64,000 nt of DNA, taken from a virus. Position 1 is the stretch's first letter, and each line of letters begins with the position of its first letter. The notes under the pieces were generated by a model. It did no database searches and was not told where the DNA came from. It was given only the letters and a program-made list of their open reading frames with translations. The position numbers and the translations under genes are program-made. The stretch covers positions 18,589 through 82,588 of IMG/VR virus record IMGVR_UViG_3300025141_015211; one strand, 5' to 3'. Shown here piece by piece: positions 1-64,000 of this stretch.

Positions 1-8
1 ATCTATAT

Positions 9-461
9 GTGTTAACTTCAAAAGAATTCGATGCATTTACTGTGTTGTTTTTCGATCAATTAACAGCAGATGATTTTTATCCTCCGTCTACTGGAGCACG
101 AGGAAAATCAAGGATGAATAAGGCTAAGGGCATGCAAAAATGCACAGTCTTAGTCGGATCAGTAACAACAAAAAATGAATTTGAACTTAAGAAAATTAAA
201 TTTAAGCTTAATGAAACACAATCCAAAAAGTCTGCACGTGTTAGGGAATTACAGGGTCGATTAAAGAATGCAAAAAAAATGACGCCTAAAAAGACAAAGA
301 TGGTCACAGGCATTCTTGAAAGAGAATCAGCGAGATTTGATAAAAAAATTAATAAGCTTACAAAACGTGCAAAGTATTGGTGCAACGAAGGGCCAAAATT
401 TAGATTTCACCTAGAGCAGATATGTATAGGAGATGGCACAAAAAGCGCTAATCTTAGATGA
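9..461 (+). CDS. hypothetical basic protein (possibly 5'-truncated by window edge)
   Basis: 150 aa Lys-rich ORF; frame stays open toward the window start. Confidence 0.55.
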   Translation: MLTSKEFDAFTVLFFDQLTADDFYPPSTGARGKSRMNKAKGMQKCTVLVGSVTTKNEFELKKIKFKLNETQSKKSARVRELQGRLKNAKKMTPKKTKMVTGILERESARFDKKINKLTKRAKYWCNEGPKFRFHLEQICIGDGTKSANLR

Positions 462-636
462 ACTATTACTTGACGCAATATCGTCAGGCAGGTGCTTAAC
501 AGTCGGTAGAGAAAATCTAATAAGTCTTGATAACAAAATGAGACTATCAGGATTTATGTGGAGTGAGCACAAAAATAGGTACATAAAAGTTGAATTTGGT
601 CCTCCGCCCATAAGAAAAGCTAGCAAAATATTGTGA
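433..636 (+). CDS. hypothetical protein
   Basis: 67 aa ORF overlapping neighbours, GGAG before ATG. Confidence 0.55.
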   Translation: MAQKALILDELLLDAISSGRCLTVGRENLISLDNKMRLSGFMWSEHKNRYIKVEFGPPPIRKASKIL

Positions 637-878
637 AGCCTGGCGATCTTGTCAGGTATGTTGAAAGAAGAAAAAGTAAAAATAGACACGTTTTGCCAAA
701 AAATGTGTGTCCTGTGGGGATTATTATTTCTGTTGATGAAAAGACAATTCACAATGATGAGGGTCCAGAAGCTTTAATGCGAGTTGTAAGAGTTAAATGG
801 TCAATTGATGCATGGAATAATGATTCAGGACTTTCAGAAGAATGTTATACAGACTTAGAGATAATTCAAAACATCTGA
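633..878 (+). CDS. small SH3/KOW-like beta-barrel protein
   Basis: MKPGDLVRY...VGIII...VRVKW pattern; GTGA overlap with upstream stop. Confidence 0.6.
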   Translation: MKPGDLVRYVERRKSKNRHVLPKNVCPVGIIISVDEKTIHNDEGPEALMRVVRVKWSIDAWNNDSGLSEECYTDLEIIQNI

Positions 879-912
879 TTATACCACATTAGAATTACTA
901 AGAGATTATACT

Positions 913-1269
913 TTGATTACAGACTACCCTAAATTCTTTATCGGCTTTTTTCTATTTACGCTTGGGCACACATTTGCATGGTTTCAGCTTAACTCTCAAT
1001 TTGTTTGGGAATGGTGGCAAAACAAACCTGTGCACGCAACGCTTATTTTCTCTATCCCAATTGGTTTTTCTTTCTGGTATGGTGTGAATTACATGTACCA
1101 GGCGATGAATGAGTTGTGGGGGCCTCGTCTTGTCGCCTTTGGTGCTTCTTATCTCGTATTCCCTCTCCTCACATGGCTGCTAGCAGGGGAGACAATGTTT
1201 ACACCTAAGACATTGATATGCATTTTCTTATCCATTATGATTGTAATGGTTCAGCTCTTCTGGAACTAG
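913..1269 (+). CDS. 4-TM small membrane protein (DMT/SMR-like)
   Basis: four hydrophobic segments; LLAGETMFTPK resembles the EamA/DMT C-terminal motif. Confidence 0.6.
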   Translation: MITDYPKFFIGFFLFTLGHTFAWFQLNSQFVWEWWQNKPVHATLIFSIPIGFSFWYGVNYMYQAMNELWGPRLVAFGASYLVFPLLTWLLAGETMFTPKTLICIFLSIMIVMVQLFWN

Positions 1270-1270
1270 T

Positions 1271-1468
1271 TTGGAAATAGGCGATGCAATTATTTGGAAT
1301 GATGATCACAGAATGTGTGATCAAAAAATTGGAATCATTCTAGACAAGTATGAAGATATCTACGATACAGAAATGACATGGTTATATGTCCAGTGGCCGA
1401 ATGAAACAAGTTATGTTTACTCTGGAATGATAGATGTAATTTCAGAAGTCTCTTCTAATTATAAATGA
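1271..1468 (+). CDS. small SH3/KOW-like protein
   Basis: MEIGDAII...IGIIL...YVQW. Confidence 0.55.
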   Translation: MEIGDAIIWNDDHRMCDQKIGIILDKYEDIYDTEMTWLYVQWPNETSYVYSGMIDVISEVSSNYK

Positions 1469-1474
1469 TAATTA
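1468..1474 (+). promoter_or_regulatory. putative late promoter element ATAnTTA (ATAATTA)
   Basis: the same heptamer recurs shortly upstream of many putative virion genes in this window. Confidence 0.45.
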
Positions 1475-1493
1475 GTTTTAGAGGCTTAATTGC

Positions 1494-4436
1494 GTGCATT
1501 TAAAAAGACAACAGCTTAGACAAATTATTAAAGAAGTACTTACTGAATCAACTGAGCTTGATAAGGCACTATACGGTTCTCTTGAGAAAGTTATAGCGGG
1601 TTCTAACTTCTGGCAGCAAGGAAACACAGAAGACGACGGTGACTACGAAGATGTCCCGGGTCTGGGCTTAATGCACCAAACAAGTGCTGCTCAATATCTG
1701 CAAGACACACTACAAAATGCAATCAACAATGCGGAGCAAGATATTATTATAGCAGTCCAGTCACCTGAATTGGATGCTAATCCGGGCTTCCTGTTAACCC
1801 CAGATAAACCGCAGTATCCTGACAGTGTTATATCAGGTGGCTACGCGACAGTTACACCAGATGGCAAACAGGCAGTGGTTCTCAACATGTCACTGTTTGA
1901 CGACTCTTTTAATGATGACGACGTTAATGCTCAAAGAATAGCTCGAAAGGGTGCAGCAATCTTGAGACATGAGATAGTACACCTTCAACAGGTTGCAGCA
2001 CGAGCCGAGTCTGAAGGTATTAGTTTGCTCGATGCGTTTGAAAACTTTAAAAAGGAACCTAAGTCAATCCCACCATCCGGTGCTGGACGTCAACAGTATA
2101 TTAAGTCACACATCGAAGTCGACGCACACGCTCACCAGGCTGCCGATGAGTTGTTATCTCTTTACGGCAAGGAAGAAGCACTTAGACTTATATCAAAGAC
2201 AGTTGACTTTGAGGACTTAGGTGTTGACTTACCTCACGCTATTGAAGATTATCTAATAGACAATCCTTCTGGAAAAACCGCGCGTCAGTTTAGAAAGAAG
2301 GTGTATGAATACATTAACTCGATAAGCGAGAAACTTAGTGAGGCAAGCGACCCTGATTCGTGGTTTGGTACGGGCTTCAAGCTTGGTACTAGCGTCAATC
2401 TCAAAAAAGACATAAACGTTGAAGGAACTTTAATTGGTGAAAAAGGACAGTACAAACTTGTCTTGTGGTCAAAGAGTGTATCAAAACTAATGCGCTCAGG
2501 TCAGGAAATTATTACGAAAAAGTCTAAACAAAACATCAAAATGTTTAAGCTTGCAAAAGGATTTACTCAAGCTTCACTAGAAAGAGTTATCAACAATCCT
2601 GAAAAAGGTGTATTGACAATAGAAACTACGAGTACGATTGTCCCTCAGGGGTCAACAGGCAAAACAGCGCGTGGATCGCGAGGTGAGAGTACTGTTGGTG
2701 AGCTAACGAATATTAAAGATCTTGCTTTAGAAATTACAGGGATCCAATTTGCATGGGACTTTGGTAGTGCAATCGGAAGACTTAATACTGCGCTAGCAGC
2801 GTTTGCAAGATCCAATCTACACCCATCTGAACGTGAAAGTTATAAAAAAGAGTTAGACGAAGCATTTGTTCAGCTTGCATTTCTTGTTATAGTAACTGCC
2901 GTGATTTTAGTTTCATTTGGAATAGGTAAGATAGCTGTACAAACACTTGCTTCACGATTTCCGATCTTGTCACGTAACATCACAAAAGCTGGTATCGCGG
3001 CCAGCGGTAAGGCTTCGGACCCTACACCTTCAGAAATCAAATACCCTACACCTTCAGAGATCAAAGCAGCTAGGCAATCACTTACAAATTTTAAAGAAAC
3101 AAGACTATCTAAAGCTGGAGTGAGTACAAACACTGGTCTTGCAAAAGAAATTGCTGATGAAGCTATAAAGGCAGCAGACAAACTATATGGCGCTGGGAAA
3201 GGTGTTATAGCACTTCCTACTAATCGACAACCTCCGGTTCCTAAAATTAAAAAATCAGATGCACTAAGAAGCATGTCTATTGTAGATAGAGTAGCAATTG
3301 AAAAACAGGTTGGTGGGAAACTCTTGAGTAAAGCAGGTGCGGGTGCTGACGGTGAGGTTTTCATCATTCGATTAGATGATGCTATCGGCATTCACAAAGA
3401 GGTTGCACTTAAAATTATTGGCAACATGTCTCCCGACTCAAACATGAAAGCTGCACGGTGGATATTAAAGAAGCGAGCATCACTAGATGCAGACACAGCA
3501 AAATACCTTCCTCGCGTTTTAAAAATCGGTAAGTTAAAGTTGCAAGGAGAATTTAATGTCGAACCGCATTACATTGTAATGGAGCGACTTTTACCTTTGC
3601 CGTCGAGTGTCAGGAAATTATTTCTCGACACAGAAAAAAATATCTCACAAAAGATTTTAAAAGATCCTGATTTATTTGACAGCTATATTGATGTATTTGT
3701 CACACAACTTCGCAAATCGTTAGATAATAGACTAACAGGTATTATGGGTCCTGGTGCTACCAATAACATAAAGAGTATTGTCATAAAGGTCGCAAATAAC
3801 CCTAAGACTGTATCGCCAGAAGCAAATGCACTTTTTAATAAAATTGACTGGTCTCAAGTCAACCTGATCAACCAGCCAGCGCAAAAAGAAAGTCTTAAAA
3901 AAATTGTCCCTGGTGTCTTAGAGTATCTAGTGAAGCTTAGGAAAACTGTAAAGTTTGAAACACGCCAGAGAGAAAAAGCCAATAAAGATGTCTCGAACGT
4001 CTACAAATATCTTAAATTATTAGACGATGAAATTGCAAGAATTTCAAGTACTCGTTTTTGGGTGCATTCTCGTGGAAGCCTCGGTAAATTTACGCCAAGC
4101 GTAGGGTCGCCACCTGGTACAGCAAGGAGTATTGGTAGAAATTTAGGTGATACGACAATTGCTGATACAATTGGAGCGTCAGCTGCTGAATCTGATCCTG
4201 CTGTAAAGGGTGCTATAAATGCAATGGCGAAGCTCGAGGCGGCTGGATTCCAACCGATGGACCTTCATAGTGAAAATTGGTTACTACGGCCTGGTTCGGG
4301 GGAAATAGTAATGGCAGACTTTGGAAGATTTAATGTGAAATGGGCAGGAGCCCAAAGCGGTAGATCTATAAAAGAAGCACACGAACTTACTCTAAGAAAG
4401 TTGATCCAGCAAATGTCTAAGGATCTTACAGAATGA
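1494..4436 (+). CDS. multidomain putative virion protein: zincin-like metallopeptidase + TM segment + protein-kinase-like domain
   Basis: RHEIVH...EVDAHA (HExxH+E); GAGADGEV, VALKI, DLHSEN, DFG kinase motifs; N- and C-terminal LRxxI helices. Confidence 0.75.
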   Translation: MHLKRQQLRQIIKEVLTESTELDKALYGSLEKVIAGSNFWQQGNTEDDGDYEDVPGLGLMHQTSAAQYLQDTLQNAINNAEQDIIIAVQSPELDANPGFLLTPDKPQYPDSVISGGYATVTPDGKQAVVLNMSLFDDSFNDDDVNAQRIARKGAAILRHEIVHLQQVAARAESEGISLLDAFENFKKEPKSIPPSGAGRQQYIKSHIEVDAHAHQAADELLSLYGKEEALRLISKTVDFEDLGVDLPHAIEDYLIDNPSGKTARQFRKKVYEYINSISEKLSEASDPDSWFGTGFKLGTSVNLKKDINVEGTLIGEKGQYKLVLWSKSVSKLMRSGQEIITKKSKQNIKMFKLAKGFTQASLERVINNPEKGVLTIETTSTIVPQGSTGKTARGSRGESTVGELTNIKDLALEITGIQFAWDFGSAIGRLNTALAAFARSNLHPSERESYKKELDEAFVQLAFLVIVTAVILVSFGIGKIAVQTLASRFPILSRNITKAGIAASGKASDPTPSEIKYPTPSEIKAARQSLTNFKETRLSKAGVSTNTGLAKEIADEAIKAADKLYGAGKGVIALPTNRQPPVPKIKKSDALRSMSIVDRVAIEKQVGGKLLSKAGAGADGEVFIIRLDDAIGIHKEVALKIIGNMSPDSNMKAARWILKKRASLDADTAKYLPRVLKIGKLKLQGEFNVEPHYIVMERLLPLPSSVRKLFLDTEKNISQKILKDPDLFDSYIDVFVTQLRKSLDNRLTGIMGPGATNNIKSIVIKVANNPKTVSPEANALFNKIDWSQVNLINQPAQKESLKKIVPGVLEYLVKLRKTVKFETRQREKANKDVSNVYKYLKLLDDEIARISSTRFWVHSRGSLGKFTPSVGSPPGTARSIGRNLGDTTIADTIGASAAESDPAVKGAINAMAKLEAAGFQPMDLHSENWLLRPGSGEIVMADFGRFNVKWAGAQSGRSIKEAHELTLRKLIQQMSKDLTE
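3019..3065 (+). repeat. 24-bp in-frame tandem duplication (PTPSEIK x2)
   Basis: accctacaccttcaga(a/g)atcaaa twice, period 24. Confidence 0.9.
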
Positions 4437-5332
4437 AAATCACAGAATCATCATTAAGACAACTCATCCAAGTAGAGTTTCAACGTGCTCAGCTTAATGA
4501 AGCAGTTGAAATTGCATGTGATATGCTACCTGCACAATCACTTAGATATCTTGCATGTCAAGCAACTGGCTGGATTTGGGCAAAAACTCCGCACACTGAA
4601 TACTTTACTGGTGTTACACTTAAGCGCACACTTCCAAATGCGTTGAGATATCTAGGCTTTTCAGAAGCAGTCACTGGTTCAGCAGTTACACTTACTAGTC
4701 TTGCTGCAGCTGGTGTCTTTGTAATAGGCATGTTTGCAGCGCTACCAATGATGATTAAACGTAGAATTGAACTTCTTGATTCTACCAAAGGTTTTTTCAT
4801 GAACCTGCAACACCATAGGAATCTTATATTTGATTCGACAAAGGAACCTAAATATTACGGGCCGCTCGAATATGACCATATCGATCCATCAAATTCGCCG
4901 CTCGCAATGATGTTTGGGAAATCGACAAGAAATAGAGACGACATAATAGATTTAATAGCTAGTCAGATGGGCACACCTGAGGGTAAGAAATTATATGGCG
5001 AGCTAATATCAACAGATAGTTGGGCGATACCCGGCATATTTGGATTTGAAGATTTAGGACAAAAGTGGCGTGGGCCAATTATTGGAAAGTCTATATCTTC
5101 AAGAATACTGAAAAGAAGAAAAGAAATTATTGCAGATGCAAACAAGAAGATGATTGACAAAATATTAAAGCGGACAAAAGAACTACAGACTGAAGGTGAG
5201 TATAAAAAAATCATTGAGTTTGCACAGTCAATGGGCTGGGATCCTTCTAGCGCAGGTAATGCGGACGACCTTGATGAAGCACACGCGCTTACGCTAAGAA
5301 GCATTGTGCGACAAGCAATTAGAAGGACATGA
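4433..5332 (+). CDS. putative virion protein with TM segment
   Basis: MKITESSLRQLIQ N-terminus; C-terminal EAHALTLRSIVRQ similar to the end of the upstream gene. Confidence 0.7.
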   Translation: MKITESSLRQLIQVEFQRAQLNEAVEIACDMLPAQSLRYLACQATGWIWAKTPHTEYFTGVTLKRTLPNALRYLGFSEAVTGSAVTLTSLAAAGVFVIGMFAALPMMIKRRIELLDSTKGFFMNLQHHRNLIFDSTKEPKYYGPLEYDHIDPSNSPLAMMFGKSTRNRDDIIDLIASQMGTPEGKKLYGELISTDSWAIPGIFGFEDLGQKWRGPIIGKSISSRILKRRKEIIADANKKMIDKILKRTKELQTEGEYKKIIEFAQSMGWDPSSAGNADDLDEAHALTLRSIVRQAIRRT

Positions 5333-5658
5333 AGTTTGCAAGCCTTATGCTGTTGATGTTGACAACAGGTTGCTACTCAAAACTAAACCTCGCAGGTAAG
5401 AATCTAGAAGTATCAGGTAGCACATGTGTTGACGGCCTCATAGTCAACATTGATGCGGCAGGATGTGAATCACTATACTTCGGTAATCTACCTGATGAGA
5501 GAATATTAAAGGTTGCATGTAAATATTCTCCTGTCGACAATCTGTGGACACGGGCTGAGTACTATGCTATTCCATTCAAACACACGCTCATCAATCCTAC
5601 ATGGCAGCTCCTGTGTGAAGATGAATATATGAAAGTCTATAGAGTCTGTTGTAAGTAA
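5329..5658 (+). CDS. Cys-rich lipoprotein
   Basis: lipobox-like LTTGC; paralogous to 18779..19120. Confidence 0.7.
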   Translation: MKFASLMLLMLTTGCYSKLNLAGKNLEVSGSTCVDGLIVNIDAAGCESLYFGNLPDERILKVACKYSPVDNLWTRAEYYAIPFKHTLINPTWQLLCEDEYMKVYRVCCK

Positions 5659-5662
5659 GTTA

Positions 5663-5692
5663 CGTGTAAAACACAAAGAGACATATTATAAT
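5663..5692 (+). promoter_or_regulatory. promoter CGTGTAA-N17-TATAAT for tRNA-Arg
   Basis: GTGTAA 5664-5669, TATAAT 5687-5692, 17-bp spacer. Confidence 0.7.
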
Positions 5693-5700
5693 ATTCTCAT

Positions 5701-5777
<77 letters not shown>

Positions 5778-5802
5778 TTTCAAAATGGAAATTAGTTAGC
5801 CA

Positions 5803-6093
5803 ATGAGTGACTATGAATTTTATGAAGTTGCAAAATTGTGGCTTCCAGATGAAAGTAAGGGTGTTGTTAAAATTGTATCTTTTGCAAATGAGGGTGGCTA
5901 TGCAACACTTCACTTTGACGATGAGTATGTTTTACATATCTCAAAAGAAACGCTATTGAATTTAAAATCCCTGATTAACGAGACAGTAGACGCTTTAGAA
6001 GGTTTCGAAAAGTTTAACAACTTTACATCAAAGTCTTGCACAAAAGAAAACCCTGATAATGTTTTAGAATTTAAAAGAAAAGATGATGATTAA
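5803..6093 (+). CDS. hypothetical protein
   Basis: 96 aa ORF ending in NVLEFKRK. Confidence 0.65.
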   Translation: MSDYEFYEVAKLWLPDESKGVVKIVSFANEGGYATLHFDDEYVLHISKETLLNLKSLINETVDALEGFEKFNNFTSKSCTKENPDNVLEFKRKDDD

Positions 6094-6397
6094 AATTATA
6101 ATACTTCTCATATTTAGCATGACGCAAGCATCTTACGCACAAGAAGAGACGTGTGTTGTGGGTCAATCATACGTACCTCCTGCAACTACAAAACACCCAC
6201 ATATTATAAAAACTCAGTCAGTTGATGTTGTCTTATGGTCTAGTGTTGTCCATTCATTAGAAATATCACCCTGGACTTTAGTATGCAAAAAAATGTGTTT
6301 TAATACTAGTGAAATAAAAACAAACAAGAAGTCTAAAGAAGTTATCATTAATAATCACAAGGACATAAAAATTCAGTGGGAAAACATCTGTAACTAA
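6083..6397 (+). CDS. secreted hypothetical protein
   Basis: signal peptide ending ASYA. Confidence 0.55.
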   Translation: MMIKIIILLIFSMTQASYAQEETCVVGQSYVPPATTKHPHIIKTQSVDVVLWSSVVHSLEISPWTLVCKKMCFNTSEIKTNKKSKEVIINNHKDIKIQWENICN

Positions 6398-6436
6398 AAA
6401 GAAACTAATCTATTTTTAAGAACACATATTTATTAT

Positions 6437-6646
6437 GTGTCAAAAACTGAAGAAAATCTTAAGATAGGTGATTTAGTTGAGAATGTCACCGATGGGTGCC
6501 AACGCGGTATTGTCTTAAAAAAACGATTCTCTCCACAAGATGTACGCGGTCAAAAGTATAATATTCTTACTTATGACATTCTATTTGATGATGGTGATAT
6601 AAGAAATCTCAAGCCTACTACACTTCGCATAGTTCAGAAATTGTAG
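6437..6646 (+). CDS. small SH3/KOW-like protein
   Basis: LKIGDLVE...GIVL...YDILFDDG. Confidence 0.65.
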   Translation: MSKTEENLKIGDLVENVTDGCQRGIVLKKRFSPQDVRGQKYNILTYDILFDDGDIRNLKPTTLRIVQKL

Positions 6647-6664
6647 CGAATTTATAATTTCTTT

Positions 6665-6694
6665 TTGTAATTTGATCTATCTGTACCGTATAAT
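6665..6694 (+). promoter_or_regulatory. promoter TTGTAA-N18-TATAAT
   Basis: upstream of AAGGAG RBS and ATG at 6727. Confidence 0.5.
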
Positions 6695-6726
6695 ATTGTC
6701 ATGACAGTGTTATTAAAGGAGAAGGC

Positions 6727-6963
6727 ATGTCTAATAAAGAAGTTGTTAAAGAGCTAGTAGAAAAATTACTGACAATTGAAAATGAAATTAGTCTACTACA
6801 AGAAGATAGAAAAGTCACACTTAGTGATTACAAAGATAGATTAGATATCAAGGCTTTTAGAGCAGCGCTACGTATTGCAAAAATTAAGTCGAAGCTTGGT
6901 ACTTCTGAAGATGCGCTTGATAATATTTTAGATGTTGTTGAGGATCGCCTCACAGTAATTTAG
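6727..6963 (+). CDS. GapR/DUF2312 or T4 DsbA-like dsDNA-binding protein
   Basis: VEKLLTIENE...DRK...DIKAFRAALRIAK pattern; strong RBS. Confidence 0.6.
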   Translation: MSNKEVVKELVEKLLTIENEISLLQEDRKVTLSDYKDRLDIKAFRAALRIAKIKSKLGTSEDALDNILDVVEDRLTVI

Positions 6964-6990
6964 TGGGTCATTAGTCTGTGTGAGTGATGT

Positions 6991-7314
6991 ATGAATAAAG
7001 ATATTATCTGGAAAGCCCAGCTGGCTGCTCTTCGAGAAATGGAAGTAAATATTAAATCACTCATTAAGGCTGCGCAAGAAGCAGAAAGACGTATTAAAAA
7101 TGACGGACTAAATAACAACTATAGTGCCAATCATGATTGTTACGATTATGCAGCAAAAGTTTGGAAACAGAGCTTAAGACTTTCAGAACTTAAAAAGCTT
7201 GAATACGATGTTACAGGTAAAGACCCGTGGGGGATGCCTAAAAAAGATAAACATCAAGTAAAGTCAAAACCCGCGGCACAAAATAAAAAAAAGAAAAAGT
7301 CTAAGAAGAAGTAA
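6991..7314 (+). CDS. hypothetical protein with Lys-rich tail
   Basis: 107 aa ORF. Confidence 0.65.
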   Translation: MNKDIIWKAQLAALREMEVNIKSLIKAAQEAERRIKNDGLNNNYSANHDCYDYAAKVWKQSLRLSELKKLEYDVTGKDPWGMPKKDKHQVKSKPAAQNKKKKKSKKK

Positions 7315-7324
7315 TTGCATAAAA

Positions 7325-7408
7325 ATGATTTTATTTATTGAAGGGTTTATAGCTGGATTCATGGTTTGCATAATGTTTGTAATAGCTGCTAATAATCAAA
7401 AGTTTTAA
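7325..7408 (+). CDS. small single-TM peptide (27 aa, not in ORF track)
   Basis: MILFIEGFIAGFMVCIMFVIAANNQKF fills the intergenic gap. Confidence 0.4.
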   Translation: MILFIEGFIAGFMVCIMFVIAANNQKF

Positions 7409-7410
7409 TT

Positions 7411-7704
7411 ATGCCTAGAAAAAAAAAGAAAAACTCGACACGAAAAAACAAGGAAACAGTAAGACCCACCAAGGTGATCATCACAGAGTGGGAAGACTGG
7501 AAATCAGGTGATCTTGCTTGGGGTAAAACATTTGCACTGAATAAAAGCATTTATGGAGAAATTATAGAGTTTCATCCTAATGATAATCATGGCCCAGCTG
7601 TAACACTCTTAGATGCTAACCAGGGTGGTTATATAACAATTTTAGCAAGCACATTAAGTGACAAAGACCCTAAGAAAATTAGAATAAGAAGAAATAAAAA
7701 GTAG
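7411..7704 (+). CDS. SH3-like hypothetical protein
   Basis: WKSGDLAW...YGEII; basic termini. Confidence 0.6.
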   Translation: MPRKKKKNSTRKNKETVRPTKVIITEWEDWKSGDLAWGKTFALNKSIYGEIIEFHPNDNHGPAVTLLDANQGGYITILASTLSDKDPKKIRIRRNKK

Positions 7705-7707
7705 TAA

Positions 7708-7959
7708 ATGGACAATTCAAACGTACTCCTCAAAGATCTCATACATGTAAAAAAAGGTGATATTGTTTTGATTACAGATCCTGAACATGAGCTAGCAGGC
7801 TTTCCAGGGGTAATTAAAAAAATTATCCCAAAGAATACAAGAGCAATTGTTAAGATTTCAACAAATAAAAAAACAGTATGGATAAGTCAATCTTACCTAA
7901 TTAAAATCACAAAAAAGCAACAAGAAGTATTTGTAGATCTTCTAAAGGAGTCATCATGA
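7708..7959 (+). CDS. KOW-motif protein
   Basis: VKKGDIVLI...G.PGVIKKI. Confidence 0.6.
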   Translation: MDNSNVLLKDLIHVKKGDIVLITDPEHELAGFPGVIKKIIPKNTRAIVKISTNKKTVWISQSYLIKITKKQQEVFVDLLKESS

Positions 7960-7962
7960 CAG

Positions 7963-8319
7963 GTGTACTATCGAGCTAGATCATTAGCATTAAGTAATGG
8001 TCGCACTTATCACATAGCTGCCATCCTTAAAAGAAACGGCAGGATCGTAAAGATTGGTGAGAACACAGATAAAACCCACCCGAGATTTAAGCGTCAATAT
8101 GAAGACGGAACTTGGGCTTCACACATGCATGCTGAGATGAATGTTCTTAGATTTGCAAAACCAGGGGACGAAATTGAAGTTATGCGATTTGCAAAGTGCA
8201 GTCATGCGCTTACAATGGCTAAACCTTGTGAGCTTTGTATGAAGGCAATGAGTGATGCTGGAATTAAAAGAGTAAAGTACACTAACTGGATTGGTGAATG
8301 GGAAACAATCAAGATATAA
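7963..8319 (+). CDS. zinc-dependent cytidine/deoxycytidylate deaminase-family protein
   Basis: HAE and KPCELC motifs. Confidence 0.8.
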   Translation: MYYRARSLALSNGRTYHIAAILKRNGRIVKIGENTDKTHPRFKRQYEDGTWASHMHAEMNVLRFAKPGDEIEVMRFAKCSHALTMAKPCELCMKAMSDAGIKRVKYTNWIGEWETIKI

Positions 8320-8594
8320 AAAAGTCAAACAAATGGTTCCTTTATGTAGTTGAGTGTGCTGATAACACACTTTATACGGGTATTACGACAGATACTAGTA
8401 GGCGATTATACGAACACAACTGTTCAAAGAAGGGTGCGAAATATACTCGTAGTCGAAGACCTGTCACACTTATCTACACAGAAAGTTTTAAAAATAGGTC
8501 AACTGCATCTAAAGCTGAAGCAGCATTTAAAAAACTTACAAGACACTCAAAGTTAAGACATGTGCAAAACAAGACTAAGCATTGCGATGACTAG
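8298..8594 (+). CDS. GIY-YIG nuclease (UPF0213/YhbQ-like)
   Basis: FLYVVEC.DNTLYTGIT, RRL.EH, GAKYTR.RRP. Confidence 0.85.
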   Translation: MGNNQDIKKSNKWFLYVVECADNTLYTGITTDTSRRLYEHNCSKKGAKYTRSRRPVTLIYTESFKNRSTASKAEAAFKKLTRHSKLRHVQNKTKHCDD

Positions 8595-8699
8595 CCCAAG
8601 TATAGACAAGAGTTTAGCATTTTCAGCTTCAGAATAACATCGATTAATGCTGTTGTTTAATTGTTTTAATTTATCAACACTTATTCTAATTCTATTCAT
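8553..8699 (-). CDS. small membrane protein (48 aa, not in ORF track)
   Basis: MNRIRISVDKLKQLNNSINRCYSEAENAKLLSILGLVIAMLSLVLHMS; AGGAG RBS 7 nt upstream. Confidence 0.55.
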   Translation of the reverse strand: MNRIRISVDKLKQLNNSINRCYSEAENAKLLSILGLVIAMLSLVLHMS

Positions 8700-8711
8700 A
8701 ACTACACTCCT

Positions 8712-8880
8712 AAAAGAAAGGGGGTCAAGACAGATTCCGGCGCGCGACTTTGCGGTTTCATATCTTGACTCACGCCACCCCTACGACGACCCCTCCGAGG
8801 TCCGGCGTATTTTTTACCAGGTACAGGCTTCAATCATGAGGGTTACACCTCACTAGTCGACGGCGGTCAACACGAAATTT
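8712..8880 (-). ncRNA. unassigned structured RNA / leader
   Basis: GC-rich island; long closing stem (8859-8877 with 8756-8779) whose G-U pairs work only on the minus strand; internal hairpins; alternative stem followed by a U-tract. Confidence 0.5.
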
Positions 8881-8960
8881 ATTTTTGTAAAAGACCTACA
8901 ATTAAGTATGTAAAGAAAATTATAAACATCAAACATTTTTATATTGATATGTAAAGATGT

Positions 8961-9542
8961 ATGTTTTTTCTTTCATTAGTTCTAAGTACAACACTAGTTG
9001 CTTCTGATTATCCTGAAAGCAACAGGTCGTCTGTAAGATACGTACATCCTTCTTACTTTGAAGTTAAAGAAGATAATGCTGAAAAATTTGCAAATTGGAA
9101 ATCAAAGCCCGATGTTAAAGTATGCAATCACGCACCTGTTACAATAGCTCAAGTTGAAAAAGCACTGTCATGGTGGGAAGACTTAGGGTATAAGTTTGGT
9201 TATATCTACAAATCAAGTTGTGTTGAAAACGCACACTATGGAAATATAGTAATCAGCCTCGCAGGACAAGACTTTAAATTTGACAAAAGTTATGGATCAA
9301 CAAGCATGCACTATGATACTGAGACACGTCAAGCACATTGGGCACAAATATTTCTGCCAGAGAAAGTTAGAGAGCGTGTACTAGAACATGAAATAGGGCA
9401 TGCACTAGGTTGGCATCATTCTGCACAGAAGGGGCACATACTTTACCCTAGCTGGCAACTTGGCGGATGGAATAGTGATGGACTTAAAGTCCCGACATTG
9501 AATCTTAATCGTTCAAAATCTTCTTCAAAAAATCCTTTGTGA
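8961..9542 (+). CDS. secreted matrixin-like (M10) zinc metallopeptidase
   Basis: signal peptide; HEIGHALGWHH. Confidence 0.8.
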   Translation: MFFLSLVLSTTLVASDYPESNRSSVRYVHPSYFEVKEDNAEKFANWKSKPDVKVCNHAPVTIAQVEKALSWWEDLGYKFGYIYKSSCVENAHYGNIVISLAGQDFKFDKSYGSTSMHYDTETRQAHWAQIFLPEKVRERVLEHEIGHALGWHHSAQKGHILYPSWQLGGWNSDGLKVPTLNLNRSKSSSKNPL

Positions 9543-19120: not shown

Positions 19121-19851
19121 TTTAATTTCTCGCTTTGATGTATTTCATCAAGTGACATATAAGAATCATAATCTCTATCATAGGCGTCGTATAGCATTTT
19201 TATATAATCTGTCCTACGAAGCAGTTTGAATGCTAAATTTTCTGCTGAATACTCGCCCGACCTTTGGAGACCTGATTGCCGCATATTTTTTATTTTTTCT
19301 TTCATTTTTTCAATTCTTGGCATACGATTTGGTGACTTTAAGATCACATTGATCTCTCGCATTATCTGTTTTGCTTTCTTTTTTGCAGAATCTAAATTTG
19401 TGACGCCCCTAATCCGTTCAGGCTTTACTATCCAATCATCTTTGACAATGCTGTATACCCCTGTAGAATGATGTGGTTCTGTTTCATTCTGTGCATATAG
19501 TTCAACTTCATGACCTTTTATTGTTATATCATGCTTTTGATTCCACACAGACTTTTTAGCGCTCAATAACTTTTCAACTAAAGCTTCATTATCATCTACG
19601 TCTTTATAATTGATTATTAAGTGTAAATCAAAGTCTGACACTTTTGTATAATTGAAATTTGCAAGACTCCCTGTCAATGTAACATCTAATAGTTGTGCAC
19701 CCACATCTAAGTAAGCATAAAAATCTTGAGCAATTTTCAATAGCTTTAACCTGATTTCAGGTAATAATTTTTCATTTTTCCACACTTTAGTACTCAAGTT
19801 TTTATGAGGAACTAAAGCAAGAATCTGTGATCTTGTTATCACTTTTATCAC
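19117..19851 (-). CDS. Pol-beta-superfamily nucleotidyltransferase
   Basis: GSLANFNY...SDFDLH, VELY; ATAATTA upstream (19867-19873). Confidence 0.75.
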   Translation of the reverse strand: MIKVITRSQILALVPHKNLSTKVWKNEKLLPEIRLKLLKIAQDFYAYLDVGAQLLDVTLTGSLANFNYTKVSDFDLHLIINYKDVDDNEALVEKLLSAKKSVWNQKHDITIKGHEVELYAQNETEPHHSTGVYSIVKDDWIVKPERIRGVTNLDSAKKKAKQIMREINVILKSPNRMPRIEKMKEKIKNMRQSGLQRSGEYSAENLAFKLLRRTDYIKMLYDAYDRDYDSYMSLDEIHQSEKLK

Positions 19852-19865
19852 CTGATGATGCTGTA

Positions 19866-20111
19866 TTAATTATACTCTTCATCACCAGGTATATAGATTA
19901 ATTCTTCGCAAGTCTTACCTTCATGTTGAAATGTTCCGCATGATATTTCAGTTAACTCAAGTAAGCTAGTTCGTGTGTCACTCAATATCCTGCAAAGCTC
20001 TGAAAATTCTTCAAGATTGAATGTCATAGTTGTCTTATCTGTAACAGCAACTATTACTTCACCGTCTGCAAAGTCAAACCACGAAAAATCTGTAAGCGCT
20101 TTAGGTTTCAT
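19866..20111 (-). CDS. hypothetical protein
   Basis: 81 aa ORF in operon. Confidence 0.6.
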   Translation of the reverse strand: MKPKALTDFSWFDFADGEVIVAVTDKTTMTFNLEEFSELCRILSDTRTSLLELTEISCGTFQHEGKTCEELIYIPGDEEYN

Positions 20112-20289
20112 CTTTAACTACTTCTAGTTTTTTTAAATTAAATTCGAACCAACTTTCAACACCATTAGTACTAAGCACTTTCCAAAAGTGTGGATGTGTG
20201 TCTTCTGGCATGATTAACACACCTATTTCGTTATTCTTGTCTTCGGACTGATTTTGTACTAAATCACCTTGTGTATAGACAGCACTCAT
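20101..20289 (-). CDS. small SH3-like protein
   Basis: YTQGDLVQ...IGVLI...WKVL. Confidence 0.55.
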   Translation of the reverse strand: MSAVYTQGDLVQNQSEDKNNEIGVLIMPEDTHPHFWKVLSTNGVESWFEFNLKKLEVVKDET

Positions 20290-20580
20290 TTAACACCTGT
20301 CTGGTTCACTAATCTTATTGTTTTGAAGATCATTTTTTAGATGCTTCAAAACAATATGTATCTGACTTTCATGTGCATGTACAGACATCTTGTCAATAAA
20401 TATCTTTTCAAATTGCGCAAAGCTATCTATAAGAATATCTAATTTTTTTATTTCAAAAATTACGTCATCTGTGCACTGTAAAAGTACAGCTAAATCTTCT
20501 TCAGACCAATCACATGCTTCAAGAAGCTCTGTCTGCCTTATTATGTCAACCTTCAGGGAAGTTATAAAATTGAGAAACAT
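20290..20580 (-). CDS. hypothetical protein
   Basis: 96 aa ORF in operon. Confidence 0.5.
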   Translation of the reverse strand: MFLNFITSLKVDIIRQTELLEACDWSEEDLAVLLQCTDDVIFEIKKLDILIDSFAQFEKIFIDKMSVHAHESQIHIVLKHLKNDLQNNKISEPDRC

Positions 20581-20851
20581 CTTCTAAATCCACTATGGCA
20601 GTCATTAGACCCGACTGAAATCGTGGATCAGATGATACTTTCTTAATCTTACCCTTTGACACGGGAATGTTATACACATCAAACAATTCTGTTACAAATT
20701 TTGACATTGCTGAAAGAAAAATATTCCTCGCAGTAGAGTGATTCATCTTACAACCTTCATCTGTCATCTTTTCTGCTATTTCTCTATAGCCTAACCCGCT
20801 ATCAACAGTTGCATAACCATGCTCAACTTTGTATCCTTTTGGCATCGACAT
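20546..20851 (-). CDS. stand-alone sigma-region-4.2-like HTH protein
   Basis: GLGYREIAEKM....MNHSTARNIFLSAMSKF; ATG 4 nt after the sigma stop with AAGGGG RBS. Confidence 0.7.
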   Translation of the reverse strand: MSMPKGYKVEHGYATVDSGLGYREIAEKMTDEGCKMNHSTARNIFLSAMSKFVTELFDVYNIPVSKGKIKKVSSDPRFQSGLMTAIVDLEDVSQFYNFPEG

Positions 20852-20855
20852 AACT

Positions 20856-21617
20856 TTACCCCTTTGCGATTTGCTGAATTGTTTCTTTAGTAGCTTCAAA
20901 GTCGCTGCTAGCGACTAAATCATCAGAAATTCCAAACCTAAGCCTCAAAATTTTCTCTTCACGCTCAGATAGCCCTTCCAGGCAATTTTTTATTGCAATC
21001 ATAATCTTTTCTTTATCAAGCTCACTATCAATATTTACAGCTTCATCGTCAACAATCACTTCAAGTAATGTGCGCCCTTCTGAATCTGTCCACGGATTTG
21101 TATCTAGTGACATAATTTTTGTCAAATTTATGGACTCTATGCTGGCACGTATCATACCGTCAGACACGCCTAAAAGATCTGCAAGTTCGTTTACAGTGGG
21201 TAACTGTCCAAACTCTTCTTCATATTCAACATTTAACTTCTGTATTTTCCAAGCAATGCTTGCTGTATGTGACGGGATCCTCACTGTGTTTCTATGCATG
21301 CTTACATGTCTACTAACAGCTTGTCTAATCCACCAACATGCATATGTAGAAAACTTAAAGCCGCGACGCCAGTCAAACCGATCAACTGCTTTCATTAGAC
21401 CAATATTTGATTCTTGAATTAGATCTTCAAAGTCACAGCCACGTTTTGCATATTTTTTTGCAATGCTTATCGCAAGCCTTAAATTTGCTTCTATCATACG
21501 ATCTCTTGCAGATTGATCTCCTTTTTCTATTGCTTTCGCAAGAACAACTTCCTGTTCTCTTGACAAAAGACTGTTTCTGGATACGTCTTTAAAATAAGAA
21601 TCTAAAATATTCGCCAT
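20856..21617 (-). CDS. RpoD-like sigma-70 factor lacking region 4.2
   Basis: regions 1.2, 2 (NLRLAISIAKKY, DLIQE, GFKFSTYACWWIRQA), 3 and 4.1 (LSEREEKILRLRFG), then a stop. Confidence 0.9.
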   Translation of the reverse strand: MANILDSYFKDVSRNSLLSREQEVVLAKAIEKGDQSARDRMIEANLRLAISIAKKYAKRGCDFEDLIQESNIGLMKAVDRFDWRRGFKFSTYACWWIRQAVSRHVSMHRNTVRIPSHTASIAWKIQKLNVEYEEEFGQLPTVNELADLLGVSDGMIRASIESINLTKIMSLDTNPWTDSEGRTLLEVIVDDEAVNIDSELDKEKIMIAIKNCLEGLSEREEKILRLRFGISDDLVASSDFEATKETIQQIAKG

Positions 21618-21649
21618 AAGGTATTGTCTCCTGATTTGTTGACACTATT

Positions 21650-21679
21650 ATTATATCATTTTTTTTTAAAAAATACACG
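21650..21679 (-). promoter_or_regulatory. promoter CGTGTAT-N17-TATAAT (extended -10 TG) of the sigma operon
   Basis: GTGTAT 21678-21673, TATAAT 21655-21650. Confidence 0.7.
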
Positions 21680-21754
21680 AAAGCGAGCCTTATCTGCTAA
21701 GCGTGCAGATATAATATAATCACGCTTACATCAAAGAAAAGGATCTTTTGTGTA

Positions 21755-21997
21755 TTAAAAAGCTCGAGTATTCCTACGCGAGTTATTTGGCCGAGGGTTG
21801 TTTAATACATACTCCCTGTGGGCCTCCTGACGACGGTATCTAACTTCAAGCTCTCGCTGGACGTAACAAAGATCAAGCTCTGCTGATTCTCTTTGACGCC
21901 CTCTTGAATTTTTAATAATTGACTTCAGGCGACGTGCATGTTGATTAAGATCAGACTCATCAATCTTTGAAAGATAATCAATATTTAGCATACGCAT
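21755..21997 (-). CDS. hypothetical basic protein
   Basis: 80 aa; ELDLCYVQRE. Confidence 0.6.
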   Translation of the reverse strand: MRMLNIDYLSKIDESDLNQHARRLKSIIKNSRGRQRESAELDLCYVQRELEVRYRRQEAHREYVLNNPRPNNSRRNTRAF

Positions 21998-22081
21998 ATT
22001 TTCACACTATTATTTTTATTGTTTTGTGCCCATGATTGAGCTTTTAAATTTAACACAATACAGTAAATTGTTCAAATAAAC

Positions 22082-22429
22082 TTACATAATTTCAGGAAAA
22101 ATAAGTCTTGCTATAATGCCTACAATTGATGCTGTAACAAGCCAAAGAAACTTTTGATAAGTCGATAGTTGTGCTTTCATTAGTGCAATATCTTCGTTTA
22201 TAGTGCTAGGTATTGTTTTACACGTAGCTTCTAAAAGTGCAATCCTAGTCTCTTGACTATTTGACTGTGTGTTCAATGTAGAAATTGAGTTTTGTATAGA
22301 CTCAAACCCTTCTTTTAATTGATCTAGTTTAGACTCCACGCTTGTTGTTGTTACTTTAAGATCTGTTAGAGCATCTTGTAATTTAATCAACCAGTCTTCT
22401 GCGCTTTTATTACCATTTGGCATATTCAC
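22082..22429 (-). CDS. coiled-coil protein with C-terminal TM
   Basis: ETRIALLE coil plus hydrophobic end. Confidence 0.65.
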   Translation of the reverse strand: MNMPNGNKSAEDWLIKLQDALTDLKVTTTSVESKLDQLKEGFESIQNSISTLNTQSNSQETRIALLEATCKTIPSTINEDIALMKAQLSTYQKFLWLVTASIVGIIARLIFPEIM

Positions 22430-22653
22430 CTCACGTTTATAAACACGCCGAATCTATCTTTTACAAGATTTTTAAGCGCATTCTTACTTATCTTCGATCT
22501 TACAGATGCTGTGTAACCTTTTGCACTTTTTTTAATTTGAGGAACAGAATTGATAGCATCATTTGCTTTTATCCATGTTAGTGCTAAGTGCAAATCAACT
22601 CTAGACGCTGAGCTTATTTTAGCTTCATTTAACATTTTTAGTTCTCGACACAA
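22426..22653 (-). CDS. hypothetical protein
   Basis: 75 aa ORF in operon. Confidence 0.5.
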   Translation of the reverse strand: MCRELKMLNEAKISSASRVDLHLALTWIKANDAINSVPQIKKSAKGYTASVRSKISKNALKNLVKDRFGVFINVR

Positions 22654-22660
22654 AAATTGT

Positions 22661-23017
22661 TTAAATTACTATAGGATTACCCTTATAGCTAACTCTTCTA
22701 TCTCCCAAGTCTATAACTCTAATAACTTCTACACCCGGTAGCTTTTTAACTTCTTTAAGAATCTTCTCAAGACTATCAAAAACTGGTCCAGGCTCGGGTA
22801 AAAATTTAATGTATATATCAAGAACAGCTTTTCCTGCTTTCTTTCTAACAACTTGATCTGACTGACCGACAACAGCAACTCCGCTTAACACGCGAATCCT
22901 TGTCATTGTATCGGGAACATGTGCCTTGTATGCCATTGTAAGCTTTACTGTGGCTTTTAACAACCCCCGATGGAGGCGCATTGAATCTTTTTGTTCTTTT
23001 AAATACATGTCTTTCAA
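22661..23017 (-). CDS. hypothetical alpha/beta protein
   Basis: TRIRVLSGVAVV...VKKLPGV; ATATTTA upstream. Confidence 0.6.
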   Translation of the reverse strand: MKDMYLKEQKDSMRLHRGLLKATVKLTMAYKAHVPDTMTRIRVLSGVAVVGQSDQVVRKKAGKAVLDIYIKFLPEPGPVFDSLEKILKEVKKLPGVEVIRVIDLGDRRVSYKGNPIVI

Positions 23018-23050
23018 GTGTAGTAATTGACTACACTTATAAATATCACA

Positions 23051-24856
<1,806 letters not shown>

Positions 24857-24857
<1 letters not shown>

Positions 24858-25318
24858 TATGTCTCCAGACCACTAACACTTACTTTTGCCTTCATTCCTT
24901 GTCCTAAATCAACTTCAATGCGCTCATCTAAGTTAAAAGAATGTGCATGTTGATATCCTGTTGTTTCGGTATCATGTGCTTCATGCTTAACATGTGCATC
25001 GTCTTCAATTTTACTTGATGATGTTAAGTCCACATTAAATGCTGTTTTTGCTATATCTTCAGCTTTCTTAACAATACCTGCAATAGTTGTTCTTGCGTTC
25101 TCAATCATAACTGACATCGCGTCAGCGCTAGATGAATAAATACCTGTGCCTAGTTTTTGCAAATCAATTTGATCTTGGGCTGGTGTTGGTAGTTCAACAA
25201 TGTAAGAAATTGACTCCCCTTCTAGTGTCTTTCTCAGAATTTTTTCTACAACTTTAACAGGTATTACACTGTGATCTTTTTTTATAAGCACATATAATAC
25301 TTGACCTACTTCATACAT
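24857..25318 (-). CDS. hypothetical protein with N-terminal SH3-like segment
   Basis: MYEVGQVLYV start chosen over the track start at 25348. Confidence 0.65.
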
Positions 25319-25388
25319 TAGACTTACCTTACAGTTAAAGATACACAAAAAAACAAACTTATAAAGGTTTTAAATTATCTTTATAAGT

Positions 25389-25589
25389 TTACTGTGTGTA
25401 TCTTTTTAAGTCTTCTGATAAGACAAGAACAGTTTGTCTATTCCCAGTCTGTTGCTCGTATGAGTCAAGGTTTACCTCTTGAAGCGCCTGTCTCAGCTTT
25501 CTCTCTTCTGGGTAACCGCCGTATGTTGTATATATTTTAATAAGTTTTTCTATAGTTGTGTTATGTAGTTTCATCTCACTCAAATCCAA
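25389..25589 (-). CDS. hypothetical protein
   Basis: 66 aa ORF. Confidence 0.5.
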   Translation of the reverse strand: MDLSEMKLHNTTIEKLIKIYTTYGGYPEERKLRQALQEVNLDSYEQQTGNRQTVLVLSEDLKRYTQ

Positions 25590-26232
25590 TGCCTAAAGCA
25601 CCTACAGTAACGTGACCTTTCTTGCTACGTGTAGGCTTATTATCACCATACAGCCAAGAGGCATCACTGTTTAGGCCTTCTTCAGACATTTCGTTGAGCA
25701 TATCGATAATCTCATCTCTTACAACATCTCTAACTTTCGATTCGTTAAGGCGTTGTGCTCTCTCTTGACGCATTCTTTGGAGCTCTTCTCTTAACATATC
25801 TTCATCAATGTCATAGACAACATTTGCTTTTTCACTAAGTGCTCTATTTGCGGCTGCTCCACCTGCAGAATAAGCTGCACCCTTCACGAATTCTCGCCCA
25901 GCTGGAGAAGCAACAGCACGACCTACGACTGCTAACGCTGGATGAAGTTCTTCAAGTTCATCATCGTCTGTCGGTGGACCATCATCTGACTGTCCGTCGT
26001 CGTCGCCCTCTTGATAGACGCCTTCTTCTTCAAGAGACAGGTCAAAAACTTGATCTGCATCGGGATCGTCGCCGGCCTCAGCAAGCTGTCCTTTTCCAAA
26101 GCGGTGGTCGATATCATCTTCCACAGCAGAATCGTCATGCATGCTTCTGTTACTTGCTTCTGTAAGCATGTTTGAGGTTTCTTGGCCTGAAAGCCCTGCC
26201 AGTTTTGCCATTCTAGTTGCGTCAAATTTCAT
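25576..26232 (-). CDS. acidic scaffold-like/internal head protein
   Basis: RMAKLAGL motif, many L-x-E sites, LNESKVRDVVRDEI helix; ATAGTTA upstream. Confidence 0.65.
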   Translation of the reverse strand: MKFDATRMAKLAGLSGQETSNMLTEASNRSMHDDSAVEDDIDHRFGKGQLAEAGDDPDADQVFDLSLEEEGVYQEGDDDGQSDDGPPTDDDELEELHPALAVVGRAVASPAGREFVKGAAYSAGGAAANRALSEKANVVYDIDEDMLREELQRMRQERAQRLNESKVRDVVRDEIIDMLNEMSEEGLNSDASWLYGDNKPTRSKKGHVTVGALGIGFE

Positions 26233-26285
26233 TTGTCAGTCTCCGAGACATTCAATACTAACTATTAACCTGCAAGTGAATTTTC

Positions 26286-26636
26286 TTAACTATCACTTAA
26301 GTTATCTCTTACATTTTCTGTAATTTTTTGACCTTTTGATGCAGCTACTGAAAGTGGTTCTAGTCCCAAGGCTACTCTAACAGTGTCATAGACTTCACCC
26401 TTTAACTTTTCTTTTAAAACAAGCATGTCAGCATACTGATGTAAATCCCACTGCACTACTGGCATTTCTTCGCCATCATGCCCGGGTTCTGTTTCACCTG
26501 TTTCTCTACTTTCAAAAACGTAAAGCAAAGAAGGCATTTGCTCTTCTTGGGGCACCATAATAAAAGGAATTTGAGAGGAAACGCCTTCGTTTGATTCCTC
26601 ATACATAATCTCTGGTACCCAATTTCCCGCAGGCAT
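26286..26636 (-). CDS. hypothetical protein
   Basis: 116 aa with AGGAG RBS. Confidence 0.7.
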   Translation of the reverse strand: MPAGNWVPEIMYEESNEGVSSQIPFIMVPQEEQMPSLLYVFESRETGETEPGHDGEEMPVVQWDLHQYADMLVLKEKLKGEVYDTVRVALGLEPLSVAASKGQKITENVRDNLSDS

Positions 26637-26711
26637 AAATTTCTCCTAGTAAAAAATAGTCACAAATACGACTATAAACTGTAAAAAATACTAGTAAAAA
26701 TACAAGCTAAA

Positions 26712-26978
26712 TTAAAGGACAAATAAATCTCGTCTTTCAGACAGTGTTCTTAACTTAAGATCAACACCTGTTTTTTCCTTCCAGTATTGGATAATAGACT
26801 TCTCAAAATTATTCAATGACTGTTCTTTTGTTTTGGGATCTCTAGTTGAAAAATTAGAACGTAACTGTGAAGGTATTCCTAATAAGATCTGCTTCTTAAC
26901 TTGAACCCAATCATCACAGTCGTCAACATATGTAATTACAAAGTCTATCTGTTCTAAAACCCTTGCCGGTATTTTCAC
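26712..26978 (-). CDS. hypothetical protein
   Basis: 88 aa; GTGA overlap. Confidence 0.6.
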   Translation of the reverse strand: MKIPARVLEQIDFVITYVDDCDDWVQVKKQILLGIPSQLRSNFSTRDPKTKEQSLNNFEKSIIQYWKEKTGVDLKLRTLSERRDLFVL

Positions 26979-29900
26979 TTATTGCTCTTAACTAGTGACT
27001 TTGCATCAGGAAAAGTCATCTCACTCACAGCACGAGCGAATGTCTCTCTATCACTAGGATCATCAAGATTAATTCCTGACTGTTCAAGCTTTGTAAGAGG
27101 CTTGGCGCTGAACTGTGTTCTCATTGCGTAGTTGATTCCCCTGTTATTTCTGAAGTATACAGCACCCTGCGCAGGCGGAAAGTCAAATAGTTTTGTCTTC
27201 TTGCCCCCTCCGAGATCAATTTCAAATGCTGGATTGAGATGATATAGACCTTTTCCTTTTACCTGCACAACGCCTGCACCCTTGTACATGTAATAATCAC
27301 GTAATGCGTCAGTTGAGACCGTGTATGCTGCAAGCCTTAACCCTGAGGGTGTGTCATTAAGGATCTTGTGAACGACGCTTTTATACTCATCTCTTGTAAT
27401 TGATCCCAAGATAGATTCAATTGGTGCAACCTCACCCTTTTCAGATCTCTGCTTATTGATACCATCACGGATTGCAATCATTCTCTTTTGAACATTTGAC
27501 ATATCAGGGTCCATGTTAACAAGATTTGCAATGTCCTGATTTTGTGGTTTAGGGTTAGAGGCATAGAACTCGCCCTTATCGTAATCGTATCTCATAGTAG
27601 GCTCGCCTGCTTGAGCATTGGGTAGCTTAACCTCGATGCCTAGTTCACCATTAGCTGCCTTGACATAGACATCTGAATATGCGTTGTCTGTTTCGGCCCT
27701 TACGCTCATTCCTGCAGACTGAAGCTGATCACCTATTTCATCCTCATAGATGTACCCAGCTTTTCTTTGACCTCCTGAGGTTCCAGCTGTGCCGAATATT
27801 ACCATAAGATTATTAAGGCCAGGCATCATATACGCTGTGTATGTTCCGCTTGGATTGGGCGATTCATGAGGAGCTAGCTCCACTACAGAATCTGTAGCAT
27901 TTGGGAGTAATTGACTATAAAGCTTATTTACAACGTCATTAAAGTCGTATGAATCTCCTGAGCCTGCTTTAAGACCGAATCGCATGAGATTTAGACTTGG
28001 AGAAGTTGTATTCACCTTTTCTATATCGCCATTTAATAGGTCTGCACTCTGTAAAATATTAAGAATAATTCGAGCTTTACCTGCAAATGATTTTTGTGCA
28101 TCTAATGGTGATTCTTGGAAATCAGAGTCTATTACGGGATCAGCATCTTCGTCTTCTATCTCATGAAGCATTTGTCTTATTGCAAGTCTTAAATTATTTT
28201 CAGCAACTATCGTTGTCCTTGCGGCATTAATTGCTTCTATTGCTTTCTGCGCTGCTTTCCTTGTACTCTCTGCTTTAGCATTAAACCTATTACTAATGTA
28301 CTCCTCAAATCTATCCAGCGCCTCTCTGAACTCATCTGTGTTAACTTTAGACATATATGTTATTAACTCCTCAAATGTTCTGATTTCATGCTTAGAAATA
28401 TTAATCCCTAGCAATGGAAGATATTCATCAGGATCAACAACTCTACCTTCAATATTCTCTGCACCATTTATCTTTTCTCTCCAGCCGCCTGGAAAAGAAA
28501 CAGTATACTTGATTGTTTGATCAGGGGTAGATTCTCTCTCACCTCTAATTTTTGCAAGAAGTGATAACATCAGCTTGTGATATTCTCCTTTAACCTTGCC
28601 TTCTCCCCCGCCAGATAATTCCCAAGATGTATCGTCCATGCTTGCGCTAGGAAAAAGATCAACTTGAAAAAGTTGACCTGTCTGGGTATCTTGCACCATG
28701 ATGGCAACTAGTTGACCCATCTTTAAAACACGTGGGACACCATCTACAAGCTCTTCGCTGAGATACGGTGCGCTCATCATCATCTTATAAAGGTTGTCTT
28801 TACTAGGTTCGCTAACAATCAAGTCAATATCGCCAATCTCTTTCTTATCTGTTCCTGTGCTTCCTGCAGGTAAAAATTCTATTCCGAGAGGGCCGAGGAG
28901 GTTCTGCTTAAGATCATCCATAATTCGGACAGCCTGCTCTCGAGTAATTCTATCTTCTGACGTGACAACAGTCTTCTTGCCAAGCTCATCTTTTTGTTTG
29001 AATGCGTTACCGCCTTCTGAGAGCATTTTCATTATGATTTTTTTTAGGGACTCTTTAAGTTCTTCCTTATCGCCTTGATCGGGAAGCGACGCCTTCCCAA
29101 ATCCCTCGCGCCCCATGGCACTTCCGAAGAATCCACGCATTTTATTAATGGGTGTAAAGAGCCCTGTTAGTTTGTAAGTCTTTCCATTATAAGTAAAGAC
29201 TATACCTTCGGTTGCACGCTGGAAGAGGTCCTCATTGGCCTCAAGCCTAGCAAGCGCCACTCTGATCCCCTCTAGAGTCTTTGCATCTCCTGACTCAAGG
29301 CCAAAATCAAACCCTGACTCAAAAGCACTTCTGACGTCTTTTATGAACCCTAGCAGCTCTTCCTGATTACTAGCAGTAAGTGCAAGATCAAGCTTGTCGA
29401 CAATCATTACGCCCAAGCGCTGGATTATGTTTTCTAGTGGAATAATAGCCTCTTGAACAACCCTAGGTTTGACCTTATCTAATGCTCTAAATTTTTGATA
29501 ATCTTCAGGTGATACCATTTTCTTTAGTTTTAAAGCTATTTTGCCCTTACCCGTCATAAACCTATCAGCAACATCTGGGATTAGTGAGTCAGGAATAAAA
29601 TCATAGTTCTCACTCAAGAATTTTTCCAACCTGGCTTTGATGTAGTCACCGACTGTATTGTTACCTACAGACATCCCGACTTCACTAACTACAGATTCTA
29701 GATCTTTCTCAAGCTGTTCAATCTGCTTATCATCTTGTTCCAAACCTTTCATAAGTTGTGCAGTAGGAACCTCGTCCATAGTGAACGCTTCAGTTGATGC
29801 TTGACTCATCTCTGATTTAAATGTCCCTAGCGCAGCTTGGTTCACTGGTTCTTCTGTCAAGGGAATTGCAAGGACAGTTCGAAGTGAGTCTTTATCATAT

Positions 29901-30415
29901 AGAATTGTGTTAGGATTTTTTGACACCATGATTTGTGATGCCATCACAACCTCTCCGTTTCTAAAGAGTGAGTCCTGATATTTTAATGCGACGGGTTCAA
30001 GGGCTTCATAGGCTATCGCAAATCCCTCTGCTATGTTTGACCTTCCTCCCGTGTAGGTTGACATGATCTCATCAAGAGTCATGCCTCCGCCCTTGCCACC
30101 TGATTGTATAGCCGCAAGCTTTTTATCTTTAGCCGTCTGACCTTGTAGGTCCATCTTTGTAAAGAATCTTAGCTGACCGTCAACAACTGTAAATGCAAGG
30201 AACTGACCGTCCATCTTTTCCTGAACATTTTCTAGCTTACCTTCCAGTCCAAGCCTGCCGATCTCAATGATATCACTAAGCTGCATCGAGAATTCTTCAT
30301 AGAGATTGTAAATATGTGCCTCTTCTCCTGGTGCAACTACAGGTTCTGTCTGCTCGTTAATTGCAAATCTTGTTGCTGCCCTGTGAAGAATATCAGGTGT
30401 TATTAGTATAGCCAT
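26975..30415 (-). CDS. tripartite protein: ligase-like (KxDG) nucleotidyltransferase + Pol-beta NTase + PD-(D/E)xK nuclease-like
   Basis: EKMDG...EGIVF...YKLTG; AGSTG...GDIDL...QVDL; SDVYV...GIEVK; LKKIIMKMLSE and LRLAIRQMLHE linkers. Confidence 0.7.
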   Translation of the reverse strand: MAILITPDILHRAATRFAINEQTEPVVAPGEEAHIYNLYEEFSMQLSDIIEIGRLGLEGKLENVQEKMDGQFLAFTVVDGQLRFFTKMDLQGQTAKDKKLAAIQSGGKGGGMTLDEIMSTYTGGRSNIAEGFAIAYEALEPVALKYQDSLFRNGEVVMASQIMVSKNPNTILYDKDSLRTVLAIPLTEEPVNQAALGTFKSEMSQASTEAFTMDEVPTAQLMKGLEQDDKQIEQLEKDLESVVSEVGMSVGNNTVGDYIKARLEKFLSENYDFIPDSLIPDVADRFMTGKGKIALKLKKMVSPEDYQKFRALDKVKPRVVQEAIIPLENIIQRLGVMIVDKLDLALTASNQEELLGFIKDVRSAFESGFDFGLESGDAKTLEGIRVALARLEANEDLFQRATEGIVFTYNGKTYKLTGLFTPINKMRGFFGSAMGREGFGKASLPDQGDKEELKESLKKIIMKMLSEGGNAFKQKDELGKKTVVTSEDRITREQAVRIMDDLKQNLLGPLGIEFLPAGSTGTDKKEIGDIDLIVSEPSKDNLYKMMMSAPYLSEELVDGVPRVLKMGQLVAIMVQDTQTGQLFQVDLFPSASMDDTSWELSGGGEGKVKGEYHKLMLSLLAKIRGERESTPDQTIKYTVSFPGGWREKINGAENIEGRVVDPDEYLPLLGINISKHEIRTFEELITYMSKVNTDEFREALDRFEEYISNRFNAKAESTRKAAQKAIEAINAARTTIVAENNLRLAIRQMLHEIEDEDADPVIDSDFQESPLDAQKSFAGKARIILNILQSADLLNGDIEKVNTTSPSLNLMRFGLKAGSGDSYDFNDVVNKLYSQLLPNATDSVVELAPHESPNPSGTYTAYMMPGLNNLMVIFGTAGTSGGQRKAGYIYEDEIGDQLQSAGMSVRAETDNAYSDVYVKAANGELGIEVKLPNAQAGEPTMRYDYDKGEFYASNPKPQNQDIANLVNMDPDMSNVQKRMIAIRDGINKQRSEKGEVAPIESILGSITRDEYKSVVHKILNDTPSGLRLAAYTVSTDALRDYYMYKGAGVVQVKGKGLYHLNPAFEIDLGGGKKTKLFDFPPAQGAVYFRNNRGINYAMRTQFSAKPLTKLEQSGINLDDPSDRETFARAVSEMTFPDAKSLVKSNK

Positions 30416-30416
30416 C

Positions 30417-31250
30417 TTACCCTCTTATGAAACCTCTAATAAGACTACGAAGTTGTGATTCTGCGACTTGCTTTTGCTCGTCTTCTTGACCCACTAAGAT
30501 CTGAATGATCTGATCTTTTTCATCACTGTTAAGAAATGGCGGCAAAAAGCGTTTGGCTTGGTCAGCTGTCTTTCGAGAAGAAGCAAGATTTCTAACATGA
30601 GTTCCTCTTACAGATTGTCTTGCAGCAACCTCTTCATCATCAAGCTCTTCACCCTGGCTAGCATAAAAATCTTTTAAAGCTTCACGTGCTTCATTTTCAC
30701 CTTGTGACATAAGCTGGTCAAGCTTTTCTGTATAATCATCAGAGCTAGACGGAACTGCTCCGCCGAACTGAATCTTTCCGTTTTGGACGTGATCTTTGAA
30801 CTTGGGACTCCTCATGTATGGTCGCATCGAGTCGGCGTCACCATAAATTGTCACCTTTTCTATCTCTCCCGGGTCGTCAACAAAGTCTTCTAACGTTTTG
30901 AAAATTGCCGTAACGGGGGCCCGTATAGCTGCTAGATTGCCTTGCGCATCTTTTGCTTGACTTTGAACGAGAACAACTTCAACTTCAGGAATTCTTTCAA
31001 GCGCTGTTTTATATATGTTAAAAATATTCTGTGCAACATTTTCATCGTAAGTTCTACCTGTAGCTCCAAGCCCTCTGAACTTTTGGCGTGCTTTAAGCTG
31101 TTGACCCTTCTTTCCATACCTGGGTGGTTCAAGCTGTTGCATACCATAAAACAAATACACCTTGTCATTATCTCTGATGGCATCTGCTAATTTTGCAAAG
31201 TGTCCAGTCGTAAAGGGTTTAAAACCTCCTCCATACAGACCTAATTTCAT
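30417..31250 (-). CDS. HIGH-like (TxGH) nucleotidyltransferase
   Basis: LYGGGFKPFTTGH; RGTHVR (SxT-like); C-terminal ESQLRSLIR. Confidence 0.75.
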   Translation of the reverse strand: MKLGLYGGGFKPFTTGHFAKLADAIRDNDKVYLFYGMQQLEPPRYGKKGQQLKARQKFRGLGATGRTYDENVAQNIFNIYKTALERIPEVEVVLVQSQAKDAQGNLAAIRAPVTAIFKTLEDFVDDPGEIEKVTIYGDADSMRPYMRSPKFKDHVQNGKIQFGGAVPSSSDDYTEKLDQLMSQGENEAREALKDFYASQGEELDDEEVAARQSVRGTHVRNLASSRKTADQAKRFLPPFLNSDEKDQIIQILVGQEDEQKQVAESQLRSLIRGFIRG

Positions 31251-31540
31251 TTTTTGCCCTTCTTGTCGCGTTCGCCCATTAATTGTTTGCGCTCATTTTC
31301 TCTTACTGCTTTTTTCTTAAGGTGTCTCAGGCTGTCTATTGATCGACTAAGCGTGTACCTTTCTTTTCTATCTTTTCTTCCCATGTTTTTTCTAAACTGA
31401 TCAAGCATAGAAATCATGCGATCAAGCTCTTTAATATGGCGCTTTGAACCATAATTAGCAGATGTCCCGTTCAAGAGTTTAATTTTCCTCTCTACTAGTA
31501 CTTCTCTTACTAACTCGCGTAATTCTTTTTCAGAACTCAT
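31247..31540 (-). CDS. basic putative virion protein
   Basis: ELRELVREVLVE leader; ATAATTA at 31556-31562. Confidence 0.7.
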   Translation of the reverse strand: MSSEKELRELVREVLVERKIKLLNGTSANYGSKRHIKELDRMISMLDQFRKNMGRKDRKERYTLSRSIDSLRHLKKKAVRENERKQLMGERDKKGKK

Positions 31541-31571
31541 CTTAAGCCTCTGAAATAATTATCAAATCACA

Positions 31572-31829
31572 TTAAACTTTTTGTGAAAGGTCTAAGATAT
31601 GTATGTCATTTGTATCTTTTGTGGCAATATTTTGTCCTAATGTGCTGTTTTCAGCTTTAATAACTGCATTTTTGCACATTGTAATGACAAACTCCTTTAG
31701 TTGCTTGTCAGTAATTTGTACTGGCTCAAGAAGGTTAAAGTAAAACCTTGCTGCTTCAAGCAATTTATCAGTACACTCTATCTCTAGAGTTGAGCCATTG
31801 TCAAGTTCTATTGTTCTTAATCTATCCAT
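31572..31829 (-). CDS. hypothetical protein
   Basis: 85 aa ORF. Confidence 0.6.
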   Translation of the reverse strand: MDRLRTIELDNGSTLEIECTDKLLEAARFYFNLLEPVQITDKQLKEFVITMCKNAVIKAENSTLGQNIATKDTNDIHILDLSQKV

Positions 31830-31864
31830 ACTATATAAAATACAGCAAAAACTAAGATTTTATA

Positions 31865-32485
31865 TTAACTTAGCATCAATTTTTGAATTTTTTGACGCAA
31901 ATTTTCTGTTTGTTGTACACCCACCTTTATAGGTGGTGAAGTGTCTTCATCTTCTTGTGATTTTTCTTCTTTGTCAGATGAAGTCTGCTTTTCTTTTGAA
32001 ACCTGTAAACTTGTAGGTGGTTCGCTAGGATCTTTTGCATCTGCTCCCGAAACAACATCAGTCATTATATTGCCAATTGCAGATAAAAATGTATGTAAAA
32101 CACGTTTCTCATCATCATCGAGTCTGTCTACATACTGTTCTAACTCTGTACGAAGCTCTTTATCTTTTAAAGATCTACCACTTCTAATTGTATTTAGTTC
32201 ATCTCTTATTTTAAAGAATGTAACATCTTCAGCAGGTTTATTGGGCTTTTCTTTTTGCTCAGGCTGGGATGACACTTCAACTTCTTCTTCTGTTTCTTCT
32301 GTTTCTTCTTGCTCATTCATGTTCACAGTTTTAAATCTACTTTTATCAGTAGGTATTTGTTTTTCATAATAAGACTGCTCATTGTCTTCTTGGATAGAAG
32401 TTCTAGCCTTGGACACACTTTCTTCAGCGAGTATTTTCAAAAACTTTTCGAGATCTTGGCTTGAATCGATTGTAATTTTACTCAT
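31865..32485 (-). CDS. putative virion protein
   Basis: LEKFLKILAEE; LNTIRSGRSLKD; C-terminal ENLRQKIQKL. Confidence 0.7.
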   Translation of the reverse strand: MSKITIDSSQDLEKFLKILAEESVSKARTSIQEDNEQSYYEKQIPTDKSRFKTVNMNEQEETEETEEEVEVSSQPEQKEKPNKPAEDVTFFKIRDELNTIRSGRSLKDKELRTELEQYVDRLDDDEKRVLHTFLSAIGNIMTDVVSGADAKDPSEPPTSLQVSKEKQTSSDKEEKSQEDEDTSPPIKVGVQQTENLRQKIQKLMLS

Positions 32486-32664
32486 TTCTTTCTCTTATAC
32501 CTTATGGAGTTTTGCCAAGCTTCACGATAAAGACGATTATACTTTCTTTGTGGTAGTTCTTCTTGACCTTCTAAGTGTTCTTCAATTTTTTTCTGTGATT
32601 GCTTTTCACGTCGCCTAATATCTTTTATGAATTTATCAAACTTAAAACCTTTTTTATCTGACAT
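32482..32664 (-). CDS. hypothetical basic protein
   Basis: 60 aa; GAGG RBS and ATAATTA upstream. Confidence 0.6.
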   Translation of the reverse strand: MSDKKGFKFDKFIKDIRRREKQSQKKIEEHLEGQEELPQRKYNRLYREAWQNSIRYKRKK

Positions 32665-32692
32665 GTGAACCTCGCTATGTTTAATTATCTTT

Positions 32693-33070
32693 CTAATTTT
32701 GAATGGTAAGTTTTACTTGACAATTTACGTCTTGCACAAACTTAATATCAACTGTAGCTTCATGATTATTGATATCTCTTAAACGAAATATCTCATCGCC
32801 AGCAGCATAAATGTATATGCTTATCCAAGGTGTCGTCGACGGATCTATAAAATGCTGGATTTCTGTTTGATCACATAAAATTGTAACTTCAGTCTCTTTT
32901 GCATTTCTTTTAAACGTTAGTATTTTTGAAAATACTTCGACCATTATGTCAGTATCGTGAAACTGAAGAGTGCAATTAAATTCTAACGAACCCTGCTGCT
33001 TACCATAAAATTGACTCATGTCAACTTTATCAACTATCGACTGACTAATCATGGTTGATGAGCTGTCCAT
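32693..33070 (-). CDS. hypothetical protein
   Basis: 125 aa ORF. Confidence 0.6.
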   Translation of the reverse strand: MDSSSTMISQSIVDKVDMSQFYGKQQGSLEFNCTLQFHDTDIMVEVFSKILTFKRNAKETEVTILCDQTEIQHFIDPSTTPWISIYIYAAGDEIFRLRDINNHEATVDIKFVQDVNCQVKLTIQN

Positions 33071-33476
33071 CTCTTTCTCGCCTCTTTACTAAAAAATAGT
33101 ACTGAACATCTTGATATACTAGATCTGCAAACTTTGCTAGTTCTAAGTCAAGCTCTGTTATTTCTTCTACATTATGTGTGTATGATTCAATTGTAACAAT
33201 ATTCCCTTCTACTATAATTTTTGGGTGATGTCCTAATTTTTCTTGATAATCGATCAACTCATTTAAAAACGCTTTTAAAATCTTGTGATGCTTAAATTGA
33301 AAAGATTTGACAAGTCTCTCAGGTGACTCAAGAGTGGTCCAGTCAAATTTCTTAGGTGAAATTGGTAAATTGTCTGACGGATTCTCTAAACTTCCTATCA
33401 CAGGTTTTAGATTGACTGAGCTATCATATGACTCAGTCAGTGTATCTTTGCTTATTAATGTTAGCAGCGATTTCAT
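33045..33476 (-). CDS. pterin-4-alpha-carbinolamine dehydratase family protein
   Basis: L.KSFQF, GHHP.I, TH...ITELD..LA..D. Confidence 0.8.
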   Translation of the reverse strand: MKSLLTLISKDTLTESYDSSVNLKPVIGSLENPSDNLPISPKKFDWTTLESPERLVKSFQFKHHKILKAFLNELIDYQEKLGHHPKIIVEGNIVTIESYTHNVEEITELDLELAKFADLVYQDVQYYFLVKRRERDGQLINHD

Positions 33477-33482
33477 AAGCCT

Positions 33483-35120
33483 CTATCCTTGTTGAGCTAG
33501 AACTTTCTTTAAAACATTTTTACCCTTAGACTTTGATTTTAGTTGTGCATCAATAAAATCACGGGCAAATGCATTCATTCCCTCAGTATTCTGTATCCAA
33601 TTTCTAGCTTTTGATCTTGCTTTTTTAAAGTCTTGCATTGACATCACGAGCTCTATTTTTTTAGAATTGGCCTTTGTTTCACCATTTATCATCTTTGTAA
33701 GCGTTCTTTTTGGATCTTCTACACCCATTTCACCAAGTATGTCTTGCTGAATTTTTTCTTCCCAAGCAGACAAAACCTTATTAATAAAAGGTTGATAGAA
33801 AAACATGCCAAAAAATTCTCTAAACTTTTCATTTCCTGTAACTTTTGGGCCCATTCTAGCGTTACTCATAAGATCTCTTGCATCTTGTGCACTAATCTGT
33901 CCTTTTTTATTTAACTCTATAACTTCTTTTCTAAAAGCTCTTGATGCCTTTGATACTATTATTTCCATTGTAGCTTTTAATATTACTTCAGACTGCAAAA
34001 ACATTTTCAATGTTGGCTTAAATGCAAACTGTCTAGCCCCGGCTGCACTTGCAAAACCTTCTTCTTTAGCAATTCTTGTCCAGGTGTCTATAGCGCTTTC
34101 TTTCTCTTCTTTCTTTTCTTCTTCAGGTGTATCGTCTTCAACTTCTTCTTCTTCATCATACTGATATTGGACAGACGGGTCTTCACCTGCAAGCAATGTC
34201 TCAAGTCGTTTAGCGCCTATCATTACCATAAGGCCTGACATTGCTTTGTCTTTTTCTGACATTTTTTCTACTGTAGCATCCAAAAGTTTCTTAAATTCTT
34301 CTGGATTATTTTCTGATTTTTTCAGGATTGCATCAACTTTTGAGCTAGCATTACCTATAGCAATGTCCTCATCCGTAACACTTTCAGGATTTTTTAGAAA
34401 GCCAAGTACATAATCATAAATTTCACTTACAACTTGTGCTCTTTGCTCTTTTGTGAGTCCTGCAAGGGATCGACGAACTGCGTCTTTATTCATTAATTCT
34501 TTTGTAATTGCAGGTGCTTCTGATTTAAACTTCGCAAATCGCACGGGAAATTTATGCAACTCACCATAATGTGCTATGTTTTGTGTGACCTTTTCATAAA
34601 CAAGACTTTCAAAAACTTCGGGACTATGAAAGTAGTCTAAAATTTCGTCTGTAGCTCTAACAACATCATCTTCAATAGAAAGCGGTCGATCATACTCTTC
34701 TTCGCCTATTTCTGGTAGATCTTCATCATCTTCATCATCTTCATTTTCACTAAGTTGACTTGCTTCTTTAAGCTCTTGATTTTCTATGCGTGTGTTATCA
34801 TTCAGATCTAATGTCTTGTCTAATAGTTTGTGTAGCATCCTATAGAAATATTCTATTTGATCATTAGGCACTTCTTTTGCTATTTCACCAGCAGACAGCG
34901 CGAGCTCTTCTAAAGACGCAGGAATAAACTCAGCGTCTTCAACAGGCGGCCTATCAGTTGATAATTGAACTGCAACTTGGGGTGATGCTTCAATTGGTGC
35001 ATTATCATCTTCATCCTTTGCAGGAATTTCTGTCATGTTAGATGAACTGCCAGTTCTGTTCTCTTTAAGTGCTTTATTTATAAATTCTTTAAGTGCCTGC
35101 TTTTTTATAGAAATTTCCAT
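33483..35120 (-). CDS. large putative virion protein
   Basis: MEISIKKQALKEFINKALKE leader (start moved to the ATG after AGGAG); ATAATTA at 35139-35145. Confidence 0.7.
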   Translation of the reverse strand: MEISIKKQALKEFINKALKENRTGSSSNMTEIPAKDEDDNAPIEASPQVAVQLSTDRPPVEDAEFIPASLEELALSAGEIAKEVPNDQIEYFYRMLHKLLDKTLDLNDNTRIENQELKEASQLSENEDDEDDEDLPEIGEEEYDRPLSIEDDVVRATDEILDYFHSPEVFESLVYEKVTQNIAHYGELHKFPVRFAKFKSEAPAITKELMNKDAVRRSLAGLTKEQRAQVVSEIYDYVLGFLKNPESVTDEDIAIGNASSKVDAILKKSENNPEEFKKLLDATVEKMSEKDKAMSGLMVMIGAKRLETLLAGEDPSVQYQYDEEEEVEDDTPEEEKKEEKESAIDTWTRIAKEEGFASAAGARQFAFKPTLKMFLQSEVILKATMEIIVSKASRAFRKEVIELNKKGQISAQDARDLMSNARMGPKVTGNEKFREFFGMFFYQPFINKVLSAWEEKIQQDILGEMGVEDPKRTLTKMINGETKANSKKIELVMSMQDFKKARSKARNWIQNTEGMNAFARDFIDAQLKSKSKGKNVLKKVLAQQG

Positions 35121-35161
35121 ACGAGACTCTCCTAACATTAATTATAACAATGGGATTGACT

Positions 35162-35620
35162 TTATCGTGAGTTGGCCGTAGAAATGTGACTATATGCGTA
35201 TGCTGTTAATAAAGACACAGTTATTCCACCTACAACGCCGCCTGCGAACCACCAAGCAGGTTGCGATCCCGTATTTTTCTTTAGCTGATCTGTTAAATCA
35301 TCTATCTGGTTTTGTTTAAGATCTACAACTACTGTGTATTTCTCTAGACATGAATCAAGTCCTGCTTGCTTAAGATCAAGCTGAAATTGATCATATGCTT
35401 TTTGTTTTTCAACTGCTTCACCTATTTTTAATCCACAGGCTGTTTCACTATTCTCTAGCTCAATTGCAATACGAGCAGCTGCACTAGTACTAAATAATGT
35501 ACCTCCGAATGGTGCAGGATCATTCTTTTTTAAAGTTACAATTTGATCATTACCTTGTGCAATAGAAAGAAATGCAGAACACACAGCAACTATTAAAAAT
35601 CTACTCAACATAAATATCAA
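35162..35620 (-). CDS. secreted coiled-coil protein with C-terminal TM (spanin-like candidate)
   Basis: signal peptide; WWFAGGVVGG hydrophobic tail. Confidence 0.55.
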   Translation of the reverse strand: MIFMLSRFLIVAVCSAFLSIAQGNDQIVTLKKNDPAPFGGTLFSTSAAARIAIELENSETACGLKIGEAVEKQKAYDQFQLDLKQAGLDSCLEKYTVVVDLKQNQIDDLTDQLKKNTGSQPAWWFAGGVVGGITVSLLTAYAYSHISTANSR

Positions 35621-36011
35621 ATCCTGTTAGGCTAGCGAGCTTCTCTGTTATAACATCAGGATCCTCATGATTTTCCTTAATGATCTTTTCTACTTGCTTC
35701 TTTTTCTTAGAGTCAAGTTTCTTTTCTGCTTCAGCATATTTGATCTCAACTTCACGCATTGTCGTCTCCAACGTTACTCTTGCTTTTTCAATCTTTTTAA
35801 CTTCTGCTTGGTGTGCTTTTTCAATTGCATCAACTTCTTTTTTATGTGACTCATTGATTGTCTCTAGAGCTTTCGCCATTGAATGCACCTTAGATCTCGA
35901 CGTAAGATAAACAACTGCTAATACAATAACCCCCAGAACTAGCTTCCAGTACTTTTTAATATACAACCTTGCTTTTTGAAAAAATAGCTTAAATGTTAAA
36001 AGGCTCGTCAT
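35601..36011 (-). CDS. N-terminal TM + coiled coil (i-spanin-like)
   Basis: YWKLVLGVIVLAVVY followed by a charged coil. Confidence 0.55.
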   Translation of the reverse strand: MTSLLTFKLFFQKARLYIKKYWKLVLGVIVLAVVYLTSRSKVHSMAKALETINESHKKEVDAIEKAHQAEVKKIEKARVTLETTMREVEIKYAEAEKKLDSKKKKQVEKIIKENHEDPDVITEKLASLTGFDIYVE

Positions 36012-36015
36012 TCAA

Positions 36016-36219
36016 TTAATCTCTGTTTCCATGTTTCCAGGAAAGTGCAGCATCGATCACACCTTGACTACCAATGTAGACTATTGCAATCATTCCCCAT
36101 GTATCTGATGTTAGATCTGACCATAACATTAATGCTGTTGCAGTTAAAAATACGGTAAATTTTCTTGAAATTACCTTTTCAGTGATTCTATCTAAGTAAC
36201 CTTTTTTCATATTTTTCAT
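36016..36219 (-). CDS. 2-TM holin-like protein
   Basis: SRKF.VFL...YIGSQGVID. Confidence 0.55.
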   Translation of the reverse strand: MKNMKKGYLDRITEKVISRKFTVFLTATALMLWSDLTSDTWGMIAIVYIGSQGVIDAALSWKHGNRD

Positions 36220-36249
36220 CCATTATTAAATTATCAGCAAGTTTTATTC

Positions 36250-36570
36250 TTAGTTTAACAAGTCGTCATCATCAATATCTATAGGGAACATTGATGCATA
36301 ATTGCTTTTTTCTAAGTCATCTAATTGGTCGACTGAGACGCTTGCAGATATAGCATTTTGTTCTAACACACACTGTGCTAAAATTTCAGAAATATTTTCA
36401 AGAATCTTTTGTGTCTCGAAAAGCTCTTTAGACTGATAGGCAAGTTTGATTTCAAGCGCAAATATACTTTTTCTAATTTCTTGTATTTCATGTTTTCTAT
36501 TATTAAGGCCGAAAAAACCCAATAATTTTGAAATAAAGCTCATACTAATTCTCCGACAGTGGGTTTTCAC
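36250..36570 (-). CDS. hypothetical coiled-coil protein
   Basis: acidic DDDDLLN end; start probably MSFISK. Confidence 0.55.
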   Translation of the reverse strand: MKTHCRRISMSFISKLLGFFGLNNRKHEIQEIRKSIFALEIKLAYQSKELFETQKILENISEILAQCVLEQNAISASVSVDQLDDLEKSNYASMFPIDIDDDDLLN

Positions 36571-36829
36571 TTTCTATAACAGAAAAGATTGATTCTGCAT
36601 CAGTTTCTGAAAACTTTTTAATTTCTCTATTCTTCTTTTTTAATGCAATGTCTTCCAGCATATCTATCATGTCAGACATATCAGCTGCTATTCTTTGCGA
36701 AAACTCTTCAAACACTTCTTGCATCGACAAACCCAGCTTAAACAAACGTATTCTAAGTTCTGCATGTGTATCTTTTGTCAAAGTAAAGTGTATTGATTTT
36801 TTAATTTTTCGATCTAGAGGTGTAGACAA
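36545..36829 (-). CDS. ribbon-helix-helix DNA-binding protein
   Basis: KKSIHFTL strand plus two helices; AAGGAG RBS. Confidence 0.6.
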   Translation of the reverse strand: MSTPLDRKIKKSIHFTLTKDTHAELRIRLFKLGLSMQEVFEEFSQRIAADMSDMIDMLEDIALKKKNREIKKFSETDAESIFSVIESENPLSEN

Positions 36830-36903
36830 AGCATATGCTCCTTTAGCATCATCCTCTTTATCGTACAGCGAAACTTTCAGCAGTTTATCTTCAAGATTTT
36901 ATG

Positions 36904-37488
36904 TTATCCACCTGCGGGTGATGCTCCACCCTCAGTGCCACCAAAAGCACCGACTGCAACTGCCCTATCGTTTTCTTCTCGCTCTACACCCAAATTAAAA
37001 TCAAACTGTGTATTAAGAATATCAACCATTCTATCTACATGTGTTTGATCATAGTTGTTTAGCAAAAAGTTTACTGCTCGATTTATTACTGCAGTTGCAG
37101 GATCAAGAAGATCTTCTGTGTTCAGTGCTAGCCTAGCAACTTTTTTTGTAAAAACATCTAAATCTAATTTGGGCTTGAGCTCTTTTTCAGCAGGCTCTTC
37201 TACATCAACATCTTCACTACCGGCAGGATCGTCTGGCTCAGGTTCATCCTCTTCTTGTTCAAAGATAAGTGCTCGTAGAGATTTTACCTCAAAGATAGAT
37301 TCTAATAACTCGTCGTCTTCATCAATGATTGATTCTTTTTCAAACTTCAATATCATAGAATCAATTTGATCATCAACAGAGTCTCTCGAAAGTCTTGAGA
37401 CATTTTGTGCCCTGTCCATGACGAACATGTCTTCTACAGCCTCTCTAATAAAATCTCTTAATATATTTTCTTGAGTTCTGTTACTCAT
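36904..37488 (-). CDS. acidic putative virion protein
   Basis: ENILRDFIREAVE leader. Confidence 0.7.
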   Translation of the reverse strand: MSNRTQENILRDFIREAVEDMFVMDRAQNVSRLSRDSVDDQIDSMILKFEKESIIDEDDELLESIFEVKSLRALIFEQEEDEPEPDDPAGSEDVDVEEPAEKELKPKLDLDVFTKKVARLALNTEDLLDPATAVINRAVNFLLNNYDQTHVDRMVDILNTQFDFNLGVEREENDRAVAVGAFGGTEGGASPAGG

Positions 37489-38204
37489 GTTACATTCCTA
37501 AGTATCTGCCCTATTTTTTCTGCTTTTCTAATTCTAGACTCTATAACTTTCCAATTAAACTGCTTCATCATTGCAACTGTGTATGTTTTGGTATTATTTA
37601 GATAATCTCTATAATATGAATGCTCCCACATATCAAGTACTATGACTGGGAATACACCGATAGGCACATTATCACTATGTAAATCAATTACGCAGTTTTG
37701 ATAACTTTGCAGCCATACATTGTAAACTGTGCATGCCCAACCATTTCGACTTGACAAGCAACATGCCATGAAATCTTTCTGCCAATCATCAAATGTTCCA
37801 AAGTCTCTTGATAAGCGCATGTACGAAAGAGAGTCCATCGCAACTTCACTGTGTAGATCGCTAATATTTGCGAAATAAAGCTCATGCAAATAAGCTGCGT
37901 TAGCATTATAAGTTTCATCAATTTTGAGAGATCTAAATTTTGAATTATTTTTATTGACATCATCTCTGCTGACTGTGTCAAGTTCTGCACTAATTTTATT
38001 AAACTCTGTTACATAACCTTCGTAGAGAGCAATGTGTGCTCTCTTGTTTGAACTGCTTAAGAGTTCAGTAGGAAGATTAAAATTCTTAACTTGAGCAACA
38101 TATGACTCACTCAATTGCGAATCATTACTCTCAAGACCTAATGATTTTTTAATATTTTCTTTTATATCTTTGTTTGTGAACTCACTCATTTTATAGCCTT
38201 TCAT
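37485..38204 (-). CDS. Fe/Mn superoxide dismutase family protein (HxxLYxGY subtype) with N-terminal extension
   Basis: AHIALYEGYV, LHELYF, DMWEHSYY metal ligands. Confidence 0.85.
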   Translation of the reverse strand: MKGYKMSEFTNKDIKENIKKSLGLESNDSQLSESYVAQVKNFNLPTELLSSSNKRAHIALYEGYVTEFNKISAELDTVSRDDVNKNNSKFRSLKIDETYNANAAYLHELYFANISDLHSEVAMDSLSYMRLSRDFGTFDDWQKDFMACCLSSRNGWACTVYNVWLQSYQNCVIDLHSDNVPIGVFPVIVLDMWEHSYYRDYLNNTKTYTVAMMKQFNWKVIESRIRKAEKIGQILRNVT

Positions 38205-38478
38205 ACTGTTTGAGATCAGACTTTCTAATTCTAAATTCTTCGCCTGATGGTTTTACTGTTACTAGAACAGGCCCGTCGTCTGATTCTTCTACGCCTGATA
38301 CCGTGTAATTTAATCCTGTTTCTTTGTGTACTATTTTGAAACCAGGTGACACAAGAAGCTTTTTTCTTTTACCTTTTCCTGCATACATCTTTATATTTTC
38401 AATTAAATCATCAATGATCTGAGAGTGTTCCTCTAAAATCATTTCAATGAGTGCTGTTTGTGTAAGAAGCTGTGACAA
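38191..38478 (-). CDS. putative virion protein
   Basis: LTQTALIEMILEE leader; ATAATTA at 38499-38505. Confidence 0.65.
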   Translation of the reverse strand: MSQLLTQTALIEMILEEHSQIIDDLIENIKMYAGKGKRKKLLVSPGFKIVHKETGLNYTVSGVEESDDGPVLVTVKPSGEEFRIRKSDLKQYERL

Positions 38479-38509
38479 AAGAATACCCTACCTTAACTTA
38501 ATTATGTGT

Positions 38510-38926
38510 TTAAAGGTTAAATTTTCTAACCTCTATGCCCGCATCTTTAAGTATTTTAATTCCTGATAAGTCTCTGTACTCTACATCATAGACTACTTTA
38601 TCAATTCCTGAGTTAATCATTGCTTTTGCGCACATCTTGCAAGGACTTAGCGTGACATATAAAATCTTTTTCTTTGGATTGTTATAATCCATTTTTAATA
38701 GGCAGTTAATTTCTGCATGTAACATTCCAGATTCACCTGGCACAGCTGATTCAACTTCATTTGGGCCGCCTGAATAGTTTCCATTATAACCAACAGCTAG
38801 GACCTGTGTGTTGTCATCTGTAACAACAATTGCACCTACTTGAAATCTGGGGTCGTACGAACGTTTTGAAATAGAATGTGCAAATTCCATCCAGACTTCG
38901 GGCCAGTCAGGTCTGGATACTTCCAC
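38510..38926 (-). CDS. dCMP deaminase
   Basis: QVGA.V, GYNG, HAEIN, TLSPCKMCAK. Confidence 0.9.
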   Translation of the reverse strand: MEVSRPDWPEVWMEFAHSISKRSYDPRFQVGAIVVTDDNTQVLAVGYNGNYSGGPNEVESAVPGESGMLHAEINCLLKMDYNNPKKKILYVTLSPCKMCAKAMINSGIDKVVYDVEYRDLSGIKILKDAGIEVRKFNL

Positions 38927-39902
38927 TTGTGACCTCTTTCTGTGTTATTTCTATTGTATCTGTCACGCTTTCAATTGAAACACCGGCCTCTTGAGCCTTT
39001 TTGGCAATATTCTCAAGATCTGCCTTTATTTCTTCTACTACTTCTGGATCTGGTTCAACTTTCTCTTCTTCTAAATCAAATATGTCATCTACGCATAGTT
39101 CACCTGACATTTGAAACCCTGATGCTTTTTTATGTCCGCCGCCGCCAAAATCTTTTGCAATTTCTGATACATCAATTTTATCATGAAAAGATCTCAAACT
39201 TACCTTAATCATCCTGTCATCATGATCATAGTACCAAATTAAAGCAAAGTCACAGTCTGGCGAAAGTCTTGAGCCTATCTCAGATATCCAGTGAGATGAG
39301 TTTACAACTAGGACATCTTTACCCTTATACTTTCTAGAGACAGCTTTTTCACAAACCTTTTTAATGACTGTTTTCGAATATGCAAGTATGTAAGAGCCTC
39401 GTTTTACAGCATCGTCAAAAACTGAATCATCTTCAAATTTTTCAAACTCTTCAAATTCAAAGGGCACCATGTCAAAAGCAGCACTAAATTCTTTTGAATA
39501 GTCAAGCTCCCATTTCCAAAGATCTCGATCTTGAATATATCTAATAAACTTAGGTGGCTCTTTGCCAGGATGAAAAAACTCCCAGGACAATATTGCACCT
39601 GACTTAGTCATATCAAAAAAAGTGTTTGATATGTCGTGAAGCTCGACCATCGCTGATTTGTGATGATCAATTACAAGGAGATTGTCAGCCTCAGCTATCA
39701 TATCTTTTGTAGTTTTATTATCAAAAGAGAAATCTAAGATAACAACATTTTTGCCTTTTATCTTAGGCGGTCTTGTTCCGTGTTTGCATGCATGATATTC
39801 TGCTCTATTACCTAATAATTTCCATGCAGAATAAGCAGAGCCGAAACCATCTGTACAATCTGCATGATATATTACACAGTTTATGGAAGAAGGTTCAAGC
39901 AT
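38907..39902 (-). CDS. DHH/DHHA1 phosphoesterase
   Basis: YHADCTDG, IDHH, DRDLW, SLRS, GGGGH. Confidence 0.88.
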   Translation of the reverse strand: MLEPSSINCVIYHADCTDGFGSAYSAWKLLGNRAEYHACKHGTRPPKIKGKNVVILDFSFDNKTTKDMIAEADNLLVIDHHKSAMVELHDISNTFFDMTKSGAILSWEFFHPGKEPPKFIRYIQDRDLWKWELDYSKEFSAAFDMVPFEFEEFEKFEDDSVFDDAVKRGSYILAYSKTVIKKVCEKAVSRKYKGKDVLVVNSSHWISEIGSRLSPDCDFALIWYYDHDDRMIKVSLRSFHDKIDVSEIAKDFGGGGHKKASGFQMSGELCVDDIFDLEEEKVEPDPEVVEEIKADLENIAKKAQEAGVSIESVTDTIEITQKEVTSGSIQT

Positions 39903-40470
39903 TTTTTACGCTCACTACTACATTTGTTTCATCATGGTGGTGCCAACACCTGGGCTCATACATGTCAGACCCACCCACAGCAATCTCACTTAAGTCTTTA
40001 TTCTTCTTATATGTGTAGTACGCATCCCGCCCGCAGGTAACACAAACCGCAGGACACTTTTTAATTTTTGTTGCCCAAGGCATTAATTTTTCAATTTCTT
40101 CAAATGGTTTCAATGTCGCAGAAAGATCCAAAGAAGAAATGATTATTGTTTTTCCAGACTTAAATAAGTTTATTAGTATGTCTGCAACGCCATCTATCAT
40201 GAATGCTTCATCTATTGCAATAACGTCAACTTGTTCTGGGTAATTATTTATAAACTTCATAATATCATACCCATCTCTAATAACATGGGCATCTATTGAT
40301 CCCCCATTATGTGTAACTATCTTGCTAATTGAGTATCTATCGTCAAGCTTAGGCTTGAAAGCAATAACATTCTTGTTTTGATATCTGTATCTATCAATTG
40401 CGCCTAGAAGATTAGTAGTCTTTGACCCGAACATAGGGCCAGTAAATATAACTAGTTCAGGTGTGTTCAC
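39895..40470 (-). CDS. tdk: thymidine kinase
   Basis: GPMFGSKTT, IDEA, C..C, VGGSDMYEPRC. Confidence 0.92.
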   Translation of the reverse strand: MNTPELVIFTGPMFGSKTTNLLGAIDRYRYQNKNVIAFKPKLDDRYSISKIVTHNGGSIDAHVIRDGYDIMKFINNYPEQVDVIAIDEAFMIDGVADILINLFKSGKTIIISSLDLSATLKPFEEIEKLMPWATKIKKCPAVCVTCGRDAYYTYKKNKDLSEIAVGGSDMYEPRCWHHHDETNVVVSVKNA

Positions 40471-40918
40471 TAATAACCTCTAATAAATCTTCAATGTCTT
40501 CTGACTCACGCTCATAATCGTCTATAACCCTCACAGGTTTGTCTCCACTATGATTACCTATTTCAATAATTTCACTGTCTTCTAGTGCAATTATACGATA
40601 TGGGCAGTCTGATTGTACAAGCAATGCATCACCTGGCCCTAAGGTTTCTGTTTGTAAGGGATTTGCAACTGGGTCTGAGAATGTACACTCATTTCCAAAT
40701 AAAACCTCTACTTTTCCAATTGTCAAATAAAGAACTTCCGCCTTTAACTTATGAAACTTTAGGCTTGTTCTCTTTCCTTTTGAAACAGTCAAAATCTTTC
40801 CGTGTATACCACCGAATCCTGCCCAGACTTTTTCAGTCCCCCAAGGTTTTGTTATGATTTCATCTTTTCCACGTGTTACCCATGCAGTTTTAAGATGCTT
40901 TTTAGTCCTATACTTCAT
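40457..40918 (-). CDS. cupin (sugar-phosphate isomerase-like)
   Basis: KPWG.E, SLKFH..K.E, cupin strands. Confidence 0.75.
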   Translation of the reverse strand: MKYRTKKHLKTAWVTRGKDEIITKPWGTEKVWAGFGGIHGKILTVSKGKRTSLKFHKLKAEVLYLTIGKVEVLFGNECTFSDPVANPLQTETLGPGDALLVQSDCPYRIIALEDSEIIEIGNHSGDKPVRVIDDYERESEDIEDLLEVISEHT

Positions 40919-41912
40919 CTAGGCCCCACCACTCAATAGTGCGGTCAAGCCCATCCCAAAATTTAACAAGCGGCTCATACCCAAGATCTTCTGTTATTTT
41001 AGAAATATCTGCCTGAGTGTGCATAACATCGCCAGGTCGCCAAGGTGCATCAAGCACGACAGCATGATGAAATTTTCCTGTCAAATATTTTAAAATTTCA
41101 GCATTTGATGTTCTGTCTCCACAAGATACATTATAACATTCGCCTAAGAATCTCTTACTTGACTCTGCTGCAAGCATATTGGCATGAACAGCATTGTCAA
41201 TATAACAAAGGTCTCTTGACTGAGAGCCGTCGCCGTCGCTCCTTAGAGGTTGACAGTGTTTAATTGCATGACACCATGCTGACACTGCAGTTGAATATGG
41301 CGAATCTCCATATTGCCCAGGACCAAACACATTAAAGTATCTCAAACATACAATGTCTAAATCGTATAGTTCACCAAAAATCTTTGCCATGTCCTCTATC
41401 GCGCTTTTTTGCCAAGCATAAGGCGATTTTGGCCCTTTTTCACTAGACTCTTTAGTAGGTAATGCAGCTGTTCCACCGTAAACTGATGATGAAGATGCCC
41501 ACACAATTCTATTAACATTGTCACGACAAGCTTCAAAAAGACGAGTTGTTCTTAAAATGTTTACCTCTGTTGTTCTAGCAGGATTCTCTACTGAGTACAA
41601 AACACGTGGGATCGCTGCCTGATGAAAGACTACATCGTACTGTTTATTTTGTATTCGATCAATCACACCATCATGTGTAAAATCACCCTGCAACACAAGT
41701 AATGTATCATTAGTTCTATTATATCCTGAATCATCAAATTGATCCAGTAGATCTAACGGTACAACTCGCATATTGCAGCCTTCAAGCAATTCAAGATGTC
41801 CGTTTGACATATCATCTACTATGTCAACACACCAACCGCTGCTTAAAAGTTTTCGTGAAAGGTTTGACCCTATAAATCCACAGCCGCCTGTGACTAAAGC
41901 TCTCTTGTTCAT
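40908..41912 (-). CDS. NAD-dependent NDP-sugar epimerase/dehydratase
   Basis: VTGGCGFIGS, SSSSVYG, YAWQK, LRYFNVFGP. Confidence 0.92.
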   Translation of the reverse strand: MNKRALVTGGCGFIGSNLSRKLLSSGWCVDIVDDMSNGHLELLEGCNMRVVPLDLLDQFDDSGYNRTNDTLLVLQGDFTHDGVIDRIQNKQYDVVFHQAAIPRVLYSVENPARTTEVNILRTTRLFEACRDNVNRIVWASSSSVYGGTAALPTKESSEKGPKSPYAWQKSAIEDMAKIFGELYDLDIVCLRYFNVFGPGQYGDSPYSTAVSAWCHAIKHCQPLRSDGDGSQSRDLCYIDNAVHANMLAAESSKRFLGECYNVSCGDRTSNAEILKYLTGKFHHAVVLDAPWRPGDVMHTQADISKITEDLGYEPLVKFWDGLDRTIEWWGLDEV

Positions 41913-41931
41913 TTTTTACTCCTCTTGTATT

Positions 41932-42840
41932 CTAACTCAAAATATGAGCAGAGTTTAAGTTAAATCTCATCCTAACTGAATCTTTTAAATTGTTCAAGCC
42001 TAATGACAAAAAGACAGAAGACGCGAGATAATATAAAAATTTCAAATCATACCTGAAAGTTTCAGCAACTTCTGAAGACCTCAATACAAAATGCATGTCA
42101 AGTATATTTTCTCTGTATGATGCGTGTATTAAAGATATGCATGTATCATCTGTATAGATAAATCTTCTTGAGTAAGCTGTCTCAACACGATTGTATGGGT
42201 TCTTGCCTGCCAGTTCATTTTGTATTGTCTGTGTCAAAGCTGACAAAATCCTTTCATAGTACTCTTTTTCAGGCTCATACTCCATTACGTTAGCGTCTGC
42301 TTCTAAGAACTTGCCATCGTCATAAATTGTAAAACATAGTGGTGATGCTTCATAGCCGTTAGACGAACTTGCATAATCAAACACCATTTTTGATATCTCG
42401 TCTAAAGAAGCTGTTTCAGTTGATGCAAAGTCTTTTGCGACTTTTTTTGCAATACTATGTGTCGTGTCTCTTATAACTAAAACATTTGGTAATCTTTCTA
42501 AGCGCTCTGCGTAATTTGTAAATTCAGCATGGAGGACTTTTATATTTTCTAAACTCTGGATTTCATCGCCACGGGCTTCATAGCGTGCCTGTATCACATC
42601 AAATTCTGGCAATAATATTACCAACTTATTGTTCATGTTGAGAATTTCTCTTTTAAAATTTTCATTATGAAAAAAGTAATCACGACTGTATTGCTTGGCA
42701 TGTATTAGCATGGAAAGGCATGACCTGTCATGTATGTTCCAAGCATAAGACGTAGCTTTGTGCAACGACGAATAAAGTGTAGTCTTGCCTGATAGATCTG
42801 GCCCTTCTAATAGAATGTAATTTATTGGAAAACGTGTCAT
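41932..42840 (-). CDS. fusion of dNMP kinase and minimal thymidylate-synthase-fold (dCMP-type) domain
   Basis: EGPDLSGKTT and DRS; SRR, C, LRSS, YDL, SAHI. Confidence 0.7.
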   Translation of the reverse strand: MTRFPINYILLEGPDLSGKTTLYSSLHKATSYAWNIHDRSCLSMLIHAKQYSRDYFFHNENFKREILNMNNKLVILLPEFDVIQARYEARGDEIQSLENIKVLHAEFTNYAERLERLPNVLVIRDTTHSIAKKVAKDFASTETASLDEISKMVFDYASSSNGYEASPLCFTIYDDGKFLEADANVMEYEPEKEYYERILSALTQTIQNELAGKNPYNRVETAYSRRFIYTDDTCISLIHASYRENILDMHFVLRSSEVAETFRYDLKFLYYLASSVFLSLGLNNLKDSVRMRFNLNSAHILS

Positions 42841-42844
42841 CTTT

Positions 42845-45800
42845 CTATACTACCAAGGGTTTCATTTTTGCCCCTGAGGTGCTTGCACCCCACTGACCAT
42901 CATTCTTGACATCAGCAATCCATATTGTAAAAGGGCTTGCTTCTTTTGGCAAGAATCCCCATACCCTAAGCCAGGCTGATGCGTTTTGATCATCACAAAT
43001 TCTTAATCTATAAAATGTCTTACCTGTCTTTGTTTTCTTTTTTATAATTTCTTGTATGCAAAACCAAGCCACATCCCTTGTATCACCTGATAGTGTTGTA
43101 ACAGCAGGTATTTCTGCTCTTTCAATTTTACCAAGCACACCATCTGGATATAACAAGTCTTGCGGGACAGATGATGTTAATTCATAATACATTTCTAGCA
43201 TTTCTGACCTTGACCAATCTTGTTCTTCGAGCGTGTCTTCAATGAGCTTAGGTAGTATTAATTGTGCGCCACTTTTCAATGCTTGACGTGCAGTCATACC
43301 ATGCTGACCTTTTCTTAATTGCTCATAGTTTTCAATAATAATTTTATGTAACTGCTTATGATTTTTTATTCTGCCCATTTCAAAATCATCCAAAGAATAG
43401 AAAGCGCTAATTTTGCACAAAGAAGCAAAACAAGTTTTGTTCATTTTAGAATGTTTCCACTTGCCATTCTCGTCGTAAAGCATATCTTGCAAGCTTTTAT
43501 AAGGCCGCATTATCATGATCTCATTAACAGCATTTATACCGACACCCTTGACGGAAGATAACGGGGGTACAAATGATGATTTATCTTCTGAATAAATCCA
43601 TTCATCACCCGAATAATTGATATCAGCAGGCGCAAACTCATACCCCATTTGCTTAATTTCACCAATTGTTTTTACCATTGCCTTAGGGTTGCTATTTTCT
43701 GATTGTAGAATTGTGGCCAACCAAAGTTTTTCATGATGCGTGTGAAGCCACGCCGCATAGTAAGAGTCAATTGCATAAGCAACAGCATGTGACTTGTTAA
43801 ACCCATACACGCTGAAAAATTCAATTCTATCAAACAACTTATGTAGTGAATCCTCAGGTAGGTCATGCAATTCTTTTGCGCCTTCTACAAATTTTTTCCG
43901 AAGTTCGTCTCTCTCTGCGCCCTTTTTACCCATTGTGTCAAGAGACTTTTTAACCAACGTCTTGCGCATTTTATCAGACTCTCCTGGTGTAAAGCCTGAT
44001 AGTTTTTGTGCAAGCAGCATAAACTGCTCTTGAAAAGTGATATGACCAAATGTTGATCCCAATATCTCTTCGATTACTGGATGGTCATACTGAATACTAT
44101 TTGCATTTTTCTTATCTTTGACATATTTTTTATGAACATTCGCACGCAATGGACCAGGTCTATAAATTGCAGTTAATGCTGCAAGTTCTTCGATTGAAGT
44201 AGGCTTAGCTTCTTCACAGAAATTTCTTGCGCCTTCGGCCGTAAATTGAAACACTCCTGTCTTTCTACGCTGGTGATAAACATGCTTCCACACTTTTTCA
44301 TCATCTTGTTGATTAAACCTACAATTTAAGTGTTCATCAAAGTATTCTTTGATTTGTAAAAATGTCGGACTCGTATTGCCAGACGCTTTAAGAATACGCC
44401 TAATACAGTTCTCTACATCCTTAAGTAGTGTTAGACCTAGAAAATCAAACTTAATAAAACCGTTATCTTCCAAGTTTCTAAAGTTCATACCTTCAGTCCA
44501 GGGCGTCTGGAGCTCGCCACGAACACCTACAAGGGGCATTGTCTTTTCAAGCTCTTCAGCAGGCGCAATGATCACTCCGCCAGCATGTCGACCAATACTT
44601 CTATTTTGCATAAACAACGCTTCGATGTGATCCTTAACTTTAGGGTACTTTTCCATGAACGACTGATATCGACTAGAATGTTGCATGCAATCTTCATGCT
44701 TTAAGACAAAGACAGACTTTTCTGTATTTTCATCTCTAACACAAGGCATTACTTCATTTTGGAGTGGGCCAGTAACAGCATTAATTTCATCGAACGGTAC
44801 ATCATAGAACTTAGCAATATCTTTGACAAGTGATTTAAGTTTTAGGGTGTTAAAGTTAGACACAGGAATGACAGCGTCATCGCCATACAACTCTCTAGCT
44901 GCATCAATCAGCGCATCGCGATCACCTGCGTCAGAATCAATGTCAGGCCAAGATGTTCTGTGACGTCCCAAAAAGCGGTCCCACAGCAACCCGTACGGTA
45001 GCGGGTCGAGTTGTGTAATCCCTAGGAGGTAATTTACCAAGCTACCGCCGCCAGAACCACGTGCAGGACCGAACAGAGTCCGATCTTCAGCCTTGTGGAA
45101 GACTTGGTACATTGTCAGGAAGTAATTTTCAAAGCCTAGAAATTTAATATCTTCTAATTCGGTTTTTGCACGTGCAACATACTCCGGCTTTAAGTGTAAC
45201 TCTGATTCTACCATCCCCTTTTTTACAAGGTCGACAAGCTGATCAAATGCTGTCTTAGCAGGCGTATTAAAGTTTGGCAGTTTGACTGATTGATCGATCC
45301 ATGTGTCTTCACACATTTCCCAGGCTATATCGTGTGTACGTTCAATGGCATCACAAATCAGTTGATCTTGCCCTTTATAAAACTCATGTTTGTCGCGGTG
45401 GAGTAGATACTCATCCCACATTTGAGAAGCATTTTTAGGATACAGCTCACACTTTAGATCATCAAACTCAGGTAGCGGAGAAGGATCATTCCCCATCCAC
45501 CCGAGCTTTTTATAGAGCTCCCTTGCTTCCCACTTATCTGGACCGTAGTAGTGAGAATCAGCTGTAGCAATCAACGGCACGCCCGTTGCATTGTGAAGCT
45601 GTATTAGGTGATTGTTTACCTTATGTTGTGCTTCAAGACGATTAAATTGAAGTTCTAAAAAGAAATTTTCGACGCCGACACATGATGTGAAACGATCCGT
45701 TAAATTCTGCAATTCCCTTTGAATCTCATCATGTGGCTTATTAAGTGCCTCGCCGCGTAAAACGCGGTTTGAGTATATTCCTCCCAAGCAGGCTGTAGAT

Positions 45801-46375
45801 ACAACTAGTCCTTCGCCATGTTCTTGAAGCATTTTAAAATCAATGCGCGGGAATCGGTAAAAACCATGCTTATAAGCTTTTTTGATTAGTGTAAAAAGGT
45901 TACCTAGACCAACTCTATTTTTGGCAACTACAACTAAGTGATAGCGGCGTTTCCACTCGTCCTTTTGAACATCAATTGTTTTGGTCTCGTCTTCATTTTC
46001 AACAGTGTGACCAGCAGCAACTACATCTTCATCGGCATCAATATCTGTTCTTTCCTTTGCCTTCTTTTCAGACTTAGCATCTCTAACGGCTTGCCTGTGG
46101 GCTTCATAGTCATTGCGCCAGTCTGAAAGTGAGGGGACAAAGTAGAACTCGCAACCGTAAAGCTGGCGATATTTTCTGCCTGCCTTTTGCATCTTTTCAG
46201 CATGCTTTCGTGCATGTGCCAGGCCTGAACCATTTCCATGATCTGTTAAAGCCCACGCATCCATTTCATTCTTTAAAACAAAATCTATGTGATCAGCAGG
46301 ATATCCTAGCCCGTCGAAAACTGAAAATCCCGTATGGGCATGCAAGCCTACAAATCTATTTGGTTTAATAATCAC
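42845..46375 (-). CDS. dnaE: DNA polymerase III alpha subunit (family C)
   Basis: PHP domain (LHAHT, TDHG), RGSGGGS, PDIDSD, HAGG, KFDFLGL, YGFNKSH, C-terminal OB fold. Confidence 0.96.
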   Translation of the reverse strand: MIIKPNRFVGLHAHTGFSVFDGLGYPADHIDFVLKNEMDAWALTDHGNGSGLAHARKHAEKMQKAGRKYRQLYGCEFYFVPSLSDWRNDYEAHRQAVRDAKSEKKAKERTDIDADEDVVAAGHTVENEDETKTIDVQKDEWKRRYHLVVVAKNRVGLGNLFTLIKKAYKHGFYRFPRIDFKMLQEHGEGLVVSTACLGGIYSNRVLRGEALNKPHDEIQRELQNLTDRFTSCVGVENFFLELQFNRLEAQHKVNNHLIQLHNATGVPLIATADSHYYGPDKWEARELYKKLGWMGNDPSPLPEFDDLKCELYPKNASQMWDEYLLHRDKHEFYKGQDQLICDAIERTHDIAWEMCEDTWIDQSVKLPNFNTPAKTAFDQLVDLVKKGMVESELHLKPEYVARAKTELEDIKFLGFENYFLTMYQVFHKAEDRTLFGPARGSGGGSLVNYLLGITQLDPLPYGLLWDRFLGRHRTSWPDIDSDAGDRDALIDAARELYGDDAVIPVSNFNTLKLKSLVKDIAKFYDVPFDEINAVTGPLQNEVMPCVRDENTEKSVFVLKHEDCMQHSSRYQSFMEKYPKVKDHIEALFMQNRSIGRHAGGVIIAPAEELEKTMPLVGVRGELQTPWTEGMNFRNLEDNGFIKFDFLGLTLLKDVENCIRRILKASGNTSPTFLQIKEYFDEHLNCRFNQQDDEKVWKHVYHQRRKTGVFQFTAEGARNFCEEAKPTSIEELAALTAIYRPGPLRANVHKKYVKDKKNANSIQYDHPVIEEILGSTFGHITFQEQFMLLAQKLSGFTPGESDKMRKTLVKKSLDTMGKKGAERDELRKKFVEGAKELHDLPEDSLHKLFDRIEFFSVYGFNKSHAVAYAIDSYYAAWLHTHHEKLWLATILQSENSNPKAMVKTIGEIKQMGYEFAPADINYSGDEWIYSEDKSSFVPPLSSVKGVGINAVNEIMIMRPYKSLQDMLYDENGKWKHSKMNKTCFASLCKISAFYSLDDFEMGRIKNHKQLHKIIIENYEQLRKGQHGMTARQALKSGAQLILPKLIEDTLEEQDWSRSEMLEMYYELTSSVPQDLLYPDGVLGKIERAEIPAVTTLSGDTRDVAWFCIQEIIKKKTKTGKTFYRLRICDDQNASAWLRVWGFLPKEASPFTIWIADVKNDGQWGASTSGAKMKPLVV

Positions 46376-46398
46376 TCTTGGTCCTTGTATTTATGTTT

Positions 46399-46428
46399 AT
46401 TATATCATAAGATAGTAAAAATTACACG
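46399..46428 (-). promoter_or_regulatory. promoter CGTGTAA-N17-TATAAT of the dnaE operon
   Basis: GTGTAA 46427-46422, TATAAT 46404-46399. Confidence 0.7.
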
Positions 46429-46454
46429 TTTTCATGACAATTATCTTTAATGCA

Positions 46455-47195
46455 CTATGCGTGTCGATGATGCATTTTACTCATCACGTCTGGGTGACTT
46501 TTTATTTCATTAATAGTTTTTACAGCTGTGTCAAACCAAAACTTTGCTATAAAATTTTGTCTATGATCTGCAAAAAATATATGCTTGATTCTACTAACAG
46601 CGCCTGTTTCTAATAGTCTCCACATCAGCAGATATTCAAGGCCTTCAACATCAATTTTCAAAATATCAATGTCTTTATCAAGTTCGAAAATATATCTTGT
46701 TAAATCAACAATCGCTACCTTGTGAGTCATACCTGGATCGTGATTAAATCGACCTGAAACTTCTGAAGCATCTGTCGATATCTTAAAGGGGAGCATTGAA
46801 GCGCCACCATTATCGTCATCTGGTGAGCCCTTAAAATAAAGATGCGCCTCATCGCAGTCTGTGTGTCCAACGGCGCAATCATGGAAAATTAAGTTTTGAT
46901 AGTTTGAAAATCTTTCTTTGATTGCGTTTACATGTATAGGGTTGGGCTCAAAAGCGTGCACTTCAGCCCCCAAAGACACATAATCTGCAATCTGATCTCC
47001 GTGACAAGAACCTAAATCAAGAATTACGCTATTCTTATCAAGCTCTAAAGCGCTAATAATCTCAGAGGTTGTCATATCATAAAAACTTTGATCTAGTGAC
47101 TCATCAACAAATAATGCTATTTTATCATAGTTTTCTATTATAGCTGCGTAGTCTTCAGTATCTAATAATCTTTCTCTATGTGTGTCATGCGTCAT
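46455..47195 (-). CDS. FkbM-family SAM-dependent methyltransferase
   Basis: LDLGSCHG, AFEPNP, LKIDVEG.E. Confidence 0.88.
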   Translation of the reverse strand: MTHDTHRERLLDTEDYAAIIENYDKIALFVDESLDQSFYDMTTSEIISALELDKNSVILDLGSCHGDQIADYVSLGAEVHAFEPNPIHVNAIKERFSNYQNLIFHDCAVGHTDCDEAHLYFKGSPDDDNGGASMLPFKISTDASEVSGRFNHDPGMTHKVAIVDLTRYIFELDKDIDILKIDVEGLEYLLMWRLLETGAVSRIKHIFFADHRQNFIAKFWFDTAVKTINEIKSHPDVMSKMHHRHA

Positions 47196-47210
47196 CTAAA
47201 TAATTCTCTT

Positions 47211-48185
47211 TTAATAATATTCAGTCAAATCGATCTTCTTTTCTTTAGCATCGTTTAGGTATTTGAGTGGATTGTAATCGCCCATGGGTAAGTTTAATAA
47301 TGTTATCCAACTATTTTGTATACCACTGTCTAGTGAAATTCTGGGTGACCAACCTGAGATGTTTCTAAATTTTTCGCTTGATAAAATGTGATTGCCGAGA
47401 TAATCAGTTTCTGGGTGCCACTTAATAATTTTATTCACGTCAACGTTAACTACTTCAGATATTTTTGACACAATTTCTTGTGTGTTGTATGGATTTTCAG
47501 CAGAAACATTAAAGTCATCACACCACAGCCCTTTCGTGCACGCTAAAACAACAGCTTCACAAAAATCAACAACGTGCATGTAGTCCTTAATCTTTGTGGG
47601 ATCTAAAAACATATCTAAATCGCTCGAGTCTGTTAGGTGAGAATACAAAGTCTTAGCAATTAATGAATTCATATCACCATGACCACCGTAAGCAAAGAGA
47701 GGACGCACAATCATCCATTCATTACAGTTATGCTTAATAATCTGCTCTGCTGCAAGCTTTTGTATTCCATAGAATGTTTTAGGGTTTAACGCTGATAATT
47801 CAGTAATAGCACAATCTTGATAACTTTTTGTGTCGTATATTACTGTTGTACCTGTGTAGCAGACTGGTACGCCTACTTTGTTTGCTGCACGTGCTATTGT
47901 GTGTGTGCCCATAACATTACTTAATGTAGAAAACTCAGAGTTCAAGGCAACAACATCTGTACCTACTACAGCAGCATTGTGGATTAGCACATCAATCTTT
48001 TCAGCTGCCAATATACGTTCCCACTCTTTTTCAGAATTACCATAGACACATGGTTCTCCTGTGTCAATGCACACTAACCCTGTTTCATCACCCAGCAATG
48101 AAACGAATGTGTTGTCTGATTGTTCAATTGCCTTTGCAAGATTTGTGCCGATGAAACCTAGTTCACCTGTTATTGCAAATCTCAT
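47211..48185 (-). CDS. second NAD-dependent epimerase/dehydratase (extended SDR)
   Basis: ITGELGFIG, HNAA, YGIQK, DYMHV.D. Confidence 0.85.
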   Translation of the reverse strand: MRFAITGELGFIGTNLAKAIEQSDNTFVSLLGDETGLVCIDTGEPCVYGNSEKEWERILAAEKIDVLIHNAAVVGTDVVALNSEFSTLSNVMGTHTIARAANKVGVPVCYTGTTVIYDTKSYQDCAITELSALNPKTFYGIQKLAAEQIIKHNCNEWMIVRPLFAYGGHGDMNSLIAKTLYSHLTDSSDLDMFLDPTKIKDYMHVVDFCEAVVLACTKGLWCDDFNVSAENPYNTQEIVSKISEVVNVDVNKIIKWHPETDYLGNHILSSEKFRNISGWSPRISLDSGIQNSWITLLNLPMGDYNPLKYLNDAKEKKIDLTEYY

Positions 48186-48202
48186 ATTTTACCCTCGCAC
48201 AT

Positions 48203-48232
48203 AAAAAAACCCATGAGTAAAAATACTCATGG
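48203..48232 (-). terminator. intrinsic terminator after dnaK
   Basis: CCATGAGTA/TACTCATGG 9-bp stem followed by a T7 tract on the minus strand. Confidence 0.75.
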
Positions 48233-48254
48233 ATTTAAGATTTTACATCACAAA

Positions 48255-50153
48255 TTACGGTGATGCTTCTTCAAAGTCTGCATCAATTGTTTCAGTGCTT
48301 ACAACTGGATCAATTTCTAAATCTTGCCCTTGCTCATTTGCCTGAGCTTGCATTTGCATTTGCTGTGTAAAAATTGATACTTCAATCATTACTTTTTGAA
48401 TTTCATCAAGTGACACTTTGATCTCATCAATATTGTCGCCCAAGACTGCAGACTTTGCCCTCTCAAGTGTGGTAGATGCTAAGTCTTTAATGTGGGGTGA
48501 TAAAAAGTCATCTGCTTCTCTTGCCGCAGACTCAAGCTGATACATGTTAGAATCAAGCTCATTCTTTTTATCAATTAATGCACGCCTAGTCTCATCTTCT
48601 TCTCGATTTACTTCAGCATCTTCAATCATTTGACTAATTTCTTGTTCATCAAGGGCACCTGTGTCTTCAATCTTTATCGACTGTACTACACCTGTCGCCT
48701 TGTTCTTTGCTGAGACATTAACGATTCCATTAGCATCAATATCAAAAGTTACTTCGATTTGAGGCGCGCCTCTAGGTGCTGGGTCAATTCCTGTTAATTG
48801 AAAATTACCCAATGTTCTGTTGTCTTTAGCAAACTGTCGCTCACCTTGTAGTGCATGAATATCAACAGATTGTTGTCCATCTACAGCTGTACTAAACACT
48901 TCAGACCTACTACAAGGTATTGTTGTATTTCTTTCGATCAGGGTTGTCATAACACTACCTATAGTTTCAACACCGAGTGATAATGGTGTAACGTCAAGTA
49001 AAAGAATATCTTCAACGTCTCCTGAGAAAACACCGCCTTGGACAGCTGCACCTAGTGAAACAACTTCATCAGGATTTACAGAGTGATTTAACTTCTTTCC
49101 AAAAAACTTTTCAACTGCACTTCTCACTGCAGGAATGCGTGTTGATCCACCCACAAGGAGTACCTCATCAATATCACCTACTTTAAGCTTAGCATCATCT
49201 ATAGCCTTCTTAACAGGCGTCAGCGATGTTGCAATAAAAATCTCGACCATCTGATCAAACTTTGCACGTGTCAAGGTTATTGCAAGATGTTTGGGACCTG
49301 CTGAGTCAGCTGTCAAAAAGGGTAAATTAATATCTGTACTACTAGCAGAAGAAAGTTCAATCTTAGCTTTTTCTGCAGCATCTTTAAGACGCTGAATAAC
49401 AATATTGTCATGTCCAACATTTATGCCTGTGTCTTTTTCAAATTCTGAAACAAGCCAATCGATGATGAGCTGATCTACGTCATCACCTCCCAAATGTGTA
49501 TCACCATTTGTGCTTAAAACTTCGACTACACCATCAGAGATTTCCAAAATAGATATATCAAAAGTGCCGCCGCCGAGATCGTACACAGCAATCTTTTGTT
49601 CACCCTTTTTGTCCATACCGTAAGCAAGTGCAGCAGCAGTTGGCTCATTAATAATGCGTTTAACATCAAGCCCGGCAATTTTACCAGCGTCCTTAGTTGC
49701 TTGACGCTGAGCATCATTAAAATAAGCAGGGACTGTAATGACAGCATCAGTAATCTTAGTACCTAAATAGTCTTCAGCGCTACGCTTTAGCTTTTCAAGA
49801 ATAAGTGCACTCACTTGTTGTGGCGCATACTTCTTTTTACCTATTGCAAACTGGCATGAGCCGTCTCTTTTTCGTTTAATATCGTAAGGCATATTTTCAA
49901 CATGCTTCTTGACATCCTTAAATTTAGCACCCATAAATCGCTTTGAAGAAAATATAGTATTTTCAGGATTGACAATAGCTTGCCTCCGTGCTGTTTTCCC
50001 TACAAGGCGGGCATCATCTGGTGTAAAAGCAACAACAGATGGCGTCGTTCTGTCACCCTCTTCATTCACAATTACTTTAGGAATACCATTTTCGACTACT
50101 GCAACAGCAGAATTTGTCGTCCCTAAATCAATTCCTATTACTTTATTACTCAT
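48255..50153 (-). CDS. dnaK: Hsp70 chaperone DnaK
   Basis: GIDLGTTNS, TVPAYF, DLGGGTFD, NPDE.V. Confidence 0.97.
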   Translation of the reverse strand: MSNKVIGIDLGTTNSAVAVVENGIPKVIVNEEGDRTTPSVVAFTPDDARLVGKTARRQAIVNPENTIFSSKRFMGAKFKDVKKHVENMPYDIKRKRDGSCQFAIGKKKYAPQQVSALILEKLKRSAEDYLGTKITDAVITVPAYFNDAQRQATKDAGKIAGLDVKRIINEPTAAALAYGMDKKGEQKIAVYDLGGGTFDISILEISDGVVEVLSTNGDTHLGGDDVDQLIIDWLVSEFEKDTGINVGHDNIVIQRLKDAAEKAKIELSSASSTDINLPFLTADSAGPKHLAITLTRAKFDQMVEIFIATSLTPVKKAIDDAKLKVGDIDEVLLVGGSTRIPAVRSAVEKFFGKKLNHSVNPDEVVSLGAAVQGGVFSGDVEDILLLDVTPLSLGVETIGSVMTTLIERNTTIPCSRSEVFSTAVDGQQSVDIHALQGERQFAKDNRTLGNFQLTGIDPAPRGAPQIEVTFDIDANGIVNVSAKNKATGVVQSIKIEDTGALDEQEISQMIEDAEVNREEDETRRALIDKKNELDSNMYQLESAAREADDFLSPHIKDLASTTLERAKSAVLGDNIDEIKVSLDEIQKVMIEVSIFTQQMQMQAQANEQGQDLEIDPVVSTETIDADFEEASP

Positions 50154-50223
50154 TAATCACATCTCCTATCTGTTTTGCGTGATATGCATAAATTAAACAC
50201 AATTTTTACTAAGAAAACCCTTT

Positions 50224-51294
50224 TTAATCATTTTTTTTAATGTCTTCTCTTAGCTGTTTAAATTTTCTAATTAAACCTAGTTCATCACTAGATAAATTTG
50301 TTGGTGTCAAAACATGAATCTGAACATGAAGTGTACCTCTATGTCCAGAACCTGCACCGTTTAGCAAGCCTTTTTCTTTGAATTGAAACACACTGTGTGT
50401 TTGTGTACCTGGCGGGATTTTAACTGTAATTTTTTCATCTATACCGTCAAATTCAAGTTCATTACCTAAAATTGCAGCTTCAATCGGTATTTGCATAGCT
50501 GTATACAAATTAGATCCATCTCGGTCAAACCTGTCATTTTCTTGTAAAATAATTTGGGCGTATGCATCACCCGGTTCACCACAGTTAGGTGCAAAATGCC
50601 CTAAGCCCTGTAGTCTAATTTGATCGCCTTCCAAAACGCCGGCAGGAATATTAACAGTTACGTCTTTGATTTCAGGGCGTAGACCTTGACCAGAGCATAA
50701 ACTGCAAGGTGTAGTAATCACTTTACCAGCGCCGCCACATGTCCTACAATTTTGAACAACAGACATAAAACCAGTTTGAAATGCAACTTCCCCTGTGCCT
50801 TTGCATTGTTCACAGGTAGAGATATCACTTTCACTTTGATAACCTTTGCTATCACACGCATCACATGATAAGTTTCTCTGAAATGTTACTCTTTTTTTGC
50901 AGCCCCTCAAGGCTTCTCGAAAAGACACTTCAACGCCTATTCCAATATTACCGCCTGTTCGAGGTCTTGCACTTGCACTAGAAGACCGTTTTCTTCTACC
51001 TCCAAAAATATCAAAACCAAAACCTTGAAAAATATCAGAAAAAGAACTAAAAATATCTTCAGGCATACCTGAAAAGTCTGCAGTCCCGTACTTATCATAA
51101 TTACTTTTCTTCTCAGAATCAGACAAAACAGCATAAGCTTGAGAGATTTCTTTAAATTTCTTTTCTGCTTCTTCATCATCCGGGTTCTTGTCAGGATGAT
51201 ACTTCATTGCTAGCTTTCTGTAAGCTTTCTTTATTTCGCTATCTGATGAATTTTTAGATACACCTAATAACTCATAAAAATCATGTGATGCCAC
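50224..51294 (-). CDS. dnaJ: DnaJ chaperone
   Basis: J-domain HPD, G/F region, four CxxC repeats. Confidence 0.95.
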
Positions 51295-51309
51295 GTTTAC
51301 ACTCTAGTA

Positions 51310-51756
51310 TTATTCTATTTCTTTGTCGTAAGGTTCAAAAAGCAAGGTATCAGACTCAAAGCATCTGTCTAAATAATCTTCAAGTTGCTCGAATGTTGTA
51401 CAAACTTTAACACCACTTCTTGCAAGCATTAAGTTAAATTTTGCACCCTGGGGTAAACCTTGACAAAAGTATACGATGGGCACTTCATTCGCATATGCGT
51501 AACCGGCTTCCCAGATAGTTCCAATGTCCTTATCTCTTGTATTTACAATGAGAAAATCTGCTGTCTTGATATGGTGTAAGTTTCCATCAAATGTTGCATC
51601 TTGAGTCTCTTTAGGCGCATTTGGCGGACAGACAAAGATTCTTCGTGGTGATGCTAAGTCAATCCACGACCTGGTGTCACAAACCTCTTCAAGGCGAGTG
51701 AGTTCTTCTGCTTGTGTCGGGTTAAACCAGCCCGATGCTAGATAAATCTTTTTCAT
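51310..51756 (-). CDS. nucleoside 2-deoxyribosyltransferase / NMP glycosidase family
   Basis: IYLAS.WF, D.GT.WEAGYA, FNLML. Confidence 0.85.
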   Translation of the reverse strand: MKKIYLASGWFNPTQAEELTRLEEVCDTRSWIDLASPRRIFVCPPNAPKETQDATFDGNLHHIKTADFLIVNTRDKDIGTIWEAGYAYANEVPIVYFCQGLPQGAKFNLMLARSGVKVCTTFEQLEDYLDRCFESDTLLFEPYDKEIE

Positions 51757-51765
51757 GTTAATCTC

Positions 51766-52737
51766 CTAAAAGTTATTTTCGTATTCTGACTTAAGACCTT
51801 GAAATTCATTCATTAGATCCAGCCACATTGTTGTAAAAATCTTTTCACCCGTACCGTGCGTCCCATTTAATTCTTCACGACGACATGGGTAAATTGTGTC
51901 ATCTTCATGGTAGTCAAACGTATCATTCTTCGGCTCTGGTTGATAAAGGTTTGTACCTCTACTGATCCACTTGTCACCTTCCTTAACGCGAAAAGTATTA
52001 ATATAGTGATAATCAGGCTTGTCAAAGTTAAATACCTGCGTCAGCTCTGGAATAGCTTTACACGCTTCAATTGCCATTCGTGCAGCAAGAACATTATCAG
52101 CAGCTGGCTGAATCTGTGCATCTTGCCGCTGTCGGACAAATCCAATTAAATCTTTAAGATTAAGTCGCATATAATAAAAAGAAGTCATACACTTTGGTAG
52201 TATCATGCGTGAATCCATCATTGAGACAACTTTGGAGTCAGTCATGTCAGCATAAAGCTGCTTTGACTCAATAACTAGTCTAGTATACCTTTCTAGAAAC
52301 TCAGGTGAGTTCTGAACAGATTCTGGCACAACAACAGGATCATCTCTTAAGTCTCTGTCTCCCGTACATTGTGCAGCAAAAGACCCGGCTCTGTGCCTAA
52401 TAATATGAGTTACTTCCTGAAACGAAAGACCCGAAAGCCTAAATGTAAATCCTAGACATTCCATCGGGGTAGGCAATGCTCGAAACTGGAGCACATCAAG
52501 CAGATTCTTACTCTTTACACTGACGCTTGCGCTTGCAGGATTAACTTCATTTGGATCATCAGCCCATGTTGCCTTTACATAATGCCACGCAACATTTCTA
52601 GCCTGATCTGTTGTGGGCGCATCAACAAGCTCGACCTTAAGTGCTTTAAGGTTGTTAAGAAAAGTTGTATTAGGTTGTTGATCAAATTTAAGATCCATGG
52701 GCAAAGTGATAGGGTCTAAATTATTATTCAGTGGCAT
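51766..52737 (-). CDS. divergent flavin-dependent thymidylate synthase (ThyX-like)
   Basis: F.LSG.S...THIIRHRAGSF; DSRMILP; NLK.L..F...R; motif Ser replaced by Cys. Confidence 0.7.
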   Translation of the reverse strand: MPLNNNLDPITLPMDLKFDQQPNTTFLNNLKALKVELVDAPTTDQARNVAWHYVKATWADDPNEVNPASASVSVKSKNLLDVLQFRALPTPMECLGFTFRLSGLSFQEVTHIIRHRAGSFAAQCTGDRDLRDDPVVVPESVQNSPEFLERYTRLVIESKQLYADMTDSKVVSMMDSRMILPKCMTSFYYMRLNLKDLIGFVRQRQDAQIQPAADNVLAARMAIEACKAIPELTQVFNFDKPDYHYINTFRVKEGDKWISRGTNLYQPEPKNDTFDYHEDDTIYPCRREELNGTHGTGEKIFTTMWLDLMNEFQGLKSEYENNF

Positions 52738-52779
52738 GTTTATTAGTCTCTCTTTCGTGGGTAGGTGAATAACAGTATA

Positions 52780-53718
52780 TCATAAAGAAGAAATGTTTTT
52801 AATACAAGAAATTAATTCTTTAGCATTTTTATACATTGTTACATTTTCAAGATCAGAAAGTTCTGTGTTGTAAGATTTGCAAGGTACACATGTCTTTACA
52901 CTGTGTTTAGCATACTCTGCTGAATGTTTTGCAGAGTCATCAATAGCACACACAATTTTCTCATTAGTGTAGTAATCAGTTTTTGTCAACCATCGGTATT
53001 TTTCAGGACTGAAGTCTACACGATGATATTTTAGGCCTGATTTTTTAAGCCATTGAAAAGTATCATATTTACATACAAGTGAATCATCTGGTCTTGCTGT
53101 AAGAATTTGTATCCAGTAACCCTCATCATGTAATTTATTTACAGCTTCAATAATTTCTTTATCTGGTTTGATATTTCTTAATTGTCGATTTGCAACAAAT
53201 TCTTCAAATACAGCCTCAGGGTTTAGCCCTGCTTCTTTTACCTCTGCTGTTGTATAATATTCTGTTGAATTTATATCTGCATCGATATCATGTGTGAGTT
53301 TAAGCCAATTTATAAATGTTTCCCTAAACTCACAAATTACATCATCTAAATCAAATATTAACACTGGTTGACCAGTCCACTTTACAGACTCCATCTGATG
53401 TCTGGTGTGTAAAAATAAATCTTTATCATCAAATGCAGAGATGAACTGTTCTGATCTTACATCCCAAAGATTTAGTATTGCAAGGAGGTAGCGAAATACG
53501 TCAATTGACTCGTACAGTATCTTCTCTTTATCTATTTGAGAACGAGACTGACGGTGATCTTTAAAATTAATTGCACTAATTAACTCAGAAACTTCTGTGT
53601 GCAACGCTAACGTCAAAGATTTAGTGATTTCTTCTTTTTCCAAATCTGCCAGATCGCCTGAATCAAAAAATAGTTTATTAAAATCACTCTGACATCTAAA
53701 CATGTCTTCAAGCGTCAT
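52780..53718 (-). CDS. MazG/dimeric dUTPase-like domain fused to a HAD 5'(3')-deoxyribonucleotidase
   Basis: EVSEL...ESID; FDLDDVI, ILTAR, IDD. Confidence 0.78.
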   Translation of the reverse strand: MTLEDMFRCQSDFNKLFFDSGDLADLEKEEITKSLTLALHTEVSELISAINFKDHRQSRSQIDKEKILYESIDVFRYLLAILNLWDVRSEQFISAFDDKDLFLHTRHQMESVKWTGQPVLIFDLDDVICEFRETFINWLKLTHDIDADINSTEYYTTAEVKEAGLNPEAVFEEFVANRQLRNIKPDKEIIEAVNKLHDEGYWIQILTARPDDSLVCKYDTFQWLKKSGLKYHRVDFSPEKYRWLTKTDYYTNEKIVCAIDDSAKHSAEYAKHSVKTCVPCKSYNTELSDLENVTMYKNAKELISCIKNISSL

Positions 53719-53941
53719 CTTTACTCTCAGGTAAATAATTCATAGCAGCTAAAACCTTAGCAAGATCGTGTCCGCCTACATGAAGCGATGCTTTGTTTCC
53801 TGGTGAAAAAATTTGCGCATGATACCGCTTAACGTCTAAAACGCTCAATGCTTTCTGCGTTTTTTTGTCAAACTTTTTAGGGATTTCAATTTCAAGATGT
53901 GAAAACACTAATTTGTATGTGTCATCAGTAGCCATTATCAA
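53708..53941 (-). CDS. hypothetical protein
   Basis: 77 aa ORF in operon. Confidence 0.5.
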   Translation of the reverse strand: MIMATDDTYKLVFSHLEIEIPKKFDKKTQKALSVLDVKRYHAQIFSPGNKASLHVGGHDLAKVLAAMNYLPESKDDA

Positions 53942-54299
53942 TTCTCTCCCGTATTACAAAATCCTTATCTTCATAAGCTTGAAATAGATCGTCTGCAGAA
54001 AATCCAGTTAATACTAAAACTGACAAAAAATAATTGAAAGCATCGACAACTTCTTCAAGAAATAAATCTGTATTAAATTCACTTACCTCTGTCATCCGAT
54101 GGGGCTTCCAATTCTTAAGATGTTGTAAAGCTTCAAACATCTCTTCGACGCCTCGCAGTGCCATGTCTCTAACATGCTGCTGAGAACTTTTATCAAGTAG
54201 GTCTATGGGCCAAGTCGGAGAAGCACCTTCTGGGTTTGCCTCCTTAAGCCTTAGCATAAAAGACTCTCTCAACTCAAACATTTTATCAAGCTTATCCAT
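53925..54299 (-). CDS. dimeric dUTPase/dCTPase (all-alpha NTP-PPase)
   Basis: EEMFEA...NWKPH...EEVVD; ends RI..GY. Confidence 0.8.
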   Translation of the reverse strand: MDKLDKMFELRESFMLRLKEANPEGASPTWPIDLLDKSSQQHVRDMALRGVEEMFEALQHLKNWKPHRMTEVSEFNTDLFLEEVVDAFNYFLSVLVLTGFSADDLFQAYEDKDFVIRERIDNGY

Positions 54300-54300
54300 T

Positions 54301-54549
54301 TCAGCCCTGCAGGTTAAAGTTTTCCTTATAGCTTTGAACTTCAGCCATCATCTTTTCAACATTGCTGTCGCTATTTTCCTTGTACTCTGACTCAAGCTTT
54401 AGTGCTTCTAAACCTTCACCAAGCGGTGTTAGTCGAATCATACGAAGATTATCAACAATGTCTGTACCCGTAAGAATTGCGAGTTGTAAAAGTTGTGCTA
54501 CATGAGCAATAACATCATCAGACAGTGTGTAACTAGTTTGATTGTCCAT
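54301..54549 (-). CDS. hypothetical protein
   Basis: 82 aa; AGGAG RBS. Confidence 0.7.
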   Translation of the reverse strand: MDNQTSYTLSDDVIAHVAQLLQLAILTGTDIVDNLRMIRLTPLGEGLEALKLESEYKENSDSNVEKMMAEVQSYKENFNLQG

Positions 54550-54716
54550 TTTTTTCTCCTATTTTTGTATAGTATTTCTGATTATATACAGTACTCTATT
54601 ATCTGTATTTTCATTCTTAAACATCATATTAATCAATTCTTTCGTGGAAACCTTTTTTGACACAAAACACCTTGATATTTAAAGTTATAATATACTATAA
54701 GGATAAGTTTGTTCAA

Positions 54717-55379
54717 ATGAAAAGAGTCATCATCTCTGATACACACATCGGTACTAAATTTTATAAGAGCGATAAACTCTTAAAGTTTCTACAAACTGAA
54801 GAGTATGATGAGCTTGTCCTTGCTGGCGACATAATTGACTTTATTAAGATTCCCGTCTTTACAGAACGATGTATGGAGATTATAAATGCCATTGACTACG
54901 AGAACAAGAGTATAATCTACGTCGTGGGAAATCATGACGAGAGTTTATTAGGGCTCATTGGGAAGAGTTTCTTTAATGTCACGTTTTTAAAGCGTTACGA
55001 CTTTGAAGAAGACGGTAGAAAATTTAGAATTGAGCATGGTGATGCCTATGACAAAGGTCGAATACACAACAAGCTGTTTGTGAAATTTCTTTCTGTCCTG
55101 CAAAATGTATTAGAGTTTTCGTTTAGCTTTGACTTTACAAGCTGGTGGACAGAGATACAGATCAAGAAACACAAGCTGAGATCTATTATCGATATCCTAA
55201 GGCACAACCCACGTATAGATGTGTTTATTATGGGTCACACACACATTCCAGAAGCGCTTATCTGGGTTAATGAAGACCAACATATAAAGACCTACATCAA
55301 CTCAGGAGACTGGGTCACACATCAAACCTATGTGACAGTTACTAATGGCGTAGCCAGGCTGTGTAAATTTGAAGACTAA
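54717..55379 (+). CDS. calcineurin-like metallophosphoesterase (LpxH-like)
   Basis: SDTHIG, GDIID, GNHD, HGD, GHTH, NSGDW. Confidence 0.88.
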   Translation: MKRVIISDTHIGTKFYKSDKLLKFLQTEEYDELVLAGDIIDFIKIPVFTERCMEIINAIDYENKSIIYVVGNHDESLLGLIGKSFFNVTFLKRYDFEEDGRKFRIEHGDAYDKGRIHNKLFVKFLSVLQNVLEFSFSFDFTSWWTEIQIKKHKLRSIIDILRHNPRIDVFIMGHTHIPEALIWVNEDQHIKTYINSGDWVTHQTYVTVTNGVARLCKFED

Positions 55380-55739
55380 CTACTTGGTCTTCTTATTAAA
55401 AAGCTGCTGGGCATAAATGATCTGCTTGTCATCTTGACAGTACACAAATTGATCAGCAGACTTAACATCATACCCAGCCCAGTAAAACCGATTGTAAGCT
55501 ACATAACTATTGTCTGTTACAGTGTTCTGCTCAAACGTGCTCACGCAGGCAAAAGCATTGATCTGATCTCCGTGCCCTTGTCGAAAGATAGTTTCACATC
55601 CTGATGTTCGCAACTCATCGAGCAGTTTATTAATACATGTGCTCTTATAATCTCTAGCAGCTTCAACAAATTCACGTGATGTTGAACCCTCAGCAGAGAC
55701 TGTGTAAAGCAAACCTAACATACAAAACAAGTTCTTCAT
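55380..55739 (-). CDS. secreted Cys-containing protein
   Basis: signal peptide; STCI..L...L..SGCE similar to 5329 and 18779. Confidence 0.65.
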   Translation of the reverse strand: MKNLFCMLGLLYTVSAEGSTSREFVEAARDYKSTCINKLLDELRTSGCETIFRQGHGDQINAFACVSTFEQNTVTDNSYVAYNRFYWAGYDVKSADQFVYCQDDKQIIYAQQLFNKKTK

Positions 55740-55758
55740 TCCTGCTCCTAATGTTTAT

Positions 55759-55788
55759 ATTATACTACGCTTCACGCGTATTTACACG
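55759..55788 (-). promoter_or_regulatory. promoter CGTGTAA-N17-TATAAT
   Basis: GTGTAA 55787-55782, TATAAT 55764-55759. Confidence 0.7.
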
Positions 55789-55790
55789 CG

Positions 55791-56930
55791 CTACTGGCCT
55801 GTGTTGAACAAGACAAACTCTTTTATATACTCTGCAGCTTTTGGATCTTTCTTCATCATATCATGCAATCTGCTTGCGCCATCCAGCATGCTGTCGGCAG
55901 CGCCGGTGGCGTCCATGTGGAGCCTGGAAAAAGCTTTTAATTTTTGACTAATCTTAGCAGGCGTACTTTTGTCAGTGATAAACTTGCTAAGTACGTTTCC
56001 TGAAATTAGCTTACGCCCGCCGGCTGTGTCTGTGGCGCCTTGATTCATAAATTCTTCATCGTCACTGAAATACGGGTCAGACGCATCCTGCTCATTGAGT
56101 TTCTGAATGATTACCTCGGCCGATGGCCCTCGCTTCTTGACTTGCTTAAGCAATTTTATCAACACTCTCTGCTGCTTGTTTTTAGTTCTAGCTTTTTTTC
56201 TATCTGAGTCGGAGCCATAAGACACAAACTGTTTCTTTACTCGGTCTTCCAGATATTCTAGGTGGGTGAGGGCATCACTGATCTCATCGGGTGTGTGACC
56301 GCCTGACATTGCCTGAGTGAGCATGTTTGCTAACTCTGTTCTCGCGTTATAGTCAAGATCTTTTACTAATCTGTGAGCTATTACTAACGCTTCGTCAACA
56401 AAATCGTCGCCAGTTTCGGGTAAAAATCTTCTACTAACTGCTTTCAAGCCTTTCAAGTTTGTTGGCATCTCATCTAACATACCTAAATCACCTGCAAATC
56501 TTGCGCCCGCCCTTATGAATAATGGTCCGCCGGGCAAGCTGTTGTATTTAGAAATAAATGGCCCGAGTGACTTGCCATACACAGCTGTATCATAAAACTG
56601 AAGCATCTTTATAGCTCTGTCTTCTAGCGTCTCAGCTTGTCCTTCAACTTCTGGCTTGGATGGGGCTAAATCTTTCAAGTCCACAGTTTTTTCTTTGTCA
56701 CCCTGAATTAACTTGTTAAGCAACGCAGTGTTTCCTTTTGATGTTCCTATAGTCTTAGGATCCAAACCGAGTTGTTGCGCAAGACGGCGCCTAGCCTTTA
56801 GTGAGGGAAGGCTCATCCCTTTACTATCGTACCAAGCAGATAGTGTCTTAGGCTCGGGGGCTTCAGCTAATCTCTCAAGCTCTTCTCTAATGATTCTTTT
56901 TAAAGATGACTCTGTAATCTTCACGGTCAC
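55791..56930 (-). CDS. putative virion protein with DUF3597-like segment
   Basis: KITESSLKRIIREELERLAE leader; SL.ARRRLAQQLG....GT..GN.ALL. Confidence 0.7.
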   Translation of the reverse strand: MTVKITESSLKRIIREELERLAEAPEPKTLSAWYDSKGMSLPSLKARRRLAQQLGLDPKTIGTSKGNTALLNKLIQGDKEKTVDLKDLAPSKPEVEGQAETLEDRAIKMLQFYDTAVYGKSLGPFISKYNSLPGGPLFIRAGARFAGDLGMLDEMPTNLKGLKAVSRRFLPETGDDFVDEALVIAHRLVKDLDYNARTELANMLTQAMSGGHTPDEISDALTHLEYLEDRVKKQFVSYGSDSDRKKARTKNKQQRVLIKLLKQVKKRGPSAEVIIQKLNEQDASDPYFSDDEEFMNQGATDTAGGRKLISGNVLSKFITDKSTPAKISQKLKAFSRLHMDATGAADSMLDGASRLHDMMKKDPKAAEYIKEFVLFNTGQ

Positions 56931-56991
56931 TCCTACACGCTATTAAATATACGCAGCAACAGCTAATATTTATCTACTTACTTTGATATAT

Positions 56992-57633
56992 TCAGTAGCT
57001 TACATGGAGTTTTTGAGCAGTTTCTTTATATGACTCGTGAAACTTAAAAGCAATCTTTTCTGAGTTGCCGGGAGAAAAAGCGTCATCAAGTGGATTACAA
57101 GCTGTCTGCCAGACATGCGACACCTCATGTGCAAGTGCCAGTTCACGCCACCAGCCATCAGTCTCATAATTGACACGTTTTGAGAGCTTAACCATGTCAT
57201 CGTAACAGTATGCAATTGCAAAGTCCCAATCTGATCGCTCCCAGTTGCTGCCTCTCTTCTCAGAAGCTGTGAGGCCAACAAGAACCCTGACATCGTCGAT
57301 TGGGTAGTCCTTAAGTTCACCTACACTGTAACTTTCATTAATAGTTGAACAAGGGACGTGGAACACCTCAAAACTGTGAATTCTATCAACACACTCCTCA
57401 AGGCCTCGTTCTGACACATCTGCCATGAAAGCCCGTGAAGCAAGTTGCACATGCTGCATATCTGACTTAGGTGTGTGTGTCAAACCGTTGAACTTCACCT
57501 TGACTGTATGTTTACCAATGTCAATAGATGTCGTCTCAGACCATGACGTCTCTTTTGACCAGCTTTCAACACTGATATCATATTCTGAAGGTTCTGTGCA
57601 CGCGAAAAGAAAAAATGGTAACATCTTAATCAT
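56992..57633 (-). CDS. lipoprotein with HExxH metallopeptidase motif
   Basis: LFAC lipobox; LAHEVSH...SE; start moved to the ATG downstream of the promoter. Confidence 0.65.
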   Translation of the reverse strand: MIKMLPFFLFACTEPSEYDISVESWSKETSWSETTSIDIGKHTVKVKFNGLTHTPKSDMQHVQLASRAFMADVSERGLEECVDRIHSFEVFHVPCSTINESYSVGELKDYPIDDVRVLVGLTASEKRGSNWERSDWDFAIAYCYDDMVKLSKRVNYETDGWWRELALAHEVSHVWQTACNPLDDAFSPGNSEKIAFKFHESYKETAQKLHVSY

Positions 57634-57639
57634 GTTACC

Positions 57640-57669
57640 ATTATACCACACTCTTTATGCGATTACACG
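57640..57669 (-). promoter_or_regulatory. promoter CGTGTAA-N17-TATAAT (leaderless)
   Basis: GTGTAA 57668-57663, TATAAT 57645-57640, ATG 6 nt downstream. Confidence 0.7.
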
Positions 57670-57695
57670 AAATGTGGAGCTAAAATAGATTTAAA

Positions 57696-57974
57696 TTAGA
57701 GGCCGACTGCTTTCTTTTGAGCAGAAGTGACGTCCATGCTGTATGCATTAACCACACTCTTAACATTTTTTGCGCTAGCGTTTCCTGTATCAATCAACAT
57801 CTGAACCATTGCAGAGCCTTGACTCGATAATGTACCTGCACCTTTATTGTCTGAAACAATACCTTTGAGTCCCTGTTCTCTTGTCAAAGGCTTTTCTTTT
57901 TCTTCTTCCTCGTTAATTAAACGGCTGTATTCTTCTCTAATAATCTGGCGAAGTGTTGAATCTTTGATTTTCAT
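57696..57974 (-). CDS. small putative virion protein
   Basis: MKIKDSTLRQIIREEYSRLINE; ATAATTA at 58014-58020. Confidence 0.75.
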   Translation of the reverse strand: MKIKDSTLRQIIREEYSRLINEEEEKEKPLTREQGLKGIVSDNKGAGTLSSQGSAMVQMLIDTGNASAKNVKSVVNAYSMDVTSAQKKAVGL

Positions 57975-58060
57975 TGCGTTTTCTCCATGCTAAACGTGTG
58001 TACGCATCAAAACTAATTATGACATTGCAACCACTTTTTCACCAGATTATGTCTGTTATT

Positions 58061-58495
58061 TTAATATCTACCAAAGTTTTCCTTAAGAAAGTCATGGTAG
58101 TTGTTTAAAGCACTGTCCTTTGGATCAATATTTTGCCAGTCACCCAGACAAAACATCCTATACGCATCAGAACCATACTTTCCGATCCCATAGAGTGTTT
58201 CTGGATGATCTTGCCAGTCTTTTTGCAGGTAATCCTTAGACATTCTAACAAGTGTCTTAGACCGCCTTCTAGACAACCCCAAAGGTTGAATTATGCTTTC
58301 TATCTCTTCTGGGTTTGCATTTGACATTGATTCTGGTCCTGGCCATCGTTTTATACACTCCCAGAAGTATGGTTCTGCCTGCACACGTTTTGTTAGATTA
58401 CAAAATATGCATACAACAAAGATCTTCCACGGATCTTCCCAAAGTTGTTCTTGTATGAGGTTGTATGGAGACTTAGGGGGAATCCACTTTGACAT
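58061..58495 (-). CDS. MBD4-like HhH-GPD DNA glycosylase
   Basis: WIPPKSPYNLIQE.L..DPWK, PLGL, LYGIGKYG.D.Y..F, DSALN. Confidence 0.85.
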   Translation of the reverse strand: MSKWIPPKSPYNLIQEQLWEDPWKIFVVCIFCNLTKRVQAEPYFWECIKRWPGPESMSNANPEEIESIIQPLGLSRRRSKTLVRMSKDYLQKDWQDHPETLYGIGKYGSDAYRMFCLGDWQNIDPKDSALNNYHDFLKENFGRY

Positions 58496-58706
58496 TTTTT
58501 ACTCTGCCTTTTCTCGTATATATAAGGACGTTAGAATGTTTGTCATCGGGCTCTTTGTAGTCATCTAATAATTTTTGGACTCTTCTATTTGTGCGCTTCA
58601 TTTGTGATTCTGCCTGCAAAATAATTGCAGATAAAAAGAGGACAAAGACAATTAGCGCTGATGTGGTTACAAGTATAATCGATTGATACAACTCATTCAT
58701 CGTCAT
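58473..58706 (-). CDS. single-TM protein
   Basis: N-terminal hydrophobic helix. Confidence 0.55.
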   Translation of the reverse strand: MTMNELYQSIILVTTSALIVFVLFLSAIILQAESQMKRTNRRVQKLLDDYKEPDDKHSNVLIYTRKGRVKNVKVDSP

Positions 58707-59049
58707 CTAACAGAGGGCCGTCGACGTCTTCATTGAGCTCATCATCAGGTTCCATTGTTAATATCTCATAAGCAACTTCGATACCCTGTAATTTTCCTGC
58801 CAATACACCCAGTGTATGCGTGTGTTTTTGTACTTCCTGATCTGCATACTTTTTTATTTCTTGCATCCCGTTTGTCATCACTTCAAGTCGTGCTTCATTT
58901 GTCTCTTGCGCTTTTGCAGTTGACACAGTTTGAAATATGAATTCATTCAAAAGTCTGTATGATTGTTGTAGCGTTTCTAATCTTAGTCTTGCTTTATTTA
59001 ATTCTTGAGCGACATCTTGCCGCATTACATCAAGTGCTGCTTGCGTCAT
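58693..59049 (-). CDS. coiled-coil protein
   Basis: 118 aa; weak similarity to 61449..61946. Confidence 0.65.
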   Translation of the reverse strand: MTQAALDVMRQDVAQELNKARLRLETLQQSYRLLNEFIFQTVSTAKAQETNEARLEVMTNGMQEIKKYADQEVQKHTHTLGVLAGKLQGIEVAYEILTMEPDDELNEDVDGPLLDDDE

Positions 59050-59098
59050 ATTCTTTTCCTTAATTTTGTTATAATAATACGTTGCCTCAACAAAGTTT

Positions 59099-59839
59099 TC
59101 AATTATCTTCGCCTAATTTTCTAGCCCAAGACAAAGATTTACCTGGATTACCGTTTTTCTTTCTAGACTTTTTTACTGCAGATAAATTTGATGTCCATCC
59201 CCGTTCTTTCATAAAGGCTCTCAAGATTTTTTTCTTCTCAACGTCGCTAGACTGTGCATACACAATATACATGCTTTTTTTCAATACTATTATTTTTTGT
59301 GAAAACTCTAGAATTTTTTGATCAATTATGTCAAGCCACTCAGGCTTGTAATTATCTAATATAATATTGAGCTCATCCATAACAAGTAACAAGCTTGAAT
59401 AATCTCCAGCCTGATAGTCTTCAGTTATTTTTTCAAACTTCTTGATAAGGTAATCTTTTTCTTCATCAGGTATACTCTTAGATAATTTATCAGGATGCAG
59501 CTTCATTGCAATTTTTCTATAAAGCTTTTTTATTTGTGCGTCATGACTCTTTTTGAAAGCAGACTTAACCTGTTCGTTATTTTTAGATTTTGATTGTTCT
59601 TGCGTTTCTTGATGCGCACTGTTCTGTGTATCACTTTTTTTAGTACTGCTCTTCTCACTTGTTGCTTTAAACGGGTCATCAAGCGCGGCATCATAAACGT
59701 TCATCTTAGCGTGAACCTCACGCAAGTCTGCCATGAACGCATCTTTTCCCTGCTTATCTAGTTCTTCATACTCTAAGAACTCTTGTTCAAGATAACGAAA
59801 CTTGTAAAGCTTTTTCTTAAAACCTGTCTTTAGGTTCAT
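59099..59839 (-). CDS. J-domain protein
   Basis: IKKLYRKIAMKLHPDK. Confidence 0.8.
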   Translation of the reverse strand: MNLKTGFKKKLYKFRYLEQEFLEYEELDKQGKDAFMADLREVHAKMNVYDAALDDPFKATSEKSSTKKSDTQNSAHQETQEQSKSKNNEQVKSAFKKSHDAQIKKLYRKIAMKLHPDKLSKSIPDEEKDYLIKKFEKITEDYQAGDYSSLLLVMDELNIILDNYKPEWLDIIDQKILEFSQKIIVLKKSMYIVYAQSSDVEKKKILRAFMKERGWTSNLSAVKKSRKKNGNPGKSLSWARKLGEDN

Positions 59840-60086
59840 TTTCTTGTAATTCGTAGTGCTCTTTTACAACATCATGCAAATCTTTTGCTAACTTAATAGG
59901 CCACACAGGTGTAAACTTGAGGCAAGAAATATGATACTTTCGACACTTAGTCATTGCAAGCTTAACATCTCGAGACCTTGAAGACAAATTAATAACTTGA
60001 GTTCTTTTCAAACAAAGAACATGATAGCCAAAGTATAAAAGCAGAAGGAGTATGTACAGTGCTGTAGCTAAATTAATAAACGCCAT
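59817..60086 (-). CDS. single-TM protein
   Basis: N-terminal hydrophobic helix. Confidence 0.5.
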   Translation of the reverse strand: MAFINLATALYILLLLLYFGYHVLCLKRTQVINLSSRSRDVKLAMTKCRKYHISCLKFTPVWPIKLAKDLHDVVKEHYELQENEPKDRF

Positions 60087-60667
60087 TATTGTTTCCTCTT
60101 AGATATAAGTAGTGTTCTAATTTTATCTCGCAAATCATCTTCTGTTAAGTTTGATAGCTTAGACTCAATTATTTTTTGTGTTCTACTTGATAACTCACTT
60201 TCGATCTCAACAGGCCAGTCGGGCTTCATGTTCTTTAGAATCTCATCTATAGTTTGTGCCTTAGGTATATTTGTCGGGTTTTCAACAATACTTTCTTTGG
60301 GTTGTGATCTTGTAACAAGCACAGCTGACGCGCTTGGTTTCTGGAAACTTTCGTCTCTTGTCACAGTTTCAGCAAACACCTTGATAGACTTCTTAAAATT
60401 TACAGACAGTTCAAGGGGTTTAAAAATTCTATCATCTACTATCATTTCTAATATAGCTTTTTTAACCCCCTCTTCAATGATATGCTCAAGCGGAGGTACG
60501 CTCACAATTGCACGATCACTACCTTGTATCTTACCTGGGAAAGAAATATTAAAGTTTGAGTTTTCAAAAACGAGTCTACATGAAGCTTGTGCAGGCTTTG
60601 TGCCTTCAACTGAAATTTTAAATTCAAGTTCATTATTTAAATCTAAGTCTAAATCTATCTCATTCAT
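60086..60667 (-). CDS. putative structural protein
   Basis: beta-rich N-terminus; C-terminal LTEDDLRDKIR. Confidence 0.65.
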   Translation of the reverse strand: MNEIDLDLDLNNELEFKISVEGTKPAQASCRLVFENSNFNISFPGKIQGSDRAIVSVPPLEHIIEEGVKKAILEMIVDDRIFKPLELSVNFKKSIKVFAETVTRDESFQKPSASAVLVTRSQPKESIVENPTNIPKAQTIDEILKNMKPDWPVEIESELSSRTQKIIESKLSNLTEDDLRDKIRTLLISKRKQ

Positions 60668-60668
60668 T

Positions 60669-61040
60669 TTATACCCTCTTCTTTAGTCCAGTACATTCAA
60701 TAAATATTTTATAAAACGGGTTAGAACTAGAATTTCTTACATCAATAACACGAATGTCAATATCTTCGTGATATGCAGCTTTTGTTACTTTTAGCATCTT
60801 AGTACTATTAGATACTTTTTTATTATTCACAGAAAGCAATACTGCCCCTACAGTGAAAGCGTCATACAGTGCTTTTCCGGGTTCATACCTTTTGCTTTTA
60901 TCTAAACTTTCAAAACGGCGTCGTGCTCTCGAACCACCCAGCTTTTTTCTAATAGTCGCTTCAGTAGCAGGAGCAGGGCCAAACCCTACTGCGACTAGCC
61001 TTGATGTTGGGCCTAGACCTCTTGTTAATATGGGAAGCAT
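60669..61040 (-). CDS. hypothetical protein
   Basis: ILTRGLG start; ATAGTTA 5 nt upstream. Confidence 0.6.
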   Translation of the reverse strand: MLPILTRGLGPTSRLVAVGFGPAPATEATIRKKLGGSRARRRFESLDKSKRYEPGKALYDAFTVGAVLLSVNNKKVSNSTKMLKVTKAAYHEDIDIRVIDVRNSSSNPFYKIFIECTGLKKRV

Positions 61041-61048
61041 TTAATTAA

Positions 61049-61477
61049 CTATTTCTTTACACGGTCAAAGACCTCTTCAAAGGAAGGATCTCCTGAGCGA
61101 TCTTTCAATGAATACCTTGCTATTTCAGTCTCATTATCTTCTCTATAGAAGATCATTTCAAATAAATCTTTATCAATTTGCCAGCGGCCTGCTGTTATGT
61201 GCCTTGTAAAGTCAATGGTTTCATCAAGGCCGTTATAATCCTCAGAAGCATATGCTGGTGTAGCTTCGCCTGTGTCCCACAATATTGAGCCGCTGAAAGC
61301 CTCTGTAAGGTAAACACTGCCAGAATAAATACCAGAGCCTGCAAGTACTTCACCAACTCCTGAGGTTGTTCTTGAACCACTCAACGTGCCTACTGAATTA
61401 AGCAACCTATATCCGACTGTTGACAGGCTACCCTTACCACTTCCAAAATTAACTGTCTTTGTTAGTTTTATTGACAT
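61049..61477 (-). CDS. putative structural protein
   Basis: Gly/Ser-rich beta pattern; GRWQI..MIFY. Confidence 0.65.
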   Translation of the reverse strand: MSIKLTKTVNFGSGKGSLSTVGYRLLNSVGTLSGSRTTSGVGEVLAGSGIYSGSVYLTEAFSGSILWDTGEATPAYASEDYNGLDETIDFTRHITAGRWQIDKDLFEMIFYREDNETEIARYSLKDRSGDPSFEEVFDRVKK

Positions 61478-61946
61478 TTAATGACGACTCGCTCTTAACA
61501 TTTCTAATATCTTTTAGCTTTTCTGGGCGCTCTCCAAGTGTGCGCTTTTTAAAGTCTACACCGTCATTTACTTTTTTTAAAATTCTCTCTTTTCTTTTTT
61601 TCTCTTCTGTCGCTTGCTGCTTATAAGTTTCAACTTTTTCAATATTGTTATTTAATGTATCAAGTTGACCTTTTTTAAAATTTATCATATTTGCCCTCTT
61701 CATTGTTTCTGTCTGCACATACTGTTGAACTTGTGTCAATCCTTTTATAGCATTGCTAATCTTATTTTCTACTACAGGTTCTCTCTTTATTTCAAACACA
61801 ACAGAAGATACATGTGCTTGAAGATTTGTGCTGATTTCATCTACACATCTAAACTGTTCTGTAATACTTTCAATTTCTTTTACAAGCGTACTACAATCTT
61901 TTTGCCAATCTTCTTGTAGTTTCTCTAACAAATCTTTTTTTGACAT
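61449..61946 (-). CDS. coiled-coil protein
   Basis: 165 aa; GERPEKLKD.R. Confidence 0.65.
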   Translation of the reverse strand: MSKKDLLEKLQEDWQKDCSTLVKEIESITEQFRCVDEISTNLQAHVSSVVFEIKREPVVENKISNAIKGLTQVQQYVQTETMKRANMINFKKGQLDTLNNNIEKVETYKQQATEEKKRKERILKKVNDGVDFKKRTLGERPEKLKDIRNVKSESSLNVNKTNKDS

Positions 61947-61998
61947 CTTAAATGTCCCTCCGTTACATTGAATAAATTATAATTTAAAAAACAAAAAT

Positions 61999-62028
61999 GA
62001 AAAGGCCTGGGCGATAAAATCGCCCAGG
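61999..62028 (-). terminator. intrinsic terminator after the tail-fibre-like gene
   Basis: CCTGGGCGAT/ATCGCCCAGG 10-bp stem followed by CCTTTT on the minus strand. Confidence 0.75.
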
Positions 62029-62050
62029 ACCAAAAAGTAAGATAAGATTA

Positions 62051-64000
62051 TTACCTTGAATCCTCAATCATTGTAACAACATCGTCTACTTCAAGGGCGA
62101 AGAAGAACTGAAGTGCGTTAGTAGCTGTACCAACAACTTTGAAGTCGCCGCTTGCAGCAGCTGAACCAGAAGTCATCAATTGACCATTAACATAAACATC
62201 CAAGATAGCATCATTATTAGCTGCTGTTGAAGTGTTCAAATCACCTGCAATGTAAACTGCGTTAGCAGAAATACTAGATGTAACAGACTGGACAGTTTTG
62301 ACACGTGTGTTTTCTCCTGCCAGGTATGACACTAAGTCAGATGCTGGAATCTTCTTGGTTGTACCAGCGTCGTCGATGATAAACCCGTCAGTATCAGCAA
62401 TTGTAATGCTAGATCCAACAGCCACACCACCATCGAGCAAGTTAATCTCAGTTGCAGTTGAACTAATAAGAGTTCCGCCGTAAGAGAGTTTATCAGCAGT
62501 GAAGTCCGCTACGTGACTAGAGTCAATGGTAAAACATGTGGTTGAACCATGAGAAGCACCAAGACCAAACTCTAGCTTGTCAGTACCATCATCGAGACCA
62601 ATACGATAATCTTGAGCGTTTCCGTCAAAGATAAGTAATGTGTCTTCAGCGCCGGCATCACCAATTGTTAATGTTGGTGTTGTACCGCCAAGGGTCATGC
62701 CTGCAGCAGGAAGCTCAAATCTAAGCACATCTGTTCCGTTCTCATCATACTCAATTGAAGCATCACCGGCAGCACCAAATTCAAGCTTGGTATCATCAGC
62801 GAATCTCATACTAGCACCAGAGTAGTTAAGAACATCGTTGCCATCTTCATCATACTCGAACTGTGCATCATCATTAAGACCAAATGCCAAGGCCTTGTCG
62901 TCAGAAATCTGAAGACCGGCTGCTGCCAATGACATAATGTCTACACCACCACATTCGAAGTTAATTACATCATCGACCGCAGAACGGATTGATGTATCAG
63001 CATCTTCATCTAAGTCGATACGACCTTGACCGTTAAGATCAATGTCATCAACGTAGAGTTTAGCCCAAGCTGTACCATCTGCACCAAGCGCATCAGTTGA
63101 ATCAGCAGCTGAGACGAGGTTACCGTCAAGCACTAATTCGCCTCCGCCCGGGTCAACAATAACATCAGCAGCAGAGATGATTCTAACATCTGTACCGTCA
63201 AACTCTACATAGTCAGTAGAGCCAGAAAGCTCAAACTTAGCAGCACGAATTGACATTTCTGGGTTCATCGATGTTGCATCAGTAAGTGTACCACTAGTAC
63301 CAGCAACTGTACCTAATGCCCATGTGTTATTGGCAATACGACCAAAGACAACATCCGGACGGTCAGCGTTATTTGAACCTGATGCGAAAACAACACCTGA
63401 ATTAGAGTTGAGAGCGTTTGCTCCGTCACCCATAAAGATGAAAGGATCTTCGACATTTAAATTAGCAGTGTCAAGTGTTACTGTAGTACCGTTAACTGTA
63501 AGGTCACCTGTAACTATAGCGTTACCTGCAACAGTAAGGTTATCGGAAACTGTGGTTTCTGATGTAGAGTGACCAATTGTGACTGGAGCACCACTTACAT
63601 CACCAAGGATGACACCGTGATCTGTATCACCAGAGACTGTTACACCACCAACATCAGAAACTACATGTACAGAATCTGCACCTGTTCCCTGGTCAGAGTG
63701 AATCTTGATTGTCTCACTAGTACCGGCATTTGCTCTAATGTAGATAGAACTAGCTACATCATGTGCACTCGTCAGTAATAATTGCCCACCATTTATAGCA
63801 ACATCTTTACCAGCTGCAGCGTCAATATCAACACCGCCTGCTGTTGAAGTGATTGCAATAGCAGACTCACTAGTTCCCGCATCGTTAACAAGGGTTATTG
63901 TCTGTGAAGTTCCTGCATCTGCATGAAGCTTAATAGCGTCTGCAGCATCTTCATTGGCAGTTACAACTGCTCGACCACCTTCCATCCACAGATCTTTATC
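62051..64000 (-). CDS. tail fibre / long structural protein (5' part outside window)
   Basis: Gly/Ala/Asp-rich beta repeats (GDLTVNGT; DD.KL.FG...D..I.YDE); frame open to 64000. Confidence 0.7.
   Translation of the reverse strand, partial: DKDLWMEGGRAVVTANEDAADAIKLHADAGTSQTITLVNDAGTSESAIAITSTAGGVDIDAAAGKDVAINGGQLLLTSAHDVASSIYIRANAGTSETIKIHSDQGTGADSVHVVSDVGGVTVSGDTDHGVILGDVSGAPVTIGHSTSETTVSDNLTVAGNAIVTGDLTVNGTTVTLDTANLNVEDPFIFMGDGANALNSNSGVVFASGSNNADRPDVVFGRIANNTWALGTVAGTSGTLTDATSMNPEMSIRAAKFELSGSTDYVEFDGTDVRIISAADVIVDPGGGELVLDGNLVSAADSTDALGADGTAWAKLYVDDIDLNGQGRIDLDEDADTSIRSAVDDVINFECGGVDIMSLAAAGLQISDDKALAFGLNDDAQFEYDEDGNDVLNYSGASMRFADDTKLEFGAAGDASIEYDENGTDVLRFELPAAGMTLGGTTPTLTIGDAGAEDTLLIFDGNAQDYRIGLDDGTDKLEFGLGASHGSTTCFTIDSSHVADFTADKLSYGGTLISSTATEINLLDGGVAVGSSITIADTDGFIIDDAGTTKKIPASDLVSYLAGENTRVKTVQSVTSSISANAVYIAGDLNTSTAANNDAILDVYVNGQLMTSGSAAASGDFKVVGTATNALQFFFALEVDDVVTMIEDSR

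Follow-up and report, generated by a model that had tools for sequence, protein, structure and literature searches.

A nucleotide kinase fused to a minimal thymidylate synthase-fold domain beside dnaE suggests a possible cytosine modification pathway in an uncultured marine jumbo phage

A DNA polymerase gene embedded among nucleotide- and sugar-related genes raises the question of whether a phage copies its genome with a modified base or secures the ordinary precursors of DNA. We addressed this question for a 64,000-nucleotide stretch (the window; positions 18,589 to 82,588 of IMG/VR record IMGVR_UViG_3300025141_015211) from an uncultured marine jumbo phage whose record is 28% complete. Positions 38510-54299 of the window hold a replication-linked nucleotide block with 16 reading frames in the open reading frame list, all on the (-) strand, as are all features located below. 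Fifteen of them belong to the families named in the initial annotation, which were borne out by Pfam and PHROG matches and by predicted structures; the exception, a 77-aa frame (53708-53941), gave no family match in searches that included Pfam. Most of the block is a salvage and dTTP-supply kit, and the element that suggests a modified base is a single 302-aa fusion protein. We assign a probability of about 0.5 to the reading that the phage DNA carries a C5-modified cytosine made by a pre-replicative route analogous to that of phage T4.

The fusion (41932-42840) joins a YorR/TMK-like kinase (residues ~1-150) to a minimal thymidylate synthase (TS)-fold domain (~160-302). Neither this protein nor the small cupin of the block has a Pfam match, yet the initial calls of a kinase/TS-fold fusion and a cupin were both confirmed by predicted structure. 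In the AF2 model of the fusion (pLDDT 93.8, pTM 0.90), residues 7-149 resemble YorR (Z 13.4) as well as thymidylate kinases, and residues 144-302 resemble the CMP hydroxymethylase MilA, their top VIA match (Z 12.2, 142 aligned residues, rmsd 3.0), followed by the HY126 dCMP 5-hydroxylase 9iqu (Z 12.1, 144 aligned) and, lower, L. casei TS (Z 11.1); the best Foldseek matches of the fusion are 9iqu, 9iqc and T4 dCMP hydroxymethylase. Because structural matches to both kinase types score alike, the fused kinase could be a deoxynucleoside kinase instead of a dNMP kinase. Whereas known enzymes measure 217-264 aa, the TS-like domain spans about 140 aa. By this length and by ThyA numbering, it lacks the part that bears W80, W83 and Y94 in ThyA and the C-terminal tail that closes over the folate. 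Since it is short, without those ThyA parts and missed by PF00303, a folate-dependent reaction is doubtful. The fusion family is uncharacterised, having no Pfam family, no cultured phage member and no paper found in our literature searches.

Conservation was assessed across 81 sequences, comprising the window and 80 IMG/VR loci retained from 115 confirmed ones, which were selected for encoding the fusion. The kinase part conserves a P-loop (EGPDxxGKT), DR and RGD, with K19, D38, R39, R86, R90, G91 and D92 each present in 81/81 sequences. The TS part conserves the catalytic C234, R225/R226, R254-S255, D265 at the N177 position and H299; Cys234 and R225 are found in 81/81 each, and R254, S255, D265 and H299 in 80/80 each among sequences with a residue there. 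These residues persist across sequences merely 33-59% identical. A profile of 34 C-terminal domains matched T4 dCMP hydroxymethylase in the PDB (E 0.0018), aligning C234 with the FMC Cys of that chain, its catalytic Cys148, and RS-x-[D/E/N]-V with RSNDV; D265 aligns with a residue that is Asn in 6l18, an entry titled D179N. According to the text of PMC13326640, enzymes are made to prefer dCMP by Asp at the N177 position, and non-methyl products go with an acidic side chain at the L143 position; in the window fusion, D231-D232 immediately precede the catalytic Cys. The sequence thus suggests a dCMP-selecting domain built to bind cytosine nucleotides, and the invariance of the Asp at the N177 position argues against uracil, the other target put forward initially. 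The same text uses the D169 position to tell 5hodCMP synthases, which have Asn. This residue is Glu in the window and N, D or E in 35, 30 and 15 family members, respectively, with at least 10 switches across the family tree, some of them separating sister sequences; given these repeated swaps, the product of the fusion cannot be read from this position.

The gene arrangement around the fusion is not due to chance. The fusion lies directly downstream of dnaE (42845-46375), which encodes a DnaE-type family C DNA polymerase of 1176 aa with PHP, DNA_pol3_alpha, finger and HHH_6 matches, about 30% identical to its closest cultured-phage relative, and only 4 nt separate the dnaE stop from the fusion start. 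From dnaE to the deaminase gene, seven co-directional genes form a string whose neighbours are either separated by 4 or 19 nt or overlap by 8 to 20 nt. This string stands behind a putative promoter, CGTGTAA-N17-TATAAT (46399-46428), lying 23 nt ahead of the dnaE start, a motif that occurs five times in the window where chance would give 0.17 occurrences. A terminator-like hairpin of 13 pairs and a T run, identified by consensus match only, follows dnaK (48207-48236). In tblastn searches (E<=1e-5) of 10-kb flanks, DnaE adjoins the fusion in all 80 related ocean phage loci. Other partners, counted in the same way and given as lower bounds since the flanks end there, are thymidine kinase (67), dCMP deaminase (66), the epimerase-type SDR1 (56), DHH (52), NDT (51), the ThyX-like protein (38), the second extended SDR, SDR2 (36), MazG-HAD (28), the second MazG-type protein (26) and the cupin (22). 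DnaK (48255-50153; Hsp70 2.8e-242) and DnaJ (50224-51294; three DnaJ domains), which interrupt the nucleotide block, occur in merely 5/80 and 12/80 loci, respectively.

The supply genes begin with a dCMP/cytidine deaminase (38510-38926, 138 aa; PF00383, E 2.3e-22), whose gene overlaps by 20 nt that of an NrnA/RecJ-like DHH/DHHA1 phosphoesterase (38907-39902, 331 aa; phrog_4771 'DHH phosphoesterase' 4.2e-75; Pfam DHHA1 1.5e-8, DHH 1.7e-4) with counterparts in SPbeta yorK and the DHH gene of Geobacillus phage GR1. They are accompanied by a TK1-type thymidine kinase (39895-40470, 191 aa; PF00265, E 4e-40) and a nucleoside 2-deoxyribosyltransferase family protein (NDT; 51310-51756, 148 aa; PF05014 5.8e-14), which resembles the N-deoxyribosyltransferase 6evs over its full length (7e-9) and retains the D..GT.WE.G motif. 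The ThyX-like flavin thymidylate synthase (51766-52737, 323 aa; Thy1 2.6e-17) was fairly described as divergent, scoring 63.7 bits with Thy1 (cut-off 24.8) and 36.6 bits with NCBIfam thyX, under its cut-off of 87.9. It retains the RHR motif and, in alignment with T. maritima ThyX, Arg residues in the SRMILP and VRQRQD segments, has a Cys matching that of its best PDB chain, 3g4c, where wild-type chains have Ser, and shows 44% full-length identity with the GR1 'FAD-dependent thymidylate synthase'. A MazG-HAD fusion (52780-53718, 312 aa) combines a MazG/dimeric-dUTPase-type NTP pyrophosphatase (dUTPase_2 3.9e-6, residues 3-105) with a C-terminal NT5C/PNK-phosphatase-type HAD domain (NT5C 5.2e-5, residues 118-304; similar to PDB 9iqw, E 7.1e-5), and also matches phrog_173, phrog_415 and phrog_2643. 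The last gene encodes a small all-alpha NTP pyrophosphatase of the dimeric dUTPase/MazG type (53925-54299, 124 aa; dUTPase_2 9.4e-5; phrog_12184 'nucleotide pyrophosphohydrolase' 2.2e-14), 31-34% identical to Mycobacterium and Gordonia phage proteins annotated 'dUTPase'. The neighbourhood of deaminase and TS fusion also agrees with figures in bioRxiv 10.1101/2024.12.05.627091, where 70% of the dCMP deaminase genes on predicted-modified contigs have a TS gene no more than 3 kb away, against 6.1% on canonical ones; the gap here is 3,006 bases, just beyond that published distance. Most non-fusion genes usually accompany phage DnaE, as in SPbeta and GR1, and add little to the modification claim.

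The observed folds, conserved residues, gene fusion, synteny and tight gene string would fit a T4-like scheme, for which we infer the catalysis, substrate, product, cofactor and all steps beyond the fusion enzyme. The TS-fold domain would bind dCMP through the invariant Asp, and the invariant Cys would attack C6 so that a substituent, most likely hydroxymethyl or hydroxyl, could be placed at C5. The fused kinase would work on the same pool, either raising the product to its diphosphate or acting as a source of dCMP, and the C5-modified cytosine would then enter phage DNA through host NDP kinase and the phage DnaE. MazG-type enzymes may reduce the dCTP and dUTP pools, and the deaminase and ThyX may feed dTTP, as in T4 (gp56, gp42, gp1, cd, td); the DHH phosphoesterase would free mononucleotides from oligonucleotides, with NDT, thymidine kinase and nucleotidase also in the supply kit. 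The modified-base proposal of the initial annotation is thereby upheld in part: a kinase joined to a TS fold with a dCMP-type Asp beside dnaE, the two MazG-type proteins and the deaminase speak for it, whereas the remaining companions are ordinary for DnaE.

It is also possible, though rather unlikely in our estimate, that the DNA is canonical, the block being a salvage and dTTP kit, the TS-like half a degenerate domain for nucleotide binding or dimerisation that does no more than tune the kinase, and the SDRs, cupin and FkbM protein enzymes of host-surface or virion glycans. DnaE has the same companions in SPbeta and GR1, roughly half of a normal TS is missing, and the gene order mixes unrelated functions, with DnaK/DnaJ, a SOD-like gene and FkbM interspersed. 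The GT1 and GT2 genes of relatives G002 and G003, in separate clusters distant from the dnaE block, also fit this explanation. However, a binding or dimerisation module would need no nucleophilic Cys, phosphate-binding Arg and Ser sites, specificity Asp or His, all of which are kept in the sequences compared wherever a residue is present, and stand-alone TS-like versions of 165-186 aa retain the same motifs.

The sugar-related genes bear on a further explanation, which we regard as improbable, namely that a C5-modified cytosine (or uracil) is glycosylated on the DNA with NDP-sugars tailored by SDR1, cupin, SDR2 and FkbM, the glycosyltransferase being encoded elsewhere in the genome. SDR1 (40908-41912, 334 aa; PF01370 4.4e-46) is an extended SDR of the UDP-hexose/HexNAc 4-epimerase type, closest among solved structures to 10ke (capsular polysaccharide biosynthesis protein, E 4.1e-47) and to the 4-epimerases WbgU and WbpP (1e-46 to 1e-40); its alignment reads SSSSVYG and lacks the Asp-Glu pair that marks 4,6-dehydratases. 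The cupin (40457-40918, 153 aa; phrog_7851, E 1.1e-17) has no NCBIfam match either, and its AF2 model (pLDDT 86.2) matches many cupins with Foldseek probability 1.0, including Thermococcus phosphomannose isomerase 7zvy (TMt 0.80) and KdgF. SDR2 (47211-48185, 324 aa; PF01370 2.2e-23, RmlD_sub_bind 1.7e-20) is an RmlD/reductase-like extended SDR weakly similar to RmlB/RmlD structures, with GTTVIYD at the site aligned to STDEVYG, and the FkbM-family methyltransferase (46455-47195, 246 aa; PF05050 (Methyltransf_21) 6.3e-10, TIGR01444 6.6e-13) is an accessory of this phage, since 0/80 related loci carry it in the 10-kb flanks searched by tblastn. Glycosylation would agree with the position of SDR1, which directly adjoins the fusion in 56/80 loci and lies with the cupin inside the dnaE string. 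In a phage metagenome study (bioRxiv 10.1101/2023.12.21.572611), 5hmC glycosylation depended on sugar epimerases paired with DNA glycosyltransferases, and, according to the text of PMC13326640, known 5hoC systems bring their own sugar-activation genes. Against it, searches for GT1, GT2 and NTP_transferase found none in the record, in G001 (87% complete), the nearest of its long relatives, or in G004, although three families searched in a record 28% complete make this weak evidence; in both G002 and G003 the glycosyltransferase clusters are more than 100 kb away from the dnaE block, and cupin, SDR2 and FkbM are inconstant partners of the fusion. The inference of a glycosylated base drawn from the sugar genes is unsupported.

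MilA and MilB act as a pair, and a MilA/MilB- or BcmA/BcmB-like pairing of the TS-like domain with the NDT protein, making a modified pyrimidine in free form, as base or nucleoside, to serve as antimetabolite or signal and not as a DNA building block, is very improbable despite the top rank of MilA and the NDT gene in 51/80 loci, as the NDT protein resembles true nucleoside deoxyribosyltransferases, has no nucleotide N-glycosidase match at E<=0.1, and the kinase fusion and constant place beside a DNA polymerase point to dNTP supply.

Among known systems, SPbeta encodes yorK (RecJ/DHH), yorL (DnaE), yorR (TMK-like) and yorS (NT5C), and GR1 encodes DHH, NDT, ThyX-like, PHP/DnaE, dUTPase and TK proteins. 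The present block resembles them in its DHH/RecJ-like protein, DnaE-type polymerase, YorR-type kinase and NT5C-type nucleotidase, and additionally shares NDT, TK and the ThyX-like protein with GR1, which, unlike the window, has a glycosyltransferase among its replication-block genes. Beyond the TS-like domain, the components examined recur in these phages (kinase, DHH, DnaE and NT5C in SPbeta; DHH, NDT, ThyX-like, DnaE and TK in GR1) and, for the small NTPase, in mycobacteriophages, none of which is known to have modified bases. The SPbeta and GR1 records gave no tblastn match to the whole fusion including its TS-like domain.

The T4 pathway to hydroxymethylcytosine is likewise pre-replicative and comprises gp56 dCTPase/dUTPase, gp42 dCMP hydroxymethylase, gp1 dNMP kinase, cd, td and tk. 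The block shares with it a TS-fold enzyme whose N177 position is occupied by Asp, a nucleotide kinase, all-alpha NTP pyrophosphatases, dCMP deaminase, thymidylate synthase and thymidine kinase. It differs in that its kinase is YorR/TMK-like and fused to the TS-like domain rather than gp1-like, that this domain has ~140 aa against 246 aa in T4, that its thymidylate synthase is of the ThyX type and its polymerase of family C, and that no DNA glucosyltransferase was found. The 5-hydroxy-dCMP synthases (RB69 gp48, DLP3 gp80, HY126 AfhB; PDB 9iqu/9iqc), presented as flavin-dependent TS homologs in the text of PMC13326640, include the best Foldseek matches of the fusion and resemble it in the dCMP-type Asp and in the acidic residues that immediately precede the catalytic Cys. 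They have Asn at the D169 position where the window has Glu, and in sequence alignment the TS-like domain has ~60 residues fewer than AfhB before the SRR motif. According to the same text, the 5hodCMP synthase genes of RB69 and RL38J1 (RB69p048, RL38J1_216) have TMK-like 'nucleotide kinase' genes (RB69p045, RL38J1_214) nearby, and the fusion described here corresponds to a joined form of this kinase-synthase pairing.

The genes that the initial annotation had listed around dnaE (a block at 38510-54299, minus strand) were all present in the ORF listing on that strand where it had placed them, and each belongs to the family it named according to Pfam, PHROG and NCBIfam matches. Two assignments that Pfam did not support were borne out by predicted structures: the 153-aa protein at 40457-40918 is predicted to form a cupin barrel (pLDDT 86.2; Foldseek probability 1.0 to many cupins), and the 302-aa protein at 41932-42840 (minus strand) is modeled as a two-domain fusion of a kinase and a thymidylate synthase (TS)-like domain (pLDDT 93.8, pTM 0.90). 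What is new and notable here is this family of kinase-mini-TS fusions, a putative novel form of the route by which TS homologs are known to give modified cytosine; the remainder of the block is the standard nucleotide kit of DnaE phages, with chaperone and sugar genes interspersed.

The fusion was confirmed in 115 IMG/VR stretches, the best 80 of which were kept for comparison. Its N-terminal half has the P-loop, DR motif, lid arginines and kinase fold that define TMK/YorR-like kinases. Residues 7-149 superimpose on SPbeta YorR with Z 13.4 and on deoxynucleoside kinases and thymidylate kinases with Z 11-12, and further matches were to YorR at profile E 5.6e-7 and to phrog_761 'thymidylate kinase' at 2.4e-9. 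The motifs EGPDxxGK[TS], D38-R39 and R86/R90-G-D are invariant, the P-loop, DR and RGD residues being present in 81/81 sequences (the window protein plus the 80 loci). Either a dNMP or a deoxynucleoside is a candidate phosphate acceptor.

The C-terminal domain is predicted to adopt the TS alpha/beta fold. In the AF2 model, residues 144-302 align over ~140 residues, at an rmsd of about 3 A, with the CMP hydroxymethylase MilA (Z 12.2) with the dCMP 5-hydroxylase of phage HY126, 9iqu (Z 12.1), and with L. casei TS (Z 11.1); thymidylate synthases generally scored about 11. Foldseek ranked 9iqu, 9iqc and T4 dCMP hydroxymethylase at the top for the fusion, and gp42 of an Acinetobacter phage first in the viral library. 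A profile of the domain (34 sequences) also reached T4 dCMP hydroxymethylase in the PDB by sequence alone (E 0.0018), and in its alignment to the T4 enzyme and 9iqu, C234, R254-S255 and S-R-R (224-226) fell on corresponding residues; the T4 cysteine opposite C234 is the catalytic Cys148. In the same alignment, E257 takes the place equivalent to D169 of E. coli TS, and opposite D265 stands the residue of the T4 enzyme that is Asn in PDB entry 6l18, titled D179N. The catalytic Cys (C146 in E. coli TS) and the phosphate-binding residues (equivalents of R166/S167 and of the RR pair) are invariant or nearly so across the 81 sequences: Cys234 and R225 occur in all 81, and R254, S255, D265 and H299 in all 80 that have a residue at the position. 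D265 places an Asp at the N177 position in 80/80, as in dCMP-specific TS homologs, and D231-D232 stand just ahead of the Cys of the window protein.

At about 140 aa, this domain falls far short of all its characterised relatives (217-264 aa), and the fusion does not have the full length of a TS as described by PF00303 with its folate-binding segments. PF00303 matched neither the fusion, nor its C-terminal domain, nor five related virus records, and the sole PHROG match of the domain was weak (phrog_160, E 0.0045). The Asn that 5-hydroxy-dCMP synthases carry at D169 is replaced by E257 in the window; across the fusion family, this position is N in 35, D in 30 and E in 15 sequences; the family tree has 10 or more such changes, and even the sister loci L020 and L040 differ. 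Reading the product from this residue was rejected, given that N, D and E interchange among close relatives and show no clear link to neighbouring genes. Because about half of TS is missing and the D169 position is variable, neither product nor cofactor can be inferred.

Marine data of Tara, ENA, JGI and NCBI yielded 482 clusters (90% identity) that match the fusion, mostly of 295-315 aa, and the profile of the TS-like domain retrieved 407 representatives (E ≤ 1e-3) among 1.84 billion proteins. Stand-alone mini-TS proteins of 166-186 aa share the Cys, RSSD, LP.D and GSAHI motifs with the fusion, and the eight that were fetched (P0232, P0235, P0240, P0246, P0250, P0258, P0263 and P0270) had no match among Pfam families. 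In its reduced form, the TS core therefore constitutes a family of its own that extends beyond kinase fusions. The closest neighbours of the domain in the ESM Atlas were small viral clusters, with PF00303 in just 12-17% of their members. Among 50,697 phage records, tblastn found no match to the whole fusion, the kinase half or the stand-alone P0235, and P0258 gave only weak partial matches (E 4e-3) to ThyA genes of Bacteroides phages. Our literature search found no publication on the kinase-TS fusion, its lineage or Geobacillus phage GR1. Nine IMG/VR TS homologs were tested in PMC13326640, any of which may belong to the fusion family.

The source record comprises 82,588 bases, 18589-82588 of which form the window, with a CheckV completeness of 28%, and the 17 listed sequencing runs containing the window DNA are marine, estuary or seawater metagenomes. 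No near-identical DNA was found among cultured phages by megablast against the same 50,697 records, in which no DnaE exceeded about 30% identity to that of the window. Related IMG/VR contigs reach 202-284 kb, and the window is therefore considered a piece of an uncultured marine jumbo phage. It also encodes a GroEL-type chaperonin (23051-24670, minus strand) in addition to DnaK and DnaJ (48255-51294, minus strand); within the flanks of the 80 related loci, DnaK occurs in only 5 and DnaJ in 12.

The dnaE gene (42845-46375) is the upstream neighbour of the fusion in 80/80 loci. Also common near the fusion were thymidine kinase (TK; 67/80), dCMP deaminase (66/80), the 4-epimerase relative SDR1 (40908-41912; 56/80), DHH phosphoesterase (52/80) and NDT (51/80). 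Rarer were the ThyX-like gene (38/80), a second epimerase-like gene, SDR2 (47211-48185; 36/80), MazG-HAD (28/80), the small NTPase MazG2 (26/80) and the cupin (22/80), these lower counts being due in part to flanks that end at 10 kb; the FkbM methyltransferase (46455-47195 in the window) was found within these flanks in none of the 80. In the window, dnaE, fusion, SDR1, cupin, TK, DHH and deaminase are arranged as a single string in which neighbours are 4 or 19 nt apart or overlap by 8-20 nt. The motif CGTGTA(A/T)-N17-TATAAT, searched with up to one mismatch, occurs in five copies, all exact, versus 0.17 expected by chance: at 46399-46428, 21650-21679, 55759-55788 and 57640-57669 on the minus strand and at 5663-5692 on the plus strand. 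The first of these (CGTGTAA-N17-TATAAT) precedes the start of dnaE by 23 nt, and the seven genes may therefore constitute a single transcription unit. A strong terminator-like hairpin follows dnaK. A 379-aa ORF (55791-56930, minus strand) stands behind another copy of the promoter-like motif. A 239-aa protein (37485-38204, minus strand) matches only the C-terminal domain of Fe/Mn superoxide dismutase (E 1.1e-17), and such a SOD-like gene adjoins dCMP deaminase in 58/80 related loci; speculatively, a nearby dismutase would fit a TS-like domain that used flavin and O2.

Our main reading, to which we assign a probability of roughly 0.5, is that the fusion contributes to a pre-replicative C5 modification of cytosine; it is the TS-like domain that carries the argument. 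According to PMC13326640, an Asp in the N177 position gives selectivity for dCMP, acidic residues at L143 accompany non-methyl products, and Asn at D169 is found in all tested 5-hydroxy-dCMP synthases; the window protein has the Asp and, with D231-D232, acidic residues near the Cys. The same paper places a TMK-like 'nucleotide kinase' gene beside the synthase gene in RB69 and RL38J1, a gene pairing of which the fusion is the joined form. According to bioRxiv 10.1101/2024.12.05.627091, modified contigs typically have a dCMP deaminase gene no more than 3 kb from a TS gene (104/149 versus 17/277 canonical ones); in the window this distance is 3,006 bases, just beyond that limit. Counted against the reading are the missing half of TS, the variable D169 position and the two possible kinase acceptors. 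If the fusion is active, widespread ocean jumbo phages (482 protein clusters, contigs up to 284 kb) would swap cytosine before replication, with consequences for escape from restriction and CRISPR and for the virome recovery and base-calling of these phages, and a family C polymerase would be able to copy such DNA. The fusion would then be the smallest known TS-type catalyst, and would bear on the question, raised in PMC13326640, of how the switch between folate and flavin chemistry came about in the TS superfamily.

With an inactive fusion, all that the block would offer is an ordinary nucleotide-supply kit. We think it improbable that the fused kinase functionally replaces the missing TS half and yields an undescribed cytosine C5 modification, possibly sugar-decorated via the neighbouring epimerase and cupin; if true, a whole abundant DnaE-using lineage of ocean jumbo phages would have non-canonical cytosine.

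The initial annotation had further suggested that the modified base might be glycosylated. SDR1 is a relative of WbgU/WbpP-type 4-epimerases (E about 1e-46) and SDR2 a weak relative of RmlB/RmlD; both are without the Asp-Glu pair, which is typical of dehydratases. Searching PDB sequences with the cupin returned a chance-level match only; by structure it is a generic cupin with no specific assignment, its Foldseek matches including a Thermococcus phosphomannose isomerase. Phage epimerases that feed DNA glycosyltransferases have a precedent in bioRxiv 10.1101/2023.12.21.572611. Neither the glycosyltransferase models GT2, GT1 and Glyco_trans_1_4 (PF00535, PF00534, PF13692) nor the NTP_transferase model matched the window's record (G000, 28% complete), its closest relative (G001, 87%) or a further relative (G004, 70%). 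Two other related records, G002 and G003 (the records behind L022 and L043; L081-L096), hold clusters of several GT1/GT2 genes, separate from the dnaE block and more than 100 kb from it. DNA glycosylation in the phage of the window is therefore possible in principle, but unsupported and doubtful. As candidates for a hidden glycosyltransferase, the 379-aa ORF matched nothing in Pfam, PHROGs, PDB sequences or the ESM Atlas, and ten small or unannotated neighbours yielded nothing useful except a metallophosphoesterase. The initial interpretation is supported in part, through the kinase-TS fusion with a dCMP-type Asp beside dnaE.

The ThyX-like protein (51766-52737, minus strand) scores 63.7 bits to Thy1 (Pfam cut-off 24.8) and falls below the NCBIfam equivalog cut-off (36.6 versus 87.9). 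It keeps the RHR motif, with Cys in place of the motif Ser, and has Arg at the positions that we take to be R147 and R174, the dUMP-binding arginines of T. maritima ThyX. It probably makes dTMP. N- and C-terminal extensions bring it to 323 aa versus 232 aa, and its only cultured-phage relative is that of GR1 (L098, 12001-12969). The block holds two dUTPase_2/MazG-type domains, candidates for the NTPase (dCTPase) by which a T4-like base-replacement pathway clears the canonical dNTP; their nearest cultured relatives are annotated dUTPase, and their sequences do not reveal dCTPase specificity. In the MazG-HAD fusion (52780-53718, minus strand), the HAD half has a match (residues 172-245; E 7.1e-5) to the PDB entry 9iqw, 'Capsule biosynthesis protein'. 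The code of that entry neighbours 9iqu and 9iqc, both from HY126, and 9iqw may be an HY126 sugar-phosphate phosphatase.

Similar gene sets accompany DnaE in known phages. SPbeta groups yorK (RecJ-like DHH), yorL (DnaE-type polymerase), yorR (TMK-like kinase) and yorS (5'-3' deoxyribonucleotidase). GR1 carries, in a single block, DHH, NDT, a ThyX-like protein with 44% identity to the one described here, a PHP/DnaE polymerase, dUTPase and TK; glycosyltransferase, HD protein, amidoligase and gamma-glutamylcyclotransferase genes also lie in that block. The small NTPase of the window (124 aa, 53925-54299) resembles mycobacteriophage proteins annotated dUTPase. Being shared with SPbeta, GR1 and mycobacteriophages, the nucleotide genes of the block therefore say little about base modification and represent the usual escort of a phage DnaE.
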